Below are positions 1 through 64,000 of a stretch of DNA of 64,000 nt, piece by piece. Within the stretch, counting starts at the first letter, position 1; the number at the start of each line of letters is the position of its first letter. The stretch is taken from sequence record NC_061448.1. The stretch is one strand, 5' to 3'. Under the pieces are notes generated by a model. That model was given only the letters and a program-made list of their open reading frames with translations. It made no database searches and was not told the origin of the DNA. The position numbers and the translations under genes were made by a program.

Positions 1-401
1 TACGGTTTCGTTTCAAACACATACTCCATCAACCACTCAAGAGATCTACCGTATGTGCCTTTCTTCGACTTAGCATATCGCCCGACAGCAACATTATCGC
101 CACCACGCTTGTGTCCAAAGACCATTGGCAGCTTTTCTTTCCCTAATGAGCTTGGAAACGGCACCCAGACCCGTCCAAACTTCTTTTTCTTGTGTTTACG
201 CGCAGGATAAAGACTGCATTGAAGAATGTGCCAGAAGAATAAGTTCAATTGAGCACGAAACTCACGTTGGTCCGCATCAGGCCCATCGTACGGGCAAGCG
301 TTTATAACGTTGTCTCGCACCCAAATAACGACTTCCTTCTCCTGGTACGAGGGATTCGTGATCAACACGGGCCCTTGTCCGGAAACGATTCGTTTTTTCA
401 T
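1..401 (-). CDS. hypothetical protein, truncated at left window edge (MKKRIVSGQGPVLITNPSY...)
   Basis: Hand translation: ATG at 401 opens a stop-free minus-strand frame to base 1; not in ORF track because it lacks a stop. Confidence 0.7.
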   Translation of the reverse strand, partial: MKKRIVSGQGPVLITNPSYQEKEVVIWVRDNVINACPYDGPDADQREFRAQLNLFFWHILQCSLYPARKHKKKKFGRVWVPFPSSLGKEKLPMVFGHKRGGDNVAVGRYAKSKKGTYGRSLEWLMEYVFETKP

Positions 402-467
402 GTTCACATCATGATTACCTGATTTTTCTATCGTTTCTTTTACAGAATCAGACAACTCTGAATCCCG

Positions 468-556
468 TACAGCTACAGCGGAGCTACTACAGGACAGCTG
501 GGCTACAGCGGGCTTGCTACAACGCTCGTGGTACGCTTGAACATTACTACTACAGG
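468..556. repeat. cluster of short CTACAG-core repeats in a ~400 bp non-coding gap
   Basis: GCTACAGCGG at 472 and 502; CTACTACAGG at 484 and 547; GCTACAACG at 516. Confidence 0.6.
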
Positions 557-739
557 TACATCTTTAGGCGGCACGTTTTGAGATAGCTAAAATCGAGAAG
601 ATCGCAGCTTTAACAGCCCGAACATATACCCTCAGGCGCTCTATCAAGCAAAGTAGCAGGTCAATTTAGGTCGTCTAAACCGTGTAAATTTTCCGACAAA
701 AGCAGTACATTTTTCACCCAAATGCCCTGTTTTGTCACT

Positions 740-778
740 AAAAATGAGGATAAACCGAATAAATTCAAAGGTTTATCC
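740..778 (-). terminator. intrinsic terminator after the minus-strand 802-2581 operon
   Basis: GGATAAACC(748-756)/GGTTTATCC(770-778) stem, followed on the minus strand by TCATTTTT. Confidence 0.6.
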
Positions 779-801
779 CCTTTTCGAAACGAAAAATCAG
801 A

Positions 802-1461
802 TTATTTTTTCTGTGAAACGCGTTTTCCGAGCTTAACGCCGATTTGAGTCAGGATGCGTTTGACAGTCTCGCCGTCGTGTTCTGCCATTGCAGAAGCTAA
901 ACGTTCGCCCTGTTCGCGCGATAGCTCTGGCATAACCATTTTAAGCATCTGCGAACGCATCTTAGCAGACTTCGAGCGCCCTTTTGAGACAGACACGCCC
1001 TCGTTCGCAGTCAACGCACTACTAATCGCTTTCTGCACACGACGATCACCGAAAATGTCGCCGAATACATCACCGAACAGGTCTTTGAACGACAGTCCGC
1101 CGCTCATAATGTCGTTCTTAGTGAAACGAACAGGCTGTCCGAGTGCATTCACTTTATCGCAATGCACGGACTCAACTTCATTCGTTGTGCGTCCACCAGC
1201 ACGGAAGTTCTCGTCAGGGCGTGACGCTTTGCCCTCTGCGCCTGGCTTAGTGTTGCCGTTACGCAGATCTGCATCGCCTTCGACAGCTTTATCAGGGTCA
1301 AACATGTCGTCAGCTTTCGCGCTCTGATTCGCGTCGAACGGAATCTTACCTGTCAGCTTGTTTGGATCTGGCCAGCTATCAGGAATGTCAGACGCAGGCT
1401 GAGGCTTGTTTGTCATATCGCCGTTCGCTTCACCGCTCAAGCTAATCGTAATACGTGCCAT
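802..1461 (-). CDS. hypothetical, probable virion/head-associated protein
   Basis: GGAG RBS before ATG 1461; N-terminus MARITISLS; polar low-complexity middle. Confidence 0.7.
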   Translation of the reverse strand: MARITISLSGEANGDMTNKPQPASDIPDSWPDPNKLTGKIPFDANQSAKADDMFDPDKAVEGDADLRNGNTKPGAEGKASRPDENFRAGGRTTNEVESVHCDKVNALGQPVRFTKNDIMSGGLSFKDLFGDVFGDIFGDRRVQKAISSALTANEGVSVSKGRSKSAKMRSQMLKMVMPELSREQGERLASAMAEHDGETVKRILTQIGVKLGKRVSQKK

Positions 1462-1471
1462 TGTTTTTCTC

Positions 1472-2581
1472 CTAGAGAATTTTGAAGCCTTTGAAAATGT
1501 TGTACGCAATCTCTTTGCGCTGTACAGGACGAGTGACGCACACCCATTCCCACTGATCGTTCTTCGCTGTGCGTTTCTTCGGTGCTTCCATTACTTTCAG
1601 CACGTAGTTTTTGAAAGGCAGAACGAGAATGTCTTCTGGTTCAATCGCACCGCTACGCGCTGGCAGCACGACCGTGATGTTACCAACAGTCAGCTCCTGA
1701 TCGTAGTTTAACACGTTTGCTTCTTCGCTCATGTTGCCCTTGACAGGCGGAACACCCAAGTCGAAGATCATTGTGACGTGCGTGAACGCTTCAATCCCTT
1801 TGATGCGAATCGTTACGTGCTTGCCTCGCCACGGCTCCAGATTCTTCGCTGTCAGTTCGACTTCAACGCCGTTCACAAGCAGCATAGGACGTGGGAAAGC
1901 AGGTAACATACTTTCGTTTAGACGTACCGAATAAGTCGCCTGCGTAAAGTATTTTGGGATAAGCTGATCAAAATCAGCGTAACCTTCTTTGCGAACTTGT
2001 CTGAACGTCGCAGGGCTGGTGGACTGATCGAGCGTATAGCCTGTCAGCTCCTTGATGTGATAGTGCGTAGCGACGTTGTAGACAAAGCCTGTGCTGATGA
2101 AGCCCGGCACTACACCCTGACGGTAACAGATACCGCAGTTCGCAACGTTACCACCATCCCATTTAACGTCGAACTCTTCACCAGAGTCAACGCCCATAAT
2201 GTCTGCTGCATCCATGACAGCGTTCATACCGTCGTCAATATCATCGAGAGAAACTGCTTGACGCCCACCGCCAAACATTCCTTTTGATACTGTGCCGATC
2301 TTAACGCCGCCGTTCATTGCGTCAGACTCACGACCGAGAGACTTCACTCCGGCCGGTATGTTATCCATGATATCGTTCTCGACCTTGTTGCAACTACAGG
2401 TGAGACCCATCTTTGCTTTCTTGAAGATAACGATATCGGTGGCATCAACCTCCAATGCCTGTTCGACTTTTGACTGCACTACCTTCTGGACGGAATCGAG
2501 GCGTCGTTGAACGCGCTCCGTTTCGTAGGTCTTGTGCCTGTCATAAGTATTTCGTGGTCTTCCACGTTCAATCCAGCTCAT
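1472..2581 (-). CDS. conserved hypothetical protein (CxC and CxxC motifs), probable virion protein
   Basis: 369-aa ORF with GAGGAG RBS; LTCSC and NCGIC motifs. Confidence 0.7.
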   Translation of the reverse strand: MSWIERGRPRNTYDRHKTYETERVQRRLDSVQKVVQSKVEQALEVDATDIVIFKKAKMGLTCSCNKVENDIMDNIPAGVKSLGRESDAMNGGVKIGTVSKGMFGGGRQAVSLDDIDDGMNAVMDAADIMGVDSGEEFDVKWDGGNVANCGICYRQGVVPGFISTGFVYNVATHYHIKELTGYTLDQSTSPATFRQVRKEGYADFDQLIPKYFTQATYSVRLNESMLPAFPRPMLLVNGVEVELTAKNLEPWRGKHVTIRIKGIEAFTHVTMIFDLGVPPVKGNMSEEANVLNYDQELTVGNITVVLPARSGAIEPEDILVLPFKNYVLKVMEAPKKRTAKNDQWEWVCVTRPVQRKEIAYNIFKGFKIL

Positions 2582-2648
2582 AGAAGTTCTCCTCTGTGTG
2601 CTTGAAATTAGTGATATAATATTTCGGACCTTCGACCCGGCAAATACT

Positions 2649-2657
2649 TATTTATAG
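2649..2657 (-). promoter_or_regulatory. CTATAAATA putative phage-sigma promoter
   Basis: Intergenic, oriented toward ORF 2581; contains the T4 late-type TATAAATA. Confidence 0.45.
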
Positions 2658-2680
2658 CATGTTAAATCACGGAGCCTAAC

Positions 2681-3229
2681 ATGCGTATTCTCTCAGGCGA
2701 CCCGGGAAAGGTTAACTTCGCGTTGTCTGTTCAGGAGTTTAAGGACAATCGCATTAACATACTCGGGACGCGGATGTTTCAAAATCCAATCCAGAACCTG
2801 CATTACGATATGCGCGATCCTGTCAAACAGTTCACTAAAGAGCTTGAAGACATATGGAAGCGCTACGGACCGTTTGATGCGATGTGCTTCGAGCGTTTTC
2901 AATCGCGTGGACTTGGCGGTAACACCATTGAAGCAATCAGTCTTATGCTCGGTGTGCTGTCCGTGTTCGCACTGAAAAAGAACTGCCCTATCGATCTGAT
3001 TACGGCGAGTCAGTGGAAGAACGCGTTTAACCGCACGATGAACCTCAAAGAGTATTACGCGCATTACAACCTGACGTCCAAAAAGAGTCGCAAAGCGATT
3101 CACGAATTTGATGCAAGCCTTATCGGCATGTATACCTTCTACCGCCACACGAACCGGAAACCTTTCGTAGGCTTCAACAGAATCGTTGATGTGTACGTTC
3201 CGAAGTTCTTGGCTGCACCTGTATTGTGA
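2681..3229 (+). CDS. ruvC: RuvC-like Holliday junction resolvase
   Basis: ILSGDPG, FERFQ and HEFDA motifs give the RNase H-fold D/E/D catalytic set. Confidence 0.75.
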   Translation: MRILSGDPGKVNFALSVQEFKDNRINILGTRMFQNPIQNLHYDMRDPVKQFTKELEDIWKRYGPFDAMCFERFQSRGLGGNTIEAISLMLGVLSVFALKKNCPIDLITASQWKNAFNRTMNLKEYYAHYNLTSKKSRKAIHEFDASLIGMYTFYRHTNRKPFVGFNRIVDVYVPKFLAAPVL

Positions 3230-3236
3230 GGCAAAC

Positions 3237-3602
3237 ATGAAACAAGAACAACTGACCAAAACTGTCTTCGATGTACTGTCCGAATTCGGCATCGCAATGT
3301 TCCTCGATCGTGGTGAAGTCGGCTACAACGGTGAGAACTACGCTACGTTTGAAACGCTGTTCAGCGTAAAGTCTGATGTGGAAGGTACTACGTTAGCGCA
3401 AGACCTTCGCGCTAAGATCTCCGAGCATCTGGAGAAGCTGAAAGCGGAAGGTATGACGCGCAATTACAATGGCAACACGCAGCGTATGTCTGTTGTCATT
3501 GAGTCACCGAAACTTACGTACCGTGAGCCGACGGCAAACGAAATCCCCAACGGTGTTCTGTACTCAGTCTCCATAGGCTTCCCCTTAATTCTGGCCAATT
3601 AA
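3237..3602 (+). CDS. hypothetical protein
   Basis: GAGG RBS before ATG 3237. Confidence 0.7.
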   Translation: MKQEQLTKTVFDVLSEFGIAMFLDRGEVGYNGENYATFETLFSVKSDVEGTTLAQDLRAKISEHLEKLKAEGMTRNYNGNTQRMSVVIESPKLTYREPTANEIPNGVLYSVSIGFPLILAN

Positions 3603-3603
3603 T

Positions 3604-3612
3604 CTGTAAATA
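3604..3612 (+). promoter_or_regulatory. CTGTAAATA putative phage-sigma promoter
   Basis: Intergenic, 36 nt before ATG 3649; recurrent motif. Confidence 0.55.
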
Positions 3613-3648
3613 TCCTTACTTGGTTAATGTGGCTTGTGGGGTATAGAA

Positions 3649-4341
3649 ATGGCGAAGTTGAAGAAAGAACGAGAAGTCAAAGTCAAGGCTGCAAAGCCTA
3701 AGAAAGCTGCGACAAAGAAAACAAAGAAAGCAAAAGCTAAAGCAATTCCTATTCGTGTTGTGCAGGATATGCGTCCAATAATTCATTGTCCTGAAATGGA
3801 AGACAAGCCTCAACCGTTTCGTTTTCGTGGGCAGTGCCCAATCACAACATGTCAGTATTGCACACGCGAAACGCCTACCGGATGTATGGCGCTTGACCGT
3901 AAAGAAGCTGCCGACCGTTCAATCTCTAACAGGGAGATCGCTTATTACAAACGTGGCCTCTTCCCGGAACTCAAAGAGATGGATCAAAAGCAGTTGGACA
4001 ACACGATTCGACGCGCACAAAATCGTACCCGTACTGCTATCTGTCTTACTATGTTTATTGCCGGGATTGATGATAGTGATTGCGATAGAACTTTTGTTTA
4101 CGTAGAAGGTCGCAGTCGCATCGTCGATCAGGTGCACAACTATCTGGTGCAGACGTTCAATGATTACCGTCCGTGGATGCTTGCGTATCTCGACGACGAA
4201 GAACGATTTGCTAAGATGGTGGGCAAGATAACCAATTCCGACTTTAATTTAGGTATGGCACTGCGCTTGACGCCTCGTAAGTATCAGACGTTCTGCCAGT
4301 CGCTGCAAAACCTTAAACAATCTGGAGACTCAAATGAGTGA
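3649..4341 (+). CDS. hypothetical protein with Lys/Ala-rich N-terminus and Cys cluster (CPITTCQYC...GC)
   Basis: ORF track; putative Zn-binding motif. Confidence 0.7.
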   Translation: MAKLKKEREVKVKAAKPKKAATKKTKKAKAKAIPIRVVQDMRPIIHCPEMEDKPQPFRFRGQCPITTCQYCTRETPTGCMALDRKEAADRSISNREIAYYKRGLFPELKEMDQKQLDNTIRRAQNRTRTAICLTMFIAGIDDSDCDRTFVYVEGRSRIVDQVHNYLVQTFNDYRPWMLAYLDDEERFAKMVGKITNSDFNLGMALRLTPRKYQTFCQSLQNLKQSGDSNE

Positions 4342-6103
4342 AATCTTCTCTCTCGATCAGTATCGCGCTATGATTAAGCGCAACATCCTGAGCGAGCCTC
4401 AGATGCTGGTGAAGAACCAAACCCAACCACTGGGTCAAATCTCTTTCCAGTGTCCCGGCGACAACTTCAAAATGAAGGACGTCATCATCCCTGCTACGCG
4501 TAACGCTGTCGACCTGACTCAGCAAGCTCCGTTAGAAAACCTGCTGGCGTGTAGCCAACTGAAATCTCTGATCCAGTTGCAGCGCGTTGTACTGCTGAAC
4601 CCTGACGATATGCCACAACCGGGCGAAGGTATTCCTCAGCCTTCTCTGTCTCAACCGCCTGTCGCTGGTGCACTGTCTGTTGACGGTACAACTATCCCGA
4701 ACGCGACTGTGATCGTTGAGCAGAATGGCAACGTCTGGACCGGCACTTCAAATGGCGCTGGCGTGTTTACTGTTGACGTGTCTGGTCTTGAACAGGGTGC
4801 GTTCTCAATCACTGTTACTGCTGACGGTTTCACACCTGCTCGTTACAACTACGAAGCTGGTGAACAGCCTCTGCAACCAATGCCTGAGCCTACCGTACAC
4901 GCTGTCTTTAATGAGACAACTGTTTCCGGTACGACTGTTGCGAATGCTAATATCGTTGTAACAGTAGCGAGCAAAGCATTCACTGGACAAGCAGACGGCA
5001 CTGGTGCGTTCTCTATTGCTGTTGACCCACTGCCGTTTGGCACAATCCATCTGGCATTTGACGCGCCTGGCTATCTGATCAAACAGATCGATGTTGTTAC
5101 CGATAGCGTTCCGGGCGTTGCGCAGATTAACAGCGCAGCTTTCCTGTCTACCGCACTTGCAGGTAAAGCAAACCCTAACGGTGAAGTCGAAATCCTGATC
5201 GACGGTCAGTCTAACCAGTTCGTCACTGCTGATGCAAGCGGCAACTGGACTGCGACTGTCGGCGCTATTAAAGGCGCTGTGTCTATTCGTGCTGTTGAGA
5301 TTGACGGTTACGATGAAGCAACTGCGACAATGCAACCGACTAAACTCCAGTTCGGTGCTATCGCAGTTGACGATGCAGATGCGTTCGGTGAGAATCGTAC
5401 CACGGTAACTGGTACTATCGCTGGTCTGAATGCCGAAGCGAACGACATTGCTGTGACCGTGACTGTTCAGGCGGGTCTGTACGAAGGTACAGTCAATCTG
5501 TCTGCCGGTACTTTCAACATCGCTGGTGTTGATGCGAAAGCAGGTGTGGGCGCTACTGGCGTTGTTAATGTTACCTCTGCGTTTTACGAAGATGGTAGCA
5601 CGTCGTTCACGATTCTGGAAGAGTTCACTGCACCTACTCTTGAGCAGGCTGTTGATGGGCAGACTTCTGTTATCGGTACTACCGTTGCAAGCACCACAGT
5701 TAAAGTCACCATGAACGGTGAAACTAAAACTGCGTCTTCAAACGCGCAGGGTGCATTCAGCGTTTCAGGCTTCACGAATGTTGTGCCGGGTCCTGTTCAG
5801 ATTGAACTGTCTCGCGCTCAATATCTGACAGCCTCCTTCGAAGTGAATCAGACTGTACAGGCTCGCGGTGAGCTTGATGCAGATCTGAAAGCGGGTGAAG
5901 ATACTGCTACAGGTTTAGCAACCCCAGGTTCCACTGTGACTCTGACTCAGGGTAGTGTTACCGGTGATGCTGTAGCAGACGCGAGCACTGGCGAGTTCAT
6001 TATTACTCTGTCTGGTACTCTGGTCGATGGACAAGCTACGCTGACCGTTAAACATGCGGGCTACGTTGACTTTACTGACACTTTGGCTGTCGCTACAGCT
6101 TAA
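4334..6103 (+). CDS. Ig-like repeat virion decoration/fibre protein
   Basis: Repeated ~75-85 aa Gly/Thr/Ala/Val-rich units (GT..ANA.V.V...G......A...G.F.+), bacterial Ig-like pattern. Confidence 0.75.
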   Translation: MSEIFSLDQYRAMIKRNILSEPQMLVKNQTQPLGQISFQCPGDNFKMKDVIIPATRNAVDLTQQAPLENLLACSQLKSLIQLQRVVLLNPDDMPQPGEGIPQPSLSQPPVAGALSVDGTTIPNATVIVEQNGNVWTGTSNGAGVFTVDVSGLEQGAFSITVTADGFTPARYNYEAGEQPLQPMPEPTVHAVFNETTVSGTTVANANIVVTVASKAFTGQADGTGAFSIAVDPLPFGTIHLAFDAPGYLIKQIDVVTDSVPGVAQINSAAFLSTALAGKANPNGEVEILIDGQSNQFVTADASGNWTATVGAIKGAVSIRAVEIDGYDEATATMQPTKLQFGAIAVDDADAFGENRTTVTGTIAGLNAEANDIAVTVTVQAGLYEGTVNLSAGTFNIAGVDAKAGVGATGVVNVTSAFYEDGSTSFTILEEFTAPTLEQAVDGQTSVIGTTVASTTVKVTMNGETKTASSNAQGAFSVSGFTNVVPGPVQIELSRAQYLTASFEVNQTVQARGELDADLKAGEDTATGLATPGSTVTLTQGSVTGDAVADASTGEFIITLSGTLVDGQATLTVKHAGYVDFTDTLAVATA

Positions 6104-6111
6104 TCCTTTGA

Positions 6112-6129
6112 TAGGGGCTTCGGCCCCTA
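6112..6129 (+). terminator. GC hairpin with TTCG loop (weak terminator or processing site)
   Basis: TAGGGGC-TTCG-GCCCCTA; no U-tract. Confidence 0.45.
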
Positions 6130-6156
6130 AACTGAACTGAAATTCGGAGAACTACC

Positions 6157-6822
6157 ATGAGCGTTAAAAAGAGCAACACCACTGTTAAGCCTATCACTCT
6201 CGCAACTTACAACGAACGTTACGGTGACGACATTGTTGCACCTATGTACGTTGCTAACCGTACTGAACCGCGCGGTAACGTAGCATTCAGCGCGAAAGAC
6301 GATCTGGGCCAGCCTGTTGCAGTTGTCGTACCGGCAACCTTCATCCCTGTCGACCTGACTCAGCAAGCAACCAAAGCAAGCCTGTTGCAGTCTACCCACC
6401 TGCGTCGCGCACTGCGTATGAACCAGCTGGTGATCATCGACACTAAGAGCGCGGAAGAATATCTTCGTACCAGTGCTCTGGCGCAAGCTGAGATGCGTAA
6501 CCTGAACAAGATGAACGCGTCTATCTCTGCTGACCTGAACGAATACGAAGACGGCGAGCTGGCTGAAATCGATCTGGGCGGCGGTACTCGCAAGAAAGAG
6601 ATTCACTTCGAAGGCGCAGAACAGCTTTCTGAAAACCAGTTCGTTAACGCATTCATTCTGCGAGCTGCTTCTGACAGCGAAGAATCTGACGACAACCTCG
6701 TTCGTGAGTTCCTGTCTCGCGGCCTGAGCCTGCCGGTATCTGAACTGAAAATCCTGCGCGAGCACATCACTCGTCCTGCAATCGTTGACCTGATCGTTCA
6801 GGCGCTCGACGACGCAGAATAA
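6157..6822 (+). CDS. probable virion protein; shares N-terminal domain with 4334-6103
   Basis: GGAG RBS; strong phage codon bias; PAT..VDLTQQA motif. Confidence 0.75.
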   Translation: MSVKKSNTTVKPITLATYNERYGDDIVAPMYVANRTEPRGNVAFSAKDDLGQPVAVVVPATFIPVDLTQQATKASLLQSTHLRRALRMNQLVIIDTKSAEEYLRTSALAQAEMRNLNKMNASISADLNEYEDGELAEIDLGGGTRKKEIHFEGAEQLSENQFVNAFILRAASDSEESDDNLVREFLSRGLSLPVSELKILREHITRPAIVDLIVQALDDAE

Positions 6823-6835
6823 AAGTCCTACAGAC

Positions 6836-6875
6836 AAAAAAAAATGGGAGGCCCCGAAAGGAGTCTCCCATTTTT
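6836..6875. terminator. bidirectional intrinsic terminator
   Basis: A-run + ATGGGAGGCCCC-GAAA-GGAGTCTCCCAT + T-run between convergent genes. Confidence 0.8.
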
Positions 6876-6876
6876 A

Positions 6877-7047
6877 TTACTGCGCTTGTTGTCGTAGACG
6901 ATCAAGGAATGCTGATGATTCGCCTGGCTTAATCGTTCGTGGTTCAACTTTGATACGATTGATACGACGCTGCATGTTACGACGATAGCGTTCACGCAGA
7001 GCCTGCACCGAGTGTTGCTTAAACTGTGATCTGAACTTCAGGGCCAT
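6877..7047 (-). CDS. small basic hypothetical protein
   Basis: AAGGA RBS before ATG 7047; Arg-rich; directly follows primase. Confidence 0.55.
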   Translation of the reverse strand: MALKFRSQFKQHSVQALRERYRRNMQRRINRIKVEPRTIKPGESSAFLDRLRQQAQ

Positions 7048-7048
7048 G

Positions 7049-8107
7049 TTATTTCCTTTTGTTCTCAATTGCTTTCGGACGATTCCAACCTAACGCTTTC
7101 GCTGGCATGATACACTTCTTACCGTGAATGTCACGCAGCGTCATGCGAACTTCTTTGATCAATTTGAACGGTGCGTTATCAGGGTCGAGCTTAATCAGCT
7201 TGCCGTCTTCATCAAACTCACGAGGTAACTTGAAGTGCTTAACTGGTACTGGGGAGTTGCGCTCAAACTCCTCTTTGATTTTTGTACGCAACAACTTCCC
7301 GCCACCATCGTTATCTGTCATCGTGTAGACAACGCTCACACCCAGCATCTCAATTGTTCTTCGTTTCGTTTCACCGAACTGCTCTGCACCAAGCACCGCC
7401 AACGCCGGTATGCCATACGATAAAAGAGCGAGCGCATCACGAGGACCTTCCACCAGCACAATGTATCGCAGTTTATATTTCTTCAAACACTCTTTCACAA
7501 GCGGCAGCGGGAACAGGCCTTTGTCTTTTGCCCAATCGCCTTGCGAGTTCACATAGCTGGTGCCGTTCATTTGCTTACGCAGATACGCAGCGATACCGCC
7601 TATGTATTTCGTGCCATGTTTACACGGGAAGAAGCAAACGTTGGTGCCTGTGTGCTGTGCATTAAGCAGACCACCAGCAGCACGAACAAGCGCACCTGGA
7701 TAGCCACGCCACTCAACATCAAGCGGCCACTCCATGTAGCTCTTACGACCGAGCGCTTTCATCAACAGACCGACAGAAGGGTATGTACCAATCTTCGAAC
7801 CAATCTGCTCATACGTTTTAAGCAACGCACTGAGAGAGTTCGTGCCGGCGTCTTTCAACGCCCAGCCTTTAATCTCTTGCAGTCGCGCGTGTGCCGCTAA
7901 TTTGTTCCAACCGCCTTTCTCACCGCAACCGAAGCAGTGAAAGAATCCTAGAGGAATCTCCATCCCTACAGAAGTGTAAATACCACAACTAGGAGTCTTA
8001 TCGCTGTGGAAAGGACAGCACACCATAACAGTGTCGCCGTTATATTTCTTGTCGCCCGGCAATTTGCCGATCTCGTCAAGTATTATCTGATGGACATCTT
8101 CTGCCAT
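7049..8107 (-). CDS. dnaG: DNA primase (CHC2 zinc finger + TOPRIM)
   Basis: VCCPFHSDKTPS...FHCFGCG zinc finger; LVEGPRDAL and TDNDGGG TOPRIM motifs. Confidence 0.9.
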   Translation of the reverse strand: MAEDVHQIILDEIGKLPGDKKYNGDTVMVCCPFHSDKTPSCGIYTSVGMEIPLGFFHCFGCGEKGGWNKLAAHARLQEIKGWALKDAGTNSLSALLKTYEQIGSKIGTYPSVGLLMKALGRKSYMEWPLDVEWRGYPGALVRAAGGLLNAQHTGTNVCFFPCKHGTKYIGGIAAYLRKQMNGTSYVNSQGDWAKDKGLFPLPLVKECLKKYKLRYIVLVEGPRDALALLSYGIPALAVLGAEQFGETKRRTIEMLGVSVVYTMTDNDGGGKLLRTKIKEEFERNSPVPVKHFKLPREFDEDGKLIKLDPDNAPFKLIKEVRMTLRDIHGKKCIMPAKALGWNRPKAIENKRK

Positions 8108-8147
8108 ACCATCCTCTGTTCGTTTCGTAATTTAACGCATATAAGCA

Positions 8148-8156
8148 TATTTACAG
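8148..8156 (-). promoter_or_regulatory. CTGTAAATA putative phage-sigma promoter for primase
   Basis: TATTTACAG on plus strand, 40 nt before primase ATG. Confidence 0.55.
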
Positions 8157-8172
8157 AAAAGGGATAACTAGA

Positions 8173-8508
8173 ATGGGTAATCCACATCGCTACGTGCATA
8201 GTGCTGTGCGGCGCTTTTATGATAAGCACTGGTTACAGTTATGCGACCTGATAAAAGTCGAGCCTCAGACTTTAGGCGCGTTCAATACGCAGGGTGATAT
8301 GATTGGTCTGTCACTGCCTGTTGATACAGACATTGAGGCAATGACCAAGAGTCTTCGCCTGATGTACGCTACTGACGAAGAGGGTGTAGAAGTACGTTGC
8401 TACCTGTTTGGTACTCGCTACTACAAGTTCGTATTTTTTAAAGGCATGATTGCCGTAAGCGAGGATGACAATGAGAACGTTCGCAAACGTACCAGCGCGA
8501 GTCAATGA
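8173..8508 (+). CDS. hypothetical protein
   Basis: ORF track; divergent from primase. Confidence 0.65.
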   Translation: MGNPHRYVHSAVRRFYDKHWLQLCDLIKVEPQTLGAFNTQGDMIGLSLPVDTDIEAMTKSLRLMYATDEEGVEVRCYLFGTRYYKFVFFKGMIAVSEDDNENVRKRTSASQ

Positions 8509-9556
8509 TACCCGCGCATTGTCACGCATCGGCAAGATGATCGATGCTGCCCTTGACGTAAAGAATCAAGAGAAGCGCTGGCCAAAGAAACGCGTCAGCC
8601 CTTCGATGTTTCCTATCTGTGCGATTCAGGAAACAGCAAAACTGATTTACCAGAAGCACAACAACGCAATGACCGGAGAATCAGGCACGTTGCTGAACAT
8701 CTTTGCTAAAGCAGGGACAGGGATGCACGAGTCGTTGCAGAACGCTCTGGGACACAGCGGCCAGATGGTTGGTCACTGGAAATGTACGAATGACAAATGC
8801 CCTGAACACGCCAAGACTAAAGGTAAGATGGTCGACGGCAAGTATAAGAAGGGCAAGTACACGCGAACTCGAAGCACGAACAATCGCTGTCCAACGTGTG
8901 ATAAACCTATGGCTTATGCAGAACTCAAAGTCCTGTACAAGTCACTCAAAGGTTACGTTGACGGACTGATTGATAATCTTGACGGCACGTACAGCCTGAT
9001 CGATTTGAAATCGACTATGGTGAGCAAAGCTGCTGACGGAACTTTCTTCGTTAAGTACCACCGCTTCCAGATCGCAACATACGCATACCTGCTGAAAAAA
9101 CGTTACGGCTACAACATCGTGGACTATACCCTCGTTTACGTGCCACGCGACAACCCGAAGAAGTTTGTCGAAAAGACCTTTGTGTTTGACGAGGCAGAGT
9201 CGAAACGTGCCAAAGACTTTATGATGGAACAAATACGCGCATGGGATGCTGCGGTAAAATCGGCGCGCACTGGTGATCTGCTGCCAGCTCTGAAACGTAA
9301 GCCGTGCAAGAGCGCCGAGTATTATTGGGACGAGTTCCACGGATATGATACATGCCCTTTTGTTGACTATTGCTTTATTCAATCACACATGATTGACTTC
9401 ATGAAGAAGTTAGAGCAGCGAATCATGGCCAACCCCGACCTGACTTATATGGAAATCGTAAGCACAGGGCGGAAAACTCAACAACAAGGTCTGCTGCCGG
9501 ACAAGAAGCAGAAGTCTCAACGTCCGAAGCATATCGTAAAAACATTTGAGCTATGA
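8465..9556 (+). CDS. Cas4-like PD-(D/E)XK exonuclease
   Basis: VSPSMFPIC, VDGLID...LIDLKST, QIATYAY, C-terminal C..C..C; start uncertain. Confidence 0.75.
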   Translation: MTMRTFANVPARVNDTRALSRIGKMIDAALDVKNQEKRWPKKRVSPSMFPICAIQETAKLIYQKHNNAMTGESGTLLNIFAKAGTGMHESLQNALGHSGQMVGHWKCTNDKCPEHAKTKGKMVDGKYKKGKYTRTRSTNNRCPTCDKPMAYAELKVLYKSLKGYVDGLIDNLDGTYSLIDLKSTMVSKAADGTFFVKYHRFQIATYAYLLKKRYGYNIVDYTLVYVPRDNPKKFVEKTFVFDEAESKRAKDFMMEQIRAWDAAVKSARTGDLLPALKRKPCKSAEYYWDEFHGYDTCPFVDYCFIQSHMIDFMKKLEQRIMANPDLTYMEIVSTGRKTQQQGLLPDKKQKSQRPKHIVKTFEL

Positions 9557-9963
9557 GCATACAAAAAGATTATGAACGATCACTGCGCCGACTTAAGGAG
9601 TCTGTCCACCGCACTGAGCAGCTAGGTTATATTGTGCCTCGCTGCGTTGACGTCGTTCTCTCTAAGGTGAAACCACCTGATCAGGTTGTGTCGAGGAAGT
9701 ATCTGGTGATGCTGTTGTTATTCAGTCAGTCCAGTGAAAACCTCCGCTCAGCCTTGACCATGAGAGAACAATTGGTTGTCAAGATGGCTCTACTCAGTCG
9801 CAAGCACCCAACGCCAGAGATTCAACGTCGCATTAGACGCCTCGAAGAACTGGTCAATAATCAAGACAGGAATATCGAAAGTCAGTTGCTGTTGCTTGAC
9901 TACAGAGCAAACATCCTGATTGATATTCTTGACGGTAAAGAACCCAACTCACGATACACTTGA
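9553..9963 (+). CDS. hypothetical protein (coiled-coil)
   Basis: ATGA overlap with upstream stop. Confidence 0.7.
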   Translation: MSIQKDYERSLRRLKESVHRTEQLGYIVPRCVDVVLSKVKPPDQVVSRKYLVMLLLFSQSSENLRSALTMREQLVVKMALLSRKHPTPEIQRRIRRLEELVNNQDRNIESQLLLLDYRANILIDILDGKEPNSRYT

Positions 9964-9970
9964 GGTACTC

Positions 9971-10450
9971 ATGGAAATTTATGTAAGCCTGAGTCAGGAC
10001 AGCACGTACAAGAACCGCAGTCGCGTGTCTAGCCCTGAATCTACTACTGGTCGTGCGGACTTGTCAGACTATGCTTCATTGGAGAAGAAACTGCGTCTGA
10101 CCGAGGAAGCGAAAGACAAAGAGAAACTGGCTCAGAAAGCTGGTGGCGGGGATTCTGTAAAGGGTAAGAAAGGCGCCAAGAAAAAGGGCGATGATAAACC
10201 CGAAGAAGACGATACTGACATTGATACCGACACTGATTCAGATGGAGGCGATGATGATACAGATGACTCTTCCGATGACTCTGGAGACGACTCCGATGGA
10301 GACTCTAAAGCTAAGAAATCAGGAAAGAAATCTAAGCCGTCAGGAGATGAAGACGCAGAAGACACAGAAGACCCTGACACAGACGAACCCGAAAGTGATG
10401 ACGGGGATGCAGATGCTGAAAGCGTTGATGACGAGGACCTCGAAGAGTGA
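9971..10450 (+). CDS. Asp-rich low-complexity protein (MEIYVSLS...)
   Basis: GAGG RBS before ATG 9971; D/S/K-rich tail. Confidence 0.75.
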   Translation: MEIYVSLSQDSTYKNRSRVSSPESTTGRADLSDYASLEKKLRLTEEAKDKEKLAQKAGGGDSVKGKKGAKKKGDDKPEEDDTDIDTDTDSDGGDDDTDDSSDDSGDDSDGDSKAKKSGKKSKPSGDEDAEDTEDPDTDEPESDDGDADAESVDDEDLEE

Positions 10451-10943
10451 TCCCGTAGACGTGCCGAAAACGCATGACGCGATGATCGAGATTCTGATCG
10501 CTATTCGCTACATGTGTACGAAGCGTATGATCTTTCCTGTCGTTGCTGCGACCATTGAACAGCGTAACAGCTATCTGGTGATGAACAAGCTCTGTTTCCA
10601 AATGAAGCCGAGCTTGTTCTTTAGTGCTGTGCAGGACAGTAACTGCAAGGTGAACGTGTGTTGGCTTATGCGAGCCTTCACACGCACTGCGCTTCATTTC
10701 GATTTGCTGCCTGTCATTGCAGATAAAAGTGGTGACTTCCAACCGTTGGTGAGTCGCTTCTTCACTCAGGATGATCCTGACTTTGCGTATCGACGTTTCT
10801 ATGATGTGCGTAAGCTGCCTCCAGTAACGGACATTCGCAAGCCCCGCCTGTATACGCTTAACGGAGTTGATTATGGCGTACAAGTCACTAGCCAAGAAAC
10901 CGAAGAAGTCTCTCGCTGCGAAAGAAGCAGATATTCGGAATAA
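10428..10943 (+). CDS. hypothetical protein, start uncertain
   Basis: Globular-looking part of track ORF 10191-10943 begins near the upstream stop. Confidence 0.55.
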   Translation: MTRTSKSDPVDVPKTHDAMIEILIAIRYMCTKRMIFPVVAATIEQRNSYLVMNKLCFQMKPSLFFSAVQDSNCKVNVCWLMRAFTRTALHFDLLPVIADKSGDFQPLVSRFFTQDDPDFAYRRFYDVRKLPPVTDIRKPRLYTLNGVDYGVQVTSQETEEVSRCERSRYSE

Positions 10944-11529
10944 GGCACACAAGCAAGCGAAGCGCGGCAAGCTCGCTCAAGCAGTGAGGACAATCAGTGC
11001 TGCCGCTTCTAAATCTCGACGCATGACTAAAGGTGAGAAACGCGCAATTCAGTTGCAGCCATTCAAACCGCAAGTTGTGCCTCAGCCACCGAAAACTCCT
11101 CTGATGGAAAAGGGTCTGTCGCTTACTGCGCTGATGCGCTCGACTCCCCGCCTGATGAAAGAGAACGCGATGGAGTGTTACGTTAACGGTGTCAAACGCG
11201 GTAAGACTAACAAAGGTCTGCCGATGATTATGGCAAACGTTCGACACAAAGATCCACTGCGCCCTAATAAAACAGTGCGCATTCACAAGCCGATGATTAT
11301 CGGTCTGGATGACCCGTACAAGCCTATTTCAAAACAAAAGCGTGTGCTGGTCAGTTGTCCGTGTGAGAACTATGTTTTCATGTGGGAGTATGCGAACGCC
11401 GAACACGGCTGTGCGCGAATCATTTACGGTAATGGCGAGCCACCTGACTTCACTAACCCAGGACATGCACCTGGTCTGTGCAAACATCTGATGGCCTTAG
11501 CTGATCAAGTCAAACGCAACGGAGATTAA
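10873..11529 (+). CDS. SWIM zinc-finger protein with basic N-terminus
   Basis: VSCPCE...GLCKHL matches SWIM CxC-xn-CxH; GGAG RBS. Confidence 0.7.
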   Translation: MAYKSLAKKPKKSLAAKEADIRNKAHKQAKRGKLAQAVRTISAAASKSRRMTKGEKRAIQLQPFKPQVVPQPPKTPLMEKGLSLTALMRSTPRLMKENAMECYVNGVKRGKTNKGLPMIMANVRHKDPLRPNKTVRIHKPMIIGLDDPYKPISKQKRVLVSCPCENYVFMWEYANAEHGCARIIYGNGEPPDFTNPGHAPGLCKHLMALADQVKRNGD

Positions 11530-11534
11530 TCTCG

Positions 11535-11816
11535 ATGCTCTTTAAAAATCATGCTGGTGGAGTAATACCGAATCAACCAATCATTCACTCTATTGCAGAG
11601 ATGCACCGACGTGTCGCAGAACTGAATGGTGAACTGAAAGCTGCTGGTTGCACGATAGTTGAGAACTGCGGTGAGATGTTGATTGAAGTTCCTGCTGGTG
11701 CGTCACTCGTTGTTGACGGCATCATTCAACGTCACATCGACATGTTCAAAGGTCCTGTCGTTAGTCGTCCTGCTCGTTTGCAAATCGGAGGCGAAGATGC
11801 AGAAGCAGAAGTTTAA
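11535..11816 (+). CDS. hypothetical protein
   Basis: GGAG RBS. Confidence 0.65.
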   Translation: MLFKNHAGGVIPNQPIIHSIAEMHRRVAELNGELKAAGCTIVENCGEMLIEVPAGASLVVDGIIQRHIDMFKGPVVSRPARLQIGGEDAEAEV

Positions 11817-12231
11817 TCCGAACGAACCCTACTCGGTGTCGTTGCACTTCGGTCCGCACATCGTTCACGGTCATGCGCAAGAAAGCGCGTTCGGCCAAGT
11901 GATGCAGAACATGCTGTTGCGTGAAATCAATAAGACGTGCGACAAGATGTTCAAGTCTCTGACTGATGTTCCTGTCGCTGCTACTCCTACGTTTGATTGT
12001 GCAGAAGTAGAAGCAAGCAACATTCTCGCGGCTGTTCAGCGTTGGCATGAAGTCATTGCCAAAGAGCCACCAGCGAAAGAGTTCGAACCATGCTCTGTGC
12101 CTGACTGGATGCGCCCTGGTCTTCGTGCTAAAGGCATGACTGATGCTCAGATCGATAACATCATTATCACTGGCATCGAACCGTCATTTGAAGATCGCCC
12201 AGGCATCGTTCTACGTACGGTGAGTTCGTAA
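11797..12231 (+). CDS. hypothetical protein
   Basis: GGAGG RBS before ATG 11797. Confidence 0.7.
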   Translation: MQKQKFNPNEPYSVSLHFGPHIVHGHAQESAFGQVMQNMLLREINKTCDKMFKSLTDVPVAATPTFDCAEVEASNILAAVQRWHEVIAKEPPAKEFEPCSVPDWMRPGLRAKGMTDAQIDNIIITGIEPSFEDRPGIVLRTVSS

Positions 12232-12446
12232 TGGCATGTGCCGGTTGTGGTCGTCGTAGCTCTCGCATAAGCTACAACGCCAGCTCTGCTCCTCAGCTTG
12301 ATATTGAAGAGGACGATACGTTAAGCGCTGCGCGTTTAACTCCTATGGGTTGGGTACGCACCTGCGTTAAGTGCGGGAAAGTATCTGAGCCTTCTCCCTT
12401 TGCAGAAAACATCAATAAGCCATGTGACTGCACTTTAGACGAGTGA
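12231..12446 (+). CDS. small Cys-rich protein (CxxC, CxxC, CxC)
   Basis: TAATG coupling; six Cys. Confidence 0.65.
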   Translation: MACAGCGRRSSRISYNASSAPQLDIEEDDTLSAARLTPMGWVRTCVKCGKVSEPSPFAENINKPCDCTLDE

Positions 12447-13174
12447 TCATGATGAACAATCTCGTTTTGCACGTTCAAGGTTTAGACTACTGCCGCTTCT
12501 ATGCAGAGAACATGGTTCATGTGCAGTTCGAAAACCCTCTGTGCCCTGTTCCGCCCGAAGCGCCGTACAATCAACCGATTAACGACCGTAAGCTCCACCA
12601 GCTGATTCGAGAGATCGACACTGCTTTCGACAACGCGATAAGCCGCACTGATTTGGAATTTCCAATCGGTCCGATTCTTTATCGCTATCGTTCGCTGTAT
12701 GGCAACTACGCCGCTCAATACAAAGACGATCTTTCTCCTCAGCGTGACACTCGCGTGAAAGGCAACACGCTGGTTCTCTCGCCTCCAGTACCTGAGCAGG
12801 GTAACGATGAAGACGATAAAGCGTTCTCGTATCGCTTCATCAAACACACTGCCGAACAGGTTCAGAGTTACATCTGGATGGTATGTCTCGATCAGTATGC
12901 GCGTGAGCAGACCGATACAGTGCTGCCGAGCCCTCCATGGGCATTCGAGCCACCTGAGCGTGACGGTGCTGCTGCTTTCCTGACAGCGCATCACAAGATC
13001 TTGAATGATCTGATGCCTCCTATGATGGACGCACATAGCGACACTCTGGACATTCATGTGTCGTTGCGTGACTACGGCCTGTCTGTTATCTTCCCGCTGG
13101 TGGCTGAGTGCCGCAACGTTATCTACGCAGCGTGGACCATCCCTAACGCTAAAGGACAAAAACCAAATGTCTGA
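12443..13174 (+). CDS. hypothetical protein
   Basis: GTGA overlap; 243 aa. Confidence 0.7.
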   Translation: MIMMNNLVLHVQGLDYCRFYAENMVHVQFENPLCPVPPEAPYNQPINDRKLHQLIREIDTAFDNAISRTDLEFPIGPILYRYRSLYGNYAAQYKDDLSPQRDTRVKGNTLVLSPPVPEQGNDEDDKAFSYRFIKHTAEQVQSYIWMVCLDQYAREQTDTVLPSPPWAFEPPERDGAAAFLTAHHKILNDLMPPMMDAHSDTLDIHVSLRDYGLSVIFPLVAECRNVIYAAWTIPNAKGQKPNV

Positions 13175-13700
13175 TGTTATTCTGTTTGACAAACAAAATG
13201 AGTGGGAAGACTTCGGTAGTGCTGTCTACGAAGAATTTCGTTTGAACGTAATGACAGGCAGTAGCAGTGCGAGTCAGATTCCAACTGTCGCACCGTTCGA
13301 AGACGTGAAGCACCAACTCAGCTACTCGAACATTCTGCCTGAGGGTGAACAGTCGCCTATCGTTGTGCTGGATATCATGGTCATGGAAGTTGAGCTGGCG
13401 GAAGGTGAATCTCGCAACTACGATGCAGATAGTCTGGACGAAGCTGTGCGTAAAGTTGTAGCACTGTATCAGGCTCGCGCTCGTGATCTCGACTGCCACC
13501 TGACAGGCAACTTCATCACAGCAGACCACAAAGTCAATGGCGCGTTGCTGCGTATCTATCGCAATCAGGACTTCGTGTGTAAGGGTCACCCTGAACTGCT
13601 GCATGGCAAACCGCTCGGCATGTTCCACTGCGACAAATGCGGTGAGATGCAAATGGCCGGTGCATTCCACCTGCCTAAAGAGGAAACTCAAAATGGTTAA
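13167..13700 (+). CDS. hypothetical protein with C-terminal Cys/His finger (CKGHP...HCDKCG...H)
   Basis: AAGGA RBS before ATG 13167. Confidence 0.7.
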   Translation: MSDVILFDKQNEWEDFGSAVYEEFRLNVMTGSSSASQIPTVAPFEDVKHQLSYSNILPEGEQSPIVVLDIMVMEVELAEGESRNYDADSLDEAVRKVVALYQARARDLDCHLTGNFITADHKVNGALLRIYRNQDFVCKGHPELLHGKPLGMFHCDKCGEMQMAGAFHLPKEETQNG

Positions 13701-14160
13701 AGGCGGGCTGTGGCGCGTCTTCCCTGATTACGATTCAGAGGAGATGCTGCTGAAACTCGGTGCTGCTATAGGCATCGACCGTGACAGCGACGACGTGCCT
13801 GATGAACTGCACGTTACGCTGGCGTATGACGAATCGAACCCTGACGTTAAAGCAGAACAGAACGATGCCGGACAATTCTTCGGTACTGTTGCTTCTGCTG
13901 AACTGTTTGGCGAAGGTCAAGATAAGATTCTGGTGCTCGTACTTGAATCGCCTGACCTGCAACAGGAACACGCTCGCATTCACGCATGTGGTGCTGCTAC
14001 GTTCACGCATACGCCTTACAGACCGCACGTCACGCTACTCAAACACGCGAAAGACAGTCAGGCTGAATATCTCAATCAGATCATTCAGCACCCAGGCCGT
14101 CCTCCAATCACTCTGCGCTTCATCGAAGAAGATCGCAAGGTACTGGAGAAGCGTAGCTAA
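13693..14160 (+). CDS. acb1: 2H phosphoesterase, Acb1/T4 gp57B-like anti-CBASS nuclease
   Basis: Two HxT motifs (LHVTLAY, PHVTL); LVLVLES...H....GA.....Y.PHVTL parallels T4 57B as I recall it. Confidence 0.85.
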   Translation: MVKGGLWRVFPDYDSEEMLLKLGAAIGIDRDSDDVPDELHVTLAYDESNPDVKAEQNDAGQFFGTVASAELFGEGQDKILVLVLESPDLQQEHARIHACGAATFTHTPYRPHVTLLKHAKDSQAEYLNQIIQHPGRPPITLRFIEEDRKVLEKRS

Positions 14161-14211
14161 ATCCCAGCGGTGGCCCTGTGCTGCCGCTTTTGTCGTTCTG
14201 GAGAAATTTCT

Positions 14212-14529
14212 ATGGAAATCCTCGTAAGCCTTTCACATGAAATTCGTGTTGACCGTCAAGATGCACCTGAAAAACCAGCACCTCTCGATGGCCAGCAACG
14301 TGCGCTCGAACTGCAAGAGCAACGTCGCATTGCAGACGAGTATGGCATCGACGCGCCTAAGGAAGAGATTGAAGAAAAGGAGAAGGACCGCATCGAGCGT
14401 GAAGAAGAAGCGGCTGCTGAGAAGAAGACTACGCCACCAGCAGATTTAGGCCAGCGTAAGCCAATCGAAGACAAAGACCTTACAGCTACTGATATTCAAA
14501 ATCAGCATGATCTCCTCACAAAGATCTAG
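14212..14529 (+). CDS. charged low-complexity protein (MEILVSLS...)
   Basis: GGAG RBS before ATG 14212. Confidence 0.7.
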   Translation: MEILVSLSHEIRVDRQDAPEKPAPLDGQQRALELQEQRRIADEYGIDAPKEEIEEKEKDRIEREEEAAAEKKTTPPADLGQRKPIEDKDLTATDIQNQHDLLTKI

Positions 14530-14533
14530 GAAA

Positions 14534-14542
14534 CTGTAAATA
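14534..14542 (+). promoter_or_regulatory. CTGTAAATA putative phage-sigma promoter
   Basis: Intergenic, 32 nt before the sigma-like gene. Confidence 0.55.
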
Positions 14543-14574
14543 AGAGTCAAAGCAACTAACAGGTGTATTTGACC

Positions 14575-15612
14575 ATGAACAATAAGTCGAATCTCACAGG
14601 CGGTCAGATAGAAAGCGTCATGGACACAATGCTTCATGACTGCCTCCGTGAGATTGTTGAGAACACCGACGTATTCGATGTGCAACTGACCTATCTGTTG
14701 AACATGATTACCTCGAATAAGAAGCGCAAGCCGTATAACGCAGAAACGCGTGACCGTGCAATCAGCCTTCTGATTAAAGCGCTCTCTGTGCCTCGCGATC
14801 AGAAAATGATTTATATTCAGGAACTCAAAATGGAGCGCAACTTCATTTACGTCTTCCTGGAAAATGTAATTAAACGGTACTACACGACATACGTTGAATT
14901 GTATCGGGCATTCGTCAGTACGCAAGATCCGATTCGTCGTGAAGCGTACTCGAAGCGCCTGAACGTGTACGTGAAAATGTTTGGTGCAGAGTCTCGCTCC
15001 AAGCTGTTCGTCGCGCTGTGCCGCTTGAATGATTTGCTGCCGCAGTTCATGGAATACTTCCACTCTGTGGTTGCTGACTTCTATAGACTATGCAGCAAGC
15101 AAACAAAGTTTTATGTTGATACGAACCGCGGTAAGCTGTATGACAGCAAAGACGTGCGCCAGAACTTCCTGCGTAACGTCATCGTGGCTATCAACAAGTA
15201 TGACTCGTCGCGTGGTGCGATTGTGAGTTATACGAAGTGGTGGATCTTGAACGCCCAAACCTGTAGTAGCAGCGAGCATGAATATGGCATCGCTTACACT
15301 ATTCCCCAGACTCAACGTAAGAAACTGGCGACAGGTGAAGACACCACTTCTCTGAATTTCTCGGTAAGTCTCGATACTCCTGCGAACGAATCTGATGAAG
15401 GTGCGGACGCGTCCCTACATCAAAAAGTGAGTGACCATCATCACTTAGAAGATCACGTAGATAGTGAAAGACGTACTGAAAAACTGAGACTGCTTATTAA
15501 GCGCGTAGACCCACTCGGCGTTGCACGATTGACGATGGATGTGGGTGAGGAGTTCGACAAGTTCGAACTTGATATGATGCGTAGACATATGCAAGCTCAA
15601 GGGCTAGCCTAA
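14575..15612 (+). CDS. phage RNA polymerase sigma factor (sigma70 region 2-like)
   Basis: AINKYDSSRGAIVSYTKWWILNA resembles sigma70 regions 2.3-2.4; FSVSLDTP resembles the region 3 SLD motif. Confidence 0.75.
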   Translation: MNNKSNLTGGQIESVMDTMLHDCLREIVENTDVFDVQLTYLLNMITSNKKRKPYNAETRDRAISLLIKALSVPRDQKMIYIQELKMERNFIYVFLENVIKRYYTTYVELYRAFVSTQDPIRREAYSKRLNVYVKMFGAESRSKLFVALCRLNDLLPQFMEYFHSVVADFYRLCSKQTKFYVDTNRGKLYDSKDVRQNFLRNVIVAINKYDSSRGAIVSYTKWWILNAQTCSSSEHEYGIAYTIPQTQRKKLATGEDTTSLNFSVSLDTPANESDEGADASLHQKVSDHHHLEDHVDSERRTEKLRLLIKRVDPLGVARLTMDVGEEFDKFELDMMRRHMQAQGLA

Positions 15613-15614
15613 AA

Positions 15615-15623
15615 CTGTAAACA
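15615..15623 (+). promoter_or_regulatory. CTGTAAACA putative phage-sigma promoter
   Basis: Intergenic, 37 nt before SSB ATG. Confidence 0.5.
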
Positions 15624-15645
15624 GTGATCACATAAGCACACTCAA

Positions 15646-15657
15646 TATTGAGGAATA
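15646..15657 (+). promoter_or_regulatory. SD-in-loop hairpin TATT-GAGG-AATA
   Basis: 4-bp stem around the SSB RBS. Confidence 0.45.
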
Positions 15658-15660
15658 ACA

Positions 15661-16923
15661 ATGGCACGTGGATTTGGTGACATTCAAGATAACAGCAAAC
15701 GCGATAGTTTGCGTGAATCGGAAATCTTTGAAATCTTCCCTCTTTCGAAGAAAGCAAACGGCAACTGGGTTTCAATTCGTCTGCTGAATCTTGACCTGCT
15801 TCCTATCAAGAAGCACTGGATCAAGATCATGGGCGGGAAAGATAAAGACAAAGAGATCAAAATCCCGCGCATGTGCGTTAGCTTCGACCCGGATAATCAG
15901 AACAAACCTCTGAACGGGATGAAGTGTCCGTACTGTGGCATCGCTCACGGTAACGACGAATCTGGTGCACCGGCGCAGTACGACTATAAGTGGTATGCGC
16001 AAGCGATCATTCGTGACGAGCAAGCTGCTGCGCCGCGTAAAATGCCGAAGCTCACTAAGAATGAGCAGAAGACCGGCAAGAAAGAAATGGGCAGTGAGTC
16101 TTGGACTCCTGTGCAGTGTATTCCGCTGTCGAACTCTCTGGCTGGCAAAATCAAAGAGCTGGGTGAACGTAACATTCACACGGTGAAAGATAAGAAGTCC
16201 GGCAAGAAGTCAAAGCAAGCGTTTCAGGTTAACGATCCGAAGTACGGGTGTGATATTGAAATCAAATACAACCCGAAGAAATCTCCGGCAGAGCGTTACA
16301 CCATCGAGCGTGGCGATCACACTCCACTGACCGAAGAAGAAAAAGGTTATCTGACCTGGGACTTCGACAACTGGAACGAAATCTACGACATGCTGGGTCG
16401 TCTGGACGAAGCTGCTGCTCTGGCTGACTTCAAGAAAATGGACGTTATCGGCGTTAACACCAACGATGATGGTGATGACGATGAAGATGACGATGACGAT
16501 ATGGCGCTGGGCCGCAAGAAGAAAGGCGGCAAGGCAGACAAGAAAAAACGTCGTAGCGATGATGACGACGACGAGGACGATGATGACGATGACGAAGATG
16601 ATCGTCCTTCGAAGTCCAAGAAGTCGAAAGCGTCCAAGTCTCGTAAGCTGTTAGACGATGACGAAGATGATGACGACGACGAAGACGATGAAGATGATCG
16701 TCCGTCGAAGAAAAAGAAATCTTCGAAGGATAAAAAGTCCTCGAAGGTGAAGTCGAAGAAGTCTAAGAAGTCGGACGATGATGACGACGACGAAGACGAA
16801 AAGCCTAAGAAGAAGAAAAAGTCTTCTGACAAGGTGAAATCATCCGACAAGAAGAAGAAAAAGAAATCTTCTGATGACGATGACGACGACGCGCCTAAGA
16901 AGAAAAAGAAAAAGAAAAAGTAA
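15661..16923 (+). CDS. single-stranded DNA-binding protein (gp32-like) with long Asp/Lys tail
   Basis: IRLL...KHWI...C...CPYC core; directly upstream of recA; ~150-aa D/E and K/S block tail. Confidence 0.7.
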   Translation: MARGFGDIQDNSKRDSLRESEIFEIFPLSKKANGNWVSIRLLNLDLLPIKKHWIKIMGGKDKDKEIKIPRMCVSFDPDNQNKPLNGMKCPYCGIAHGNDESGAPAQYDYKWYAQAIIRDEQAAAPRKMPKLTKNEQKTGKKEMGSESWTPVQCIPLSNSLAGKIKELGERNIHTVKDKKSGKKSKQAFQVNDPKYGCDIEIKYNPKKSPAERYTIERGDHTPLTEEEKGYLTWDFDNWNEIYDMLGRLDEAAALADFKKMDVIGVNTNDDGDDDEDDDDDMALGRKKKGGKADKKKRRSDDDDDEDDDDDDEDDRPSKSKKSKASKSRKLLDDDEDDDDDEDDEDDRPSKKKKSSKDKKSSKVKSKKSKKSDDDDDDEDEKPKKKKKSSDKVKSSDKKKKKKSSDDDDDDAPKKKKKKKK

Positions 16924-16931
16924 TCGTTAAC

Positions 16932-16960
16932 GGGGTAGCTTAGGCTGCCCCTTCTTTTCT
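16932..16960 (+). terminator. intrinsic terminator
   Basis: GGGGTAGC-TTAG-GCTGCCCC + TTCTTTTCT. Confidence 0.7.
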
Positions 16961-16979
16961 CAATCTGGACTATCCAACA

Positions 16980-19508
16980 ATGGCGAAAACGAACAACAAG
17001 GCTGAGAAGAAAGCTGAGAAGAAAGCTAAAGTCAAAGCCTCGAAGTCGAAAGACAAAGCAGTCGCAGCCGATGATATTGGCGGCGTGGAAGTATTAGGCT
17101 TTGACCTCGGCAGTATGATGGACGATGTGCTTGACGGCATCGAAAAGAAAACGAAAGTAAGTTCTGCTGATGCAGCACGACACGCCCCGCGTATCTCTAC
17201 TGGTGTGCTTGCGCTCGACATGTACCTCGACGGCGGTATCGTACCTGGCGGTTGGTATACGTTCAGCGGCGGTGAGCAGTCGTGTAAGTCAACAATGACC
17301 ATGAGTATTATGGCGAGCCTGATTCGCATGAAATACTCTGGCATTAGCGTAGTGTTCGACTACGAAGGTTCGACTGATGCTGAATACGTTGCTGGCCAGC
17401 TCAAAACGTTTGGCGTTAAAGTCGATCCGAAAACAATCTTCGGTGTACGTGACGAAGACGGCTCGTGGATCATCAAGCCGCGTATTCGTTACTACGCACC
17501 AGACAACGGTGAGCGCTTCTTCGATTACATGTCGATGCTGCGTCGTCGTCTGCCTGACAAGATCGTTGAGAAAGACGGCTCCTCGTATTACCTCTTTGAG
17601 AACAACAAAGAGAACGCGAAGAAGCTGGCCGGTAAGTACGACAAGAAGTGGTTCAGTCGTAACAACCAGTTCAAAGTTCCTGCTGCTGATGGCCACATGC
17701 AAGCGGCTGTTATCGTTGACTCCTATCCGGCAATGCTGCCTGATCAGGTAGATGACGATGACGGTTCAAAAGCAATGGCGCTGCAAGCGCGTATGTTCTC
17801 TGACGGCATCAAACGTTTCCGTGGTGGTATGCGTCGTAAGATGATGACCATCGTTGGCGTTAACCAGTTGCGTCAGAAGCCTGCTGTTATGTTCGGTAGC
17901 CCTGAGTATGAGCCGGGTGGTGATGCGTTGAAGTTCTACTGCTTCGACCGTGACACTCTGATTCGTACCGACCACGGCGTGCTGACTGCACCGCAGATCA
18001 AAGAGCTGATGGAAGCTGGCACCGAAGTTCGTGTTGAATCGTTCGACGGTTATCAGAAGATTCAGGGTGCGTGGAAAGTCGAAGACGCTCCGTTCCCAAT
18101 CGAAATGAATGCTGGTGGTCACACGTACATCGGCAGCGCAGAGCACCGTCAGTTCACGTTCATGTACGACTGGACAGCAGAAGGTATGATGGTTCTGCGT
18201 CCTGAGTGGAACACACTCGACCAGCTTGCTAAGTGGCCTGATAAGAAAGGTCAGTATGCAGGTCTGCGTATACCGCCAGTGAAAGAACTGAAACAGAACG
18301 TGCCTGACGCGTTCGACGATGCGAGCCAGCTTGTTCGTAATCTTCTCGGTAACTGCGATCCTGTTAGCGTTCAACTGCCTCTGGCTGTTCACGGTGATGT
18401 TACCTACGCTGCGAACGTACTGACCATTGACACGGTTGGTGAAAGCACTGACGTTGATGACTTCTCGTTCTGGGCTAAGAAGCTGCTGGACATTGGTGTG
18501 TTTGCTTACGCTGATGAAAACGGTCTGCACATTCCCGGCCTGAACAAATACGAACTGACGCAAGCCGTAGAGCAATACGCTGAGGGCGAGTTCGTTGGTC
18601 TGTCATTCGATGCCACCAGCCGTCAACGTCAAACGCAGATGTTGACTGTTATCGCTGATGTGTTCCCTGAACTGACTCGTTATGTTCTGGACTATCAGTT
18701 GCAGACAGGTGATGATAAAGTCTATCTGGCGCCTGAGCATGACTTCGCACAAGCTCTCGACCTGATTCTGCATAAGCAGATTGAAGGTTACGATGACATG
18801 TATGACCTGCTGATGACTCAGCTTGCCTACGTTGAAGACTGGTTCAACTTCGACAACTCGATTCTGCCTGTGCCGTTCACGTTGAAAGCGCTCGACAAGC
18901 CTGTTGAGTTCTGGGACGTGAACGTTGACGAAACCTCTGTGGTAATCACTAACGGCTTCGTATCGCATAACAGTGACGTGCGTGTTCGTCTGGCTTCTCG
19001 TGCAGTGCCTGAGGGTTGGCCGAAACTCAAAGACGCGCCGGGCGTTGTCGGTGAGAAGTCTGTTACTGTCGAAGGTGGTACTGACCGCTATCGTTTCATC
19101 GCTGCTAAGACCATCAAGAACAAGATGGGTGGCATCCCGAACCAGAGCACTTGGTTGCGTCTGTGGGAAGCTGACGGTAATGGTGAAGCGCGTGGCTTCG
19201 ACCCAGTGTTCGATACGTGGCACTACCTGAAAGTTCTCGGCCTGATCAACGGCACACGTAAGAACTTCAAGATCAAAGCGCCTTGCCCTCTGGCTTCCGA
19301 AGTCAAGATGGACTGGGATGACTTCCGTACTCTTATCAACGGCAGCAAAGAACAAGTTGTCGGCGTGTGTAAGAAACTGAAAGTCAAACCTGCTGGTCTG
19401 CGTCTGTGGTGCTTCAAGTTCGTGCAGTCTGCGAAAGGCAAAGAAATGTTGAAAGCGTCTATCAGTAAGTCTGCGAAGTCTTCTGATGATGACGGTGACG
19501 ACGATTAA
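16980..19508 (+). CDS. recA: RecA/UvsX recombinase precursor with intein
   Basis: ISTGVLALD, GGEQSCKST (Walker A), VIVDSYPA, VNQLRQKPAVMFGSPEYEPGGDALKFY. Confidence 0.92.
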   Translation: MAKTNNKAEKKAEKKAKVKASKSKDKAVAADDIGGVEVLGFDLGSMMDDVLDGIEKKTKVSSADAARHAPRISTGVLALDMYLDGGIVPGGWYTFSGGEQSCKSTMTMSIMASLIRMKYSGISVVFDYEGSTDAEYVAGQLKTFGVKVDPKTIFGVRDEDGSWIIKPRIRYYAPDNGERFFDYMSMLRRRLPDKIVEKDGSSYYLFENNKENAKKLAGKYDKKWFSRNNQFKVPAADGHMQAAVIVDSYPAMLPDQVDDDDGSKAMALQARMFSDGIKRFRGGMRRKMMTIVGVNQLRQKPAVMFGSPEYEPGGDALKFYCFDRDTLIRTDHGVLTAPQIKELMEAGTEVRVESFDGYQKIQGAWKVEDAPFPIEMNAGGHTYIGSAEHRQFTFMYDWTAEGMMVLRPEWNTLDQLAKWPDKKGQYAGLRIPPVKELKQNVPDAFDDASQLVRNLLGNCDPVSVQLPLAVHGDVTYAANVLTIDTVGESTDVDDFSFWAKKLLDIGVFAYADENGLHIPGLNKYELTQAVEQYAEGEFVGLSFDATSRQRQTQMLTVIADVFPELTRYVLDYQLQTGDDKVYLAPEHDFAQALDLILHKQIEGYDDMYDLLMTQLAYVEDWFNFDNSILPVPFTLKALDKPVEFWDVNVDETSVVITNGFVSHNSDVRVRLASRAVPEGWPKLKDAPGVVGEKSVTVEGGTDRYRFIAAKTIKNKMGGIPNQSTWLRLWEADGNGEARGFDPVFDTWHYLKVLGLINGTRKNFKIKAPCPLASEVKMDWDDFRTLINGSKEQVVGVCKKLKVKPAGLRLWCFKFVQSAKGKEMLKASISKSAKSSDDDGDDD
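17940..18971 (+). mobile_element. intein, 344 aa, probably with a degenerate LAGLIDADG domain
   Basis: Begins CFDRDTLI after ALKFY; block B-like SAEHR; ends WDVNV...NGFVSHN followed by Ser. Confidence 0.9.
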
Positions 19509-19515
19509 TAAATTC

Positions 19516-19539
19516 GGGAGGGCTTCGGCTCTCCCTTTT
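19516..19539 (+). terminator. intrinsic terminator
   Basis: GGGAGGGC-TTCG-GCTCTCCC-TTTT. Confidence 0.85.
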
Positions 19540-19557
19540 CCCGTGTAAGGAGAACCA

Positions 19558-19980
19558 ATGCGTACTCAAATCTTTACTGCTGATATTGTCAATCTCGAAA
19601 CCGTAACTGTCAACGAAGAAGACGGTTCAGAGATTCGTACACCGACAATCGTGCCTAACGTTGAAGGCGAAATGACTGTTGGTGTTAACGAGCTGGTGGG
19701 TCTGTCGAATGGCATTACCGAGCATCCTGACTCTGACTGCCGCCTGATCGTTATCGTGTCGCCTGATGCAACGCCTGTGTTCTACGACGATGCACTGGCG
19801 AACTACTTCGATCCAATCGAGCGCGTAGCTGATATTGAAGCTGGCAACATCGGTAGCATTGTCGGTATGCAGGTCATTCGTGGTCTGCAAGCAGAACATC
19901 CTTACGTTGCAGTTGTCGAAGTGCGTGACGCTGATACCGTAGAGATTCTGCGTTACAACGCGTCTGTAGTGAAACTGTAA
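19558..19980 (+). CDS. hypothetical acidic protein
   Basis: AAGGAG RBS. Confidence 0.75.
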   Translation: MRTQIFTADIVNLETVTVNEEDGSEIRTPTIVPNVEGEMTVGVNELVGLSNGITEHPDSDCRLIVIVSPDATPVFYDDALANYFDPIERVADIEAGNIGSIVGMQVIRGLQAEHPYVAVVEVRDADTVEILRYNASVVKL

Positions 19981-19986
19981 ATATCA

Positions 19987-20007
19987 AGTGGGAGGCATAC
20001 TCCCACT
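19987..20007 (+). terminator. hairpin, possible terminator
   Basis: AGTGGGAG-GCATA-CTCCCACT; poor U-tract. Confidence 0.45.
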
Positions 20008-20018
20008 ATCTCTCGCTT

Positions 20019-20069
20019 GATAGGCAATGCGCCACAAGCAAACAACCTAACTCGATAGGCAATGCGCCA
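20019..20069 (+). repeat. 16-bp direct repeat GATAGGCAATGCGCCA x2
   Basis: Copies at 20019-20034 and 20054-20069. Confidence 0.85.
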
Positions 20070-20079
20070 GGAGTGATTT

Positions 20080-20781
20080 ATGAAAAAGATTCAGACCAAC
20101 TTTATACCGACCGAAGCACTGCATGGTCTTATTCACGGTTACGCTCGTCAGGCTAAACTGCCAGATGCTGCGAGCAAGACGTTGTTCTACGTTGACGTCA
20201 CCGAACGTGGTGCTAACGATGCACTGTACTCTATTCTTCGCCGTGAGATTCCATCAAACATCGTCGGTACTGCATACGATTCCATTGTTAGTTTCCGTGG
20301 ACACACAGCACCTGCCCAACTTCCTATCGTGCTGTCTGAAAGTTTATTCCACATAAGTTTAGAGAGACTCTCTAGTTCTCTGGCTGGCATCTTTGATGCT
20401 CTTGGTCGCACCGTGCATACGAACGACACGCAGATCACTATCTATGGTGAACCTGCGATTGAGAAACTTCTGGCGGTTGTCCGAGACACTCAGTTTAAGA
20501 GCTTCTTGGACGTATGTAATCCGGAACTCGCCTGTGGTGACTTCGACCTACAGTCTAATATCACTGTAGACAACTTTGTGTCTATGGCAATCGACCCTGA
20601 CTTTGAAAAGCGCATTCAGGAAATGCCTGCAACAACGTACACGTTTGGCCGTGACTTCATGTTCATGCACTATGAAGACCTGCACAAAGTCATCCAGATG
20701 CTACGTAGATATAAAAAGAATTGTACGCTGCATCCAGACTTAATGCGCTATTACTTCATGAACGTAATCTGTAAATACTGA
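20080..20781 (+). CDS. hypothetical protein
   Basis: AGGAG RBS. Confidence 0.75.
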   Translation: MKKIQTNFIPTEALHGLIHGYARQAKLPDAASKTLFYVDVTERGANDALYSILRREIPSNIVGTAYDSIVSFRGHTAPAQLPIVLSESLFHISLERLSSSLAGIFDALGRTVHTNDTQITIYGEPAIEKLLAVVRDTQFKSFLDVCNPELACGDFDLQSNITVDNFVSMAIDPDFEKRIQEMPATTYTFGRDFMFMHYEDLHKVIQMLRRYKKNCTLHPDLMRYYFMNVICKY

Positions 20782-20828
20782 TCAACAACCGAACACATTG
20801 CTGTGTGTAGTCTTTGCCTATTTGGGCA

Positions 20829-20861
20829 GGGGAGAGCCGGATGGCCTCCCCATTTTTTTTT
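20829..20861 (+). terminator. intrinsic terminator
   Basis: GGGGAGAGCC-GGAT-GGCCTCCCC followed by A and a T-run. Confidence 0.8.
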
Positions 20862-20884
20862 GTCTGCACCAGTAGGAGATCAGT

Positions 20885-21877
20885 ATGTCTAAATCAACAC
20901 CTCAAACGTTTCTCGATCTATTCCTGAAAGACGTTAGAAAGTTTCTGCCTATGTTCGACAAAGGCCTCGACGCACACTTCTTAAAGTGCAAAGGCAAGCC
21001 TGGTCAGTCTGGTGTGTCGTTGCATCAATATCTCAAGTGGTTGAGTCCTATCGCCAAGCCACCAGAAGACGCGAGCAAACTCGCCGTAGTCATCTCTGGG
21101 TATCTGCATTACTTCTGGCAGTTGTCTAAACCAAACTTCGTGTTTGAGCCGGTGCTGATGAATCACATGGCCGATTCGGAATTGCCTGAAACGATACCTG
21201 CTGAGATACTGCAACGCCTTCCGTATTGGTGTCAGTGGATAACGCTGCCTATTAATCTTGCGACTGCTGAGAACACACTGCGGTTAGATTTTGATGGGGC
21301 CTTCGTAGGCTATACCGAGATCGAAAGACGACCTGCGCTTGTTCTCGTCGCACCTTTTGTTTCTTCTGATGATAGCATCAAAACGAATGGCTTCACACCT
21401 TCGGTAACATCTTACGTCTATCTGGATGAACCTGTTAATCACCTTTCGTTTGTGAAGAACAGCCATCTACTCAACGTCAGTGGCCGAATGCCTGATGTGT
21501 TCTTTCGTGAACTGATGTTTGGTGCGTATCACTACATAACCAAGATTGTTAACTGCGTCATGTATATCTGCTCGCAGCAGCACGCGTTGTACCAAGAAGG
21601 TCACGCTCAACCTAAGCCGCAACGTTTAGGCAAAAGCTATCGCATCACACCTCCGAAAACTGATCGCAGGATCACGGTGGGTGCTGAGATGACCAAGATT
21701 CTCAAAGACTTCGAAGCAGAAGTCGAAGCGTGTACTCGCGCTTTCAATGGGCGTAAGCCGCATATACGGAAAGCGCATTACCATCACTTCTGGACAGGAC
21801 CGAGAGTAGGTGTTCGTAGCCTTGTCTGCAAGTGGTTGCCACCAAGTATTGTTCGCGGCTCTGTCGTAGAACAATAA
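20885..21877 (+). CDS. hypothetical protein with C-terminal PHIRKAHYHHFWTGP motif
   Basis: AGGAG RBS; His-rich motif. Confidence 0.75.
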   Translation: MSKSTPQTFLDLFLKDVRKFLPMFDKGLDAHFLKCKGKPGQSGVSLHQYLKWLSPIAKPPEDASKLAVVISGYLHYFWQLSKPNFVFEPVLMNHMADSELPETIPAEILQRLPYWCQWITLPINLATAENTLRLDFDGAFVGYTEIERRPALVLVAPFVSSDDSIKTNGFTPSVTSYVYLDEPVNHLSFVKNSHLLNVSGRMPDVFFRELMFGAYHYITKIVNCVMYICSQQHALYQEGHAQPKPQRLGKSYRITPPKTDRRITVGAEMTKILKDFEAEVEACTRAFNGRKPHIRKAHYHHFWTGPRVGVRSLVCKWLPPSIVRGSVVEQ

Positions 21878-21922
21878 CTTTTATCTCAACTCCATGTATG
21901 GGCGTTATGCCCGGAGGCTATT

Positions 21923-22690
21923 ATGAAATCTCGTGTACAACATGCGTATATCCCTGATATGGGATCGTTTGACCCTTACGTCCGTTCTCTGTGTCATATG
22001 GCGCGAGCATTGGAAAACAACGGTCTGAACTACGGTAAGCTGAAACCTGTCGTGATCATCGGCACTTCGAAACGTGTAGTTGAGGCCTACGTTAAGCAGT
22101 TACTCAACACAAACAATTTGCCGAACACTCTTATTTGCTTTGGTGTAGACGAACCACCTATCAGCCATCGGGATTATACCTACGCTGGCTCCCACGTTGT
22201 GCTCATGCACGATCTAACGTATGTGGACAACGGTACAATGAACAAGGTTGCCACACGCGTTCTCGAAATCATCGACAGCCTGAAACAGAAAGAGGGCGAT
22301 ACTGACCTAAAAAATAGTGAGCTGTCTTTGGTGTACTCGAACCCACACTTATGGTCTGCTATTCTTGATTACGGCGCTGCTTCATTTATGAACATGTCTG
22401 GACGTAATATCGAATACCGCAGTGGCTTGGTTTCATCGGTAGGACTCGACGCACTGATGAAGTGCGAAAGCAATCAAGAATACCACGACCTTCGCGCAGA
22501 AACTATTACGATCGGCCTGGAGTTCTTCTGCATACGCACAGACTACCTGCTGACCAAAGTGCATAACTTGTTGTGGTCGCTCGCGTGTGATGACTGCAAG
22601 TTCAAAAAGAACCATCGCGTCATCTTCCATGAAGACTTCCGTCGCTTATTCTTTGAGGAATACATCCTAAGGGACTTCAAGGGCTTTTAA
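21923..22690 (+). CDS. hypothetical protein
   Basis: GGAGG RBS. Confidence 0.75.
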   Translation: MKSRVQHAYIPDMGSFDPYVRSLCHMARALENNGLNYGKLKPVVIIGTSKRVVEAYVKQLLNTNNLPNTLICFGVDEPPISHRDYTYAGSHVVLMHDLTYVDNGTMNKVATRVLEIIDSLKQKEGDTDLKNSELSLVYSNPHLWSAILDYGAASFMNMSGRNIEYRSGLVSSVGLDALMKCESNQEYHDLRAETITIGLEFFCIRTDYLLTKVHNLLWSLACDDCKFKKNHRVIFHEDFRRLFFEEYILRDFKGF

Positions 22691-22763
22691 GAATATTCTT
22701 AGCCTGCTCTCTAATTTCTATATGTTGGCAAGTAGTGCTGACGTATCGTTATTGGAGAATAAC

Positions 22764-23024
22764 ATGTGCGGACGTAGCCTAATACGGTTGAAGTACAACG
22801 CACGGTCCTCGAACTGGTGCAATAATAAAGTAAACGCTTGTAGTGAGCGGAAGGCGAAGAATGTCCAGTGCGAACAATTCTTGGAAGCAACCAAAGATTG
22901 TCGCTCGGAGCAGAAGTCGTCAAGTGTAGTCTCTTTCTTCCGAGGTCATGAGCTGGTGGGTCAGGCGATATGGCATGAGATAGAGGGTGACAACACACTT
23001 CAATTCCGGTTGCTACTTGCTTAA
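22764..23024 (+). CDS. hypothetical protein, uncertain
   Basis: GGAG RBS before ATG 22764 and stop just before a terminator, but atypical codons. Confidence 0.4.
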   Translation: MCGRSLIRLKYNARSSNWCNNKVNACSERKAKNVQCEQFLEATKDCRSEQKSSSVVSFFRGHELVGQAIWHEIEGDNTLQFRLLLA

Positions 23025-23028
23025 CGAT

Positions 23029-23063
23029 AAAAGGGCTTTCAGAGAACATCTGATGGCCCTTTT
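23029..23063. terminator. bidirectional-looking terminator
   Basis: AAAAGGGC...GCCCTTTT. Confidence 0.65.
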
Positions 23064-23122
23064 CTTATTCTAACGCTAATTTTGACCTGTCAATAAACAC
23101 AAACCGAACTCGGGGTACTCAC

Positions 23123-24760
23123 ATGTCTTTGATTAAAATTCAAGGCGTAGCATCCACCTCTGCTCCTTCCAAAGCGCAGAAAGATGCCGCCGTATATATG
23201 TTTGGCTCTAAGGGCCATTCGATTGTCGCAGTGCTCGACAAGTTCAGTCGTGCAAAAGAACTGCGTACCGCACATCTCGATGGTCTGCTCAAGCTGATGA
23301 AAGACGGTGAAGATGACGAGATCATCAAGTTCACCGCATCTGCTGCCGGTAAGAAATCCCTCGCTGCTGCTAAAGCGTTTGCTGTTGCGAAAACCCTGAC
23401 TGCTTCCATCAAAGCGCTGAAACTGATTCGCGTCCCTGTTAAGTGGATCGAAGGTCACTCTGATGTTGCTGCGGCTCGCGCTCAGGAAACAAAAGAGATT
23501 CGCGCACGTCGTACTGCTGGCAACAAACCTGAGAAGCCGATTAAGCTCGACAACCCAGGCGCACCTGAATCTACCACCGTAGACAACAAAGTAATCGACG
23601 CGAAGAAAGGCTCTGCTACGCCTGCTACTGATGATGTGAGCGTCATTTCGAACGTGGTGTACAACAAGTCTGTTGGCGTTAATTCGATTGTAATTAATCG
23701 AATCTTCAAAGGACGTCAAGTCACCAACTCTCTGATGTTTAGAAAAGGTGTTGGCGATCAGGCTTCTCAACTGGGCTTGTCTTCTCACGGTGATGGCCAC
23801 GAACAGGGTGCTGGCCTGTTGCGAGATGCGTTCAAGGCTACTGGTGTCAAGCCTGTTTGGTACTTAGCTGATGCTGGCGATGCTGCTTTCGATCTTGGCG
23901 ATGCTGCAAACGTAACCAAGGTGTTTAATTGGTTGAAAGCACGAAAAGTCGGCATGACTTTTGATGCAAAAGCGAAGTTACCTAAATCAGGTAAAGTACC
24001 TGCTGGCGCATCGAGAATTGTTCGAAATAATATCGGCGCTGCGCGTGTTCCATCTAAAGAAGAAATCAACACAATGACCTTTGACTTTGTTAAAGGTAAG
24101 AGCACAGGTAAAGATTCCGTAGAACTGACATTCAAACAGCCCGCGAACGGTCATGAGTGGATGCTGCATCTCTCACGTCAGAATGACTTCATTGCAAGTG
24201 AGCATGACGGTTCTTCCGGCTATCAAACCGCAGAATCGTTCCTGCAACGCGGTGTTGCCGCTATCGGTGGTTCTCTTGTGTGGCAACACCAACAGCCAGG
24301 CAGCGCGAGCTTCAAATTTGCAAGCGAAGATCAGGCTAAACAGTTTATGTCGTGGGTTAAAAAGCAGAAGACCCAAACAATTAACTATAAAACCGAGCCA
24401 AAACTTACAGTGACTAAAACTGCGGGTCACGTACCGACCAACAAGTCCGACATTACGCTGGTGGATGAACTGGCCGAAGTGACCGCACGTAAGATCGCCG
24501 CTAAACCGCTACAGGCGCGTGAAGAATATTTCAATGCGCTGCGTAATGTGTTGCAGAAAAATCTGCCGAACACTGTTGTGTCTACTGTGTCTAACGGCGT
24601 CACTGTTGTTGGTAAACGTGACTACGTTGTTTATCTCGACAACAATACGTGGAACATCAAAGTCGGTGTTACTGGCAAGCCTAAGAAGATTGGTGCAACG
24701 TTCGATGTTGTCGATCTGCTGGGTATGCTTGACAAGAGCATTCTGCGTCCTAAAGCATAA
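23123..24760 (+). CDS. Lys/Ala-rich probable virion or internal head protein
   Basis: 545-aa ORF with late-gene-like composition. Confidence 0.65.
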   Translation: MSLIKIQGVASTSAPSKAQKDAAVYMFGSKGHSIVAVLDKFSRAKELRTAHLDGLLKLMKDGEDDEIIKFTASAAGKKSLAAAKAFAVAKTLTASIKALKLIRVPVKWIEGHSDVAAARAQETKEIRARRTAGNKPEKPIKLDNPGAPESTTVDNKVIDAKKGSATPATDDVSVISNVVYNKSVGVNSIVINRIFKGRQVTNSLMFRKGVGDQASQLGLSSHGDGHEQGAGLLRDAFKATGVKPVWYLADAGDAAFDLGDAANVTKVFNWLKARKVGMTFDAKAKLPKSGKVPAGASRIVRNNIGAARVPSKEEINTMTFDFVKGKSTGKDSVELTFKQPANGHEWMLHLSRQNDFIASEHDGSSGYQTAESFLQRGVAAIGGSLVWQHQQPGSASFKFASEDQAKQFMSWVKKQKTQTINYKTEPKLTVTKTAGHVPTNKSDITLVDELAEVTARKIAAKPLQAREEYFNALRNVLQKNLPNTVVSTVSNGVTVVGKRDYVVYLDNNTWNIKVGVTGKPKKIGATFDVVDLLGMLDKSILRPKA

Positions 24761-24762
24761 TC

Positions 24763-24790
24763 AAAGGGGTGGCTTCGGCTGCCCTTTTTT
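24763..24790 (+). terminator. intrinsic terminator at the core/early region boundary
   Basis: AAAGGGGTGGC-TTCG-GCTGCCCTTTTTT. Confidence 0.85.
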
Positions 24791-24869
24791 ACGTCTAAAT
24801 GCCCTGAATTTCACTTAACTCAAATCGAGACTTAACTCAAACTCAGACGCCCTACGATCTGCGAAGTCT

Positions 24870-24923
24870 GCAAATAACTGGACAAAATAGCTCTTTATAT
24901 ACACACGCGACCTATGATACAAT
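24870..24923 (+). promoter_or_regulatory. early promoter P1: TGGACA box + extended -10
   Basis: GCAAATAACTGGACA, 33 bp, TGaTACAAT. Confidence 0.8.
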
Positions 24924-24976
24924 ATATGCAGACGCTGCATGTCGTAGCGCATACAACTACTGCCAAGGGGCATACA

Positions 24977-25675
24977 ATGAAAGCAGCAAACTTTGATAAA
25001 GCATTCAACGCGAAAGACGAAGCAATTCTGAACGCATACGCAGACAAAATTGTTGCGGCGCTTAACGAACTGGAACGTTACGACCTGAAGATTCAAATCA
25101 TCTTTGGTACCGACCCGTACAGCGAGTGCCCTGACTTCGTTAACGACCCGAACGGTTTTCGTGTCACACAGAACGGCGAAGAAATTTTTGATATTTACAC
25201 GCCGACTGAAAAACAAGTTGAAGGTGATTCGTCTGATGTTTTCATCTACGCATCGATCACTGGCGTCGAAGCCGCGAAGTGGGGCAAGGACGTTTCTGAT
25301 AATGACGTCGAAGAAATTGCCGCTGACCTGAACGAAGAAATCGAACGTGCTGCCCGCGTGTTCAATGAATCTGATCGCCCGATGCTGCAACAACTCGCAG
25401 ACGACCTGAACGCGAAAATGAAACGTACCGACGCTCGCGTGATCGTTACTAACGGTGCCGAAGACAATTTGATTGTTATGGTCGTGGGTTATGAAGACGG
25501 TGAAGTCAGCGACGAGTATGGTTTCTTCTTAGACCTGCCTTACACTGACGAAGCGGGCGAAGACGAGAATTACGTTCTGCACTATGCGGGTTACCCTGAT
25601 ATGAACGACTACACGTTCCGCACTGTTGACCTCGGCCAGCTCTCTGCTGCAATCGAAGAACTCGACCTGCTGTAA
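24977..25675 (+). CDS. highly acidic early protein
   Basis: AAGGGG RBS before ATG 24977; first gene after P1. Confidence 0.8.
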   Translation: MKAANFDKAFNAKDEAILNAYADKIVAALNELERYDLKIQIIFGTDPYSECPDFVNDPNGFRVTQNGEEIFDIYTPTEKQVEGDSSDVFIYASITGVEAAKWGKDVSDNDVEEIAADLNEEIERAARVFNESDRPMLQQLADDLNAKMKRTDARVIVTNGAEDNLIVMVVGYEDGEVSDEYGFFLDLPYTDEAGEDENYVLHYAGYPDMNDYTFRTVDLGQLSAAIEELDLL

Positions 25676-25690
25676 TCGCTAACTAACAAT

Positions 25691-25743
25691 GACTGCGGGG
25701 TTACGGCCCCGCCTACTTACTTCTATAGAGAGACACGACCATG
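25691..25743 (+). repeat. leader element copy 1 (hairpin + GAGAGACACGAC RBS)
   Basis: Homologous to 27261-27314 with a compensatory stem change. Confidence 0.75.
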
Positions 25744-26361
25744 ACTATGCACATCACTACTTTCTTTGTTAAACGTTCTTACGCTTCTCTGGCTGCTGGT
25801 TCATTCACTATTGCTTCTAAGCAAGTGCAAGAGCTGGTGGAGTCTGAGGTATTCATCGTGTATGCGAACACGGGCTTAGGCAACGCATTCGCTGTACGCA
25901 ACATCACCCTGACGCCTGTTGATGAAGCAAACGTGCGTGTTGAGTTCGACCCACTGACCGATGTTCACGCAATGCCACCGTCAGTGTTGCCTAAAGAAAG
26001 TCTGACTGAAAGCACACAGCAATATCTCATGTGCCCTGACGACGTGGCCGCTGCCCCGCGCTTCTGCGTATCTAACCACGCATCTGGCAACGAGCCGAAC
26101 ATGTTGAGCCTGAACCATGACGTGCGCGAGCGTCTGATTCAATATAAGGGCGGCATGATCAGCCTGACAGAGCTGGTGCTTGTGCTGCATGATCAAGATA
26201 TTTCAGTGACCGATATCCACCAGCATCGTCGCAATAAAGAGAAGTATGTTGCGCAGATCACAGAACGCACCTCACACGTTATCGAACTGTCGAAAGACAA
26301 CGGCGTTAAGCAGCACGACACAGACTTCCCGTTGCTTGCTCGCCTGAACGTGTATCTCTAA
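25741..26361 (+). CDS. hypothetical protein
   Basis: ORF track. Confidence 0.75.
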   Translation: MTMHITTFFVKRSYASLAAGSFTIASKQVQELVESEVFIVYANTGLGNAFAVRNITLTPVDEANVRVEFDPLTDVHAMPPSVLPKESLTESTQQYLMCPDDVAAAPRFCVSNHASGNEPNMLSLNHDVRERLIQYKGGMISLTELVLVLHDQDISVTDIHQHRRNKEKYVAQITERTSHVIELSKDNGVKQHDTDFPLLARLNVYL

Positions 26362-26364
26362 TCA

Positions 26365-26417
26365 GCACAAATCTGGACAAAATCGCCGTTGAGTTTAGGC
26401 GCTCAATGGCGTACTAT
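26365..26417 (+). promoter_or_regulatory. early promoter P2
   Basis: GCACAAATCTGGACA, 32 bp, TACTAT; also TTGAGT-17-TACTAT; inverted repeat CGCCGTTGAG/CTCAATGGCG. Confidence 0.75.
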
Positions 26418-26464
26418 GTAATCTCTAGCGCAATGACGCGCTCAATCAAGAAAGAGGCAATATC

Positions 26465-26710
26465 ATGTCAGAGAAACAAATCACACTCGACCTTATCGCG
26501 GACGTAGCATCGCCAACTGAAATCATCTTTGAAGATGGTGAGTCTTCTAACGACTGGCTCGCGCCGTATGATCTGCGCCTGACAGTGACGCAGCATGTAG
26601 GCCCGAACGGCTATCCCGAAGTTGCAATCATCGGCCACGAAGATGATCTGCGTCGCTTCTTGGCTGAGAAGCTGCCTGACACTGACGCCGAACTCGAAGA
26701 CGTGCGTTAA
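26465..26710 (+). CDS. small acidic protein
   Basis: GAGG RBS; first gene after P2. Confidence 0.75.
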   Translation: MSEKQITLDLIADVASPTEIIFEDGESSNDWLAPYDLRLTVTQHVGPNGYPEVAIIGHEDDLRRFLAEKLPDTDAELEDVR

Positions 26711-26761
26711 TCACTTATGGGGCCTCGTGCCCCATTTCTACTTTCTGCCTGAGATTCGACT

Positions 26762-27250
26762 ATGAAAAACCAATATCTGATTCTTCGCATGAGCGCCGCT
26801 GACCTGTACGACAAACAATTTCTGATGCGCGGCTTCAATCGCAAGCGTATCGAAAATGTCATCGGCGTTATCGCTGTCGTAGATAACTCTGATAACTTGT
26901 ATCACCTGATACGCATTAACGTTGACCTGTTGCAGTCAGACACGCAACAAAACTGGGCAAGACTTAGCTGGTCTAGCATCGACCGTGAGACTATCGACTT
27001 AGGCATGGAGCGTCTGCCTCCTGAACTCGCCAAGTCTATTCGTGCGATGCGCAACAATCGCATGTATCATACAATCGACACGACAATCCCTGTAGCGTTT
27101 CGTGATCGCCACACACAATTTGCATACACGCCAAGCGCTGTGCGCAAGATCGCTAACAGAGAAACGAAGTCACTCGACGACTTCACTGTAGAAGAAATCG
27201 TAGCGCACCTGAAACAACGTCTAGGCGCTGAGATTGAAATCAAGCTGTAA
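26762..27250 (+). CDS. hypothetical protein
   Basis: ORF track. Confidence 0.75.
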   Translation: MKNQYLILRMSAADLYDKQFLMRGFNRKRIENVIGVIAVVDNSDNLYHLIRINVDLLQSDTQQNWARLSWSSIDRETIDLGMERLPPELAKSIRAMRNNRMYHTIDTTIPVAFRDRHTQFAYTPSAVRKIANRETKSLDDFTVEEIVAHLKQRLGAEIEIKL

Positions 27251-27260
27251 GCACTAAACA

Positions 27261-27314
27261 GACTGCGGCGTTACGGCGCCGCTCATTATCACTTTAAAGA
27301 GAGACACGACTATG
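27261..27314 (+). repeat. leader element copy 2
   Basis: GACTGCGGCGTTACGGCGCCGC...AGAGAGACACGACTATG. Confidence 0.75.
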
Positions 27315-27890
27315 ACCGTAGTTGCATTCATCAAAACAAACGACACTACTCTGGCGACTGGCGAGATTCTGATTAAGCGTCCTCACTTCGAAGCGTTCTG
27401 CGAGTGTGAGATTGCTGTGCTGTACACTACAGGCAAAGAGCAGGGTAGCGCAAAAGCCTACGCACTGACTGACCTCATGTTGCACATTGTCGATAAAGAG
27501 CGCGTTAAGATCGTGTTCAAAGACAAGACGCCTATCGACGCGTCACTGATTCGTGAATATCAGTATGACGAGAAAGAAGATATGGCGATTGAAGCAGAGC
27601 AGCCTAAACTGCTGACCGACGTGCCTCGCTTCAACATCGTGTCTGACCTGAGCAGTGAATACAGTGTGACGCTGCCGTACGAAGCGCGTATGTGTATCGC
27701 TCAATACGTGTGTGGTCTGTTCAACACTGCGACGTTCAAACGTCGTATGACGCGCCTGAACTTTAAAGTCGTGTCTCTGATTACGCGAGGTCGACGTGAA
27801 GAAGGTATGCCTTACGCTATCTTCCGCCATCGCCTGAGTCAGCTTGCTACAATCTCTGACGGCAAGAACGCGATGCAAGTCTATCTGTAA
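27312..27890 (+). CDS. hypothetical protein
   Basis: ORF track. Confidence 0.75.
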   Translation: MTVVAFIKTNDTTLATGEILIKRPHFEAFCECEIAVLYTTGKEQGSAKAYALTDLMLHIVDKERVKIVFKDKTPIDASLIREYQYDEKEDMAIEAEQPKLLTDVPRFNIVSDLSSEYSVTLPYEARMCIAQYVCGLFNTATFKRRMTRLNFKVVSLITRGRREEGMPYAIFRHRLSQLATISDGKNAMQVYL

Positions 27891-27938
27891 ACAACCAACG
27901 CCCTGCATATCGCGGGGCTTTTCTGTTTGGAGAATGCT

Positions 27939-28199
27939 ATGATTCATTATACCCGTGACGAACTCGAAGAAATGGATGTGGTCGAGCTTGACCAGATCGC
28001 TAGTGACCGTGGTCTGCTTGATGACTTCGACGAAGAAGACGATCAAGACGAACACATGCTGGTGGGTTTGATTCTTGACGACCAGAACGAGCAACGCATG
28101 GCAGAAGAAGACGCTGCCGACAAACAACGCGCCGAAGATGATCGCGACCCGCGTATCAATCGTCGTGAAGATCAAGACGGCTCGGATGACTACTGCTAA
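27939..28199 (+). CDS. acidic protein with Rho-N/HeH-like motif
   Basis: GGAG RBS; LEEMDVVELDQIASDRGL. Confidence 0.7.
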   Translation: MIHYTRDELEEMDVVELDQIASDRGLLDDFDEEDDQDEHMLVGLILDDQNEQRMAEEDAADKQRAEDDRDPRINRREDQDGSDDYC

Positions 28200-28417
28200 T
28201 GACACCTACTGAACTCAATGAATATCTGCATCTGGTACTGACGCCTGTTGCTATGGCATGGCGTGAGCAGTTCCCCAAGAAGAAGCAGGTGATGGCGTCT
28301 GTTAAGACAGCGTACTCCTGTCGAATCAAATTCGTCGAAGACCGTGACGTTGAAAAACAGTGGCAAGCATTCTGCCGCACACACGGTCTCAAAAACGAAG
28401 AGACTCTCGAAATCTAA
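28199..28417 (+). CDS. hypothetical protein
   Basis: TAATG coupling. Confidence 0.7.
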   Translation: MTPTELNEYLHLVLTPVAMAWREQFPKKKQVMASVKTAYSCRIKFVEDRDVEKQWQAFCRTHGLKNEETLEI

Positions 28418-28420
28418 ATC

Positions 28421-28451
28421 AAAGGGCTGCCATTGCTGGTGGCCCTTTTTT
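28421..28451 (+). terminator. intrinsic terminator
   Basis: AAAGGGCTGCCA-TTGC-TGGTGGCCCTTTTTT. Confidence 0.85.
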
Positions 28452-28456
28452 CATTT

Positions 28457-28465
28457 CTGTAAATA
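28457..28465 (+). promoter_or_regulatory. CTGTAAATA putative phage-sigma promoter
   Basis: Directly after a terminator, 32 nt before ATG 28498. Confidence 0.55.
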
Positions 28466-28497
28466 TCACGCACACAAACAACAATGCGAGATATACA

Positions 28498-28866
28498 ATG
28501 CGCCGCTTCGTTATCGTCTTCAACGTCAGTCAGGCAGAGCTTGATGACCGTCGCTTCTTTCAATCTAAATTCAATATCGTTTCGTCACTGCGCCGCGCTC
28601 GCTGTGTCTTTCTCGTCGTTCGTGAAACCAAGCAGGTGCTGTGTGTTTCAGAACTGACCTATCAACCTAGCGTAGAGCCGGGTATTCGTCAGGTAGACTT
28701 CGATGTACCGCGTGACGTAACAGCATACGTGCTGCCATTCGCTGAACTCACCGCAGCGATGATCAACAACTCACAAGACCAAAGCATTCGCTACTTCGGG
28801 CGTCAGCTTGAAATGGATGCAGACCAGCTCAAGCGCTTTCACACTCAACTGGAGATTATTTCATGA
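28498..28866 (+). CDS. hypothetical protein
   Basis: ATG after promoter motif. Confidence 0.65.
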   Translation: MRRFVIVFNVSQAELDDRRFFQSKFNIVSSLRRARCVFLVVRETKQVLCVSELTYQPSVEPGIRQVDFDVPRDVTAYVLPFAELTAAMINNSQDQSIRYFGRQLEMDADQLKRFHTQLEIIS

Positions 28867-29108
28867 CACGCCCTACACTCGGCACCTCTCTGGGTGCTCG
28901 CTTCGCTGTTACCTCGAAAGAGAATATCGAACGCCGCAAGAAAACAAACCCGCGTCGCAGCACGTTAAGCGCAGCAACAACCAAAGAGTTGCATGAAGCT
29001 GTGAACGCTCTGGCAATCAAACTCAAGACCACACGTTCAGGCGCTATCGAACGAGCGGTGGCCGAACTGTGTGACAAGCATGGCATTGACTACGGGACGC
29101 TTGAATGA
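28863..29108 (+). CDS. ribbon-helix-helix (CopG/Arc-like) DNA-binding protein
   Basis: RSTLSAAT-TKELHEAVNALAIKL-KTTRSGAIERAV strand-helix-helix pattern. Confidence 0.65.
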   Translation: MTRPTLGTSLGARFAVTSKENIERRKKTNPRRSTLSAATTKELHEAVNALAIKLKTTRSGAIERAVAELCDKHGIDYGTLE

Positions 29109-29467
29109 CCGACACGCATATCTACTGCAAGCTGTATGGTGTGCAGCATCGCCTGAGAATCACTGCCTACAACTTCATGAAGCAGCCTAACATGATCACT
29201 GTCGATTCGTCTGACGTACTCAAGATGATTCCTCGCGTGAATGTAGGTGCAGCATACGACACGTACACGCCTTTCAATGTGCTGAAAGCGGGTAAGGCAG
29301 ACTTCAAGATCCGCCTGATGGAAAGAACAGACGCTAACGTATGGCGCTACGTGTTCGAAGACTATCGTGGGCAGATGTTCGAAACGTATTTAGTTCGGAG
29401 ACACTATGAAACGCCTCGGGATTGTAACGGTGTTGTCATTAAAGGACAAACAACCAAAGTCATGTGA
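29105..29467 (+). CDS. hypothetical protein
   Basis: ATGA overlap. Confidence 0.7.
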   Translation: MTDTHIYCKLYGVQHRLRITAYNFMKQPNMITVDSSDVLKMIPRVNVGAAYDTYTPFNVLKAGKADFKIRLMERTDANVWRYVFEDYRGQMFETYLVRRHYETPRDCNGVVIKGQTTKVM

Positions 29468-30041
29468 CTTAGATATTACGCCTGTGTCGAAAGACGAAGA
29501 ATGGGGCTCGCTGAGTCCCTTTCATTTAGGACCGTGTCGCACACCAGACGGCACGATGTTCCTCAACATGGAGAACCTGTGGCAGTACAGCAAGGTCTAC
29601 GAAGAACATCTCATTAACTCGAATGACCTGTTCCACGGTGAGATCTCCTCAGACTGGTGGGCGTGGCATTTAAAAGGCAGCACAACAAAACAGGCGCATC
29701 GCTATCCTATGGGGAAAGGCCAGAAGGCTTTGTTCTCCCGATGGGGCGACTTGCGCCTTTCGTACATTCCCGCACGAAAACAAATCTACGTGCCTGAGTA
29801 TGCGAAGCTGGTGGTGCAGCAACCGAAGTTCAAGCGCCTGCTCAAGGAATACAAGAAAGGTGCGCACATCGTTTTGCGTGACTATGACACCTACGATATT
29901 CAACGCGCCTATCCTGACTCGCGCAGTCCGTGGCTATCAGCCATTCAAAATGACAATGCCAAATTCGGACACGCGTTCGTTATCGCATTGGCCCTGCTGT
30001 TTCACGAACGACCACTCTGGTACAATCAATGGACAATCTAA
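29406..30041 (+). CDS. DUF6939/NADAR-like protein
   Basis: WGSLSPF...NMENLWQYSKVY...ARKQIYVPEY; GGAG RBS inside the upstream gene. Confidence 0.5.
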   Translation: MKRLGIVTVLSLKDKQPKSCDLDITPVSKDEEWGSLSPFHLGPCRTPDGTMFLNMENLWQYSKVYEEHLINSNDLFHGEISSDWWAWHLKGSTTKQAHRYPMGKGQKALFSRWGDLRLSYIPARKQIYVPEYAKLVVQQPKFKRLLKEYKKGAHIVLRDYDTYDIQRAYPDSRSPWLSAIQNDNAKFGHAFVIALALLFHERPLWYNQWTI

Positions 30042-30349
30042 ACGAGAAAGCATACTGGCGATTCGACATAGACAAACGTGCGGGCAATATCAATCTGCCG
30101 CATCTCCCTGCTGATTACACTGTGGTGCTCAAAGACAACCTAACGTTACAGCGTACTACAGTGAAGATTGATGGTCTGACTATCGTGTCTTCTCAAGGGA
30201 AGACGTGTGGCAGCCTACAGTTTATCACAGGTGCAAACATGCTTATTTGGTCGTCGTTTGAGGCATTCAGATTCACGCTGATCGTAGACGAAGTGAAGCG
30301 CTACAGACTGAGCGCTATCGACCGTCAATCTGCTGAACTCTGCAAATAA
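30029..30349 (+). CDS. hypothetical protein
   Basis: ORF track; stop lies inside the P3 box. Confidence 0.65.
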   Translation: MDNLNEKAYWRFDIDKRAGNINLPHLPADYTVVLKDNLTLQRTTVKIDGLTIVSSQGKTCGSLQFITGANMLIWSSFEAFRFTLIVDEVKRYRLSAIDRQSAELCK

Positions 30350-30395
30350 CTGGACAAAATAGCTCTTTCATTCAGTAGTCGACCTATGATATAAT
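30342..30395 (+). promoter_or_regulatory. early promoter P3
   Basis: GCAAATAACTGGACA, 33 bp, TGaTATAAT. Confidence 0.85.
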
Positions 30396-30423
30396 AAACG
30401 TGAGCGCAGTGCTCATACAACAC

Positions 30424-30437
30424 AAGCTGAGGAGCTT
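30424..30437 (+). promoter_or_regulatory. SD-in-loop hairpin AAGCT-GAGG-AGCTT
   Basis: Perfect 5-bp stem. Confidence 0.7.
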
Positions 30438-30440
30438 ACT

Positions 30441-30899
30441 ATGACTACTTATAACATCTCTGATCTCAAAACCCCAGAATCTTTCGTAAACGCGCAGTTC
30501 GGCCATCTGGAAGATCTTCTCGAAAAACTGCGTAACGCTCTGGGTCGTGATGACCTGTCATTGCAGTTAGATGCGGACGGGGAAAACATTCAGGACGTTA
30601 ACACTTCCCCCGACGCTCTTGTGGGAAAAAGCCTGATTCAAATTCTCGTCACACTTCACGGGTCAGACGTAGATGAAGACGACGATGGTGGTCAGGCAGT
30701 TTCTTCTCGTGATGCTTGGTACGCTGCCTTGGGTTTCCCTCACGTAGAAAATGAATGGGGCGAGTGGACGAACTCATTCACGATGTGGGTAGAAGCAGCC
30801 GACGGGGATATGCTTGAAGAAATCTCCGTAGAGAATGGAAACCCAAAAATGATTGAACAACTAGTAGAGCGTATCAACTACTGGTTCCCTGCTGTTTAA
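30441..30899 (+). CDS. acidic early protein
   Basis: First gene after P3. Confidence 0.8.
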   Translation: MTTYNISDLKTPESFVNAQFGHLEDLLEKLRNALGRDDLSLQLDADGENIQDVNTSPDALVGKSLIQILVTLHGSDVDEDDDGGQAVSSRDAWYAALGFPHVENEWGEWTNSFTMWVEAADGDMLEEISVENGNPKMIEQLVERINYWFPAV

Positions 30900-30901
30900 G
30901 T

Positions 30902-30965
30902 GATTTGTGTAGAGCATTCGCTGAGTGCTCTATGAAAATCCAAACAACCTAAGCTGAGGAGCTTA
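30902..30965 (+). promoter_or_regulatory. intergenic long hairpin + AAACAACC + SD-in-loop hairpin TAAGCT-GAGG-AGCTTA
   Basis: Homologous to 31286-31348 with covarying stems. Confidence 0.7.
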
Positions 30966-30967
30966 AC

Positions 30968-31285
30968 ATGTCATCTTCTACTACTCTGACTTTCATCTTC
31001 CCCGAACTGACCACTCTGGAAGTTTCTATCGGTAACGGCGTTGTGCCTAGCTATCTGGGTATCGCCGAAAACAGAGACAAGACGTTCAGCGATATTAAAG
31101 CGCTGCGTCTGATGCAAGACTCAAACGTTGTGGGCGTAATGAGCCGCTTCGATCAGTCACTGTTGAACATGCTGATCTCTCGACACGAAACGCATGAGCA
31201 TATTCGTTGTCAGGACTGTGTGCAGAATGGCAGTGAGTATTTCCCGTCTACTTGCCTGTATCTGCGAGTGGCGCATCACCGCTAA
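30968..31285 (+). CDS. hypothetical protein
   Basis: GAGGAG RBS. Confidence 0.75.
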   Translation: MSSSTTLTFIFPELTTLEVSIGNGVVPSYLGIAENRDKTFSDIKALRLMQDSNVVGVMSRFDQSLLNMLISRHETHEHIRCQDCVQNGSEYFPSTCLYLRVAHHR

Positions 31286-31348
31286 GATTTGTGAAGGGCA
31301 TTTGCGAGTGCCCTTTGAAAATCAAACAACCCTGTTCTGAGGAGAACA
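31286..31348 (+). promoter_or_regulatory. intergenic long hairpin + AAACAACC + SD-in-loop hairpin TGTTCT-GAGG-AGAACA
   Basis: Same architecture as 30902-30965. Confidence 0.7.
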
Positions 31349-31350
31349 AA

Positions 31351-31707
31351 ATGACTTCTACTGAGATGCCTCGTGATGCCCGTGCTTTTGATGATCTTGA
31401 TGCTAACGGGTTTTTACGTATTACTAATTGCCTGGGTATCATGCTGTCTCGTGGCGACTTGGAGCTTCTGACCAATATCAGTGATCGCACTGTCACTGTT
31501 AAGTATCGCACAGGCGCAGTGAACAAATTCGGACACGGCCACGTTGTTCTGCGTTTCCCGTCAGAAGTTCTTCAATCGGATATTCTCGAAGACTTCGAAG
31601 TGACCGTCGATAAAGATATTGTGATTCTTATCGAACGCCAGTACAGTTCAGCCGCAACGTTCCAGCGCATTGCTGGTGTGATTGAAGGTCTGATGTACAA
31701 ACTGTGA
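31351..31707 (+). CDS. hypothetical protein
   Basis: GAGGAG RBS before ATG 31351. Confidence 0.75.
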   Translation: MTSTEMPRDARAFDDLDANGFLRITNCLGIMLSRGDLELLTNISDRTVTVKYRTGAVNKFGHGHVVLRFPSEVLQSDILEDFEVTVDKDIVILIERQYSSAATFQRIAGVIEGLMYKL

Positions 31708-31769
31708 TTGTTGCTCGCAGGTTCTTACGAGAGCCTGCTGTCAACATAACCCATAAGCTGAGGAGCTTA
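31708..31769 (+). promoter_or_regulatory. intergenic hairpin + SD-in-loop hairpin TAAGCT-GAGG-AGCTTA
   Basis: TGTTG/CAACA and GCAGG/CCTGC stems; third module of the series. Confidence 0.6.
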
Positions 31770-31771
31770 AC

Positions 31772-32176
31772 ATGAAACAATATCCGCAACGTGGCCGTGT
31801 GTATACGCTGAAAGAAATCGAGAACGAACTCGAACTGCGAGACAGCCCATTCTTAGGCTTCACCCCGCAGAAAGTTCGTTACGTCGGACTCACTGCGACC
31901 GAGCAAGTGGTTCAGCAATCTCACATTGCTGATCTGTCCGAGCTTGAAGGCTGGGCAGATACAGAGTGGACGTATCTGTATGAGACAGACGAATGGATTC
32001 CAATCTTCCGTGCTGTTGATAACGCAGCAATCGAAGCGCTGTGTGTCATTGAACCTGACACGTATGAACATCGTTCTGATACAACGATGTTCGTCTACCC
32101 TAAAGGCACTGTGTGCAAGCAGTATCAGGGTTACGATGAAACCGTTCACGGCGATCTGCTGGAGCGCGACGAATAA
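31772..32176 (+). CDS. hypothetical protein
   Basis: GAGGAG RBS. Confidence 0.75.
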   Translation: MKQYPQRGRVYTLKEIENELELRDSPFLGFTPQKVRYVGLTATEQVVQQSHIADLSELEGWADTEWTYLYETDEWIPIFRAVDNAAIEALCVIEPDTYEHRSDTTMFVYPKGTVCKQYQGYDETVHGDLLERDE

Positions 32177-32182
32177 TAACTA

Positions 32183-32208
32183 GGGATGCTCACGCTGGTG
32201 GGTGTCCC
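32183..32208 (+). terminator. hairpin, possible terminator or processing site
   Basis: GGGATGCTCAC-GCTG-GTGGGTGTCCC. Confidence 0.45.
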
Positions 32209-32232
32209 ATCTTACATTTAAGGGGAAAATCA

Positions 32233-32772
32233 ATGTTAGACCAAATCACTCATATCGTACACACAATGATGACCAGCCTGAAAGACGTTCGCGCTGTTCA
32301 AGAGATTCACTTCATCGGTAACATGGCGGTACGCTTCCGCCTAGACAACAAAGTGTTTGACGTTCGTGGTCACTACCCTCTGTTCTCTGTTCACGAAATC
32401 GAAGGCGCTTGCATGAGCGGTTCGAAAGCTGCCTACGAGATTGAACGTCAACTCAATGGCGGACCGATAGCTGTTCAGGGTGAAGAAGACTTCGCGCATG
32501 ACTCGCACGAAGAAGCAGTCAACGACCTGCTGTGTGCTCACGTTGATAGCATGTCAGAAGAACATGTCCGCGCATACAACGAAGAATGTGGCGGGCCTGA
32601 CTTGGACCCAATCAACGCACAACGCGTTTGGTTGAAGACACACTTGATTCACCGCAGTGCGGAGCTATCTCGCATGTTTGAAGAAGTGTTGTTCATGGAA
32701 GGTAAAGAGCGTTACGAGCAACTGCGTAAAGAAATCAAAGCTGTCTACGACAATAAATCCAAAGTAGCCTAA
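32233..32772 (+). CDS. hypothetical protein
   Basis: AAGGGG RBS. Confidence 0.75.
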   Translation: MLDQITHIVHTMMTSLKDVRAVQEIHFIGNMAVRFRLDNKVFDVRGHYPLFSVHEIEGACMSGSKAAYEIERQLNGGPIAVQGEEDFAHDSHEEAVNDLLCAHVDSMSEEHVRAYNEECGGPDLDPINAQRVWLKTHLIHRSAELSRMFEEVLFMEGKERYEQLRKEIKAVYDNKSKVA

Positions 32773-32784
32773 GAGGAAATACAA

Positions 32785-33225
32785 ATGAGCGAAATAGATA
32801 TTCTGATCCGTGAGTTCGAACGGGCGTATCTCAAGTCACTGGCATCACCTTGGGGTAACGTTGCGTACCACGTTCAAGACCGTAACCCTGAGTTGAAGAA
32901 CATTCGCCTGTACTTGCGCTTTCGCACTCAATTCCAGTGTCTCTGGAATCGTCCTGTTCTCGTGCTCGCTACCATCGACGTAACGAACCCAGGCAAAGGC
33001 GAGTTCTCAAAGTTACTCGCACGTACAAAAGATATGTGCAGACAACGCGACTGGATTCTTCAAGTCGAAAACGTTCTCACACCGAAGTTCAGAAAGTTTC
33101 TACAGCGCGGTGGATTCAAGCCTTTTGGCAATGACGCCGACGTACCATTCGGCAGTCTCTACTGGTTCCACGACGAGACAATCCCAACTGAATGCGCGAT
33201 GTACCGGCAGGAGCGTGTGGTATGA
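32785..33225 (+). CDS. possible GNAT-fold protein
   Basis: IDVTNPGKGEFSKLL...VENV...FLQRGGF resembles GNAT motifs A/B. Confidence 0.4.
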   Translation: MSEIDILIREFERAYLKSLASPWGNVAYHVQDRNPELKNIRLYLRFRTQFQCLWNRPVLVLATIDVTNPGKGEFSKLLARTKDMCRQRDWILQVENVLTPKFRKFLQRGGFKPFGNDADVPFGSLYWFHDETIPTECAMYRQERVV

Positions 33226-33662
33226 CAATATACTGGCCGACAATTCTGTTCTGTCTGACGCCGTTGATTGCATGTTACGCAACTATCCCGTGGTTCCGCG
33301 CAGCCGTAGACAGACGCCTGATGTTCAAGTCTCTGGACTACGATGCACTCACTGAGATATTCGCTGACGGTATGCCCGAGCGTATGCGCATCGAATGTCT
33401 GCAAGCGAAGTACACGGCGTATCAGACAAATCACACTCACGTGGACATCTTCCCGCACAAGCAAGGCGTAGCAGCGATTCGCTTTCGTGTCGATGAAGAA
33501 TTTCCTATTGCGAGTATCTTTCACAAAGTGCTGGTGGCTAACTACAATGTGCTCGGCCTTAAATCAAAGAAAGCGCCGACAATAAGCATTAACCAGTCTG
33601 TGTATCGTGTACTCAACTTTGAGTATGACGATCAATACCTGTTGGTCTACGTTAAGCATTAA
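33222..33662 (+). CDS. hypothetical protein with N-terminal membrane anchor
   Basis: WPTILFCLTPLIACYATIPWF hydrophobic stretch. Confidence 0.65.
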   Translation: MTIYWPTILFCLTPLIACYATIPWFRAAVDRRLMFKSLDYDALTEIFADGMPERMRIECLQAKYTAYQTNHTHVDIFPHKQGVAAIRFRVDEEFPIASIFHKVLVANYNVLGLKSKKAPTISINQSVYRVLNFEYDDQYLLVYVKH

Positions 33663-33671
33663 GGGAATATC

Positions 33672-33971
33672 ATGGTCACCCAACAACAACTCAAAGAGTT
33701 TTCTGCATTGCCCTCTTTAGACAGGAAAGTGTTTCTGCGCAGTATGCAAGTAGAAATGTTGGGTGCCCTCCCCGAAGTCGAAGCGATTGTCCGCGAGATG
33801 TTGTGTCGCGCTATCGTGGTAGACGTAGCACAAGCGGAGATGGCGCTCCTTGCAGCACGTCAAATGTGTAGTGACAAGGACGTAAAGAAAGCCATTGACG
33901 ATTTACTGATGTTCGCGGCTCGTATTCACGACGTAGCCACTGATGTACTTATTCTTGGAGATATAGCATGA
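33672..33971 (+). CDS. hypothetical protein
   Basis: AAGGGA RBS. Confidence 0.7.
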   Translation: MVTQQQLKEFSALPSLDRKVFLRSMQVEMLGALPEVEAIVREMLCRAIVVDVAQAEMALLAARQMCSDKDVKKAIDDLLMFAARIHDVATDVLILGDIA

Positions 33972-35038
33972 ACACAATTTCTGGTGCAATGATCGATGAA
34001 GACGTTCTGGACTGGCTCGACAACTTTAGCTCGCACGACCAGCGTAAAATCGCTGACACAATCAACGCGATTGCCTATTCCCACCGCACCGAGCTGTCTA
34101 TCCCTAACATGCTGCATGATGAAGACATTGCCGCATTGTCTCACGATGACCTGTTCAAGATCTTAACGCTGGCCGCACCTAACGAGCAGTATGATCTCAC
34201 GCTGTCTAACGTTCAATTGCTTGGTCTTGCAATGAGCGCTATGGGTATCATCGAATACAATCTGCCTGCACTTAATAGCCCGATCATGATTCGTCGTGAG
34301 TTTGCTGATATGCGTCGCAAGAACATCATCGCAGGTTACAGCACACGCGACAAGATCATTGCAGCACTGAATGAATGGATCTGCGGTCTGCGTGATATTG
34401 ACCTGTCTCACTGTGGTACCGACGAAGCTCCTGAGCAAGCTGGCATGTATCTGTGTCTCGATGAACACAAACAAGTTCGTTACGGGCGTCTGTTCCCTAA
34501 CAGCAGCGAGGGCTGGACGTTCTGTGAATCGTACGGTGATGGCGGTGGTTCGACTAACTGGTATGATCGTAAAACAGAGCACACCAAAGAAGATGACCTG
34601 CCTATGACGTTGCTTACTAACTGGGTGCTGATTGCAGAGTGGTACAGCCCGAACGTTATGGCAGCGCAGAAAGCAATTCCGTTAGGTGCTGTGAGTGATA
34701 CGCATCGCATCTTTATGTTCCTGCGTAGTCTTAGCCCGCATGTGAAAGCAGAGCTGGTGGCACACTTTGGCGGTACGCTTGACTACAAGAACCCTACGTC
34801 TGTAGATGCTCTTGGCCGTCTGACTGACCACGACTGGACAATGGCAGCAATAGCGCTTGCTGACGATAAGAAGCTGACCGAAGAAACTCCTACGTGGCAG
34901 AAAGCAAGCACGTGGGTTTGTTTCGTTGCTGTGCTTGAGTCGCTGGGATTCAACTTCCAGACGCGTCAGTTCGATCCGCAGTTCGACTATCAAGCGAACG
35001 ACGACACTATGGACGATGACGAAGAAGAACACGAATGA
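33968..35038 (+). CDS. multidomain hypothetical protein
   Basis: 356 aa; GGAG RBS. Confidence 0.8.
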   Translation: MNTISGAMIDEDVLDWLDNFSSHDQRKIADTINAIAYSHRTELSIPNMLHDEDIAALSHDDLFKILTLAAPNEQYDLTLSNVQLLGLAMSAMGIIEYNLPALNSPIMIRREFADMRRKNIIAGYSTRDKIIAALNEWICGLRDIDLSHCGTDEAPEQAGMYLCLDEHKQVRYGRLFPNSSEGWTFCESYGDGGGSTNWYDRKTEHTKEDDLPMTLLTNWVLIAEWYSPNVMAAQKAIPLGAVSDTHRIFMFLRSLSPHVKAELVAHFGGTLDYKNPTSVDALGRLTDHDWTMAAIALADDKKLTEETPTWQKASTWVCFVAVLESLGFNFQTRQFDPQFDYQANDDTMDDDEEEHE

Positions 35039-35241
35039 ATAGAAAAATGATCGCTTGGCTTTCGCTGGTGGTCTTCTGCGTGGTGGGAGTCGTTACTTCC
35101 ACCGTAGCATTGAATGACTATAACCTGCTATTGAGCTTGATACTAACAGTCGTGTTTGGTGCCGGGCTTATCATCTGTATGCGTTGTCTTGAAAGAGCAA
35201 CGTGGGACTACTGCGTTAAGAAGGGGAAGAAGAATGGCTAA
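35035..35241 (+). CDS. small two-TM membrane protein
   Basis: Two hydrophobic helices and a basic C-terminus. Confidence 0.65.
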   Translation: MNRKMIAWLSLVVFCVVGVVTSTVALNDYNLLLSLILTVVFGAGLIICMRCLERATWDYCVKKGKKNG

Positions 35242-35767
35242 GTCACTTGGCGTTTATCTGACGTATGTTCTGCGTCACAAGCCGCAAGACATTGGCATCG
35301 CTATGGACACTCAGGGCTGGGTATCTGTGCATGACCTGCTTGAGAAAGCACGATACAACAAACCGGTCACGATGCAAATGCTGATCGAAGAAGTAGCGAA
35401 CGACGACAAGGGGCGCTTCGAGTTCAACGCAAGCAAGACCCGCATTCGCTGTGTTCAAGGACATTCGTGTGAGCACGTCATTCTCAATCTCGAACCGTGG
35501 ACAGACTGGAGTCCGTTGTATCACGGTACCGCTGAGAAGAACATCGCATCGATCATGCAAGACGGCATCCTGAAACGCAAACGCAAGCACGTCCATATCA
35601 GCAACGATATTGAAACTGCGAAGCGTGTGGGTCAACGTCATGGTGTGCCTGTTGTGTTTCAGATTGATACGCTGTCCATGATTACTCATGGTTATAAATT
35701 TTACCGCGCAGAGAATGGCGTCATTCTTACCGAGTATGTACCGTCGCGCTATATTCGACTGGTGTGA
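35234..35767 (+). CDS. kptA: RNA 2'-phosphotransferase (Tpt1/KptA)
   Basis: LTYVLRH, GWV, KGRFE, IRCVQGHS, LYHGT, RKHVHIS, RHG, NGVILT motifs. Confidence 0.95.
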   Translation: MAKSLGVYLTYVLRHKPQDIGIAMDTQGWVSVHDLLEKARYNKPVTMQMLIEEVANDDKGRFEFNASKTRIRCVQGHSCEHVILNLEPWTDWSPLYHGTAEKNIASIMQDGILKRKRKHVHISNDIETAKRVGQRHGVPVVFQIDTLSMITHGYKFYRAENGVILTEYVPSRYIRLV

Positions 35768-36171
35768 TTATGCAAAAGACGTACATGAGTCATTGGGGAT
35801 CGCGGTATGTGCGCACTATATCAGGCCGCTGGTATTCAGTTCATGGACGCGAAGGAACGTGGGTAACGAATCGCTATGGCACAACATTCTACCGCAGCGG
35901 TTCAGAAGTGTGGCGCGACATTAACAAGGGATGGGAAGTTGCGCTTGAGCATGAACTTCATCGACGTACCGAAATCGAACACAAAGAAGTGGACGATAAG
36001 TATAAGCACTGGGGCAAGATAGTTAAGGCTATCGCAGTGCAGTCAGTTGACCAGAACAATGAGCACACAGCACAATTAGCTGAGATGCTCGAAGCGCTAA
36101 GACAGCGCTTTTATGGTCAGCAACTACAGCAACTAAGCATAACATTGGACGAAACAGCCGTTACAAGCTGA
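35764..36171 (+). CDS. hypothetical protein
   Basis: GTGA overlap; stop lies within P4 spacer. Confidence 0.7.
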   Translation: MIMQKTYMSHWGSRYVRTISGRWYSVHGREGTWVTNRYGTTFYRSGSEVWRDINKGWEVALEHELHRRTEIEHKEVDDKYKHWGKIVKAIAVQSVDQNNEHTAQLAEMLEALRQRFYGQQLQQLSITLDETAVTS

Positions 36172-36189
36172 GTCGATTTATGCTATAAT
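36137..36189 (+). promoter_or_regulatory. early promoter P4 (degenerate box)
   Basis: GCATAACATTGGACG, 32 bp, TGcTATAAT. Confidence 0.7.
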
Positions 36190-36225
36190 AGAGATGAACG
36201 CTAGACACTCGTTTAGCTACTTACA

Positions 36226-36248
36226 TGAGGATATGTACATGAAAAAGA
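36226..36248 (+). repeat. 23-bp RBS/start repeat TGAGGATATGTACATGAAAAAGA, copy 1 (copy 2 at 36573-36595)
   Basis: Perfect direct repeat. Confidence 0.85.
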
Positions 36249-36559
36249 CAAAAGTTGAACCTACCATTGAAGGCCGTATCTTTACTTTGTTTGGTGTTGG
36301 TCCTGTTCCGGACGAATCAACAATACCATTCGCAGACCGTGATACATTTCTTCCGATGCTGCGTAAAGTTCAGGAAAGTGCTCAACTGGAACGCATTCGT
36401 GGTTTGTCCTGTTGTCCGTATTGCCGAGAGACAATGATGCTCGGTGAATACACCAAAGACAACTGGCTGTGGTCCTATTCATATCAGCATATGATTGAAC
36501 ACCACAACGTAACGCCGTCCGCAGAATTTATTGCTTACGTCGAAACCGCTTCCAAGTAA
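36239..36559 (+). CDS. hypothetical protein with CxxC and His motif
   Basis: RGLSCCPYCR...HMIEHH. Confidence 0.75.
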   Translation: MKKTKVEPTIEGRIFTLFGVGPVPDESTIPFADRDTFLPMLRKVQESAQLERIRGLSCCPYCRETMMLGEYTKDNWLWSYSYQHMIEHHNVTPSAEFIAYVETASK

Positions 36560-36585
36560 CCTGAACTTCGCCTGAGGATATGTAC

Positions 36586-37989
36586 ATGAAAAAGATTAAA
36601 CACACTTTCCGACTGACCGACCTTGTTCGTATTGCCGATGTTCTGCCTGTCACTATGAAACACTTTAGTGGTGCTGGCGAAGAAGCAATTGTTGTTGAAC
36701 GTAATGATACCTCTGATGAATATGGGTTGCACATCAAACATCATGGTTACGTTTCGTGGTACCCTGCTGAAAGCCTGACGCTTATCAAACACAACCAGAG
36801 CGAATTGCTTGACAAGTGGGAAGCTGGTAAGTACGGCAAGAAGAAAAAGAAAGAGCGCAAGATCCCCGATGAACTGCGCAACTTCACCGCTATCTTGCCT
36901 GTGACTTGCAACGCTGATTGCTCTTTCTGTCCTGAGAAAGAGATGGAGAACAAGGCGCCGCAGAAAGAGTGGCAAGACAAACTGATTGCTGCGATTAAGA
37001 CACACGGCCATCGTGTCGATCACGTATCAATCTCCGGCGGTGAACCTACGCTGCGTATGAAGTACCTGTTCGAAACGATCGACCAGATTAAGACAAAAGC
37101 GCATATGCGCAAAGTGGGTCTGACTTCGAACGGTCAGTTCCTTGAGAAGCCGAATCAGTTGCTGACGTTTCTCGATCTGAACACGGACGAGATGTTGGAA
37201 AGCAAACTGTCGCATCTGAATATCAGTATGCACTCGTTTGACCGCGAGAAAGCAAACAAGATCATGGGCGTCAACTATACGTGGACTCTCGAAGACCTTG
37301 CTCGCTTCCGTCGTCAGTTAGGCCGCAAACTGAGTTTCCACATCAACTTCGTTATCAACGAACAGAACATTGATAACATCGAGTGGGAGTTCCGTCAGGC
37401 CAACGAGTTCATGAAAGAGAACCAGTGGATTGACGTTGTATTCCGTGTTGACTACGACAACAAGAAACTGAACAAAGAACTGCGTAAGTATGGTCTGGCT
37501 GTACAGGCTGCGCGTGAAGCAAAACGTCCACGCGATAAGAGCATCAAGTACACGCCTCCGAAAGTTAAAGAGCCTAAGCTGATCAAGCTGTTTAACTCTA
37601 TCTTCGACGGTAGCTTCTACGACGAACTGACCGAAGAGACTATGCCTGGCTTTGGTGATACGTTCACAACCGCGTGTCCGTCGTGCTTCACTCACCGCAG
37701 CACTGACTTAGGTAACAGCTTCGCATATCTGAAAGCGTCTTCATACGAACCGAACGAAGACGAAGAAGAATACACTGAGATGGTATTCCACATGGACGGT
37801 GGTCTGTACTTCGATTGGTCGCGCAAAGAGCCTGTGCCAGAAGTGAAAGCGAAGAAAGCTAAACCTCTGCCTCGTTTGAAGAAAGCGAAGAAGGCTGAAC
37901 CGAAAGGTTATCCTGATAGCTGCAACTATTCTTCTCCGTGCAGTTACTCGCGTGGCTCGTCTTGCAGTTTTGGCAGCGGTATGTGCTAA
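36586..37989 (+). CDS. radical SAM protein with extra N-terminal domain and Cys-rich tail
   Basis: CNADCSFC (CxxxCxxC), ISGGEPTL, TSNG, LNISMH. Confidence 0.9.
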   Translation: MKKIKHTFRLTDLVRIADVLPVTMKHFSGAGEEAIVVERNDTSDEYGLHIKHHGYVSWYPAESLTLIKHNQSELLDKWEAGKYGKKKKKERKIPDELRNFTAILPVTCNADCSFCPEKEMENKAPQKEWQDKLIAAIKTHGHRVDHVSISGGEPTLRMKYLFETIDQIKTKAHMRKVGLTSNGQFLEKPNQLLTFLDLNTDEMLESKLSHLNISMHSFDREKANKIMGVNYTWTLEDLARFRRQLGRKLSFHINFVINEQNIDNIEWEFRQANEFMKENQWIDVVFRVDYDNKKLNKELRKYGLAVQAAREAKRPRDKSIKYTPPKVKEPKLIKLFNSIFDGSFYDELTEETMPGFGDTFTTACPSCFTHRSTDLGNSFAYLKASSYEPNEDEEEYTEMVFHMDGGLYFDWSRKEPVPEVKAKKAKPLPRLKKAKKAEPKGYPDSCNYSSPCSYSRGSSCSFGSGMC

Positions 37990-38001
37990 GGAAAAACTAA
38001 A

Positions 38002-38364
38002 ATGAATGAACGTCGTAACTTTTACTATCACAGCCCGTTCTACTACGGACTTATCGTGTGGCGCAGACGTCTTGCTATAGTGAGTGCAATGCTGATTGCT
38101 ATCCTGATCATTCACGGTCGTTCAGCACCTGCTGTCGAAGACATGTGGTTTTGGACAGGCATCATCTTCGGTATCGTTGGAGGTGTGTGCTACATTCGCA
38201 TGTGGTGCTACGAGAACTATCTGCTTGCTGCAATGGGTCCGCTTGATAGCAGCACGGTTATCGGTTCGTTGAACTTCGATAAGATCGAACGCAAACACGC
38301 AGTCTGGTACGAGAAGAAGTTTGGTTGCAAGCCACCTAAAACTAACACATGGAGTATCGACTAA
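38002..38364 (+). CDS. two-TM membrane protein
   Basis: Two hydrophobic helices; AAGGA RBS. Confidence 0.7.
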   Translation: MNERRNFYYHSPFYYGLIVWRRRLAIVSAMLIAILIIHGRSAPAVEDMWFWTGIIFGIVGGVCYIRMWCYENYLLAAMGPLDSSTVIGSLNFDKIERKHAVWYEKKFGCKPPKTNTWSID

Positions 38365-38831
38365 TGCCTCGCATGTTCACTGATACACACCGCAAGAAAT
38401 ACTATCGTCGCAAAGATGACCCGCAGTATCACGGTGACCTGTGCGAGTCATTGCACATCGAAGGTATGGAAACGCTGAAAGATCTGAAATACTTTCAGAC
38501 TGCTATCGGCGCAATGCGTAGACGCGACAATATGAAAGTCGATACGTCGCGTAAATTCCAAGAGTGGGAACGTCTTGGTATGCTGATACGAGGTAATCCC
38601 GATATTCGGGAGTTGCAGAAACATGTTCACGCTTGTGCGTCCAGACTGAAAGCACTTCGCATTGCTTATACCGAAGCGCACTCTAAACGACACAATCAAC
38701 CGCTGCGTTTTGAAGTGAAAGACGCAGACAACAATCGTGTTGATTTGTTCGTGACCTACGATGCAGCGAAATACTGCAAACTGTATTCTGGACTAGGTGC
38801 AACTATCGAACGTTACGAAGGAGATAAGTGA
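38364..38831 (+). CDS. hypothetical protein
   Basis: TAATG coupling. Confidence 0.7.
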   Translation: MPRMFTDTHRKKYYRRKDDPQYHGDLCESLHIEGMETLKDLKYFQTAIGAMRRRDNMKVDTSRKFQEWERLGMLIRGNPDIRELQKHVHACASRLKALRIAYTEAHSKRHNQPLRFEVKDADNNRVDLFVTYDAAKYCKLYSGLGATIERYEGDK

Positions 38832-39319
38832 TGGCCAAGCATCATACGTTTCGTCTGAATGATATGTGCGCCGTTCAAGGCAAGCGCAATGTATTCGGTC
38901 CGCAACAAGGCGAGCATGTTATTGTTGTGGGACGTCACCCTGATCTGAATGAGTACACCGTGTATTACAAAGACGGTCTGTACGGTTGGTTCAAAGCAGA
39001 AGACCTGACGCTTGTACAACACGATGCCCATGCACAACTTGAAGTGTGGGAAGACGCGTACAATGAACGTTGCAAACAAGATGATGACACTGTGAATGAT
39101 TCGCCTAAGTGTAAATCATGCGATGAACCTCTTGGCGAAGATCGTATTGAGCAGGGCCTGTGTATAAACTGCGACTTCGATGAAGATGCACTAGATGAAC
39201 TGAGCAAGAAGCTCGACCGAATCGAAGCTGGGCATTGTTCTGAGTGTGACAAGAAATTGGATAGCGACGAAGGTGATGACGAGTCAATGTGTCTGTCTTG
39301 TCGCTGCAACGAAATTTGA
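38831..39319 (+). CDS. protein with radical-SAM-like N-terminal domain and two CxxC-CxxC fingers
   Basis: HTFRLND...EY...W...E.LTL..H; CKSC/CINC and CSEC/CLSC. Confidence 0.75.
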   Translation: MAKHHTFRLNDMCAVQGKRNVFGPQQGEHVIVVGRHPDLNEYTVYYKDGLYGWFKAEDLTLVQHDAHAQLEVWEDAYNERCKQDDDTVNDSPKCKSCDEPLGEDRIEQGLCINCDFDEDALDELSKKLDRIEAGHCSECDKKLDSDEGDDESMCLSCRCNEI

Positions 39320-39332
39320 GGATAGAAATAAA

Positions 39333-39596
39333 ATGGCTGTTGGTTTTGTAAAAGACGATGGCGTAAACGATACCATCGAAACAAACGTGATGAACGAGAT
39401 TGACCGCGCTCGTTCAGAACTTCTAGGCGTGGGTTCAGATTACTGCGTCAACCCTGATTGCGGTGCAAAGATTCCTGTGATGCGCAAACTCGCTATGCCG
39501 AATGCGCGTTACTGCATTACCTGTCAGGCAGCGCATGACGGCACTGCTAATGTCGGCTATAATCGCCGTGGCTCAAAAGATTCTCAGTTGAGGTAG
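39333..39596 (+). CDS. ybiI: DksA/TraR C4 zinc-finger protein, YbiI-like
   Basis: C-x4-CG..IP..R..A.P.AR.C..CQ and terminal YNRRGSKDSQLR as recalled for enterobacterial YbiI. Confidence 0.9.
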   Translation: MAVGFVKDDGVNDTIETNVMNEIDRARSELLGVGSDYCVNPDCGAKIPVMRKLAMPNARYCITCQAAHDGTANVGYNRRGSKDSQLR

Positions 39597-39598
39597 TT

Positions 39599-40030
39599 AT
39601 GGAAGCTAAAGTAACGCAGTCTGGTATCGAGTGGCATGTTACAGTAACGCAGAACGATCAGCCAAGCAACACGTTCAAGGCTGTGTATCATTCCGAAGAA
39701 GAATATCAAAAGTGGATGGACCTGCACAAGAACGACTACACGGTAGAAGTCGATATTGTTCAGACGTTGACTGTTGCTGTGAAGAAAGGCACTTACCCTG
39801 ATGTGCAGTCTGTCGTTGACCCCAACGTGACGTACTCACTTGAAGCGTTTATCACTACCGCTAACGACTGGGTGATTGTTCGTAGTGGCATCACAACTCC
39901 AGAAGCGGTCACCGAACTTGTTGATCGCCTAAACATTACCCCGGAAAGCAAACACGCTTTCGCTACTAAGTTCCGTGTAGTGCGTGTCGTTCGCAGTGAA
40001 GTAGAAGAACTGTGGGGAGAGATGTGGTGA
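39599..40030 (+). CDS. hypothetical protein
   Basis: GAGG RBS. Confidence 0.75.
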   Translation: MEAKVTQSGIEWHVTVTQNDQPSNTFKAVYHSEEEYQKWMDLHKNDYTVEVDIVQTLTVAVKKGTYPDVQSVVDPNVTYSLEAFITTANDWVIVRSGITTPEAVTELVDRLNITPESKHAFATKFRVVRVVRSEVEELWGEMW

Positions 40031-40161
40031 GTGACAAAGAACCGTATTCGCGTTGCACTGATTGTCGTACGCCTCTAGCAGAAGGCGAAGTGTACGGCGA
40101 GTGGGATGACCTATGTGAAAACTGCTGCGCTGATCGTGAAGACGAAGGGGAGCCAACATAA
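40027..40161 (+). CDS. 44-aa acidic CxxC-CxxC microprotein (below track cutoff)
   Basis: MSDKEPYSRCTDCRTPLAEGEVYGEWDDLCENCCADREDEGEPT; GGGGAG RBS; GTGA and TAATG overlaps on both sides. Confidence 0.75.
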   Translation: MSDKEPYSRCTDCRTPLAEGEVYGEWDDLCENCCADREDEGEPT

Positions 40162-40478
40162 TGCTGCGTAAACTTTGGATCGCTATGGGGTTTCAGTTCC
40201 CTACTGTTGCTGACGCTATGCGTAAGCGCCAAGCATGTACGCGTATTGGCTATACAAGCTACTGCGTTATGAATCGCGCGGGTTTCGCAGAGGCATTCAC
40301 GCATCACCTGCATGAATATCGTAACGCATCTGACTCTTTGGCTGTGCTCAATAAAAACAAGCATGAGGATGTAGCGGCTAAATCACAGCGTATGGATTAT
40401 CCGTGTGTTGTCGTCTTTAGTGAAGATGACTTCTCCGCGATTGCAATTGATGCACCTACTATGGAGCGCCATGTATGA
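40161..40478 (+). CDS. hypothetical protein
   Basis: TAATG coupling. Confidence 0.7.
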   Translation: MLRKLWIAMGFQFPTVADAMRKRQACTRIGYTSYCVMNRAGFAEAFTHHLHEYRNASDSLAVLNKNKHEDVAAKSQRMDYPCVVVFSEDDFSAIAIDAPTMERHV

Positions 40479-40828
40479 GACTGACAAAGTTGCCTCGTTA
40501 CCTGTATCTGACGGGTAAGCAGGTGAAAAACTTCTTCAAGTTGCTCAAGGCGAATCGTGAACTTGCTGCTATGGAACACGAAGCAGAGGTACTCAAGGCA
40601 CTACACGATCTCACCGAGCGCGATATGAAGAACGGCACTATGATCTGCATAAAGGTGCTTTCGTTCTTTCATGAACTCAAAAAGCCGCGCGGTGTGCGAC
40701 ACAACCTGCCCTACTTGTGGCCGAAGCGAGATTTGATTCGTCTGCTTAACCAAAACGGTGTTGCAGTAGGTCCTGTGCCGAACTACTTTGTAGCGCTCCA
40801 TCAACTCGTCGATAAGAGGTTTAAGTAA
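40475..40828 (+). CDS. hypothetical protein
   Basis: ATGA overlap. Confidence 0.7.
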   Translation: MRLTKLPRYLYLTGKQVKNFFKLLKANRELAAMEHEAEVLKALHDLTERDMKNGTMICIKVLSFFHELKKPRGVRHNLPYLWPKRDLIRLLNQNGVAVGPVPNYFVALHQLVDKRFK

Positions 40829-41496
40829 TGGACAATATCATCCAATTCCTCATGAACGATGACGAGATACATGATGCACTCGTTGCCTATCGTACTGACC
40901 CGACCGAAGAAAACAAACGTCGTGTGATCGAGACTATCTTGAACGAAAGAGAGTCTGTTATCATCGCGTCAAACAAACCTGCTGTGCCTGAAAAGCTGCC
41001 GCATCGTTTCGTTCTTGTGCCAACTACTGACACTATTAAAAGTCTCAGACCTGAGTTTCTAGGTAAGAGAAGTTTTCACTGGGTGCCTGGTCCTGACGAC
41101 CAGCTTGCTGCTACTGCAAAGCAGGCTTCTGCTGTTCTAAGGCATATTCATGAACTCGGAGGCTCTGCTGTATACGTTCGTTTCTCTGGCGCAGAGTGGC
41201 AAGCTACATTCGACCGCGTAGGCTTCAATTATCCATTGCGTGAGATGAAAGTCGCTACTCTGGAAACAGAAAGCCTTGATGCTATAGCAGACATTATGGC
41301 GAAACTGATTCGCTTAGTCGGCAACATGGATGACATGGCATATTCAATCCGATTGATTCGCCAGATGTATGCAGTCGCTGAGAACAGACACGACGACTCG
41401 GTCACCGATGCTCTTATCAAGATGATCGATACGTCACGCACACAGAACATTCCGTCTATCTGTAAAGAACCAGAAGACGAGAACGAGGAAGAATAA
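40828..41496 (+). CDS. hypothetical protein
   Basis: TAATG coupling. Confidence 0.75.
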   Translation: MDNIIQFLMNDDEIHDALVAYRTDPTEENKRRVIETILNERESVIIASNKPAVPEKLPHRFVLVPTTDTIKSLRPEFLGKRSFHWVPGPDDQLAATAKQASAVLRHIHELGGSAVYVRFSGAEWQATFDRVGFNYPLREMKVATLETESLDAIADIMAKLIRLVGNMDDMAYSIRLIRQMYAVAENRHDDSVTDALIKMIDTSRTQNIPSICKEPEDENEEE

Positions 41497-41868
41497 ATGA
41501 TCAAGCAAATCCCTAGACAGTTTACCGAGAAAGATTCTAAGCTGACAATTGAAGACCACGCTGCTGTACTTGAACTGACAGACTACACTGTCGTGGTTCG
41601 TGGCAAATGGAAAATGATTCGTGGTACAAACAAGAGCGGTCGCTTCACTGTCGTTCTTGTCGGACCACATCCTGTCACTTCCAATCTGGTCGGCATTCAG
41701 ATTCTCATGGCTGCCGGTTTCTCTGACGTAGACGCTATGCTTGCTCTCGGTGTAACACGCGGTGAGCATAAGACGTGGCTTAAACAACAACGCGCTCGCA
41801 TTCGTGAATCTAAATCACAACCGCGCATGGGCAGCACAACCGCACTCGACGATCTCAAGGGGAAGTAA
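41497..41868 (+). CDS. hypothetical protein
   Basis: GAGG RBS; abuts upstream stop. Confidence 0.75.
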   Translation: MIKQIPRQFTEKDSKLTIEDHAAVLELTDYTVVVRGKWKMIRGTNKSGRFTVVLVGPHPVTSNLVGIQILMAAGFSDVDAMLALGVTRGEHKTWLKQQRARIRESKSQPRMGSTTALDDLKGK

Positions 41869-41869
41869 G

Positions 41870-42634
41870 ATGAAACAGTTATTCGTAGGCAGTCACCCAA
41901 ACACCGTTCGCTTCTCTGACCTTGACGGGCGTGATCGCGTCTGTGAGATTCGTGTCATGATCGCTAATGCGTATACTACTTTGCGCGATGCAATCGGTGA
42001 ACAGGCAAAGAACGAATCGAATATCTTCCACGGTCCGTGGTTAGTGTTTCGCAATCTCATGAATGAACACCCGGCCGCGTGTCTCGAAGAATATCGTCAT
42101 GCCTCAATCTACTTCGATGCAGACACAGAAGGTCAGATTACTGAAATTGCTGACCTGATTGAGCAGCACATCGAGCTGACTCGCCAGTCGATCAACCTGA
42201 AAGGCATTCATCAACATCAGGCCGATATGATGATTGGTATTGACGATACGACCAAGAATACGATGCGTGAAGTAACACTGCGTGTTGGTTTAGGCAAAAC
42301 TCGTAACGGCAACCCACATCTGATTCTGGCTGACAGCGTTCGACACTACATCGACCTGGCTTCTGTCGTCGAATCGACGTTCGCATTCTGTGTACTGCTT
42401 ACCAAGAAGCTAGACTCGGACGCACATGAGAACTACGGCGAGATGACTTACGACGAGATGGTCGATTGTGTACACGGTCTGATTCTCGGTTCTTCCAAAA
42501 GCATAAAGAACCTCCGTGAACTCATTATGGACAGCATCAACGAACTGTCCATGCCGTACTCTCAATTCGTTTCTGGTCCTAAGTTCGACGACGAACAGGC
42601 GGCTGACAATGAAAACTTTGCATTGCGTGGCTAA
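41870..42634 (+). CDS. hypothetical protein
   Basis: AAGGGG RBS before ATG 41870. Confidence 0.75.
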   Translation: MKQLFVGSHPNTVRFSDLDGRDRVCEIRVMIANAYTTLRDAIGEQAKNESNIFHGPWLVFRNLMNEHPAACLEEYRHASIYFDADTEGQITEIADLIEQHIELTRQSINLKGIHQHQADMMIGIDDTTKNTMREVTLRVGLGKTRNGNPHLILADSVRHYIDLASVVESTFAFCVLLTKKLDSDAHENYGEMTYDEMVDCVHGLILGSSKSIKNLRELIMDSINELSMPYSQFVSGPKFDDEQAADNENFALRG

Positions 42635-42812
42635 ACGTTATTGGCGCGAGGCGACGATACTGATTGTATTAGCTGTCATCGCTATCGCATTACCTTACTT
42701 CGAAGTACGCAACCCCAAGCTGACTATGTTGGTCGCTATTATCGTGGCTGTGTACTTCTTCGCTACATGGGCATGTAAGCCCAGTTATGGACGAGACAAT
42801 GAAAAAGAATGA
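42609..42812 (+). CDS. small two-TM membrane protein
   Basis: ATILIVLAVIAIALPYF and MLVAIIVAVYFFATW. Confidence 0.6.
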   Translation: MKTLHCVAKRYWREATILIVLAVIAIALPYFEVRNPKLTMLVAIIVAVYFFATWACKPSYGRDNEKE

Positions 42813-43350
42813 AGTCGTATTGAGCGCGGAAGAGATTGCAGACGGCGTTGCCAAAATCAATCACGCATTGCTGCAAGTTGGTCTGCGTTGCAACGAAGGT
42901 GATGTTGGTTATGAAACGCTGTACACCGATGATCGTGGTGAAACGCAAGGTGGCTGGTACGCCGAGTTCGATAAGAAGTCCCGCGACAAGTTGCGTGAGT
43001 CAAAGCGAGTGTCGTGGCGTAACACTGGCATGATTAGCGGTGACACGCTTGATAGCATTCTGCGTACTGCTGCAAGTCTGAAATTCCGCAACTATGGCAA
43101 AGAGCCTAGCCCAACTCAGATTAAGAAGGTGGCGCACATGATGACCAAAGAGGGTGCCACACAGAGAGCGCTTGAGATCTTCAACTCAGCCCAGCCTCTG
43201 TCTGATTCAGATCTAAATCTGTGTATCGAACACTTCCGCTCACTGGAAGCGTTAATCAAAGTTGACCCGATGTTGAAGCTCGCGCAGCCATACGTCGTGA
43301 ACAACCTGTATCAACTCGAAAACTACTTACACGCACGTAAGATGAAGTAA
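42799..43350 (+). CDS. hypothetical protein
   Basis: ORF track. Confidence 0.75.
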   Translation: MKKNEVVLSAEEIADGVAKINHALLQVGLRCNEGDVGYETLYTDDRGETQGGWYAEFDKKSRDKLRESKRVSWRNTGMISGDTLDSILRTAASLKFRNYGKEPSPTQIKKVAHMMTKEGATQRALEIFNSAQPLSDSDLNLCIEHFRSLEALIKVDPMLKLAQPYVVNNLYQLENYLHARKMK

Positions 43351-43355
43351 CAATC

Positions 43356-43383
43356 ATGGGAGACTCCTCACGGGGTTTCCCAT
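43356..43383 (+). terminator. hairpin, possible terminator
   Basis: ATGGGAGACTCC-TCAC-GGGGTTTCCCAT. Confidence 0.55.
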
Positions 43384-43408
43384 TAGTCATTTCTGGAGCA
43401 AATTTCAC

Positions 43409-44389
43409 ATGAGATTCGGATTCGCCTGCAAGCTAATCGACGAGAAAGGCAAACAACCCTACCCAAACAAAAGTCTAAGCTACAAGCACTTCTCAAAACT
43501 TAGTCTCGACGAACGACGCCAGAAGTTGCGTGAGATCGTAACAGTCAATCTAACGTCGTTGTACGATATGATTGCCCACGTCGGTATGTTGCGCCGAGAC
43601 ATGCGTATGTTTCGAATCACCAGTGAACTACTTCCGTTGTACACGCACCCGCAAGTAACGCATCTCTACCAAGAGCGTGAACTCGCCGCGCATATCGAAC
43701 ACTGGTTGTGGAAGTGCGGTACGTTGGCACAAGGCGCTGGCGTTAGACTTTCGTTTCACCCCGGTCAGTTCACCGTGCTTGCATCTGATCGACCTGACGT
43801 TGTGCTCAACTCGATTAACGAACTTGAGTACCATGCGTACTGCGCCTATCACATGGGGTACGGTCGTCGCTTTCAAGACTTCAAAATCAACATTCACCTG
43901 AGCGGTAGACTTGGTGCAAAAGGGTTTCGTGCAGCACACTCGAAACTTTCTGATCACTGCCGAAAGATGTTGACCGTTGAGAACGACGAGATCACGTCCA
44001 GCATTGAAGACTGTTTAGAACTCGCCGACATTTGCCCGATAGTTCTCGATGTTCATCATCACTGGGTAATGACAAACGAATACATTCAGCCGACAGATGA
44101 TCGTGTTCAACGTGTCATAGAGTCATGGCGAGGCATCACGCCTGTTGCTCACTACTCTGTGTCGAAGCCTGAGTTCGTGCCGTCACGTGGTTTGCCAGAT
44201 CAAAACAAGCTCGCTGCTAATCGTATGCAGTTACGCGCACACTCTGACTACTATCACAATGACGACGTAAACGACTGGGCCCTCAGCTTCACTGATTTTG
44301 ACTTGATGTGCGAGTCTAAAGCTAAAAACAGAGCACGTATAAAACTGGCTTGTTTTCGAGCGAACTCTGCAAATAACTGGACAAAATAA
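43409..44389 (+). CDS. uvsE: UV DNA damage endonuclease (UvsE/UvdE)
   Basis: RFGFAC, MFRITSELLP, RLSFHPGQF, INIH, LTVENDE, VLDVHHH, AHSDY, DLMCESKAK. Confidence 0.95.
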   Translation: MRFGFACKLIDEKGKQPYPNKSLSYKHFSKLSLDERRQKLREIVTVNLTSLYDMIAHVGMLRRDMRMFRITSELLPLYTHPQVTHLYQERELAAHIEHWLWKCGTLAQGAGVRLSFHPGQFTVLASDRPDVVLNSINELEYHAYCAYHMGYGRRFQDFKINIHLSGRLGAKGFRAAHSKLSDHCRKMLTVENDEITSSIEDCLELADICPIVLDVHHHWVMTNEYIQPTDDRVQRVIESWRGITPVAHYSVSKPEFVPSRGLPDQNKLAANRMQLRAHSDYYHNDDVNDWALSFTDFDLMCESKAKNRARIKLACFRANSANNWTK

Positions 44390-44422
44390 GGCTTGTTTTC
44401 GATGGTTGCCCTATGTTACAAT
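44369..44422 (+). promoter_or_regulatory. early promoter P5
   Basis: GCAAATAACTGGACA, 33 bp, TGtTACAAT. Confidence 0.85.
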
Positions 44423-44479
44423 GTATGTGAGCACTTTAATCGCGTTTTTCACATATAATAAGACAGAGGAAATAAGACT

Positions 44480-44782
44480 ATGATGTCCACAACAACCATC
44501 GCTACTAAAGCAAGCGTTACACCGTCCGCCAAGCATTCTTTTGGTATCACAGGTATCACGCCTACCAATCGTATCTCCTGCGTTTGGCCCGGCGCACTGG
44601 AAGTTCCTGCTCATATTAAACGTTGGTGCCGCGCGAACGAAATCTTGACCGACCTTGATGCTTACATGCGTGTTCGTTTCAAAGGTCGTCGCGCAGACAT
44701 TCTGAATCTGGTTGCTAAACACCTTGCACCGGACAATCAAGAACTGGCTGTTCGTATTCTCGCAACTATCACCGAGGCTTAA
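44480..44782 (+). CDS. hypothetical protein
   Basis: GAGGA RBS; first gene after P5. Confidence 0.75.
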   Translation: MMSTTTIATKASVTPSAKHSFGITGITPTNRISCVWPGALEVPAHIKRWCRANEILTDLDAYMRVRFKGRRADILNLVAKHLAPDNQELAVRILATITEA

Positions 44783-44783
44783 A

Positions 44784-45047
44784 ATGAAAGTTCAACCGCT
44801 GGAAGCTATGTATGGTGCTACGAACACCAATACGCCGTTAGTCGAAAAACGAGGCTTCCGTCCTGTCGAATCAAAATACGTCGATGGAACGGAGGTTAGA
44901 TTACAGAAGTTATCACACGATATACATGAACGTGTGGTTGTGGGTTACGATCAATTTGGTCGTGCTGTGTATGGAACGCAGACACCGCAATCAACGTTCG
45001 AAGTGCGTGACAGCAAGGAAAGCGAACCGAATAAAACGGCGCCCTAG
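44784..45047 (+). CDS. hypothetical protein
   Basis: GAGG RBS before ATG 44784. Confidence 0.65.
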   Translation: MKVQPLEAMYGATNTNTPLVEKRGFRPVESKYVDGTEVRLQKLSHDIHERVVVGYDQFGRAVYGTQTPQSTFEVRDSKESEPNKTAP

Positions 45048-45122
45048 CAAGCTCACAACCAGAAGCCATAGAATAACCCAAACAATAAATTCATGCGCTG
45101 ACCTATCGTGGGGTGTCTTAAA

Positions 45123-45500
45123 ATGATCGTTATTTGTAACTCTTCAAAACAGTTTTGTCCTGACCGTCTCGCACATGGGGACGCTTTTGTCTTTGGTAAG
45201 ACTCGCATGTTGTTACGTGCAGACTTCTTAGTTCTGACCGATAAAAATAATAGCATGTATGTAGTACGCAAATCTGATGTTGTATGGGCTCCCGAGCTTA
45301 CGGGCGCGACGCATGTGATTAAGATCCGGGCGTTCGCCCAGATTAAGCCGTTCGAACTCAACGCAGCATGTCCACAGTTCAATAGCCGCGTATTCGGGAC
45401 AATCGCGTTCCGCAATCCGCACTTCGAACACAGACTGAATGGTCTGAAATATGTAGAGACAATCTTCGGAGGTTTACATGGCTCGGTATCATGTGTTTAG
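45123..45500 (+). CDS. hypothetical protein
   Basis: GGGG RBS before ATG 45123. Confidence 0.6.
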   Translation: MIVICNSSKQFCPDRLAHGDAFVFGKTRMLLRADFLVLTDKNNSMYVVRKSDVVWAPELTGATHVIKIRAFAQIKPFELNAACPQFNSRVFGTIAFRNPHFEHRLNGLKYVETIFGGLHGSVSCV

Positions 45501-45726
45501 TGCAACGCATAAGTATTTCGGTGAAGCGTATGAAGGTACTTGGCTGAAAGAGATTGCTCTCAACGGCCAGCAAGTTACCCGCGCTGAGTTCCCCAACTTT
45601 GACGAAGCAAAAGAATGCGCCGATAAGTTGCATGAGGTTTGCGATATAGGGTGGATCGTGTATAACGCTTTCTCCGAACGCGCAATGTACGATACCCGCA
45701 CAGAGCAAGGCGAGTCTGTAAAGTAA
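45478..45726 (+). CDS. hypothetical protein
   Basis: GGAGG RBS. Confidence 0.7.
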   Translation: MARYHVFSATHKYFGEAYEGTWLKEIALNGQQVTRAEFPNFDEAKECADKLHEVCDIGWIVYNAFSERAMYDTRTEQGESVK

Positions 45727-45803
45727 TAGCAGCCTCGCCTGCACCTATTCTTAACGTGGCGCTTACGGGCTTCACAACAATTCACTATCAATTGAGGTTC
45801 CAA

Positions 45804-46313
45804 ATGAAATTCACTGCTATCGCTATCGCACTGGTTATGTCTGCTTCTGCATCCGCTGCAAACTTCAAAGCACCTGCTCCAGCTGCGGGTATGCAGTCGA
45901 CCGGCATGTCTATCTCTGATCGTCTGGATGATAGCTGCCTGAGCAAGCTGTCTACCGCGCATGACCTGCGTGATGCTGTGGTTGACTTCGCTGTATCACG
46001 CGATGCTATCGACACTATTGCACTTTGGCCTCTGGTCTGTGCGCCGACTGTTGAAGCTAAATCAATCAACGTCGAGCGCATGGGCTCCGACCTGACTCTG
46101 ACCTACATCAATAAAGACGCAAAGCTGCCTAAGCTCGTTATGGTGTTACAGCGCGTCAAGTCTGAGAACGATGATGATGCACCTGCATATCAGATCGTTC
46201 AGATCGGTGATATGAATGCTATGGGCTACGAAGAACAGTCCGCAGTTAAAGACTGGTTGCTTGATTGCTACGCAGCCACTGTACAAGACGATATGGTGGC
46301 GGCGCTGAACTGA
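45804..46313 (+). CDS. secreted/periplasmic protein with Sec signal peptide
   Basis: MKFTAIAIALVMSASASA-ANF with AxA cleavage site; GAGG RBS. Confidence 0.75.
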   Translation: MKFTAIAIALVMSASASAANFKAPAPAAGMQSTGMSISDRLDDSCLSKLSTAHDLRDAVVDFAVSRDAIDTIALWPLVCAPTVEAKSINVERMGSDLTLTYINKDAKLPKLVMVLQRVKSENDDDAPAYQIVQIGDMNAMGYEEQSAVKDWLLDCYAATVQDDMVAALN

Positions 46314-46618
46314 TGAAAGGTAAAAAGTTAGACGTATTCCTGCAACAACGCACTGCAATAAACAAAGTCGCCTCAAGTCCACAAGACTGGGAGACTTATA
46401 AAGAAATGCTGTTGAACATACGGCTTGCAGTTGCAGTTGACCCGCGCCCTGATGCTGCTGTGCGACACTTAGCACGTACTTGGCACGCCGAAAAGAAATA
46501 TGCGCTCCCTGTCTGTCAGGCTACGCTTCTGAAACTGATGACGTTGAAGAAAGCGAACCAAACGCTTGAAGAAATGATCGCGCTTTACATTGACCTTGAG
46601 GAAGGACCGAAGAAATGA
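46313..46618 (+). CDS. hypothetical protein
   Basis: TGATG coupling. Confidence 0.7.
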   Translation: MKGKKLDVFLQQRTAINKVASSPQDWETYKEMLLNIRLAVAVDPRPDAAVRHLARTWHAEKKYALPVCQATLLKLMTLKKANQTLEEMIALYIDLEEGPKK

Positions 46619-47787
46619 ATGATATTACCAGTATTGCTCGCAGCATTTTTGAACGTGGTACTACCGAACAACGTGACGCGTTACGTGCTGTTGCGAATAC
46701 CGTGCTTGTGCCTAACATGCGACTCGCTTATGAGTTTGCTGAACCTACAGTTGAAGAAACGTATCGCCTGCTTGAGGGTATTTCGTTTACAGGCGACGGT
46801 AAGATGATGCTGCCGGGTGACGAGATCTATGCTCTCGATAATCTTCTGCGTAAAGAGTGGCAGAAGACTTTCTTCGACGCTGTTGCGAACATGACGCTTA
46901 CCATGTTCTGCACTGACCCGCATACTGCCGGAAAAGGCTTTTGGCCGCGCAATAACAGCGAATGCTGTGAGTTTATCACACGCGCCTTTATCTGGACGAT
47001 TGCTCAACACGGCCTGACCAACATTCTGCTGCGTGATACAAAAGTCGTAAGCCACACGCGTCTGGCGCAGTTTATCATTGCGCTGCAAACAGAAGGTAAA
47101 GACGATGGCTATGCGCGTCATTTCAGTTTGTATGACCCACATTCAGATACAGGCAGTATCACTGTTTCCAACCTGTGGTCTGACGAATACAAAGCGGCCC
47201 GAGTGAGTGAGACTATTGCTAGTCGACCGCCAGAATACGATGATGTTCGCCGCATGAACTTCGATGACCTTGCTGATCTGTGTGAGCGTCTTGGACTTAT
47301 TGCATTGAAGTCTCAGCCTGACTGCGATTGTGAAGATGACGATTGCGAATGCGACGAGCTGGTAACTCGTCACGATCTTGACCGCGACCCTGACGACCTG
47401 CGCGAAATCTTCTACGCCAAGTACGGCGACCCTGACGACGAAGGTGTTGTAGACGAAGAAGACTGGATTACAGGCGCTTCACTCATGGAAGTTGAAGTCG
47501 ATCTGCCTGTTGTTACTCTGCATCAGCCTGAGCCTAAAACAAATCTGCCGCGCGCTTCTCACATGAAAAAGAAAAAGCCGATGGCGAAATCTACTAACAA
47601 GAGCCGCGTGGTTCTTCGAGCAGACCAGCAGATTTGGCATGAGCTGGACAGCAAGCAAGAGTTCGGTGATCGTCGTTTTGCTATCACTCTCGTATCGCGT
47701 CATACGTGTGGTATCAATCGACCTGTCGCAACGAACAATGAAGCGCTCGCTATCGCATACGCCCTATTAGCGCTAGAAAGCAAATAA
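46615..47787 (+). CDS. multidomain protein with Rho-N/HeH-like motif and acidic Cys patch
   Basis: VRRMNFDDLADLCERLGL; DCDCEDDDCECD. Confidence 0.8.
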   Translation: MNDITSIARSIFERGTTEQRDALRAVANTVLVPNMRLAYEFAEPTVEETYRLLEGISFTGDGKMMLPGDEIYALDNLLRKEWQKTFFDAVANMTLTMFCTDPHTAGKGFWPRNNSECCEFITRAFIWTIAQHGLTNILLRDTKVVSHTRLAQFIIALQTEGKDDGYARHFSLYDPHSDTGSITVSNLWSDEYKAARVSETIASRPPEYDDVRRMNFDDLADLCERLGLIALKSQPDCDCEDDDCECDELVTRHDLDRDPDDLREIFYAKYGDPDDEGVVDEEDWITGASLMEVEVDLPVVTLHQPEPKTNLPRASHMKKKKPMAKSTNKSRVVLRADQQIWHELDSKQEFGDRRFAITLVSRHTCGINRPVATNNEALAIAYALLALESK

Positions 47788-47832
47788 CTGGACAAACTAG
47801 CGCTTCTATCTGAGGCGCTTCTATGATATAAT
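47780..47832 (+). promoter_or_regulatory. early promoter P6
   Basis: GCAAATAACTGGACA, 32 bp, TGaTATAAT. Confidence 0.85.
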
Positions 47833-47899
47833 CATAGATAGAGCAATATCGCTCTCAACGTCTTTTTTAACTATACGTTTATAACGGGAATTGTCATTT

Positions 47900-48202
47900 A
47901 TGTCACGCACTATTTCACGCAAGAAAGCAGTTAACCTGATGGCTACAACCTACAACGCAAAACATCCTGAATATCTTCCGCGCCTGTTGGCAGAAGACAT
48001 GGATTCAACTCACCTGTTCGAATTTCGTGAGATGGTTGTAGCAAAGATTCAGGCAGGCGAAGACCCGACCAAAGTTGTTGACGATATGATCGACACGGCG
48101 ATTCGCGTAACTCAGGTTCGTCGTCGTACAAGCAACGATTACAATCCGAAAATCGCCGATGTACTGACTGACGAAATGCGTGAGATGCTTCGTAACCTGT
48201 AA
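47900..48202 (+). CDS. hypothetical protein
   Basis: First gene after P6. Confidence 0.7.
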   Translation: MSRTISRKKAVNLMATTYNAKHPEYLPRLLAEDMDSTHLFEFREMVVAKIQAGEDPTKVVDDMIDTAIRVTQVRRRTSNDYNPKIADVLTDEMREMLRNL

Positions 48203-48210
48203 GGATAAAA

Positions 48211-48765
48211 ATGAAAAGCTACGGTTACTTTTATATTCTGAACCACATCGCTATGGCCGTAGATGCACCCAACAAGGAAGTTGGGTTCAAATCTCTCGTT
48301 GAACTGGACATGTTCAATCGCGCATCTATCTTTACGCGTCCTGACGCTGAACCACGCGCTGCGAAAATCGTGCGTGATTTGACTGAGGCGCTTTACCCTA
48401 AGTCTGCTGATACTAACCCGACTGTAGAGCAACGCATGATGCTTGTGCAAGCTCTGCACGATCAAGAACTCGAATCTATTGTCGGTGGCATTCGCTTCTT
48501 CGTACCGTTCGCGTATACGAAAGAGCAACTGACCGAGCAGTTCGGTTTCTTCGATACAGGTGAAGCGCTTAACGTGCCGTACTTCTTGCGTCACATGTTC
48601 ATGGATGATCAAGCTGTGTTCTGTGACGGTAAGCTCACTAGCTTCGCACATTGTTGCGCACACGGTGAACTGTCTCAGACCGCTCGACAGTATGGTCTCT
48701 TCCCTGCTCAGGCGTATGGCAAGAACAACATCCCTGAGCGCTACAAACATCTGCCTCTGTTCTAG
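48211..48765 (+). CDS. hypothetical protein
   Basis: AAGGA RBS. Confidence 0.75.
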   Translation: MKSYGYFYILNHIAMAVDAPNKEVGFKSLVELDMFNRASIFTRPDAEPRAAKIVRDLTEALYPKSADTNPTVEQRMMLVQALHDQELESIVGGIRFFVPFAYTKEQLTEQFGFFDTGEALNVPYFLRHMFMDDQAVFCDGKLTSFAHCCAHGELSQTARQYGLFPAQAYGKNNIPERYKHLPLF

Positions 48766-48777
48766 GAGACAACGCTC

Positions 48778-49236
48778 ATGGGAGTTGTTCACGGTATAAC
48801 AGCAACCACGTTCCCTGCACGGGGACGTGACGAGGGCCAGAAGATTGCTCTCAAGTCTCGCTGGGGAATCTACCCAGCGACTATCGTGCGTCAAGACAAC
48901 GATCAGCCATACAATGAGATATGGAAGATTGACGCAAAGAATCTGCCGCGTCGTTACTTCAAACAAGATGAAGACCTGTTTGTGTCTCGTCGCTTTCTTG
49001 AAGACTACGCGAAGCATTCACCAATCTGCCCTAAAGGTGAATTTGAAAATCAGTTCGTTGATGTTGTGTTTGACTACGACACAGCGAACAAATGCGAAGG
49101 CGTTGTTGTGACGCATCGCGACCAGCTCTTGGTAATTTTGATTACTACGGGTCCGCACTCCGGTCGCTACGTCACTGGCAAAGAATGTCAGTACGCACCA
49201 CGACCTCGTTCCACTAAAGACTTAATCGACAACTAA
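48778..49236 (+). CDS. hypothetical protein
   Basis: AGGAG RBS. Confidence 0.75.
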   Translation: MGVVHGITATTFPARGRDEGQKIALKSRWGIYPATIVRQDNDQPYNEIWKIDAKNLPRRYFKQDEDLFVSRRFLEDYAKHSPICPKGEFENQFVDVVFDYDTANKCEGVVVTHRDQLLVILITTGPHSGRYVTGKECQYAPRPRSTKDLIDN

Positions 49237-49246
49237 GGATATAAGA

Positions 49247-49783
49247 ATGCAATTCACAGTCAAACCAGAAGAACGCTTCCCTGACTTTATTCCACCTAAG
49301 CGTGGATCAGCGAAAGCTGCTGGCTTCGACCTGTTCGCTCAGGAAGATATGATCATCACTGGCGACACAGTGCTGTTTGATTTGGGCTTCCGTGCTCGCG
49401 TACCGAAAGATCACGTTGGCATCATCTTCCCACGCAGCGGTCTGGGTGCTAAGTTTCAGGTGCAGTTGTCGAACACTACCGGCATCATCGACGAAGACTA
49501 CAATGGTATCTGGATGGCCGCTATTCACCTCGGAGGCAAAGGCACTCAGGTAGAACAACTCGAATGGCTGAGTGCTACCTATCTGAAAAGCAGTCTGGAA
49601 GAAATCCCAGACATTGATGACGACGAAGATGTTAAGTCATTGCTGATCAAACGCGGCGAAGCATACGCACAAGTGCTGTTCTTCCCTGTGCCGGAAGTTG
49701 AAGTCGTAATCACCCACGAAGAACTGCCTGAAACAGAACGTGGTGATGGTGGCTTCGGGTCCACCACGAAAGCGAGTGAGTAA
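49247..49783 (+). CDS. dut: trimeric dUTPase
   Basis: AAGFDL, FPRSGLG, GIIDEDYNG, AQVL, RGDGGFGST motifs 1-5. Confidence 0.95.
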   Translation: MQFTVKPEERFPDFIPPKRGSAKAAGFDLFAQEDMIITGDTVLFDLGFRARVPKDHVGIIFPRSGLGAKFQVQLSNTTGIIDEDYNGIWMAAIHLGGKGTQVEQLEWLSATYLKSSLEEIPDIDDDEDVKSLLIKRGEAYAQVLFFPVPEVEVVITHEELPETERGDGGFGSTTKASE

Positions 49784-49991
49784 TCTTCTCGTTCTGTTCG
49801 CTGCCTACTATGTTGTAGGCATTATTCAGTTCGCAAGAGAACTGCGATCTACATCGAACGATGATCCCGAAGTCAAAGCGTTCAATCGCAGCATGGACGA
49901 TCAGTCCAATGTCCAAGTTCTCTGGACTGGACTCAAACTCGCTATGGCGGTAGTATTCATTCACATTCCGTGTTGGATATTCCGTATATAG
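49776..49991 (+). CDS. small membrane protein, uncertain start
   Basis: Two hydrophobic segments. Confidence 0.45.
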   Translation: MSNLLVLFAAYYVVGIIQFARELRSTSNDDPEVKAFNRSMDDQSNVQVLWTGLKLAMAVVFIHIPCWIFRI

Positions 49992-50049
49992 TGATGCTAC
50001 TCACACGAGGGGCCTTACGTGGGCTCCTCATTATCGTAATATAAACACT

Positions 50050-50364
50050 ATGGCAAAGAAAACTTATCTGCTGCCCCGTGAGCGACCTAGCCCGTTGCCA
50101 AACTTACGAGCCTATCTCGCGTTTCTCGCCCGGAAGCCTAACGCTAATCGCGCAGTATTAGAATCGTATTGTAATGCAAGTCTGGCTCAAATGCGCCGCC
50201 ACCGTTTCTTTGTAGGTAAGCTCTTTGGCTACAAGGTGTATACGAAATCGAACAAGCTCGCATACACGGTTGTGTGGATCGACCCATACAACTACGATTG
50301 TCTTGTTCTGAATCATCAAAGGAGAATAGTAGAGTTCAAAAACCTTTACGGCCTGCTTTTATAG
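50050..50364 (+). CDS. hypothetical basic protein
   Basis: ORF track. Confidence 0.6.
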   Translation: MAKKTYLLPRERPSPLPNLRAYLAFLARKPNANRAVLESYCNASLAQMRRHRFFVGKLFGYKVYTKSNKLAYTVVWIDPYNYDCLVLNHQRRIVEFKNLYGLLL

Positions 50365-50401
50365 TTAGGTCCTAGCGCCTTCACACTAGGGGAATCTTCC
50401 G

Positions 50402-51079
50402 ATGATAACTGTTCTTAACAATCGTACCGACGAGGTAATTAAACGCCTGAACGTAGCAGTATGGGTCTGTGTCGCAATCATGTTTGCTGTCTTCATTGCA
50501 GTCGTGAGCAACGCACGAGCCAGTATGTCTACAGGCCCTGACAACGCCATTGATCTTTCATCCTCCGTGTCACTCGATCCCTCCAATCGCGTGGCAACTA
50601 AATACAAGGAGATAGAAAAGGCAGTAGCAGCCAAAGAGGAACGAAGGCCAAAACGCTATGTAACACGCGAGCGCCTCCGGCAACTCTATGCTCACTTGCC
50701 TCATCCGTCTGACTTAGGCAAGCAGATTGATTTGGCCGCAGAGAAGTACAACGTAGATGCAAAACTGCTTCTATCAATTTGCGTGTCCGAGTCGCATCTT
50801 CGTGCAAAGGTCAGAAATAAGTCTGGTGCCACGGGCCTGTGTCAAATCATGCCTAACATGCACGGACGTTCTGTTAAGGAGCTGCAAGATTACCGCATCA
50901 ATGTTAATCAAGCCGCTCAGATTGTTGCGTTACTAAACAAGCAGTGTAAAGGCAGACGCGCTTGCGTTATCCAAAGCTACAACACTGGTTGGGGAGCATA
51001 TTTGAAAGGGGTACGTGCCCCTCAATATTTAGCGAAAGTACAGACTGAGTATCGCCGCAAGCATACTCCATCTTCTTAA
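50402..51079 (+). CDS. SLT-family lytic transglycosylase with N-terminal TM/signal segment
   Basis: AAEKYNVD..LL.SI...ES, GATGLCQIMP, SYNTG motifs. Confidence 0.9.
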   Translation: MITVLNNRTDEVIKRLNVAVWVCVAIMFAVFIAVVSNARASMSTGPDNAIDLSSSVSLDPSNRVATKYKEIEKAVAAKEERRPKRYVTRERLRQLYAHLPHPSDLGKQIDLAAEKYNVDAKLLLSICVSESHLRAKVRNKSGATGLCQIMPNMHGRSVKELQDYRINVNQAAQIVALLNKQCKGRRACVIQSYNTGWGAYLKGVRAPQYLAKVQTEYRRKHTPSS

Positions 51080-51093
51080 TCGAGGACATAATA

Positions 51094-51780
51094 ATGAACA
51101 TCAATATCACCGCACTGTACAAGATGCAATTCCAGTTACTGAAACCTCTGTCTCCGCGTCAAGAGTATGCGCTCGTCGTATTGCTCTGCGACAACATTCA
51201 GGAAGGTGATGTGGCTGCACTGGCAGAAGTAATCGTTCGTGACTATCCGCATGTTGCGCGTCTGTATGATGCGTTCGCTGCTGCTAACCAGTACGAAAAC
51301 GCTGTGCCGTTCATCGTGCCTGTGTTGAACTCCGAAGAAGTCACCGAAGAGATCTTCTGCATTCAGAATCACGCGCTGGTCGTTGCACCGGAACTGCGTG
51401 ATGCTCTGTATCAGGCTCTGACTCGCGTTGTAATGATGCGTGAAACGCCTGACGAATTGCTGATGCGCGAAGGCGCTGAACTGATTCTGGTGCACGACGC
51501 TCTGCCGTTCCTGCTCGGTCAGTTTGTTGACAGTATGCTCGACGCGTACAATTGCGGTGTGCTGCCTATGGTTGTTCGTCCTTCGAAAGACCAACAGGCT
51601 ATGCGTGATGATCGTCTGCTGTCGTTTGAGATGTTGCGTGACAGCAATATGTTCTCTGGTAGTCTGGACTTCACTAAAGCTCTACAGCCGAGCGAGAAAG
51701 CTAAAGCGATTGCTGCCCAGCTTATCTCTCGTCTGCGTAGCGTCAAGCCAGCACATGGCTATGATGCAGTAGCACAATAA
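51094..51780 (+). CDS. hypothetical protein
   Basis: GAGGA RBS. Confidence 0.75.
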   Translation: MNINITALYKMQFQLLKPLSPRQEYALVVLLCDNIQEGDVAALAEVIVRDYPHVARLYDAFAAANQYENAVPFIVPVLNSEEVTEEIFCIQNHALVVAPELRDALYQALTRVVMMRETPDELLMREGAELILVHDALPFLLGQFVDSMLDAYNCGVLPMVVRPSKDQQAMRDDRLLSFEMLRDSNMFSGSLDFTKALQPSEKAKAIAAQLISRLRSVKPAHGYDAVAQ

Positions 51781-51785
51781 AACTC

Positions 51786-51816
51786 AACGGGAGACCTTAA
51801 CTGGTTTCCCGTTTTT
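51786..51816 (+). terminator. intrinsic terminator
   Basis: AACGGGAGACC-TTAACT-GGTTTCCCGTTTTT. Confidence 0.8.
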
Positions 51817-51846
51817 CATTTCTGCGCAAATTTTGAGACTACGACA

Positions 51847-52815
51847 ATGAACGAACAATTCGAAGCAATCCCCGCTGATAAAACCTGTCTGCCATTCTAT
51901 TCTTCTGCGGCAATTAACATCTACTTCAACGACCGTATCAAACGCCTCGGTCTGACGAACGTATGGGCATACGTTGAGCGTAACAACCGCCCTGCTTTCG
52001 GTGATGACCAGCTGATGGAAGCTCTGCATTATCATTCGACCGAACACATGAAGCATGTAACTGCTCTCGCTCTCTGGTTGCTCGATTGCGAAGCTGTTCA
52101 CGATTGGCAATACAGCAATGGTGCAGTACCGTTAGCTATCGCCTGTATGTTCCACGACATGAATCATTCACTCGGTCAGAAAGACGATGCGTACAACGTT
52201 CAACAGGCTATTGCTGCTCTGGAGAAAGCTGCACACCACGAACTGGCCGATGCAGTGCTGATTGATAACTGCGACATTGCTGCTGACCTGATTCGTGTCA
52301 CGCAATTCCCGTACTCAGATGACCGCAAGCCGAAGAACATGATTGAGCGTTGCATTCGTGATGCGGACATTCTCTACGGTATGCAGTCGTTTGTTATCGA
52401 CTACGTGATGTATGGTCTGCGTGACGAAGTGAACAGCAACCTTGAAATGCCTTACCCGTTCAGTCGTCAGGACTGGGCTGCTGGTCGTGTTGACTTCCTG
52501 CGTAGCGTTGAGATGTTTACGCCAACCGGTAAAGATGCGATGGACTGGTTGCTCGACGAAGAAAACGATCACAACCATCAGTCGAAGATTGAAAGCTGGA
52601 TGACCGACAACATTGAGTTCGTCCTCACCAGTGCGCGTCATATCAAAGCGAACGATGTTCTGTTTATCGACACGCCCGAAGATACGTTGAAAGCTCGTCG
52701 CTTGATCGAGCGCATTACAGACATGGGCGTGGGTTTCAACGTCTATTTCAACGACGGCGCTTCGATTCATCTGCGTAACGGAGAGCACTGCATTCGTATC
52801 GAAAGAAGCAAATAA
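51847..52815 (+). CDS. HD-domain phosphohydrolase
   Basis: YHSTEH...FHDMNH...IRDAD (H...HD...D). Confidence 0.85.
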   Translation: MNEQFEAIPADKTCLPFYSSAAINIYFNDRIKRLGLTNVWAYVERNNRPAFGDDQLMEALHYHSTEHMKHVTALALWLLDCEAVHDWQYSNGAVPLAIACMFHDMNHSLGQKDDAYNVQQAIAALEKAAHHELADAVLIDNCDIAADLIRVTQFPYSDDRKPKNMIERCIRDADILYGMQSFVIDYVMYGLRDEVNSNLEMPYPFSRQDWAAGRVDFLRSVEMFTPTGKDAMDWLLDEENDHNHQSKIESWMTDNIEFVLTSARHIKANDVLFIDTPEDTLKARRLIERITDMGVGFNVYFNDGASIHLRNGEHCIRIERSK

Positions 52816-52861
52816 CTGGACAAAATAGCCGTGTCGTCTGACAGTGCGCCTATGATATACT
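52808..52861 (+). promoter_or_regulatory. early promoter P7
   Basis: GCAAATAACTGGACA, 33 bp, TGaTATACT. Confidence 0.85.
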
Positions 52862-52894
52862 ACGCGTAGACGCACTAACAAAGAGAGACTGATT

Positions 52895-53125
52895 ATGATG
52901 CACGATATATACAAGGTGAGTGCTGTCCTGTTCTACTTGCTTGGTGCTATGGCTTTCCTTGCACATATCGTTGGCTTCGTGAAGAACTGGATGAAGATAA
53001 AAGAAATGCGGCAGAAAGCACAGGCGAAGATTGCCAAAGTGAAAACGCCGCATGAATTGATTAAACGCCGCTTGCGTAAAGCAGAAGAACGCGCAAGACA
53101 CCGCCCACGTAAACTGAGAGATTGA
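52895..53125 (+). CDS. single-TM membrane protein with basic tail
   Basis: VSAVLFYLLGAMAFLAHIVGFV. Confidence 0.7.
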   Translation: MMHDIYKVSAVLFYLLGAMAFLAHIVGFVKNWMKIKEMRQKAQAKIAKVKTPHELIKRRLRKAEERARHRPRKLRD

Positions 53126-53127
53126 CC

Positions 53128-53436
53128 ATGCCTACTGTTACTCGTAGTAAACGTCTGGAAGACAAAGTTAAACGTGCCGTAGAGTTGTGCTGGGAGGAAA
53201 CCACTACAGATAATGAAGGTCCGCAGACGTATAGTTTCTTGGCAACGACATTCGCGCAAGACGGAAAAGAATTGCATGGCAGGGAAGTGCAAATGATCAA
53301 CCACATCCTGAGCGATGCGCGTTACGTTAATCTTTATGGTTGGTACGTAACAACACTGCAAAGAAGTAAGCATGGCGATAGACTGATATTCCAACCTGTT
53401 GCTGACTTAGAAGATATTGTTGAGATGGAGCTGTAA
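53128..53436 (+). CDS. hypothetical protein
   Basis: ORF track. Confidence 0.7.
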   Translation: MPTVTRSKRLEDKVKRAVELCWEETTTDNEGPQTYSFLATTFAQDGKELHGREVQMINHILSDARYVNLYGWYVTTLQRSKHGDRLIFQPVADLEDIVEMEL

Positions 53437-53437
53437 C

Positions 53438-54013
53438 ATGGAACAGATCGATATGTTTAAAACGGAAGGTACTCATGAGATCTCTGAGTACACTGAACTG
53501 GACGCTGATCGTTTGCCTAACGACGACGTTACGCGTAACGACCGTAGAATACAAGCTGCATTCGGCCAGCCTGTGCGGACTGCCGACTATCTGGAAAAGT
53601 ACCCAGGCCTGAAACCCGGCAAATTGAAGTTTCGCAAGAAGCTGGTAATGATTCATGAGTTCGTGCTTGTTACTCACGATAAGCTGAAAGCCAGCCTGCT
53701 GAAAAAGCAAGGCAGTATCAGCGATACATACGACAGAGACCCGCAGTATCTGATCAATGTGTACAACCACACTGAGAAAGTGGCGATGTTCCTGAGCGAC
53801 TTTGGCGACTTCATGAGTCACTTCATGAATGCCGTCCATCTGTTTACTGTAGCGACTGTGTATGACGGTCGACTGTTGGTATTTGCAGAGAACGGCAGTC
53901 CGCTCGTTACCGCAGAAGAAACGCTGGAGATGCTTAACGAGATCGAGCACTTCATCAACAAAAGCAAAGTGTATCGCGTACACTCACAACACGCCGTCTA
54001 CCGTACAATCTAA
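53438..54013 (+). CDS. hypothetical protein
   Basis: GGAG RBS before ATG 53438. Confidence 0.75.
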   Translation: MEQIDMFKTEGTHEISEYTELDADRLPNDDVTRNDRRIQAAFGQPVRTADYLEKYPGLKPGKLKFRKKLVMIHEFVLVTHDKLKASLLKKQGSISDTYDRDPQYLINVYNHTEKVAMFLSDFGDFMSHFMNAVHLFTVATVYDGRLLVFAENGSPLVTAEETLEMLNEIEHFINKSKVYRVHSQHAVYRTI

Positions 54014-54060
54014 TCTATCAACCACAGCGACGCTTACGGGTGTCGCACAGGAGAAACATT

Positions 54061-55476
54061 ATGTCATTCGATATGCGCCAAAACGTACTCATGGTTCGCT
54101 CTCTGATCAAAGGCCAACCGTTCTACTATTTCTACAACGCAGAGGGCTTGGAGTTCAGCTTGTCTGGTTATCAGCTTAAAGAGATTTACGATTGCCACTT
54201 CGAAGGTCGTATGGCAGCAATCACTACCTACTGGGGATTCTCGAACAAGCCGAACTATGAGTCATTCGAGTTTGCTGAGAACGGTGATCTGCTGTGGCAT
54301 GTTTCTCTGAATGCGACATGTAGCACCCTGTTGCCTCTTGAGATGATTAACGGTCATGAGGGCTTTAACGTCATCAACGGTTTCATGATCGATGACCACA
54401 AACGCACCGTGATGAAGATTCATCAAAAAGCTGTCGGGCGTAGTGTGGAAAGACTTACGTGGTTCCGCGATATGTCCGAAGAGCGTATGCGTGAACTGCT
54501 GACTGCTCTCGGTCACGGACCGATGCGTATCGAACGTGCTGATCGTGAAGAACTGATCAAGATACATCGTGATTGGCAGCGTAAGCACGATGAAGACTTT
54601 AAATACACGCACAACGCATGTGGCGTAGACCCTGACGATAAACTCCCTGCCGACCTGTATGATGACCACGGCAAGTGGCTGCGTCAACGCCACATGGCAA
54701 AAGGCAAAACGCTTGAGATGATGGCCAGCGAGCTTGCTAATCTTGTTCGCATCTTTGATTTGTATGACGGCGAGAACGACGACTTTGACCACATGAATCC
54801 TGATTGGGATGAAGGTCTGCGTCGTGTTGCACAGGCGTTCATTTACGGACCTAACGCGAAAGAACGGTTTGACGCTGTGAAGTATGACAGCCAGTTTGTT
54901 GTCAACGGTATCTATGCTTTGGCGAAAGACATGAACTGGATTCATGTTAACGAAGAATCTCAGGACTATCAAGAATCATTGATTCGTCGCCTGATGCAAG
55001 AACTGAAAAACGAAATTGAACGCCCTGACGGTGTGTTCGTTGTTGAAGACGGCATAGTAATGTTGAAAGCCGCGTCTGCTACTGCGATTGATACTGACGT
55101 GGTGGATGAAGTCGAAGAAGACGAGGACGAGCCAGAGAAAGAACGTGGGCCTCGCAAATTCCCTGTAGTGTTGCGTCATGACCGCATTAAATACGATTAT
55201 GTTCATCGTGCTCTGGTTAAGATGGGCGTCGTCAAGAAGAACAAGACTCGCCAGCAATTGGGCAAAGCGCAGAAATTGACTGTCGCCCAGCAAGAAGCGG
55301 CCTTGCTCGCAACACTTCGCGCTGTTGTGTTTGACCCGGATCAAGACGTACTATCTAAACTGGATGAAACAACGCTGTACCAGCTTGCTGCATGTATGAC
55401 CAAAATGAAAGACGGTGATCGCTATCCCCGTGATGCTGAGTACCTGAAAGAACTAATTAAACACGCACTTCGTTAA
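54061..55476 (+). CDS. multidomain protein with Rho-N/HeH-like motif
   Basis: AGGAG RBS; FRDMSEERMRELLTALGH...DREELIKI. Confidence 0.8.
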   Translation: MSFDMRQNVLMVRSLIKGQPFYYFYNAEGLEFSLSGYQLKEIYDCHFEGRMAAITTYWGFSNKPNYESFEFAENGDLLWHVSLNATCSTLLPLEMINGHEGFNVINGFMIDDHKRTVMKIHQKAVGRSVERLTWFRDMSEERMRELLTALGHGPMRIERADREELIKIHRDWQRKHDEDFKYTHNACGVDPDDKLPADLYDDHGKWLRQRHMAKGKTLEMMASELANLVRIFDLYDGENDDFDHMNPDWDEGLRRVAQAFIYGPNAKERFDAVKYDSQFVVNGIYALAKDMNWIHVNEESQDYQESLIRRLMQELKNEIERPDGVFVVEDGIVMLKAASATAIDTDVVDEVEEDEDEPEKERGPRKFPVVLRHDRIKYDYVHRALVKMGVVKKNKTRQQLGKAQKLTVAQQEAALLATLRAVVFDPDQDVLSKLDETTLYQLAACMTKMKDGDRYPRDAEYLKELIKHALR

Positions 55477-55511
55477 TTGTCCAATCATACCTAACATTGT
55501 AGGGAACAAAA

Positions 55512-55946
55512 ATGAAACTCGAACAAAACATTCTGGTAGTAAATCGTGTTGCTTTGGTAATGAAAGACGCGCTGGTTAAGAAGCTGACTGAGGCGGCTAA
55601 CACTGATCGCTCGGCTACGGCTTTATCTCTGGCTTACACCACCGCAATCGTTATGGCTAAACTCCAGCACAAGGTGACATTCGCTCTTGCTGAGGAAAAC
55701 CCAGAGGCCTGCGTCCGCGCTGAACTCTTGTGGACTGATCACGGCTCGCTGTCAACAAGCGCGTTGTTCATCATCGCATCTGCCGCCGACGAAGAAGTGT
55801 TGAACCACGTCGAAGACCACGACTACCTGAACCATCTGCACACAATCAAACGTGTCGCCGAAGAGAACGGGTTCACTCTGTCAGTCTTCCCTGTGGCAGC
55901 TAACTTCCCGTTCAAGCATACTGAAATCCCGGCTGATATGCAGTGA
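55512..55946 (+). CDS. hypothetical protein
   Basis: AGGGA RBS. Confidence 0.75.
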   Translation: MKLEQNILVVNRVALVMKDALVKKLTEAANTDRSATALSLAYTTAIVMAKLQHKVTFALAEENPEACVRAELLWTDHGSLSTSALFIIASAADEEVLNHVEDHDYLNHLHTIKRVAEENGFTLSVFPVAANFPFKHTEIPADMQ

Positions 55947-55954
55947 GGTGATCT

Positions 55955-56254
55955 ATGACTGAGAAACAACAATTAGTACCGAATGTTGCTATCGTCCTGA
56001 CGATGAACGAACGTCGCTCTTTCATGGGCCCGAAAGAAGATGGGTTCGTCTATCTGGCAAACAAAGAAGCGTTGCAGAAATTCGAAGCACACATCTTGCG
56101 CCACCGCAGCCGTGAAGAATACTCTGAGATAGAGCACCGCGAGTTACACGCTCTGAGCGCTGAGGGCGTCTTAGCTCTAAGTCACGAAGTCGAGACAGAT
56201 CCAGACAGACCATGGCTGTGGACAAAGACAGACTTTCGCATTAAGCTCTGGTAA
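55955..56254 (+). CDS. hypothetical protein
   Basis: GAGGTG RBS. Confidence 0.75.
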   Translation: MTEKQQLVPNVAIVLTMNERRSFMGPKEDGFVYLANKEALQKFEAHILRHRSREEYSEIEHRELHALSAEGVLALSHEVETDPDRPWLWTKTDFRIKLW

Positions 56255-56308
56255 GCATAAAACTGGACAAAATGAGGCTAGTATTTGAGGGTCTCATTGT
56301 GTTATACT
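56255..56308 (+). promoter_or_regulatory. early promoter P8
   Basis: GCATAAAACTGGACA, 33 bp, TGtTATACT. Confidence 0.85.
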
Positions 56309-56342
56309 AAAAGCGTAGCTTGTGCTGCGCTTTTTTCACTTA

Positions 56343-56356
56343 TGTCTGAGGAGACA
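56343..56356 (+). promoter_or_regulatory. SD-in-loop hairpin TGTCT-GAGG-AGACA
   Basis: Perfect 5-bp stem. Confidence 0.7.
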
Positions 56357-56361
56357 ACAAA

Positions 56362-56826
56362 ATGCTGAACGAAACGAAAGCGACCGTATCTGATATTGAA
56401 TTGCAGGACCGTATGATGGACGCTGCTGTCCAGAAAGTTATCGAACTGAAACCTGAATGGATCGACGTTTGTGCTGCTGGTCTTCGCTTGTACCTGACCG
56501 TGTGTGACCAGCTCGGCGGTCCGATTCCTGAAATGCGTTTCGTTCACAACAACAAGCCGTGCAAACTCTCTTTCAACCTGAAAGAAGCTACTGAGGGTAG
56601 TGAGTTCGTTGCGAACGATATTGACCACGAAAAGCAGATGGAAACTTGCGAAGCGATTCTTGCTACAGCCGAAGCGAATGAAGAAGGTCATTCGCTGATG
56701 GATTTAGCGATTTGTTCTGGTCGCCTGTTCATGATCGGCTATGACGGACTTGCGGGTACTATCGGCAAAGTGTGTTTCCGCTTCGCCAAGAAGAACTACA
56801 CAATGAATCTGGTTGAGGGTGAATAA
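56362..56826 (+). CDS. acidic hypothetical protein
   Basis: First gene after P8. Confidence 0.8.
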   Translation: MLNETKATVSDIELQDRMMDAAVQKVIELKPEWIDVCAAGLRLYLTVCDQLGGPIPEMRFVHNNKPCKLSFNLKEATEGSEFVANDIDHEKQMETCEAILATAEANEEGHSLMDLAICSGRLFMIGYDGLAGTIGKVCFRFAKKNYTMNLVEGE

Positions 56827-56827
56827 C

Positions 56828-57517
56828 ATGAAACCGTACACTCTGCTTAAACGTAGCAAACTAAATCCCGATGTGTTTGCTCTTGTGCGAGACAACGAAG
56901 TGCTGGTATCTTTCAAGCCAAGCAAGTTCTATGCGGCGCTTAATACCGTTGTTAAAGAGCACGGCCTGAAAGAAGTCGATGTAGTGTGGCGTGACGGCAC
57001 TCGCACTGTCGAACACCTTGTCGTTCACCACACACGTAGATTGGTATCGGTTGATACTATCATGAACTACTACAACGTGTGTCTGATGCTTCGTGCTCAA
57101 GGCGCGGCTGTGAGTCTGGCTACACCTGTCGATATTCGTGCTATGTTTGACGCGAATGGTCCGCTGATTAGCGAGATCCACATTGACCCAGAACTCGCTG
57201 AAAAGCTAGTGGTGGCACTCACACCCAAACATCCTATGTTCGCAGATGCGCATAGCTCACATGAAGAAGATGATGATATGTTCGATGATGATGACCTCGA
57301 TCCTGATGACGATTTTGAGGATGAGGATGATCTCTGCGATGATGACTTCACCCCAGAAGAGGATCGTCTGAGTCTTATCGCTTGGGGCTACCGCGCCGAA
57401 GACTGGTCAACTACTTTGACCGACGATGCCGTGCAGGAAGTACACAGCCTTGAAGTTGGCATTGACCATGACATTGAACTGCCACTCGCACCTGATGCGA
57501 AGGACAAATACTTCTAA
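56828..57517 (+). CDS. hypothetical protein with acidic C-terminal third
   Basis: GAGG RBS before ATG 56828. Confidence 0.75.
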   Translation: MKPYTLLKRSKLNPDVFALVRDNEVLVSFKPSKFYAALNTVVKEHGLKEVDVVWRDGTRTVEHLVVHHTRRLVSVDTIMNYYNVCLMLRAQGAAVSLATPVDIRAMFDANGPLISEIHIDPELAEKLVVALTPKHPMFADAHSSHEEDDDMFDDDDLDPDDDFEDEDDLCDDDFTPEEDRLSLIAWGYRAEDWSTTLTDDAVQEVHSLEVGIDHDIELPLAPDAKDKYF

Positions 57518-57708
57518 TGAAAACCACAAACGAAATGATCAAAGAGTTGCGACAACGCGGCGAGCTTGTTATTGAAGAACGCCAGAAAGACGTAGTGCCC
57601 GACTTAACGTTCACGCTTGATTGTCTGTGTCTCACGTACAAGAAGCGGGAAGTGGAAACGACCAAGCGAGGCCGCGTTATCACAATCAAGTTGACGAACA
57701 TGCACTAA
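57517..57708 (+). CDS. small hypothetical protein
   Basis: TAATG coupling. Confidence 0.65.
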   Translation: MKTTNEMIKELRQRGELVIEERQKDVVPDLTFTLDCLCLTYKKREVETTKRGRVITIKLTNMH

Positions 57709-57719
57709 CAATCCAGTTT

Positions 57720-57792
57720 GGCTCGCCCGTCCAGAAATGCTCACCCCCAATGAGGCGCCCCTCGCAGAGGCGTGACGACGCGGGTCCTTTTT
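57720..57792 (+). ncRNA. candidate structured RNA or branched terminator
   Basis: Closing stem GGCTCGC..CGTC/GACG..GCGGGTCC, two internal hairpins, TTTTT tail. Confidence 0.35.
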
Positions 57793-57833
57793 AGAACGTA
57801 CTGGTTAGTGCGTTGCATAAAGAACCCAAAACA

Positions 57834-57847
57834 AACAGGAGGCTGTT
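57834..57847 (+). promoter_or_regulatory. SD-in-loop hairpin AACAG-GAGG-CTGTT
   Basis: Perfect 5-bp stem. Confidence 0.7.
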
Positions 57848-58192
57848 ATGAAGTTTAACGATGTAAGTAAAGATGCTCAGGTAATTCTTATGGGCGGCGC
57901 ACTTGCCGGAGTTGTTGAAGTCTTCGGACGTGACGACGAAGACGAGGGTAAGCAGTTGATTGAAACTGCGCTGCGCCAAGTCGGTCTGACGTTCGACGAG
58001 TTCCGCACTATGATGACTGAAATGCCGCCAGAAGTTGAAGCGGAAGTTGCGTCTGTTCAGACAGTAGCTGCGGACCCTGACGATGACTTCGACGACCAGC
58101 AGCTGGACACGATGGAAGAACGTCCCGGCAATCTCGACGAAGACGGGCGTACTGATGAAAACGGCTGGCAAACACTTGAAGACGAACAATAG
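57848..58192 (+). CDS. highly acidic small protein
   Basis: AGGAGG RBS; D/E-rich. Confidence 0.8.
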   Translation: MKFNDVSKDAQVILMGGALAGVVEVFGRDDEDEGKQLIETALRQVGLTFDEFRTMMTEMPPEVEAEVASVQTVAADPDDDFDDQQLDTMEERPGNLDEDGRTDENGWQTLEDEQ

Positions 58193-58228
58193 CAGACGCC
58201 GACACGCATAGCAGATAGTCGCATCTAA

Positions 58229-58282
58229 GCAAAAAACTGGACAAAATGAGGGTTGTATCAGAATAGCGTCCTGAGCTATACT
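58229..58282 (+). promoter_or_regulatory. early promoter P9
   Basis: GCAAAAAACTGGACA, 33 bp, TATACT. Confidence 0.8.
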
Positions 58283-58288
58283 ATATAG

Positions 58289-58373
58289 ACAGCGAGACAA
58301 CGTTCTCTCTGCTAAATGCCTTGTAACTGCTTGACCGTGTGTTTTTCGTTTTCCCGGGCACACGGTCCTTTTT
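58289..58373 (+). ncRNA. candidate ~85-nt small RNA or attenuated leader
   Basis: Between P9 and terminator GACCGTGTG/CACACGGTC-CTTTTT; no RBS-ORF. Confidence 0.4.
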
Positions 58374-58486
58374 AAAGTCGCTTCGCTGAGGCTGCTTTAA
58401 AAAGGGTTCGATACCCTTTGAGCGCTTTCGGATTTACGCGGTTTTCACCGACTGTGCTCTCATGTTAAACCGCAAAGGAAATAAAT

Positions 58487-59125
58487 ATGCCAAATCCAAA
58501 AGTAGTTGCCAAACTTGCTGAACGTGCTAAACGTACTCCGCGCGGTCCTTCGTCTGTTAAACCTAAAGCTGCGAAAGAGCGTCACGATAAAGAGTCGATG
58601 ACAACACCAGAGCACAAGAAAAACTTGCCGCCTGTTGTTGCTGCGCCTAAGATGCGTGATGACGAGCGTGTGTACTTTCTTGTACACGCAATCTTATCCT
58701 CATGGAAATTGAGCGCTGTTACGACTGATGCGAATGCGGCTGCTACCGGCATTATCAAAGTGTCACGCCGTAAGATTGAAGGTGCCCTGCGTGACCTCAA
58801 GAATACGCGCTTCACTAAAATCCCGTCGCTCATTAGCGATATTCTGACCGATATGGATCTCTGCAAAGAGTTCGGGCAGTGGGTATACGTCGAACATGAT
58901 TCGCCTGATTGGATTTTCGTTCGACTGCCTGAGAACAGCACACAAGTTATTCGTGCTGACATTAGCTCTGACCGCACGGGTCAAACGTCTGCGGCTGTGA
59001 CGACCTCTGTTGAAGTGCTGCTGGACGATGCGTACCTCGAAGACGAGGAAGACGAGATTCCTGAGAACGTCGAATATGACGACGAAGATGAATCTCACGT
59101 TAACGAAGAAGAGGAGGAAGAATAA
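58487..59125 (+). CDS. protein with basic N-terminus and acidic C-terminus
   Basis: AAGGA RBS. Confidence 0.8.
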   Translation: MPNPKVVAKLAERAKRTPRGPSSVKPKAAKERHDKESMTTPEHKKNLPPVVAAPKMRDDERVYFLVHAILSSWKLSAVTTDANAAATGIIKVSRRKIEGALRDLKNTRFTKIPSLISDILTDMDLCKEFGQWVYVEHDSPDWIFVRLPENSTQVIRADISSDRTGQTSAAVTTSVEVLLDDAYLEDEEDEIPENVEYDDEDESHVNEEEEEE

Positions 59126-59574
59126 TGACCTCTTCAATTCGTCCGGCATCCGAAACAGCCGCAATGATCATTGAAAACGTCACTCTCTATTCTCAAGAGA
59201 AGGGACACGACCATACGCTGCCGCGCTTTAAAATGCCCGACACTGCGATACGTCGAATCTCTGGTCATGCTCGCGTTCTGCCTGAAAGTTATATCGAACA
59301 GGTATCTATCGAGCTACAACAACTCGACTGGATGATGATGCGATACAATGCAGGCGAGTTCCTCTTTCTGCACTTTGATATACCGAAGAACTGGACGCGA
59401 TTGAGCGCGAAGCGTGTTGTGCCAAACGACGACCCTAGCGCTGAGTACGATACGTGGACGTTGCCTGAGCTACAGGGCTTCGCTCAACGTAACGACTTCT
59501 TACAGCCCGACGAAGAGGGGTTTCACGATAGAGCGTCATTGATTCGCGCTATCATGCGAGGCGAGACTCACTAA
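59125..59574 (+). CDS. hypothetical protein with C-terminal Rho-N/HeH-like motif
   Basis: YDTWTLPELQGFAQRND...DRASLIRAI. Confidence 0.75.
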   Translation: MTSSIRPASETAAMIIENVTLYSQEKGHDHTLPRFKMPDTAIRRISGHARVLPESYIEQVSIELQQLDWMMMRYNAGEFLFLHFDIPKNWTRLSAKRVVPNDDPSAEYDTWTLPELQGFAQRNDFLQPDEEGFHDRASLIRAIMRGETH

Positions 59575-59584
59575 GCAATAACGA

Positions 59585-59609
59585 GCGGGGCAGTATATAG
59601 CTGCCCTGC
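59585..59609 (+). terminator. hairpin, possible terminator
   Basis: GCGGGGCAG-TATATAG-CTGCCCTGC; poor U-tract. Confidence 0.5.
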
Positions 59610-59623
59610 TATCTGCGAAGTAT

Positions 59624-59677
59624 GCAGAAAACTGGACAAAATCGTGGTTGCTATCTGAAAGCGACCTATGATATACT
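59624..59677 (+). promoter_or_regulatory. early promoter P10
   Basis: GCAGAAAACTGGACA, 33 bp, TGaTATACT. Confidence 0.85.
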
Positions 59678-59715
59678 AGATGCAGACGCAATAGTGCGTC
59701 GCACACAAAACACAT

Positions 59716-59729
59716 ATACTGAGGAGTAT
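59716..59729 (+). promoter_or_regulatory. SD-in-loop hairpin ATACT-GAGG-AGTAT
   Basis: Perfect 5-bp stem. Confidence 0.7.
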
Positions 59730-59734
59730 TAATC

Positions 59735-61330
59735 ATGGCACGTATCGAAACTAACACTAACCTGGTTGGCAAAACTATCGTCCTGCTGAACGGCACCAAA
59801 ACTAAAATCGAAGATGCAATCGCGTCCGGTTACAAAGTGAAAGGCCAGACGAAACGTATCGCTACCCGTTGCGTTGTGAAAGAGGGTGCGCACTTCCGTG
59901 AAATCGAACGTATGAACCTGAGCCAGCTCGAAGACACCGGCGAAGGTTACGTTAAGCTGAAAGAAGCGAAAGCTGCTGGTAAGAAAGCTACCGGCAAGAA
60001 AGACGCTGTGAAAGAGAAAGCGCCTAAGACTTCTGGTAAGAAGACTGGCGGTAAAGTCTCGAAAGAGAAAGAGCCGAAAGTTCGTCGCAAATCTTCCGAA
60101 GAGCAGTCCGAAGATTATCAGAATCTGGCACACGCTATCATCAAAGGCGGCAAGGCGAAACCTGCTGTTGAGATCGAAGCTGTAGACGAAACGCTGACCG
60201 ACGCTGTTGCTAAACGTCTGGTGGCGCTGCTGGAAAACAGCGAAATTGCGAAAGTGTGTGCTGACAACAAAACGCCGATCGCTAACGCACTGTCAGTTGC
60301 TTACGGTGCTGAGTACGCCGAAGAGAACAACACAATGCAGATCACGCTGAGCCTGCAATACGCAATGCCGGTCAAAGATACTGCTGTCGCACCTGAGCTG
60401 GACGAAGCTGTTGCGAAACGTGCCGCCAAGCTCGCGTCTAAGAAGATTGGCAAAGTGCTGGCGAAAGCAATCAAAGCTGCGTTCGACCTCGAAGATGCGA
60501 ACGACCTGCTGCCGGGTACTGTACTGACCACTGACGGTACTGAGTTCGTGTTTGTGGGTGAATCTGCTAAACACGCTGGCAAAGCGCTGATGTATAGCGC
60601 AGACACTGACGGCTTCAAATCATTCGGCGCTGACAAGCTGTCCGACTTCGAAATCGTCGCTGATGAAAGCGAAGAAGAAGAGGAAGAAGTCGAAGAAGAA
60701 GAAGAGGTCGAGGAAGAAGAAGAGGAAGAAGAAGACGGCGAAGACGACGACAACGTAGAAGATGACGGTGAGCCGCAAGACGCCGAGTACGAGTTCGTTG
60801 CTGTCGAAGCTGATCAACTCGAACTGGTCAACAAGAAAGTGACCGCGAAGTATCACGCTGCACTCGCTGAACGTTTCGGTGTAGACGAAGAAGCGCTCGC
60901 CCCTGGCCTGATGTTGACTGACGGCGAAACAACATTCGCTTATCTGGGCTGCGATAGCAAAGGCGGGCTGCTGGTAATCGACCTGTCTGACGACGCAGAC
61001 GAAGAAGACAACGTTCTGGTATACAGCAAAGCTGATATTAAAACGCTGAACGACTTTAGCCCTGTGATCGATAGCGGTGAAGCTGACGACGCCGAAGAGG
61101 AAGACGGCGAAGAAGAAGATACCGAAGAAGAAAACGACTTCGAAGATGAGGACGGTGAAGAGGAAGAGGACGAAGAAGAAGAAGACTTCGAATTTGACGA
61201 CGCACCGAGCGAAGACCTCGAAGACCTGTCCGAAGACGAGCTGCGTGATCGCGCTGTTGAAGCCGGTCTGACTACGCCGCGCAAAGCAGACAAAATGAAC
61301 GCTGCCCAGCTGCGTAAGCTCCTGAAGTAA
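59735..61330 (+). CDS. large acidic modular protein (paralog of 61415-62827)
   Basis: Shared N-domain, two internal repeats, poly-Glu tracts, C-terminal HeH-like motif. Confidence 0.85.
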   Translation: MARIETNTNLVGKTIVLLNGTKTKIEDAIASGYKVKGQTKRIATRCVVKEGAHFREIERMNLSQLEDTGEGYVKLKEAKAAGKKATGKKDAVKEKAPKTSGKKTGGKVSKEKEPKVRRKSSEEQSEDYQNLAHAIIKGGKAKPAVEIEAVDETLTDAVAKRLVALLENSEIAKVCADNKTPIANALSVAYGAEYAEENNTMQITLSLQYAMPVKDTAVAPELDEAVAKRAAKLASKKIGKVLAKAIKAAFDLEDANDLLPGTVLTTDGTEFVFVGESAKHAGKALMYSADTDGFKSFGADKLSDFEIVADESEEEEEEVEEEEEVEEEEEEEEDGEDDDNVEDDGEPQDAEYEFVAVEADQLELVNKKVTAKYHAALAERFGVDEEALAPGLMLTDGETTFAYLGCDSKGGLLVIDLSDDADEEDNVLVYSKADIKTLNDFSPVIDSGEADDAEEEDGEEEDTEEENDFEDEDGEEEEDEEEEDFEFDDAPSEDLEDLSEDELRDRAVEAGLTTPRKADKMNAAQLRKLLK

Positions 61331-61396
61331 TCTCGTAACACTGTAACACTGAAATAAGATGCGGTTCATACAGAGCCGCATCTCTGACAACTAAGC

Positions 61397-61410
61397 TGAT
61401 TGAGGAATCA
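61397..61410 (+). promoter_or_regulatory. SD-in-loop hairpin TGATT-GAGG-AATCA
   Basis: Perfect 5-bp stem. Confidence 0.7.
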
Positions 61411-61414
61411 CACT

Positions 61415-62827
61415 ATGTCAAACGCAAATGCAAACCTGTTGAACGCTCGTGTACGTCGTCTGGACGGTACTGTAACCTACATCAATAAAGTAAATGGCAA
61501 CGGTTATAGCACCAACGCGAAAGGTCCGCAGATTCCGGTCAAGCGTATTGTGCTTGCTGGCAAAACGCTGAAAGAGATTGAGTCGCCGTTAGCGAAAACT
61601 GAGCACGTTCTGATTGACGGTATCACTGTGAAGCTGAACAAGCGCCAGCAGAAAGACCTGCGCAACGACGAGATCGACGTTGATACAATCAAGCCTGACT
61701 TTAGCTCTCTGGTGTATATCGACCCTGAGACAGGCAAGCCCGCTGCTGCGAAAGCACCGAAAGCTGCGAAAGCTGATAAGCCTAAAGCAGGGCTGAAAGC
61801 AACACGCGAGCGTAACGAAGCGAAAGGTCCTTCACTCGCAAATCAGGTCGACGCAGTGATCGCTGGCGCTAATAGCGTAGCGAAACGCGCCGATGCAGCG
61901 AAAGCGTTTGGCATGTTGTGGAAAGATTTGAAAGTTGCCAAGGGCGTTGACGTTGTGAAAGCTCTTGGTCGTAGCTATGTGCGTAAAGCGCTCAAAGCTC
62001 TGGACACCGAAGCTGCTGACCTGACCGAATCAGTCGATATGCTGCCGTCTGATAAAGTTGATCGCAAAGCAGAACTGGCACACACAATCGACGCGACCAT
62101 CGCTGATGCTGATACGCAAGACCGTCGCAAGATGTTGAGCGAAGCGTTCGACATGGACTGGAAAGACGTTAAGAAGCACGGTGGCAAGGGCGTCATCAAG
62201 CACATGGGACGTAAAGCTGCCCAGTCTGCTGTGAATCGTCTGCGTGAGGGCGTTAAGCAAGACACGTTCATCAAGCAAATGCCTATCGCGCTGAAACGTC
62301 TGATTCAAGACGGTAATCTGACGCTGAACAAAGCGCAGATCGAACGTGTGCTGGGTGCGCTTGACCTCGACGTGAAGTTCTACGATGTGGCAATGCAAAC
62401 CCTGCTGGGTAATCTCAAGCTGTCCCTCGACAAGTCTATTGAGAACCCGAAAGTGAAAGAGAAGAAAGCGAAGCACAAACTTGCAGTGCCGACCTACGCT
62501 TCTGAAAAAGAACAGTCCAAGCGTGTGCGCAAAATGACTATCAAGCTCATTAAGCCGCCGAAGAAAGAAATGGAAGCGGCAAGAGCGCACATGAAAGAAT
62601 CGAAAGCAGTCATCGCCAAGAAGCTGGGCATCAAGTCATCTGATGTGAAGCGTGGCCTGATCTGCTACAAGCCGAACGGTGTTGAACTGATGTTCGTCGC
62701 GTGTGACATGACCGGCCCTGTCTTCATCGAGAAAGACGGTAGCGAATGCGTAATGGCACACGCCAACGTAGCACACACCTTCAATCTGACTCTGGGCCCT
62801 AAATCTGAACTGGATGCTGCTGTATGA
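61415..62827 (+). CDS. large Lys/Ala-rich modular protein (paralog of 59735-61330)
   Basis: Shared N- and C-terminal domains; internal ~65-aa tandem repeat. Confidence 0.85.
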   Translation: MSNANANLLNARVRRLDGTVTYINKVNGNGYSTNAKGPQIPVKRIVLAGKTLKEIESPLAKTEHVLIDGITVKLNKRQQKDLRNDEIDVDTIKPDFSSLVYIDPETGKPAAAKAPKAAKADKPKAGLKATRERNEAKGPSLANQVDAVIAGANSVAKRADAAKAFGMLWKDLKVAKGVDVVKALGRSYVRKALKALDTEAADLTESVDMLPSDKVDRKAELAHTIDATIADADTQDRRKMLSEAFDMDWKDVKKHGGKGVIKHMGRKAAQSAVNRLREGVKQDTFIKQMPIALKRLIQDGNLTLNKAQIERVLGALDLDVKFYDVAMQTLLGNLKLSLDKSIENPKVKEKKAKHKLAVPTYASEKEQSKRVRKMTIKLIKPPKKEMEAARAHMKESKAVIAKKLGIKSSDVKRGLICYKPNGVELMFVACDMTGPVFIEKDGSECVMAHANVAHTFNLTLGPKSELDAAV

Positions 62828-63207
62828 CAAATAACGAAATCCTTTTGTCAGGCATGTTCGCTCAACTCTACGCGCGGCTGGTAACGGCCGCAGTATTGAA
62901 GACCCACGTGTACTACTCTGACTTAGCGCCGATTGTGTTCGGCGTTCAACTGTCCGTGATAAGCAGTGCGCAGTACGATGCACTGTGGGGTCTTGTAAAA
63001 GAAACCATGCGTGTTGATATATCGCAGGGTAGACCGCCGCTTGCAGCGCTGTATGTATCACGGGCGTCCGACAGTAAACTGCCCGCTAAGAAATTCTTTC
63101 GTGAGTACCACAAGCTCACGGGCAAGCATTTGTCAGAAGCCGAATGGCAAGCACTCGTCGAGAATGTGTGGAACAACTATGCACCAGATCTTCGGGAGCC
63201 ATCATGA
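62824..63207 (+). CDS. hypothetical protein
   Basis: ATGA overlap. Confidence 0.7.
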   Translation: MTNNEILLSGMFAQLYARLVTAAVLKTHVYYSDLAPIVFGVQLSVISSAQYDALWGLVKETMRVDISQGRPPLAALYVSRASDSKLPAKKFFREYHKLTGKHLSEAEWQALVENVWNNYAPDLREPS

Positions 63208-63665
63208 AAAAGTCCAAAGTAGCAATTAGTCGCGGTGGCTACAGACCGTCATCGCAAGAAGAAGCACAAAAGCTGATAGCTGAATTTATTCTCGGTACTA
63301 TCGGCGTTGACCCTACTGTTATCAGTCAACAAATGCTGTTGAACGTTGCGAACTATAACTACCTCACGTCTATCGCAGACACGGGTAAGGCAAATGCAGC
63401 GAACCAAGCAGCACTGCATAAAACTGTAAAAGAACTTAATGCGTTCTGTAGACTGCACAAGATTCAACTGGGATTACTAATTATGCCCCATACATCTGCT
63501 AGTGATTACGCTGGCGATGAAGTTGTAGCGATTCCGTGGGAGCATGTGCAGAAAAACGCATTAAGCCAGTCTGCCATTGCCTCGCTGTTCCAAACAGTTG
63601 AAGCCGATGGTTATCCGCAGTTTGTGACTGATGCGAAAACAGTAGAGGGATACAATGTTTTATGA
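63204..63665 (+). CDS. hypothetical protein
   Basis: GGGAG RBS; ATGA overlap. Confidence 0.7.
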   Translation: MKKSKVAISRGGYRPSSQEEAQKLIAEFILGTIGVDPTVISQQMLLNVANYNYLTSIADTGKANAANQAALHKTVKELNAFCRLHKIQLGLLIMPHTSASDYAGDEVVAIPWEHVQKNALSQSAIASLFQTVEADGYPQFVTDAKTVEGYNVL

Positions 63666-64000
63666 TCATGTATTCAGCCACGACGAGAAGCAATTGCTTT
63701 TGTCTGTGGCAGAATCTAAATATCTGGTGCGGCTAGACTGCCCAGAGTATTTGAAGAAATCGAAACACGCGATTGAAATTCGTCACACTGTAACTAACCG
63801 TGGTGAGCAACGTCGTAGCGGTACAATCACAACTGCATTCGTACCGCGTATTCATTCTGCGACTGTGCAGCGCCTTGTGCGCGATGTTCGTGACTCTGCT
63901 ACAAAGAGTTCGTCTGACAATCTCGCTGCGTTGTTTGAGCTTGGCCTCGGTGTGCCGAAGCAACACGATATTGCAGTGTACCTGAAAGACTACTCGCGTG
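63655..64000 (+). CDS. hypothetical protein, truncated at right edge (MFYDHVFSHDEK...)
   Basis: GAGGG RBS, ATG 63655, frame open to window end. Confidence 0.7.
   Translation, partial: MFYDHVFSHDEKQLLLSVAESKYLVRLDCPEYLKKSKHAIEIRHTVTNRGEQRRSGTITTAFVPRIHSATVQRLVRDVRDSATKSSSDNLAALFELGLGVPKQHDIAVYLKDYSR

Follow-up and report, generated by a model that had tools for sequence, protein, structure and literature searches.

In the genome of the Erwinia phage pEa_SNUABM_1 (Alexandravirus, jumbo phage; NC_061448.1), the motif CTGTAAATA is very probably a phage-specific promoter that precedes DNA-replication and sigma genes. Judged from the sequence, the class to which it belongs, with the fuller core AAT-CTGTAAA-TA, has a probability of about 0.85 of being a promoter; its assignment to the middle class is putative, and the motif is deeply conserved. 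The window, i.e., the whole 64,000-nucleotide stretch that was analyzed, corresponds to bases 186001–250000 of this phage, and the genome-wide counts refer to 266,939 bp with 337 RefSeq starts and 337 proteins. Sites of the CTGTAAA core type are referred to as class A and those of the TAATTT type as class B. Together with early promoters of the host-type extended -10 kind, they make up three promoter classes. The initial annotation of this DNA had proposed two transcription programs, and three are present in the window; its description of a distinct -10-only, phage-specific promoter-like class before replication and sigma genes, separate from the host-type early promoters, holds. In the literature searched, neither CTGTAAATA nor CTGTAAA is connected with phages, and pEa_SNUABM_1 is without promoter annotation in the style of phage Lu11.

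Class A sites and their statistics

Exact copies of CTRTAAAYA number nine in the window, where 1.30 are expected, and at least nine were reached in none of 100 shuffles. Genome-wide, 32 of the 33 matches have the same orientation as the genes, and CTGTAAATA itself has 25 sense-strand copies against an expectation of 0.7–1.1. The shorter core CTGTAAA is found 60–61 times on the sense strand and 1–2 times on the antisense strand (about 61 of 62 on the sense strand), where 8–9 antisense copies are expected. CTGTAAA is also the top-enriched 7-mer 15–60 nt upstream of the 337 RefSeq starts, with 31 of 62 copies in this interval and 2.9% expected (P about 4e-31). The genes that follow class A sites include those for primase, SSB, sigma, DNA polymerase, clamp loader, ligase, and methyltransferase. 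Against the promoter model stand three exact copies within the single large gene gp324 and two copies that are followed by terminators. An origin by chance, or as an artefact of CTG-TAA stop codons, is rejected, as most copies do not overlap a stop codon and chance falls far short of explaining the enrichment, the spacing, and the conservation among phages.

The logo of 40 start-proximal class A sites reads A A T/A C T G T A A A T A. No -35 element is present at class A sites, as had been noticed at the outset, and only the A-A-T/A immediately 5' of the core is informative upstream. Neither a downstream -10 element nor any conserved position was found 3' of the motif at the start-proximal sites, which rules out a MotA-box-like reading with the motif at -30 and a -10 element further downstream. 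An extended -10 reading was also discarded, since the TG would be one base off register and the hexamer TAAATA would lack a T at -7. With no -35 information, class A sites do not qualify as canonical sigma70 promoters; consensus promoters of that kind (-35 TTGACA, 17 bp spacer, -10 TATAAT) have 15 matches in window positions 1–20000 versus 19 expected. A T-run lies within 30 nt upstream of 10 of the 40 start-proximal copies, and some class A copies are located immediately 3' of a terminator hairpin.

The strict sense-strand placement and the fixed distance to the start codon would also be expected of a signal that works in RNA, such as a processing site or a translational operator in the 5' leader. 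Such a role instead of a promoter is very improbable: in several cases the motif directly follows a terminator or is located in a divergent spacer, where no transcript from upstream would include it, the depletion of antisense copies fits the avoidance of spurious initiation, and the sequence surrounding the motif showed no conserved secondary structure.

The coordinates of the window features are collected in Table 1. All the positions listed in the initial annotation were correct on rechecking, including the five intergenic copies 32–40 nt before annotated starts, the core genes behind them, and the terminator in front of one copy. Its inventory of copies was incomplete; three exact copies (19975, 20769, and 27885) were missed and core-only matches at 439–445 (minus strand), 41460, and 45716 were not listed. 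The two words that it presented as class A variants (2649–2657 and 23087) are indeed present, but both adjoin a TAATTT that is better placed for the gene. In phage PaBG, the word CTGTCAATA is also found 5' of the SSB gene.

Table 1. Promoter-like elements, terminator-like hairpin, and sigma gene in the window
Feature	Position	Strand	Context
Class A core CTGTAAA	439..445	-	31 nt 5' of gp220
Class B TAATTT (CTAATTT)	2605..2610	-	23 nt 5' of gp222
Host-type extended -10 (TGATATAAT)	2612..2620	+	Points at gp223
Variant CTATAAATA	2649..2657	-	67 nt 5' of gp222; class B copy closer to same start
Class A core CTGTAAATA	3604..3612	+	36 nt 5' of gp225
Class B TAATTT	8128..8133	+	39 nt 5' of gp230, first gene of the gp230–gp242 cluster upstream of the sigma gene
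Class A core CTGTAAATA	8148..8156	-	40 nt 5' of DnaG-type primase gene gp229; 65-nt divergent spacer
Terminator-like hairpin	14166..14188	+	Between RNA ligase gene and gp242, upstream of sigma gene
Class A core CTGTAAATA	14534..14542	+	32 nt 5' of sigma gene gp243; same place in Yoloswag, JA11, fHe-Yen9-02
gp243, sigma70-family protein	14575..15612	+	Sigma 1.2/NCR/region 2-like N-terminal 235 residues, disordered linker, small C-terminal helical domain
Class A core CTGTAAACA	15615..15623	+	37 nt 5' of SSB gene gp244
Exact CTGTAAATA	19975..19983	+	Overlaps gp246 stop codon; 96 nt 5' of gp247
Exact CTGTAAATA	20769..20777	+	Last codons of gp247; strong terminator hairpin + U9 before gp248
Class B core (CTAATTT)	22712..22717	+	Before gp250; annotated start 4 nt away
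Class B core (GCTAATTT)	23077..23082	+	40 nt 5' of gp251, after terminator
Variant CTGTCAATA	23087..23095	+	4 nt 3' of class B TAATTT, before gp251
Early promoter	24879..24923	+	TGATACAAT about 33 nt 3' of upstream element AACTGGACAAAAT
Exact CTGTAAACA	27885..27893	+	Overlaps gp256 stop; terminator-like hairpin before gp257
Class A core CTGTAAATA	28457..28465	+	32 nt 5' of gp259; directly 3' of terminator-like hairpin + T-run (about 28424–28451)
Sister early promoters, -10 elements	30387, 36181, 44414, 47824, 52853, 56300, 59669		
Class A core CTGTAAA	41460..41466	+	30 nt 5' of gp287, within gp286 end
Core CTGTAAA	45716..45722	+	gp295 end, 81 nt 5' of gp296; uncertain

The product of gp229 is identified as a DnaG-type primase by its Zn-ribbon and Toprim domains. 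In the 65-nt divergent spacer, in which the primase promoter is most simply placed, the strand of the primase gene carries no candidate promoter motif other than the class A copy, and fHe-Yen9-02 shows the same arrangement. Downstream of the copy at 19975 lies a structured leader that contains two GATAGGCAATGCGCCA repeats. Terminator hairpins intervene between the copies at 20769 and 27885 and the respective next gene, which makes both doubtful as promoters.

Conservation in related giant phages

Conservation of the class A motif extends over a very broad group of giant phages. In the spacer between the sigma and SSB genes, the CTGTAAA block is the conserved element in nine phages and three metagenome contigs. 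The core precedes the SSB gene in Yoloswag, JA11, fHe-Yen9-02, NCTB, Lu11, Lauda, and marine and other contigs, and the sigma proteins of the relatives that keep it are only 24–42% identical. The first base is G (GTGTAAA) in two of the three contigs, and Afa-NA1 has CTGTTAA. Phages that infect Erwinia, Pseudomonas, Xanthomonas, Yersinia, and marine hosts with a GC content of 40–55% all have the motif in unaltered form. Co-variation between sigma residues and the motif was uninformative, as both are nearly invariant across the family.

The closest precedent is the GenBank record of the Pseudomonas phage Lu11 (NC_017972), in which the same word is labeled "putative middle/late promoter" at the site equivalent to 15615. 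The Lu11 features read aaaaCTGTAAATA or aaaaCTGTAAATG. The sites of pEa_SNUABM_1 share with them the A-rich lead-in (aaaaCTGTAAATAc...) followed by CTGTAAAT(A), as well as the orthologous position before the SSB gene in the sigma–SSB–RecA order. The sigma protein of Lu11 is 37% identical to gp243. Lu11 differs in belonging to another genus with another host and in having no copy directly upstream of its own sigma gene, and its label is a prediction only. The paper tied to the Lu11 genome record is reportedly that of Adriaenssens et al. from 2012.

Public RNA runs were also inspected, and at most 15% of sampled words were present. Four of these runs compared with positions 14000–19900 yielded contigs of related phages only, without read pile-ups or molecule starts. 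One of the contigs, of 16.8 kb, is probably DNA.

Sigma-like proteins and candidate readers

The initial annotation described the protein encoded at 14575 as sigma-like, and gp243 proves to be a true member of the sigma70 family. Residues 3–235 of its model superpose on residues 111–446 of sigma70 with Z-scores of 11–16 (up to 15.8). The Pfam Sigma70_r2 domain is matched by 30 of 47 homologs and by the Lu11 and PaBG orthologs; gp243 alone reaches 13.8 bits, under the cut-off of 24. The family profile matches region 2 of SigA in the PDB. A sigma70 region 2, the part responsible for core binding and -10 recognition, is present in this protein. Its domain resembles that of primary sigma factors, with region 1.2 and a WW motif, and within region 2.3/2.4 W223 and T229 are invariant and N226 nearly so across the family. 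C-terminal helices are modeled at residues 288–341, the best structural matches end at residue 235, and Sigma70_r4, the region for -35 recognition and flap binding, is not matched by any family member. The small protein gp242, encoded just upstream, was considered as a co-factor and dropped, since neither language-model nor structural neighbors were informative.

A second sigma-like protein, gp336, is encoded outside the window in a topoisomerase–gp336–DnaB operon. Early extended -10 promoters at genome positions 258571 and 262394 precede gp331–gp337, and no terminator lies before gp336. In PaBG, TGCTACAAT is found ahead of the equivalent operon, and the gp336 ortholog is gp112 (26% identity, E 2e-28). 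PaBG gp112 was called a possible SigmaE-like factor by its authors (PMC7412058), and the family comprises 304 cluster representatives. Residues 146–379 of P0121, a 96%-identical ortholog, align with whole ECF sigma factors (sigmaH, sigmaL, sigmaE, and AlgU) at VIA-align Z-scores of 7–10. Nearly all the top matches of this superposition are sigma factors; a Z-score of about 10 is also reached by unrelated helical proteins, and the Foldseek E-values are all above 0.3. Among the 100 best named language-model matches of gp336, 49 are Sigma70_r2 clusters. Identification by sequence alone fails: searches of Pfam, NCBIfam, and PDB sequences with gp336 gave no sigma match, Pfam gave none in 74 family members, and the hhalign comparison to the gp243 family is weak (probability 0.2% for the close and 7.6% for the broad alignment, the latter with E 0.0046). 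The protein gp336 is a candidate ECF-like sigma factor, for which a two-domain fold of sigma2 plus sigma4 would be expected.

Class B is a second -10-only class, with the fuller form wCGC-TAATTT. It precedes both tail-sheath paralogs and the PAAR, endolysin, and portal-region genes. The split between middle and late genes is not clean because class B also precedes some non-structural genes, namely the gp230 operon and a tRNA methyltransferase gene. For gp250, whose annotated start nearly touches the class B core, a downstream ATG with a Shine–Dalgarno sequence is the more likely true start. The pairing of motifs with sigma factors is ambiguous because this second class and a second sigma-like protein exist.

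The initial annotation suggested that gp243 reads CTGTAAATA and may regulate its own gene. Nothing ties gp243 specifically to the class A motif, and autoregulation meets a bootstrapping problem, since no host-type promoter was found upstream of the sigma gene, no early promoter feeds it to supply the first gp243 molecules, and gp336 is the one behind an early promoter. That gp243 itself reads CTGTAAATA as a -10-only promoter in the manner of T4 gp55, boosting its own gene while TAATTT is read by gp336 or a modified host holoenzyme, is doubtful. In its favor, gp243 is the only unambiguous sigma factor in the genome, the motif and gp243 homologs occur together in every relative examined, the key residues of region 2.3/2.4 are as invariant as the motif core, and class A is one position from the T4 late consensus TATAAATA, which the 2649–2657 copy contains exactly. 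On the other hand, only the closer relatives have a copy directly 5' of their sigma gene; Lu11, PaBG, NCTB, and the marine contigs lack one. TAAATA also lacks the T at -7 that would be expected for a sigma factor with a primary-type domain 2, and if early gp336 were to read TAATTT, the virion and lysis genes would be turned on before the replication genes. The primary-sigma-like domain of gp243 fits a -10 element of the TAnnnT type such as TAATTT, and its gene is more likely a product of the class A promoter than the source of its reader.

Host sigma70 holoenzyme might also be redirected by a small early phage protein, through appropriation of the T4 AsiA/MotA type or RNAP modification, with neither phage sigma-like protein involved. 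The initial TA of TAAATA agrees with the first two bases of a -10 element, dozens of small unknown proteins are encoded in the early region (window about 24–60 kb), and AsiA-like proteins have been reported in some group 2 jumbo phages (PMC7824862). Nevertheless, this is improbable; the second element at a fixed distance that a MotA box with a -10 element needs is absent, and the constancy of the motif across diverse hosts of 40–55% GC is better explained by a phage-borne reader.

The favored model is a cascade of three tiers, in which AAT-CTGTAAA-TA would be the -10-like core of the second, "middle" promoter class. In the first tier, host sigma70 would read the extended -10 early promoters, one of which would drive the topoisomerase–gp336–DnaB operon. 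The early ECF-like candidate gp336 would then most likely read CTGTAAATA. Host core RNA polymerase with this phage sigma-like factor would start a few bases 3' of the motif and give leaders of about 20–35 nt for replication and recombination genes (primase, SSB, DNA polymerase, clamp loader, and ligase) and for gp243. In the third tier, gp243, made from its CTGTAAATA promoter, would most likely read wCGC-TAATTT. The whole model, with class A as middle promoters within a gp336-to-gp243 cascade, stands at about even odds, and gp336 as the reader of CTGTAAATA at slightly less than that. ECF sigma factors normally require a -35 element, and its absence at class A sites speaks against gp336 in this role.

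Known systems and significance

In phage T4, gp55 acts together with gp33 and the gp45 clamp to read the late promoters, TATAAATA. The analogy with gp55 drawn in the initial annotation survives in part. A single -10-region element without a -35 element is common to both systems, TGTAAATA and TATAAATA differ by one base, and a phage sigma-family reader is postulated here as well. The gene class and the sigma type do not agree: class A precedes replication genes and not virion genes, while the virion and lysis genes here carry TAATTT, and T4 gp55 is a minimal sigma factor, whereas gp243 is a protein of 345 aa that is RpoD-like in domain 2. The T4 consensus itself occurs once in 267 kb, at window position 2649–2657 on the minus strand, and the second position relative to TATAAATA is G in 31 of the 32 co-oriented CTRTAAAYA copies.

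Bacillus phage SPO1 (gp28, then gp33/34) likewise combines two sigma-like proteins of its own with three classes of promoters, and, as in the favored model, an early promoter precedes one sigma gene and a middle promoter the other. Its promoters, however, contain a -35 as well as a -10 element, there is no sequence relationship between the proteins, and the cascade in pEa_SNUABM_1 is inferred. The sigma70-family protein gp36 of phiEco32 is proposed to guide host core RNAP to promoters with a single -10-region element; the motif and phage group are different, and there is a single phage sigma factor and a single phage-specific class.

Jumbo phages without their own RNAP are assumed to redirect the host polymerase via phage sigma factors. 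A 2026 review states that phage sigma factors in jumbo phages "likely" do so (PMC13282480). No new principle emerges from pEa_SNUABM_1. With three sharp promoter classes and two candidate sigma factors, this phage nevertheless provides a clean test case, and its motif permits a simple in vitro assignment of sigma factors to promoters. The class A motif has stayed constant while the sigma sequences have drifted to 24% identity. It can help to annotate operons and assign timing classes in several dozen jumbo phages of Erwinia, Dickeya, Yersinia, and Pseudomonas, some of which are under development against fire blight. Tentatively, with the odds somewhat against it, jumbo phages that lack an RNAP and form a very large clade, for the most part uncultured (Alexandravirus, Lu11, PaBG, NCTB, and marine relatives), may possess a conserved two-sigma cascade. 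In it, an unrecognized, highly diverged ECF-like sigma factor of the gp336/PaBG gp112 family would be produced early and would read the nearly invariant -10-only promoter aaaCTGTAAATA with no -35 element, and the RpoD-like sigma factor expressed from that promoter would read TAATTT late promoters.

The CTGTAAA-core motif as a predicted promoter

The window is identical to bases 186001-250000 (plus strand) of NC_061448.1 (pEa_SNUABM_1, genus Alexandravirus, 266,939 bp), and the remaining genome and its RefSeq annotation were taken in for genome-wide motif tests. In genome coordinates, the genes of 1-47 kb point rightward; those of 47-188.6 kb, among them most of the virion genes and many for replication, point leftward; and from 188.6 kb onward the direction is rightward once more. 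The window begins shortly before this last switch.

The initial annotation placed a promoter-like motif, CTRTAAAYA (class A), before core genes, and its class A coordinates were all correct on re-check. The window contains 9 copies against 1.30 expected, a number reached by none of 100 shuffles. The five copies described as purely intergenic indeed lie 36, 40, 32, 37 and 32 nt ahead of annotated starts, and three more exact copies (19975, 20769, 27885) sit at the end of the preceding gene, in its last codons or across its stop codon. The primase copy stands in a 65-nt divergent spacer as the sole candidate promoter motif on the primase strand there, and this spacer is where the primase-gene promoter is most simply placed. 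Behind each of the copies at 20769 and 27885, a terminator-type hairpin and a U-run come before the next gene; these copies are doubtful and, if active, would give short or attenuated transcripts. Core-only copies inside genes at 10155, 46786(-) and 63424 are probably due to chance, and the large gene gp324, just past the window end, has three exact internal copies. In the gp247 leader (19984-20079), which has a folding z-score of -4.0, GUGGGAGGCAUACUCCCAC forms a stable hairpin and GATAGGCAATGCGCCA occurs twice as a direct repeat.

Genome-wide, CTRTAAAYA has 33 exact copies, 32 of them co-directional with the local genes. The logo of 40 start-proximal sites reads A-A-T/A-C-T-G-T-A-A-A-T-A; its informative core extends further left than CTRTAAAYA and ends earlier on the right. 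The heptamer CTGTAAA is found 62 times, in 61 cases on the sense strand when the leftward primase gene is properly counted, while Markov models predict 22-27 sense and 8-9 antisense copies. The 9-mer CTGTAAATA occurs in 25 sense-strand copies, with about 1 expected. Measured against 337 RefSeq starts, 31/62 CTGTAAA copies have their end 15-60 nt ahead of a start on the same strand, where 2.9% would be expected (P=4e-31). CTGTAAA ranks first among all 7-mers in this interval, typically 30-42 nt from the start. The reported lack of a -35 is borne out by zero information at that position in the logo, and the 40 sites likewise have no information for a separate -10 downstream of the core. A T-run lies within 30 nt upstream of 10/40 sites, and several copies are directly 3' of a terminator hairpin. 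Sense-only occurrence, antisense depletion, fixed spacing and the order terminator-motif-gene are predicted by a promoter, and less well by a signal acting at the RNA level. The observation is real and strong. Sequence statistics and phylogenetic footprinting support the promoter reading of class A well, and we give this reading a probability of about 0.85. According to RefSeq names and Pfam checks, the genes behind class A mainly have replication and nucleic-acid functions (DNA methyltransferase, ParB-like protein, NAD-dependent ligase, a DNA polymerase gene, HNH endonuclease, clamp loader, primase, sigma factor and SSB), with a number of uncharacterised genes.

Phages with a sigma of 24-78% identity to gp243, the sigma70-family protein of the window, retain the gene order sigma-SSB-RecA. 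CTGTAAA is kept in the otherwise divergent pre-SSB spacer of fHe-Yen9-02, Yoloswag, JA11, NCTB, Lu11 and vB_PpuM-Lauda; Afa-NA1 has CTGTTAA, and PaBG has CTGTCAATA, exactly a word that had been listed as a variant in the window. Three metagenome contigs (225-311 kb, 40-55% GC; sigma 40-42% identical) have aaaa(C/G)TGTAAA(T/C/G)A in this spacer and at other gene boundaries. In the Lu11 GenBank record, aaaaCTGTAAATAcatagta and sister sites, including the pre-SSB one, are labelled "putative middle/late promoter"; the motif class is thus already known as a prediction in this distant relative. A literature search found no experimental work on it. Alexandravirus, Yoloswag, JA11 and fHe-Yen9-02 have a class A copy immediately before the sigma gene. 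The sigma gene touches or overlaps its upstream neighbour in Lu11, PaBG, NCTB and the three contigs, so class A before sigma is not a conserved feature of the system. A palindrome, CTCAATATTGAG, at 15640-15651 overlaps the Shine-Dalgarno of the SSB gene; fHe-Yen9-02 and JA11 share it, and Yoloswag has it as CTCAATTTTGAG. The palindrome, whose predicted hairpin is weak, may act as an operator through which SSB controls its own translation, in the manner of T4 gp32.

Two further predicted promoter families

By k-mer enrichment in intergenic DNA, two further families were found, so that three transcription programs are seen in the window instead of the two initially proposed. The early class, presumably the "first class" of the initial annotation, has a strong host-type extended -10 (TGnTAnAAT) and, about 33 nt before it, the conserved element GCAAATAACTGGACAAAAT. 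This distance is too great for a -35, so GCAAATAACTGGACAAAAT may bind a factor or work as an UP-like element. A leader of some 280 nt with no ORF (genome 262403-262681, outside the window) separates an early promoter from gp333, and a class A copy lies 60 nt upstream of that promoter.

Class B has the consensus wCGC-TAATTT-nA. CTAATTT has 22 copies by strand block, 21 of them sense with the leftward primase gene counted; TAATTT has 46 sense and 3 antisense copies, with 20-53 antisense expected. In 26 cases the motif ends 22-46 nt ahead of a start, and class B sites have no -35. Behind class B lie both tail-sheath paralogs, the genes for PAAR and endolysin, the portal region, the ATPase adjoining the head genes and numerous genes in the virion block. 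In Lu11, nTAATTT likewise stands ahead of the genes for major head, ATPase and sheath. The two words listed as variants, at 2649-2657(-) and 23087(+), were placed correctly, but each adjoins a class B copy that is better positioned for the gene.

The annotated gp250 start (22722) is only 4 nt past a class B motif; the real start looks to be an in-frame ATG some 50 nt further on, behind a GGAGAA. A class B motif also heads the cluster whose second gene is gp231 (8471-9556, annotated "CRISPR/Cas system associated"), a PD-(D/E)XK, Cas4-like nuclease by the Pfam match of its metagenomic counterpart. Outside the window, a 1.3-kb stretch (genome 85557-86895) has no ORF >62 aa and is unannotated in pEa_SNUABM_1 and most relatives; it is nevertheless conserved at 73-89% identity. 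It has no tRNA or Rfam match and is flanked by a class A and a class B copy, both on the gene strand.

Genes and promoter-like elements (window coordinates unless marked genome)
Feature	Position	Strand	Remark
Primase gene (gp229)	7049-8107	-	DnaG-type: zinc ribbon plus Toprim
Sigma gene (gp243)	start 14575	+	annotated sigma factor
SSB gene (gp244)	start 15661		annotated SSB
Early-class -10 elements	24915, 30387, 36181, 44414, 47824, 52853, 56300, 59669		ahead of runs of small uncharacterised genes
Early-class promoters	genome 258571, 262394		outside window
GCAAATAACTGGACAAAAT (19 nt)	24879-24897; sister sites 30351, 44378, 47789, 52817, 56264, 58238, 59633		
Plain extended -10 TGATATAAT	2612		points toward gp223
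Class B copies	2605(-), 8128(+), 22712, 23077		

Sigma-like proteins and their candidate motifs

The protein encoded at 14575 had been called sigma-like, and this holds. On its own, gp243 scores 13.8 bits against Pfam Sigma70_r2, under the cut-off; 30/47 diverse homologs match this family, and the Lu11 and PaBG orthologs reach the gathering cut-off. Against the PDB, the family profile matches primary sigma factors at region 2, and the YxxWW motif is retained. The AlphaFold model (pLDDT 81) has E. coli sigma70 as its best match: residues 3-235 superpose on sigma70 111-446 (regions 1.2 through 2.4; Z 11-16, rmsd 3.3-4.6 Å). A disordered linker and then a small helical C-terminal domain follow; no tool recognised the latter as region 4. 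Hence, gp243 is a genuine sigma-family protein of the RpoD-like kind and, unlike the minimal sigma gp55 of T4, is not minimal. RpoD-like sigmas were described for group 2 jumbo phages by Iyer et al. (PMC7824862). In one metagenomic relative (311-kb contig), RecA is followed by an additional sigma gene of conventional type (292 aa, with both Sigma70_r2 and Sigma70_r4), at 15086-15964 of the examined stretch.

A possible second, SigmaE-like factor was proposed in PaBG as gene 112, between the topoisomerase gene and DnaB (PMC7412058). Its syntenic counterpart is gp336 (genome 265349-266488, outside the window; 26% identity, E 2e-28), whose family has 304 cluster representatives. Sequence tools did not recognise gp336 as a sigma; in a broad-profile comparison, its DL..(E/D)L..KA...YY stretch aligns weakly to region 2 of the gp243 family. 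Among its language-model neighbours, Sigma70_r2 clusters make up 49/100 top named matches (scores 0.94-0.95). In the model of an ortholog (96% identical, pLDDT 82), residues 146-379 superpose on complete ECF sigmas (M. tuberculosis sigmaH and sigmaL, E. coli sigmaE, AlgU; Z 7-10) and residues 142-235 on sigma70 region 2 at 3-4.5 Å; almost all top structural matches are sigma factors. Thus, gp336 is probably, not certainly, an ECF-like sigma.

A candidate reader of class A was proposed from circuit logic and structure. An early host-type promoter feeds the gp336 operon and no terminator intervenes; an extended -10 also precedes the equivalent operon of PaBG. Upstream of the gp243 gene, no host-type promoter was found (consensus matches in 1-20 kb: 15 vs 19 expected, 0 intergenic with TG); that region contains a class A copy (32 nt from the gene), a terminator (14166-14188) and the class B copy heading the gp230 cluster. 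It had been proposed that gp243 itself reads class A and autoregulates. This is possible but rather unlikely, and the less likely of the two pairings: the first gp243 molecules would have to come from something else, and the early-made gp336 would have to switch on virion and lysis genes ahead of replication genes. A modified host holoenzyme as the class A reader is improbable.

We tentatively favour gp336 as the class A reader, at slightly less than even odds. The bases recognised by a primary-type domain 2 with region 1.2, as in sigma70, are T (-12), A (-11) and T (-7). TAATTT has these bases and fits gp243 as the class B reader, if gp243 recognises the same -10 positions by analogy with sigma70; the class A hexamer TAAATA is without T at -7. 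Against this pairing, the sigma evidence for gp336 is soft, ECF sigma factors normally require a -35, and class B also precedes some non-virion genes. In the proposed circuit, host sigma70 would transcribe the early genes, gp336 among them; gp336 would then read class A, serving replication genes and gp243, and gp243 would read class B ahead of virion and lysis genes. Such an order, gp336 and then gp243, would resemble the ordinary sigma cascade of SPO1.

Follow-up and report, generated by a model that had tools for sequence, protein, structure and literature searches.

About ten early genes of Erwinia phage pEa_SNUABM_1 begin with a tiny RNA hairpin that carries the ribosome-binding GAGG at its tip

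The DNA analysed here (the window) is a stretch of 64,000 nucleotides, bases 186001–250000 of Erwinia phage pEa_SNUABM_1 (NC_061448.1), a jumbo phage that belongs to Alexandravirus, in the PaBG-like group. In this phage, a tiny RNA hairpin stands at the start of about ten early genes and bears the ribosome-binding GAGG, the core of the Shine–Dalgarno (SD) sequence, at its tip. A first-pass annotation had listed nine such hairpins, all of which are present, each with a stem that ends 0–5 nt 5′ of an annotated ATG. Eight of the nine are genuine sites, whilst that at 15646 probably is not. The stems had been described as mostly different; there are in fact seven distinct stems amongst the nine, because three share the same AAGCT core. 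Positions below are those of the window unless record positions are named, and stabilities and pair probabilities are from predicted folds.

The hairpin AAGCT-GAGG-AGCTT (30424..30437, + strand) lies 3 nt 5′ of the gp264 ATG at 30441, gp264 being the first gene after a promoter at 30351, and has a predicted stability of −3.9 kcal/mol and a pair probability of 0.95. At the gp264 sites of Alexandra, SNUABM_28 and Y3 the arms read ACGCT/AGCGT, a compensatory change, and the protein is merely 39–45 % identical. Both gp265 and gp267 are preceded at 2 nt by TAAGCT-GAGG-AGCTTA (30950..30965 and 31754..31769, respectively, both + strand; −5.2 kcal/mol and 0.96 in each case), and the same 21-nt ribosome-site sequence occurs at the two positions. 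Orthologous gp265 sites read TTAGCT/AGCTAA in SNUABM_5, TAGCT/AGCTA in Yoloswag and ACGCT/AGCGT in fHe-Yen9-02, with one C-A mismatch in SNUABM_30. Those of gp267 read ATGCT/AGCAT in Y3, GTGCT/AGCAT with a G-U pair in SNUABM_5 and ATGTTCT/AGAACAT in fHe-Yen9-02, and the hairpin is gone in Alexandra, where the 5′ flank has been replaced. The gp266 hairpin, TGTTCT-GAGG-AGAACA (31333..31348, + strand; −5.1 kcal/mol, 0.90), lies 2 nt 5′ of the ATG and is preserved even at 48–50 % protein identity.

Further along the window, TGTCT-GAGG-AGACA (56343..56356, + strand; −4.2 kcal/mol, 0.92) is found 5 nt 5′ of the ATG of gp313, the first gene after a promoter at 56264. Its outermost pair is U-A in pEa_SNUABM_1, A-U in Y3, C-G in SNUABM_5 and U-G in Yoloswag. 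The hairpin AACAG-GAGG-CTGTT (57834..57847, + strand; −3.4 kcal/mol, 0.92) abuts the gp316 ATG, with an SD of AGGAGG made up of the 5′ arm and the loop, and is unchanged in Alexandravirus and Y3 despite varying flanks. The gene gp319 (531 aa), the first after a promoter at 59633, has ATACT-GAGG-AGTAT (59716..59729, + strand; −2.1 kcal/mol, 0.68) 5 nt 5′ of its ATG; this hairpin is also predicted by RNAalifold and is preserved in 11 phages, with 5′ arms of AATACT, TAATACT and, in fHe-Yen9-02, TAATTCT. In JA11 the arm is ATTTCT with a TAGG loop, at a protein identity of 51.5 % over the N-terminal 100 residues and 34 % over the whole. Finally, TGATT-GAGG-AATCA (61397..61410, + strand; −1.9 kcal/mol, 0.96) lies 4 nt 5′ of the ATG of gp320 (470 aa); it is unchanged in Alexandravirus and Y3, and absent from SNUABM_5, Yoloswag and fHe-Yen9-02. 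For gp319 and gp320 there is no Pfam family and no match amongst PDB sequences, and their PHROG families are of unknown function. Several hairpins had been said to head the first gene after a TGGACA-box promoter, which is borne out for 30424, 56343 and 59716 and does not apply to the other six of the nine.

Sites absent from the earlier list were also found. The hairpin TGCC-AAGG-GGCA (24961..24972, + strand; −4.1 kcal/mol, 0.92) lies 4 nt 5′ of the ATG of gp252, the first gene after a promoter at 24879, and its orthologous sites read ATGCT-AAGG-GGCAT (with a U-G closing pair), ATGCT-AAGG-AGCAT and TGCC-GAGG-GGCA. Just outside the window, TTATCT-GAGG-AGATAA occurs at record position 250941. 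A possible member in a different register, TACATG-AGGA-TATGTA (36222..36237, + strand), has a G-U closing pair and lies 1 nt 5′ of the gp276 ATG; its conservation is uninformative, since the sequence is identical in two relatives. An ambiguous case, CCTT-GAGG-AAGG (46594..46605, + strand; pair probability 0.75), sits within the coding end of gp297 with its GAGG 13 nt 5′ of the gp298 ATG, and is conserved without covariation and disrupted in Alexandra (CATT). The listed TATT-GAGG-AATA (15646..15657, + strand) precedes gp244, which matches phrog_15004, a single-strand DNA-binding protein. No fold is predicted for it (0.0 kcal/mol, pair probability 0.00), and in five relatives its 3′ side is AACA or AAAT, leaving 2 pairs; it is probably a chance palindrome and no member of the set.

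With regard to frequency, a perfect stem of at least 4 pairs flanks 11 of the 121 plus-strand GAGG sequences of the window, against about 0.5 expected, and 2 of the 123 on the minus strand. At the ribosome sites of the 99 annotated plus-strand genes, 10 of 34 GAGG sequences have such a stem, and stem lengths over these 34 are bimodal (no pairs at 18, one at 3, two at 2, three at 1, four at 2, five at 5 and six at 3). When the 5′ flanks are exchanged amongst the 34 sites, such stems number 0.65 on average and never more than 5; the observed count is far above chance. Across the whole genome, ribosome-site GAGG hairpins are exclusive to the plus strand from record position 201.6 to 251 kb, where 10 of 38 sites have one vs 0 of 69 elsewhere (Fisher p = 1.3 × 10−5); the element is restricted to one early-gene region. 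GAGG is also the commonest tetraloop genome-wide, with 9 cases amongst 287 perfect inverted repeats of at least 5 pairs. In the first 50 kb of T4, by comparison, a stem of at least 3 pairs is present at 0 of 31 ribosome-site-like GAGG sequences. Chance or composition is ruled out by the flank exchange and by the comparisons with T4 and with the remainder of the genome, as is inflation of the count by paralogous copies, given that seven distinct stems are left and orthologues covary. There is no general excess of small hairpins at ribosome sites (36 of 99 genes with a stem of at least 4 pairs vs 29.7 ± 3.9 in coding controls), and the signal is specific to SD loops.

Conservation was assessed with 60 distinct sequences from 11 phages. 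The inner five pairs form in 56–59 of the 60, with 4–6 pair types each, and the covariation score is 0.688, whereas shuffles score 0.158 ± 0.02 and slid controls no more than 0.163. The shuffle statistics do overstate significance, because sequences of related phages are not independent. RNAalifold recovers the SD hairpin independently. The claim that pairing rather than sequence is selected holds up well, in that the stem is preserved at orthologous sites in up to five genera with both arms changing and with U-G intermediates. These alignments establish the predicted hairpin as a conserved, covarying RNA structure of the sense strand. Because relatives preserve it through compensatory mutations, it is, judged from the comparison of genomes, a selected translation-initiation element. 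The eight genuine listed hairpins have predicted stabilities of −1.9 to −5.2 kcal/mol, and across sites and relatives the range is −1.9 to −6.2 kcal/mol, the exception being a 4-pair A-U stem at JA11 gp320 (+2.9 kcal/mol); longer stems are richer in A-U (rho = −0.53). The loop is near-invariant in the 60 sequences (G11 at least 90 %, A12-G13-G14 invariant) and is GAGG regardless of which arm completes the SD, as is seen for gp316 vs the others. The closing pairs are U-A in 51 and C-G in 48 of the 60. No Rfam family reaches its gathering score in the 64-kb window, and no description of the element was found in the literature on Alexandravirus or PaBG-like phages.

The hairpins lie in extended leaders. 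The intergenic gap 5′ of hairpin genes is 64–216 nt, with a median of 91 vs 9 for other genes (p = 4 × 10−5). At gp264 the upstream module consists of a 5′-terminal hairpin, TGAGCGCAGTGCTCA, followed by an A+C-rich linker, TACAACAC (30401..30423, + strand), and it folds in context. Equivalent G+C-rich hairpins occur at 24926–24940, 30910–30932, 31294–31315, 31717–31738, 56312–56336, 59685–59700 and 61358–61382, and these upstream hairpins covary amongst relatives. The linker is 10–20 nt long and predicted to be unpaired, and the 15 nt 5′ of the SD hairpins are 75 % A+C, 8 % G and 17 % U. The preceding promoter cassette at gp264 (30351..30395, + strand) is of the sigma-70 type, with AACTGGACAAAAT, about 33 nt and then TGATATAAT, an extended −10. 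Others occur at 24879, 26374, 44378, 47789, 52817, 56264, 58238 and 59633, making nine genome-wide, all on the plus strand between record positions 210.9 and 245.6 kb and all with a conserved upstream box, an extended −10 and a 5′ hairpin. Four of the nine (those leading to 24961, 30424, 56343 and 59716) are followed by a hairpin ribosome site.

This arrangement recalls the PeSLs of T4-type phages (PMC2839356, PMC4122927), in which an intergenic upstream box, sigma-70-type promoter, stem–loop, SD and ATG are likewise repeated before small early genes of unknown function that are swapped between relatives; here too, the repeated promoter, stem–loop, SD and ATG precede variable early genes. The PeSL stem–loop is, however, a G+C-rich terminator near the promoter, and no SD tetraloop has been described for PeSLs. 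It could be proposed that the repeats are mere homology patches of mobile regulatory cassettes, for which PeSLs are the precedent (PMC2839356), or DNA palindromes that do nothing as RNA. Relatives that are otherwise close do have gp264 and gp266 swapped for proteins of 39–50 % identity downstream of a conserved leader, and the identical sequences at 30950 and 31754 are of the kind expected. The mosaic make-up of relatives is indirect evidence that cassettes may recombine, by mini-circles or shuffling. Recombination homology does not, however, predict compensatory changes or U-G intermediates that are limited to the sense strand; nor does it predict a fixed position of GAGG in the loop or a narrow range of stability. 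We consider this explanation extremely improbable.

The best reading, to which we would give about an even chance, is that the hairpins serve early genes as structured ribosome sites that act in cis, each with a linker for standby. Each hairpin gene would start its own translation unit, from a modular leader or intercistronic spacer in which a stable G+C-rich hairpin is followed by the 10–20 nt of predicted unpaired, A+C-rich and G-poor linker, and this by a weak stem of 4–7 pairs. The stem displays the SD core GAGG as a tetraloop with the SD flanks paired, in most cases C-U 5′ of the loop with A-G 3′ of it, and the unpaired AUG comes 0–5 nt on. The 30S subunit may land on the linker in the fashion of a standby site, whereupon the anti-SD could nucleate on the exposed GAGG and then invade the weak stem; between UGAGGAG and the 16S rRNA 3′ end, 7 pairs can form. 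The stem might meanwhile prevent pairing of the SD elsewhere and shield the U-rich flanks from RNases, and portable early-gene cassettes would then initiate strongly whatever their context. A point against this reading is that a stem of any kind around the SD is expected to make initiation somewhat less efficient, so that the benefit of the hairpin must lie elsewhere; an effect on translation or stability is what we infer from the sequence comparisons.

A precedent for this structured ribosome site exists in a system where unstructured CA-rich 5′ tails boost translation from a structured ribosome site via standby (PMC5934652). In both, the ribosome site lies in a local stem–loop beside an unstructured CA-rich strand, and output is expected to follow the stability of the stem. 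In the phage, the local stem–loop engages the SD flanks with a probability of 0.68–0.96, the AUG is unpaired and the adjoining segment is predicted to be single-stranded. Unlike that system, the phage sites have the SD core in the loop and leave the AUG outside the stem; their stems are far weaker (−2 to −6 kcal/mol vs about −10 to −11), and the design is repeated at about ten genes and conserved across genera. An RNA thermometer of the fourU/ROSE type was also considered and rejected, as the SD core GAGG forms the loop in the folds predicted at 25 °C and at 37 °C alike. Two distributions count against the structured, standby-assisted site: the hairpin is present at only 9 of 41 genes with long upstream gaps, and five of the nine cassettes are without it.

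The same leaders could serve mainly in mRNA protection, with the SD hairpin, U-poor linker and G+C hairpin together turning the untranslated spacer into a poor substrate for RNase E, by which early transcripts or processed ends would be stabilized. Nearly every U of the ribosome-site region is inside a stem, the linker is low in both U and G, a stable hairpin lies at the predicted 5′ end of promoter-proximal leaders, and synthetic leader hairpins increase transcript abundance (PMC12743556). Protection does not account for the SD core being the loop in one exact register, however, and with only −2 to −5 kcal/mol the stems would shield poorly. As the main role we think it rather unlikely; it is compatible with the structured ribosome site, and not exclusive of it.

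A trans-acting reader is the other class of explanation. Host CsrA/RsmA had been suggested to bind the hairpins and so control translation of phage genes. The consensus from CsrA SELEX is A(N)GGA, or RUACARGGAUGU. A GGA overlaps the SD on a short hairpin at most of the phage sites, and the purine-rich, SD-overlapping motif at the tip of a short hairpin resembles sites that CsrA-family proteins are reported to bind (PMC4347634, PMC7366521). The register is nevertheless off by one: at most sites the two G occupy the loop and the A belongs to the closing U-A pair, at gp316 the shifted register uses the last G of the stem and G-A of the loop, and GGA is missing altogether at gp252 (24961). The consensus is unmatched, the phage sites (YUGAGGAG) carrying G in place of its conserved A, and in all ten leaders there is at most one GGA from −70 to +40, whereas CsrA dimers usually bridge two. 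No CsrA homologue was found in the phage (tblastn, best E = 0.25). The paired A, the member with no GGA and the single GGA per leader all speak against host CsrA, which we hold to be a very unlikely reader. Calling the sites a regulon, as the first-pass annotation did, goes by inference, and their co-regulation is a supposition.

A phage-encoded reader has more in its favour, and can be entertained as a tentative alternative that falls well short of an even chance. The hairpin would here be the operator for a phage RNA-binding repressor or endoribonuclease that shuts off or times early genes, comparable to T4 RegB, RegA or the gp43 operator, except that a GAGG tetraloop on a C-G/U-A-closed stem would be recognized. 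The loop and two closing pairs hardly vary, in contrast to the free covariation of the outer stem, the sites are limited to the early, sigma-70-promoter region, and most window proteins have no known family. Moreover, GGAG, the RegB core, occurs at the early-gene SDs of 8 of 10 sites (as GAGGAG or AGGAGG, all in the early-promoter region), and like the T4 targets of RegB, RegA, gp32 and gp43, these are ribosome sites of an early-gene set with a common feature (PMC3014915). Unlike the T4 targets, GGAG is here half paired, through its A-G, and is followed by the 3′ stem arm (CTTA, AACA, ACA, TAT) and not by the RegB consensus GGAGRAYARAA; structure, moreover, protects against RegB (PMC3014915), and in T4 none of the 31 GAGG sites compared above lies in such a hairpin. 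A Pfam search of the 98 plus-strand window proteins gave no RegA, RegB, CsrA or other RNA-binding family, an absence that is weak given that about 80 % of them are family-less. A nuclease is hinted at solely by a PD-(D/E)XK protein and by one weak HEPN match, the source of which was not located on re-scanning 18 window proteins. The invariance of CUGAGGAG is also explicable by complementarity to 16S rRNA together with cassette duplication.

Ribosome-site structure is usually seen as an obstacle, and yet a weak SD stem in a precise position has been retained by a family of large phages over deep divergence, which suggests that it benefits initiation, timing or mRNA survival. From 5′ hairpin through A+C-rich linker to SD display hairpin, the leader is a compact, modular unit that could serve as a portable expression part; should a phage factor read the hairpin, it would define an early-gene control circuit in a phage group with mostly function-unknown genes. 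The near-invariant loop and closing pairs are not obviously needed for a purely cis-acting role, against which they count, and could mark a sequence-specific reader.

The GAGG tetraloop on its C-G/U-A-closed stem may possibly be a dedicated recognition module, though we would sooner expect that it is not. This could take the form of an operator, for a phage RNA-binding protein or a structure-specific nuclease that times early genes, or that of a U-turn, in which a YUNR loop (C-U-G-A) could pre-stack the SD; either, if true, would be a control of initiation undescribed for phages. With the SD pre-stacked, 30S subunits might be captured faster by early mRNAs of the phage than by those of the host. 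YUNR U-turn loops are said to have been described in antisense RNAs by Franch et al. in 1999, and reportedly also occur in tRNA anticodon loops. Although the gp316 and TGCC members do not fit this pattern, the C-U-G-A at the 5′ side of the loop does so, by sequence, in 51 of the 60 cases, and a U-turn there would stack GAGGA for fast pairing.

All nine hairpins listed by the first-pass annotation, which present the Shine–Dalgarno (SD) core GAGG as a tetraloop, are found in the sequence (15646, 30424, 30950, 31333, 31754, 56343, 57834, 59716 and 61397), and in each the stem ends 0–5 nt 5′ of an annotated ATG. RNA energy parameters predict that eight of these form in context, with stem-pair probabilities of 0.68–0.96 and energies of −1.9 to −5.2 kcal/mol at 37 °C and −3.2 to −6.8 kcal/mol at 25 °C. 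The exception is TATT/AATA at 15646, before the gene for single-strand DNA-binding protein; as this stem has a pair probability of 0.00, and five relatives lack a hairpin here, it is treated as a chance occurrence rather than a true SD hairpin. Sites on the + strand that had escaped the earlier list are TGCC-AAGG-GGCA ahead of gp252 (24961); a hairpin at 36222 that may be a further member, with AGGA as its loop; an ambiguous CCTT-GAGG-AAGG at 46594, which lies within a coding region with its GAGG 13 nt from an ATG; and TTATCT-GAGG-AGATAA, just past the window end and before a 1004-aa gene. An identical 15-nt ribosome-site sequence, GAGGATATGTACATG, occurs at 36227–36241 and 36574–36588, before the neighbouring genes gp276 and gp277, with a complementary 5′ arm at gp276 only.

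Perfectly matching inverted arms, 4 nt or longer, flank 11 of 121 GAGG occurrences on the + strand of the window (approximately 0.5 expected) and 2 of 123 on the − strand. The ribosome sites of the 99 + strand genes contain 34 GAGG motifs, whose stem lengths are bimodal, with 0–3 pairs in 24 and 4–6 pairs in 10. Swapping 5′ flanks between these sites yields a mean of 0.65 such stems and a maximum of 5, versus the 10 of 34 observed. Ribosome sites show no enrichment for small hairpins in general (36 of 99 genes versus 29.7 ± 3.9 in coding controls); the excess concerns only loops containing the SD. A scan of the whole genome in pieces gave 287 perfect inverted repeats whose loop is 4 nt and whose stem has 5 pairs or more; GAGG is the most frequent tetraloop amongst them. 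Hairpins at ribosome-site GAGG are restricted to the + strand at 201.6–251 kb (record positions), being present at 10 of 38 sites there versus 0 of 69 elsewhere (Fisher p = 1.3 × 10−5). In the first 50 kb of T4, GAGG is frequent too, but a stem of at least 3 pairs is present at none of its 31 sites of this kind.

Conservation was assessed using the syntenic 50 kb of ten relatives, comprising five Alexandraviruses, Y3 (Sasquatchvirus), SNUABM_5 (Rivsvirus), Yoloswag, Yersinia phage fHe-Yen9-02 and JA11 (Salmondvirus), with orthologues assigned via protein similarity, independently of the hairpin. Orthologous genes retain the hairpin despite divergence of the flanks and, in many cases, of the protein. 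For gp313 (56343) the stems are TGTCT/AGACA, AGTCT/AGACT and CGTCT/AGACG, with a U-G intermediate in Yoloswag, and for gp252 the closing pair is C-G, U-G and then U-A. AAGCT of gp264 (30424) becomes ACGCT, with the other arm changed to match; TAAGCT of gp265 (30950) becomes TTAGCT or ACGCT; and the stem of gp267 (31754) becomes ATGCT or ATGTTCT. At gp319 (59716) one finds ATACT, AATACT, TAATACT and TAATTCT; in JA11, whose protein is 34 % identical, the stem is ATTTCT and the loop UAGG. Losses are seen for gp267 in Alexandra and for gp320 (61397) outside Alexandravirus and Y3, whilst gp265 of SNUABM_30 has one mismatch. In an alignment of 60 distinct sequences, each of the five inner pairs is formed in 56–59, with 4–6 pair types per position. 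The covariation in related phages that had been put forward as a check is evident, with a score of 0.688 versus 0.158 ± 0.02 for shuffled 3′ partners (0 of 500 as high) and at most 0.163 for partners slid by 1–3 columns, although the sequences are related and these figures are not to be taken as probabilities. For the gp319 leaders of 11 phages, RNAalifold predicts both the SD hairpin and the hairpin upstream of it unaided. The proposal that structure rather than sequence is selected is supported: double changes within orthologues, G-U intermediates on the sense strand and strand specificity all indicate that RNA pairing is under selection. Recombination as the sole role would leave the covariation unexplained, and is scarcely credible.

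The SD core is displayed by a conserved, weak, sense-strand RNA hairpin. Its loop is GAGG, seldom AAGG or UAGG. Of 60 sequences, 51 close the stem with U-A and 48 have C-G as the next pair, and the outer three to five pairs are free to vary. UGAGGAG can form seven pairs, one of them G-U, with the enterobacterial anti-SD at the 3′ end of 16S rRNA, and the SD therefore reaches into the stem. At gp316 (57834) the SD is AGGAGG and takes in part of the 5′ arm instead, the loop nonetheless being GAGG. Stem stability ranges from −1.9 to −6.2 kcal/mol, with the exception of a 4-pair A-U stem at gp320 in JA11 (+2.9 kcal/mol), with a greater share of A-U pairs in longer stems (rho = −0.53).

This hairpin is part of a modular leader, confined to early-region genes that each start their own translation unit. 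The gap 5′ of hairpin genes is always long, at 64–216 nt (median 91 versus 9 for other genes, p = 4 × 10−5). Upstream of the SD hairpin is a covarying G+C-rich hairpin, followed by 10–20 nt with 75 % A+C and only 8 % G. Such intergenic G+C-rich hairpins, which lack a U run, lie at 30910–30932, 31294–31315, 31717–31738, 59685–59700 and 61358–61382, 12–20 nt 5′ of the SD hairpins. They covary amongst relatives, with the gp320 stem GATGCGG...CCGCATC becoming TGTACGCC...GGCGTACA in SNUABM_28, and may be processing sites or stabilisers. Within the ten hairpin leaders (−70 to +40 of the ATG) there is no GGA besides that of the SD, where 1–2 per 110 nt would be expected, which may represent avoidance of decoy SD-like sequences.

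Nine promoter cassettes lie on the + strand, at 24879, 26374, 30351, 44378, 47789, 52817, 56264, 58238 and 59633, with the arrangement AACTGGACAAAAT, approximately 33 nt, TGnTATAAT; more fully, gCAAATAAC-TGGACAAAAT, approximately 33 nt and an extended −10 (TGATATAAT or TATACT), with the TGGACA box near −50. Throughout the 267-kb genome they are found only on the + strand at 210.9–245.6 kb (record positions). The first-pass annotation had several hairpins heading the first gene after such a promoter; a hairpin ribosome site follows four of the nine cassettes and is lacking after the other five. In those four, the predicted transcript start coincides with the upstream hairpin. Directly 3′ of the promoter at 56264–56308 is a hairpin (56312–56336; AGCGTAGC-TTGT-GCTGCGCT-TTTTTT) with six U after the stem, which places a terminator-like element at the extreme 5′ terminus of the gp313 leader. 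Relatives retain it, with a weaker U run in some. The proteins of gp264 (30441–30899) and gp266 (31351–31707) share only 39–50 % identity with the proteins in the same positions of phages whose DNA is otherwise 82–90 % identical. As these diverged proteins stand behind conserved leaders, cassette exchange at regulatory spacers is suggested.

The most likely reading, with roughly even confidence, is that the hairpin acts in cis as a structured ribosome site. A standby landing site would be provided by the A+C-rich linker, and structured ribosome sites are known to give more translation when a CA-rich tail is present (PMC5934652). Pairing with the anti-SD would begin at the exposed GAGG, upon which the weak stem would be opened; the stem would also shield the SD from other pairings and conceal U-rich flanks. 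Such an arrangement would fit portable early-gene cassettes. Protection of the mRNA, compatible with this cis-acting role and not exclusive of it, is rather improbable. The main rival, an operator for a phage-encoded protein or nuclease, would account for the near-invariant loop and closing pairs, and in T4 RegB cleaves GGAG within early SDs, with structure being protective (PMC3014915). It is rather unlikely. No candidate reader emerged: RegB, RegA and CsrA families are absent amongst 98 window proteins, and nuclease-like hints are limited to one PD-(D/E)XK nuclease and one weak, unlocated HEPN match. A reading in which the SD loop is a pre-stacked U-turn or is recognised by a dedicated protein is likewise rather unlikely; C-U-G-A fits YUNR, the U-turn motif, in most sites. 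Host CsrA, named at first pass as a possible reader, is a poor fit and very improbable, given that the A of GGA is base-paired, one member has no GGA, none of the ten leaders has a second GGA and no homologue of CsrA is encoded by the phage.

Structured ribosome sites, standby sites, CsrA hairpins, T4 operators and the PeSL cassettes of T4-type phages, which these portable early-gene cassettes resemble (PMC2839356), are already known. The element has no Rfam family match, and no description of it for these phages was found in the literature; the combination of a fixed-register SD tetraloop on a weak covarying stem, at some ten early genes and across several jumbo-phage genera, appears to be new.

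The window sequence is identical to bases 186001–250000 of Erwinia phage pEa_SNUABM_1 (MZ443776.1; 266,939 bp), which belongs to the genus Alexandravirus and to the PaBG-like jumbo phages, a group whose members encode their own sigma-70-like factor (PMC7412058). The orthologue of gene 14575–15612 in fHe-Yen9-02 bears the annotation RNA polymerase sigma factor; the window protein has no Pfam match. All genes in the record are annotated as hypothetical. Judged from family searches and the annotations of relatives, this is an early or DNA-metabolism region, with a single-strand DNA-binding protein, RecA/UvsX protein, radical SAM protein, DksA-type zinc finger, UvdE, dUTPase and transglycosylase. 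The large, hairpin-headed gp319 (59735–61330) and gp320 (61415–62827), without Pfam or PDB sequence matches, are probably paralogues, as their N-termini cross-match at approximately 35 % identity (tblastn). The protein at 8471–9556 is a PD-(D/E)XK, Cas4-like nuclease. A weak match to Csm6-type HEPN (PF09670, E = 4.8 × 10−4) arose amongst the first 49 + strand proteins (2681–35238), its source not being located on re-scan of 18 of the 49; this protein could be an RNase. The protein at 35234–35767 is an RNA 2′-phosphotransferase of the Tpt1/KptA family (E = 3 × 10−45), and that at 13693–14160, a cyclic phosphodiesterase in the annotation of relatives, has matches to PF23474 (anti-CBASS protein Acb1; E = 1.5 × 10−12) and to the 2′-5′ RNA ligase/2H phosphoesterase superfamily.

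Follow-up and report, generated by a model that had tools for sequence, protein, structure and literature searches.

The early promoters of phage T4 are aided by the injected ADP-ribosyltransferase Alt. Structurally, they have been described as 'UP/-35/TGn/-10' promoters with additional consensus regions (PMC2988021), and T4-type phages also carry promoter-early stem-loop (PeSL) cassettes (PMC2839356, PMC4122927). The UP element, whose 17-bp consensus is AAAWWTWTTTTNNNAAA (quoted in PMC2412878), can boost TGn/-10 promoters without a good -35 (PMC2613000). The phage group to which Erwinia phage pEa_SNUABM_1 belongs has no RNA polymerase of its own and encodes a sigma factor (PMC7412058, PMC7824862).

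Here, we analysed a window of 64,000 nucleotides (record positions 186001-250000) of pEa_SNUABM_1, a jumbo phage of the genus Alexandravirus with a genome of 267 kb. The window carries ten copies of a promoter module (Table 1), which we read, with about an even chance of being right, as promoters that would be used by the host (sigma-70) RNA polymerase, most likely early, and that would bear an UP-like upstream element.

Table 1. Coordinates and components of the ten promoter modules, in window positions.
Promoter	Span	Strand	Box	-35	TGn	-10	Hairpin	Next gene	Remarks
P1	24870..24923	+	24870-24891	TTTATA (weak) 24894-24899	TGA 24915-24917	TACAAT 24918-24923	24933-24949 (5')	gp252 at 24977	inferred start ~24930; orthologues in AD1, Alexandra, Y3
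P2	26365..26417	+	26365-26386	TTGAGT 26389-26394	none	TACTAT 26412-26417	AGCGCAATGACGCGCT 26427-26442	gp254 at 26465	
P3	30342..30395	+	30342-30363	TTTCAT	TGA	TATAAT 30390-30395	30400-30416	gp264 at 30441	gp263 stop codon within box
P4	36137..36189	+	GCATAACATTGGACGAAACAGC (degenerate)	TTACAA	TGC	TATAAT 36184-36189	36200-36217	gp276 at 36239	box within gp275 3' end; orthologues in AD1, Alexandra, SNU7, Y3
P5	44369..44422	+	44369-44390	TTGTTT	TGT	TACAAT 44417-44422		gp292 at 44480	box is last 6 codons and stop of UvdE gene gp291
P6	47780..47832	+	47780-47801	TTCTAT	TGA	TATAAT 47827-47832	AGAGCAATATCGCTCT within 47837-47862	gp299 at 47900	
P7	52808..52861	+	52808-52829		TGA	TATACT 52856-52861	none (5')	gp307 at 52895	short leader
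P8	56255..56330	+	56255-56276		TGT	TATACT 56303-56308	56313-56330, terminator-like, with T-run	gp313 at 56362	hairpin begins 5 nt past -10
P9	58229..58373	+	58229-58250	TTGTAT	none	TATACT 58277-58282	58287-58313 (5'), then terminator stem 58333-58368 + TTTTT	gp317, not before 58487	candidate small RNA (~85-nt unit)
P10	59624..59702	+	59624-59645	TTGCTA	TGA	TATACT 59672-59677	GCAGACGCAATAGTGCGTCGC 59682-59702	gp319 at 59735	

All ten boxes listed in the preliminary description were found, and all lie on the + strand. Nine of them (P1 to P3 and P5 to P10) are exact matches to GCANAWAWCTGGACA, and when up to two mismatches were allowed the window gave 10 matches, whereas 100 shuffled versions averaged 1.67 +/- 1.24 and never yielded as many. 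The tenth of these matches, at 63416, lacks a -10 and does not belong to the class. The degenerate copy P4 has three mismatches to GCANAWAWCTGGACA; its orthologues in four other genomes show it to be real. When all 266,939 bp of the genome were scanned with a position-weight matrix, the ten window copies were recovered, together with two degenerate ones elsewhere (record positions 258527 and 262351) and none on the - strand. A scan of the same genome for TTGACA-N16-18-TATAAT (at least 10 of 12 positions) gave 22 matches, which is chance level, and revealed no other sigma-70-like promoter family; the boxed repeats are thereby predicted to be the sole host-type (sigma-70, extended -10) promoters of pEa_SNUABM_1.

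The module is ordered as an upstream element from about -66 to -38, a weak -35, TRTGn and a TAtAaT -10. The box exists as described, except that the conserved block is not 15 bp long: it spans 22 bp, GCAAATAACTGGACAAAATAGC, at -59/-60 to -38/-39, preceded by about 7 further conserved base pairs (S-A-A-s-T-c-t). TGGAC(A/G) ends 33 bp before the -10 hexamer in seven copies and 32 bp before it in P2, P4 and P6, in agreement with the 32-33 bp first reported, as are the -10 hexamers (TATACT four times, TATAAT three times, TACAAT twice, TACTAT once), the TGn of eight copies and the CCTATG of five. The TCTGC-like motif reported before P1, P3 and P10 occurs 10-16 bp upstream, and the orthologues of these three copies retain it. 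The proximal A-tract is preceded by an invariant pyrimidine-purine step, and in most copies the transcript would begin with a stem-loop, 3' of the promoter.

The module also occurs at matching positions in five related genera, with a variant form in the distant phage NCTB. We compiled 49 sites from seven genomes, among which T-12, A-11 and T-7 are invariant and T at -17 occurs in 39; TG at -15/-14 occurs in 47-48, in a compilation that favoured TG. The search for fixed spacing in relatives bore out the original expectation, since the box lies 31 bp (n=3), 32 bp (n=32) or 33 bp (n=14) from the -10 in 49 of 49 sites, none of them shifted by a helical turn either way. The ACAAAA tract lies 30 nt from the -10, also in NCTB. 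These data support a genuine promoter class in which an upstream element is locked to an extended -10.

The same comparison bears on the proposal that TGGACA is a -35 hexamer moved to -51..-46 and read by a remodelled or unusual sigma factor, by appropriation or long reach. TGGACA is indeed 5/6 identical to TTGACA, and the hexamers found at the regular 17-18 bp spacing are poor -35 sequences, with only three of the ten modules passing a standard -35/-10 scan. A partial -35 nevertheless exists, 17 bp from the -10 (18 bp in the 33-bp distance class): in all genomes taken together, T stands at -35 in 48 of 49 sites, the next two bases being T/A and G, and TTG is frequent. Moreover, the relatives read TGGTCA, TGGCTA, AGGCTG or TGTCCA at the position of TGGACA, often within one genome; no MotA or AsiA domain was detected among the 71 proteins of the region; and the phage sigma factor gp243 has a probable promoter class of its own, CTGTAAATA, with one copy, at 14531, preceding the gp243 gene. 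The comparative data already contradict a displaced -35, which is scarcely credible.

What remains constant in the box across relatives is limited to GCA (nearly invariant), GG and two A-tracts. The latter, at about -57 to -53 and -45 to -42, lie one helical turn apart and could serve as minor-groove docking sites for both C-terminal domains (CTDs) of the RNA polymerase alpha subunits, the proximal one adjoining sigma region 4 bound at the weak -35. The upstream element would thus make good a poor -35 and allow phage promoters to beat host promoters directly after infection, while the short stem-loop at the start of most transcripts would protect their 5' end. Among the three mechanisms first proposed, an alpha-CTD-type element fits best, given the position of the box and A-tracts in the canonical UP register. 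The consensus AAAWWTWTTTTNNNAAA fits best from -58/-59 (8.3 and 8.2 of 14 specified positions), 1-2 nt off the canonical -57, where the score is 7.6, and random windows score 4.4 +/- 1.6; a score of at least 9 is reached by 47% of sites vs 0.9% of random windows. Hybrid promoters in JA11 and NCTB, in which the box lies at its usual distance from the phage's other -10 type (CTGTAAACT, CTGTAAAATA), argue for a box partner independent of the sigma factor in use, such as alpha. The genes behind the boxes look early, being small ORFans by sequence: 63 of the 71 region proteins have no Pfam family, and for most first genes behind boxes no PHROG match was found.

Other features argue against the UP reading. 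The canonical T-tract centre (-51 to -47) is here CTGGA or TAGGC with invariant GG, conservation extends to -66, past the usual UP limits, and only about 8 of 14 consensus positions are matched because the centre and the 5' end hold G/C bases. We know of no need of alpha-CTD binding for the GG or GCA bases, and the conserved G/C positions are beyond what known alpha binding explains. This G/C punctuation (GCA, GG and the pyrimidine-purine step) may bend or shape the DNA or add a second recognition layer.

In a tentative alternative, doubtful although it deserves attention, the box is the site of a protein specific to the phage lineage, either an activator that enters along with the phage genome or a post-infection regulator (e.g. 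an early shut-off repressor), docking at about -49 against host RNA polymerase alpha or sigma, with the A-tracts merely part of its site. It would account for the base-specific invariants GCA and GG, one helical turn apart between the A-tracts, for the conservation to -66, and for the retention of GG(N2-3)AAAA even in NCTB. The core consensus differs between phages of one host, in discrete versions (CTGGACA in pEa_SNUABM_1, TAGGCTG/A in Y3, TGGTCA in Yoloswag), and within-genome homogenization is mild; such a pattern would fit gene conversion, or a box that co-evolves with a phage protein. In bacterial genomes, the box scan listed at least 120 loci, among which were single matches in unrelated taxa; three had a -10 at the right distance, all in a single MAG, on contigs resembling phage DNA that was mis-binned, and among these listed matches no host regulon uses the box.

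A candidate for such a protein is gp260 (28863-29108), a sub-threshold ribbon-helix-helix protein (RHH_1, 18.5 bits vs a cut-off of 20.5) that is encoded behind a CTGTAAATA-type promoter and would therefore appear later than the products of the box-driven genes. Against it, gp260 homologues were detected in AD1, Alexandra and Y3 only and were not found in the fetched loci of the box-carrying SNU7, Yoloswag, JA11 and NCTB, its single-sequence model is poor (pLDDT 62), and none of the 71 region proteins has a recognisable DNA-binding domain at E <= 0.001. A post-infection activator would further need another host-type promoter, none of which emerged from the genome scan, several core variants in one genome imply that any binder must be tolerant, and injected sequence-specific activators are rare.

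The genome contains a second promoter motif, AATCTGTAAATA, in 25 copies on both strands, oriented with the genes; in the form CTGTAAATA it is probably the promoter class of gp243. At least one CTGTAAATA copy, at 28454, lies inside the boxed region, which also contains intrinsic terminators, so that the claim of boxes driving the whole accessory region was overstated. In pEa_SNUABM_1, the 5' half of the box and the three bases before it, TCTGCAAATA, match the second motif TCTGTAAATA at 9 of 10 positions and, likewise, the 'putative middle/late promoter' annotated in phage Lu11, CTGTAAATAnnnGGTA (RefSeq NC_017972), parallels CTGCAAATAactGGAC. The box could accordingly itself be a promoter-like site for the sigma class that the phage encodes: transcription might start near offset 14, from a tandem middle-type promoter, or a disabled copy might retain the phage-sigma holoenzyme and so block the early promoter at later stages of infection; an invariant pyrimidine-purine step indeed lies 7-8 nt past CAAATA, where the start site would fall. 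This is unlikely: the likeness fades in other genera (box offsets 3 and 5 are variable) and may be mere A/T richness, an invariant C in place of T indicates that both motifs are kept distinct, and independent tandem promoters need no spacing fixed to +/-1 bp over randomized spacers.

Gene content around the boxes is plastic. In comparison with AD1, Alexandra and Y3, several indels start 93-121 nt downstream of a box start, and in AD1 the P2 cassette lies on the opposite side of the gp253 orthologue. Identity is slightly higher among paralogous boxes of one genome (72%; 81% in pEa_SNUABM_1) than among non-orthologous boxes of different genomes (68%). One may thus ask whether conservation is mainly a recombination signal of PeSL-type mobile cassettes, the copies being kept alike by mutual exchange and the module serving small-gene shuffling, with no role of the box in initiation. 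Exchange would, however, homogenize the spacers as well, and these vary as first described, with a near-random 36% identity between paralogues; most indels of the region do not adjoin a box, and the invariance of the same positions in six genera and in NCTB points to selection on function, which makes this explanation very improbable.

Returning to the UP-like reading, the box at -60 to -38 abuts the -35 as in rrnB P1-type UP elements (sub-sites near -42 and -52), has its A-tracts in the canonical register and would be expected, by analogy, to offset a weak -35 at TGn/-10 promoters (PMC2613000). Unlike them, it has a conserved G/C-containing core in place of the T-tract, an invariant 5' GCA and conservation to -66, and its information content is much higher than that of natural UP elements. 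As in T4 (PMC2988021), a phage lacking a polymerase of its own would take over that of the host through a family of very complete sigma-70 promoters with conserved sequence 5' of the -35, and the promoters are scattered among small genes without known function; however, the -35 of T4 early promoters is good (GTTTAC) and their upstream tracts are A/T-rich, no G/C position being fixed, whereas in pEa_SNUABM_1 conservation resides chiefly in the upstream element and the -35 is weak. PeSL cassettes likewise repeat early-promoter and stem-loop modules between small ORFs of a plastic region, with some gene indels adjoining, but their stem-loop lies upstream of the promoter and terminates the previous gene, whereas here it lies downstream, similarity is limited to the box rather than the whole module, and the phage lineage is another one. 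T4 middle promoters (MotA box plus AsiA) also join a phage-specific box to a sigma-70 -10, often with TGn; sigma appropriation of this kind, as initially suggested, is not supported, given that the box lies at about -50 rather than replacing the -35 at -30, that the -35 T/TTG is retained and that no MotA or AsiA domain was detected among the 71 region proteins. The Lu11 motif CTGTAAATAnnnGGTA matches AATCTGTAAATA, the other promoter class, which has a T4-late-like -10 (TAAATA) and neither TGn-TATAAT nor the upstream box, only the 5' half of which resembles it. The boxed class is best read as a phage-specific version of an established promoter design, one whose upstream element is unusually rich in information.

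The ten modules considered here, P1 to P10, each consist of a conserved upstream box and an extended -10, and lie within 35 kb of the genome of Erwinia phage pEa_SNUABM_1 (genus Alexandravirus, 266,939 bp, host Erwinia amylovora), in a stretch of 68 small genes. The window matches record positions 186001-250000 of this phage (NC_061448.1) with 100% identity. The + strand carries genes from about 188.7 kb, past the end of the record, to about 47 kb; on the - strand, genes for structure and replication occupy 47-188.6 kb. The genes lying behind the boxes are mainly small ORFans, accompanied by UvdE, dUTPase, Tpt1, a radical-SAM protein, a transglycosylase and a DksA/TraR-type zinc-finger protein; 63 of the 71 proteins scanned (window 24977-63665) had no Pfam family, and Rfam and tRNA scans of the window returned no matches. 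The group formed by PaBG, Lu11, NCTB, the Dickeya AD1 and JA phages, Y3, Yoloswag and Alexandra has no RNA polymerase of its own and carries an RpoD-like sigma (PMC7412058), and the host core enzyme is thought to serve such jumbo phages (PMC7824862, PMC13282480). At least one promoter class must be read by the unmodified host enzyme.

The preliminary description had defined the class by a 15-bp pattern ending in TGGACA, and most of its account held. The pattern has nine exact matches at the coordinates it gave, all on the + strand, and 10 matches with up to two mismatches, against 1.67 ± 1.24 in shuffled sequences; the degenerate copy at 36137 (P4) is confirmed by orthologues in other genomes. 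The box-to-(-10) distance, the hexamer types, the TGn extension in 8/10 copies, CCTATG in five and a TCTGC motif upstream of P1, P3 and P10 are likewise as first described. Searching the whole genome on both strands with a 22-mer (up to six mismatches) recovered exactly the ten copies, while a genome-wide position-weight scan added two weaker ones and found none on the - strand (Table).

Box promoters and associated features of pEa_SNUABM_1 (window positions unless marked as record positions)
Feature	Position	Strand	Remark
P1 box	24870	+	TCTGCAAATA at 24865-24876
P2 box	26365	+	gene-content difference, 26365-27890
P3 box	30342	+	TCTGCAAATA at 30337-30348
P4 box	36137	+	degenerate
P5 box	44369	+	TCTGCAAATA at 44364-44375
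P6 box	47780	+	
P7 box	52808	+	gene-content difference, 52895 region
P8 box	56255	+	
P9 box	58229	+	
P10 box	59624	+	
Weaker box copy	record 258527		before topoisomerase II gene
Weaker box copy	record 262351		before topoisomerase II gene
AATCTGTAAATA	3601	+	
AATCTGTAAATA	8148-8157	-	
AATCTGTAAATA	14531	+	5' of sigma gene gp243
AATCTGTAAATA	19972	+	
AATCTGTAAATA	20766	+	
AATCTGTAAATA	28454	+	two mismatches
Intrinsic terminator	28421-28448		
Terminator/CTGTAAATA cassette	28421-28465		
gp258	28199-28417		annotated endonuclease
gp260	28863-29108		RHH candidate
gp264	30441-30899		first gene of P3
gp276	36239-36559		
gp281	39333-39596		DksA/TraR-type zinc finger
P5 hairpin	44427-44450		terminator-like
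P8 hairpin	56313-56336		terminator-like
P9 unit	58287-58373		candidate small RNA
Repeated 10-mers	60670-61180		gp319

The conserved block is 22 bp long (GCAAATAACTGGACAAAATAGC); S-A-A-s-T-c-t, just upstream of it, is semi-conserved. If the -10 hexamer is placed at -12 to -7, the 22-bp box occupies -59/-60 to -38/-39 in every copy, its spacing varying by ±1 bp only, and the element as a whole spans about -66 to -38. Across a compilation of 49 sites from seven genomes, the invariant features are GCA (nearly so; offsets 0-2 from the box start), A4, A6, GG (10-11), a pyrimidine-purine step (13-14) and AAA(T) (15-18). Boxes abut or overlap the stop codon of the upstream gene. Paired by hand as a dyad, 5/11 positions match, which makes a CRP- or FNR-like dimer site unlikely.

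T-12, A-11 and T-7 occur in 10/10 window modules and in 49/49 sites across genomes, where they were entry requirements of a compilation that also favoured TG; the hexamers read TATAAT, TATACT, TACAAT, TACACT or TACTAT. TG at -15/-14 is found in 8/10 modules, 47/49 compiled sites and about 44/51 sites of a position-weight list drawn up without conditioning on TG. Two bases 3' of the box, a T that had not been selected for stands in 48/49 sites of the seven genomes, followed by T/A and then G. Together they make up the TTG half of a -35 hexamer, whose spacer is 17 bp, or 18 bp where TGGAC(A/G) ends 33 bp from the -10, the class that prevails in pEa_SNUABM_1. Upstream of the -10, c-T-n-T-G-n corresponds to the TRTGn form of the extended -10 (PMC2613000). 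With the conserved -35 T and TRTGn, the modules are complete, -35-poor sigma-70 promoters plus an upstream element, and not -35-less. Transcription by the sigma-70 holoenzyme is predicted from these elements to start 6-8 nt downstream of the -10.

The idea that TGGACA is itself a -35 hexamer displaced to -51..-46 is contradicted by this retained T and by the variability of the core, which over seven positions reads CTGGACA, CTGGTCA, CTGGCTA/G, TAGGCTG/A or ATGGACA, often within one genome; JA11 has TGTCCA at this position. Inspection by eye showed no alternative -10 at 17 bp after TGGACA. A generic sigma-70 scan gave chance-level counts and recovered 3/10 modules, and no other sigma-70-like promoter family was found genome-wide.

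The box promoters are real and specific to one phage lineage. Modules occupy syntenic sites in Dickeya AD1, Erwinia Alexandra, pEa_SNUABM_7 (Snuvirus), Y3 (Sasquatchvirus), Yoloswag and Dickeya JA11 (Salmondvirus), and are also present in two metagenomic relatives. Over the 49 sites the box-to-(-10) distance is 31 bp in 3, 32 bp in 32 and 33 bp in 14. Spacers share 36% identity between paralogues (about random) and 51% between orthologues, and boxes 72% and 76%, respectively; boxes that stay alike next to diverged spacers of fixed length indicate selection on spacer length and box sequence, not on spacer sequence. Within a genome the boxes are slightly homogenised (81% in pEa_SNUABM_1 vs 68% between non-orthologues of different genomes), and E. 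amylovora phages favour differing cores. In the distant NCTB (UvdE 40% identical, 42% G+C), TAACTTTTTTATCnnGGTACAAAA-N-TGCTATAAT is present seven times, with 30 nt between A-tract and -10, the same as in the box phages, and the examined parts of Lu11 (including its ORFan end) and PaBG hold no box modules. Hybrid promoters occur in JA11 (extract L045, 33176 and 36619) and NCTB (extract L166, 35574), where the box lies at its usual distance from CTGTAAACT or CTGTAAAATA instead of TGnTATAAT. Scans of IMG/VR and bacterial genomes placed the box, among the matches listed, in this phage lineage only, with singletons elsewhere lacking a -10; for the exact pattern in the genomes of 185,579 species, the matches listed include no host regulon, only scattered single matches without a -10 and three contigs of one MAG. 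These three contigs, from JAVWLC01, a 'Raoultibacter sp.' MAG (gut actinobacterium; L059, L063, L075), bear complete box promoters and look like mis-binned contigs of a phage from this group.

Judged from sequence, the modules are best filed as phage sigma-70 promoters, probably early, with an unusually rigid and information-rich element in the UP position, and the box most likely acts as an UP-type element with a predicted alpha contact. UP elements lie between -60 and -40, with sub-sites near -42 and -52 (PMC2613000, PMC2412878), and the box, directly 5' of the -35, coincides with this location. Compared with the 17-bp UP consensus AAAWWTWTTTTNNNAAA (14 specified positions), the boxes fit best when the consensus starts at -58/-59, 1-2 nt off the canonical -57; another version of the consensus peaked in the same register. 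The mean match is 8.3/14, with the T-tract half unmatched, vs 4.4 ± 1.6 in random windows, and 47% of sites reach at least 9 vs 0.9% of controls. Matches stem from two A-tracts, at about -57 to -53 and -45 to -42, and the place of the central T-tract is occupied by CTGGA, a G/C-containing core with an invariant GG. The box would serve as a direct dock for polymerase adjoining the -35. Such a dock, unlike an upstream class-I activator site, predicts spacing locked to ±1 bp with no helical-turn shifts, and the hybrid promoters suggest a sigma-independent partner, of which alpha would be one.

What is known of alpha-CTD and UP elements does not explain invariant G/C positions or spacing locked to ±1 bp. 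Further points left over by the UP reading are the GG core, the near-invariant GCA, conservation to -66, the differing cores of host-sharing phages and homogenisation, and together they would accommodate a box-binding protein specific to the phage, or exchange among the copies. A tentative reading, which we hold to be rather improbable, is that the box is more than an UP element and docks a lineage-specific factor (a protein brought in with the virion or made early, or the phage sigma acting away from its own promoters). This factor would hold host RNAP at a fixed distance, about -49, from the extended -10, in a promoter class conserved from Erwinia/Dickeya jumbo phages to the marine NCTB and usable with host- or phage-type -10. 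No positive evidence for a phage-specific box-binding protein was found, and the 71 proteins of the region include no DNA-binding Pfam domain. Among host factors, consensus sites for Fis, IHF, DnaA, the marbox (MarA/SoxS/Rob), CpxR, PhoB and PhoP were compared informally by eye, and none fits. A promoter for a single-subunit phage polymerase was also rejected: the 842-aa ORF encodes a RecA/UvsX-like recombinase, and phages of the group have no RNA polymerases (PMC7412058, PMC7824862).

A second motif, AATCTGTAAATA, occurs in 25 copies genome-wide (up to one mismatch), on both strands and in gene orientation, 25-60 nt 5' of many start codons, including that of gp243. Its TAAATA resembles the T4 late -10. 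The RefSeq record of Lu11 annotates the same sequence, CTGTAAATAnnnGGTA, as 'putative middle/late promoter', and it is present in NCTB. This is probably the promoter class of the phage sigma, and gp243, which belongs to sigma-factor PHROG 17569, shows a faint Pfam Sigma70_r2 match and had no match in a PDB sequence search, most likely reads it. No strict copy falls in record 206766-251503, within which all ten boxes lie (210870-245624). Here the motif is seen as a two-mismatch copy directly after a terminator, as part of a recurring cassette of strong intrinsic terminator, TTTCATTTCT and CTGTAAATA motif found also at record 146031 and 177635 (- strand). This cassette precedes gp259-gp261, and the accessory region is accordingly not under the box promoters alone, as had been supposed when they were said to drive all of it. 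Terminators internal to the region are placed at 26717, 27900, 28421 and 29503. The box might itself be a promoter-like site of the phage's own sigma class: in pEa_SNUABM_1, TCTGCAAATA, comprising the 5' half of the box and the three preceding bases, is 9/10 identical to second motif TCTGTAAATA, and Lu11's CTGTAAATAnnnGGTA parallels CTGCAAATAactGGAC. This likeness weakens in other genera, however, and we retain the idea as a low-probability rival to the UP-type element.

The putative RHH protein gp260, put forward earlier as a candidate, is below the Pfam cut-off and missing from several box-bearing genomes in the loci compared. Its single-sequence structure model is poor. Lying behind a terminator and CTGTAAATA motif, it would be made later, which would suit a role in shut-off rather than activation. 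The zinc-finger protein gp281 (PF01258, 31.8 bits) is conserved throughout the six enterobacterial-phage genera, with identities of 63-94%. DksA/TraR-type proteins bind polymerase and are not known to bind DNA, and gp281 could bind the secondary channel and bias transcription toward the box promoters, which are A/T-rich between -10 and start.

Downstream of the -10, hairpins of -5 kcal/mol or lower are found in 78% of the 49 sites vs 28% of 3000 random 30-nt windows (Mann-Whitney p = 8e-11, the sites being non-independent). They start 5-11 nt 3' of the -10; their stems vary among paralogues with pairing kept, several families (P2, P6, P10 and relatives) share the loop motif GCAATnnnGC, and the P7 family has no hairpin. 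T-runs follow the P8 and P5 family hairpins and their orthologues, giving them a terminator-like appearance. As these hairpins begin 5 nt after the -10, the predicted start would fall inside or at the 5' arm, so that the full terminator would form on upstream read-through transcripts and not on those started there. P9 has no direct gene; an approximately 85-nt unit follows it, composed of a 5' hairpin, a linker, the stem GACCGTGTG...CACACGGTC and TTTTT. The terminator stem covaries in six genomes, with 7/11 pairs changed on both sides, and in Y3, pEa_SNUABM_7 and Yoloswag the next box promoter comes 170-210 nt further on, with no intervening gene. The unit, which has no Rfam match, is a candidate phage small RNA.

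Several differences in gene content relative to AD1, Alexandra and Y3 start directly 3' of box promoters. Among these four phages gp276 is found only in pEa_SNUABM_1, relatives have an additional 690-750-nt gene downstream of P7 and a different first gene at P3, and in AD1 the P2 cassette lies on the opposite side of the gp253 orthologue. AD1 and Alexandra lack the 215-223-nt gene gp258 at the corresponding position; the gene may be a small homing-endonuclease-type insertion. Elsewhere, the commonest 10-mers of the genome, GACGAAGAAG, GAAGACGAAG and similar, cluster in gp319 and at record 251-256 kb and code for Asp/Glu-rich stretches; the peak of AT skew, 0.25, falls in window 60001-62000.

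The literature searched, with partial coverage, yielded no description of the box promoters or of how this jumbo-phage group starts its programme. The modules, which are conserved in six genera or more, provide a concrete, testable set of about 10-12 candidate early promoters in each genome. As predicted starts of transcription units they can guide the annotation of about 50 related genomes, and one points to a conserved candidate small RNA. Should host polymerase alone be enough for the box to work, it would be a compact part for building strong promoters in Enterobacterales and a natural experiment in the grammar of UP elements; if a phage factor is required, it would mark a new takeover mechanism.

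Among known systems, T4 MotA/AsiA middle promoters differ in that their activator box, centred at -30, takes the place of the -35, whereas the box of pEa_SNUABM_1 is centred at about -49, the -35 T is kept and TTG is common; no MotA or AsiA Pfam domain was found among the 71 proteins. PeSLs are repeated cassettes of early promoter and stem-loop that occur where the genomes of T4-type phages are plastic, and a part in gene shuffling is attributed to them (PMC2839356, PMC4122927). They are similar in being repeated early sigma-70 modules between small ORFs of a plastic region. Their stem-loop, however, lies upstream of the promoter and terminates the preceding gene, whereas in pEa_SNUABM_1 no hairpin precedes the boxes and one lies downstream. 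About half of the clean indels vs AD1 are within about 130 nt of a box, with many others elsewhere and all at gene borders anyway, and in comparisons with AD1, Alexandra and Y3 some indels start 93-121 nt downstream of a box. The resemblance to PeSLs is one of lifestyle, not of membership. The nearest precedent is found in the early promoters of T4, which have been described as 'uber' UP/-35/TGn/-10 promoters carrying further regions of consensus (PMC2988021).
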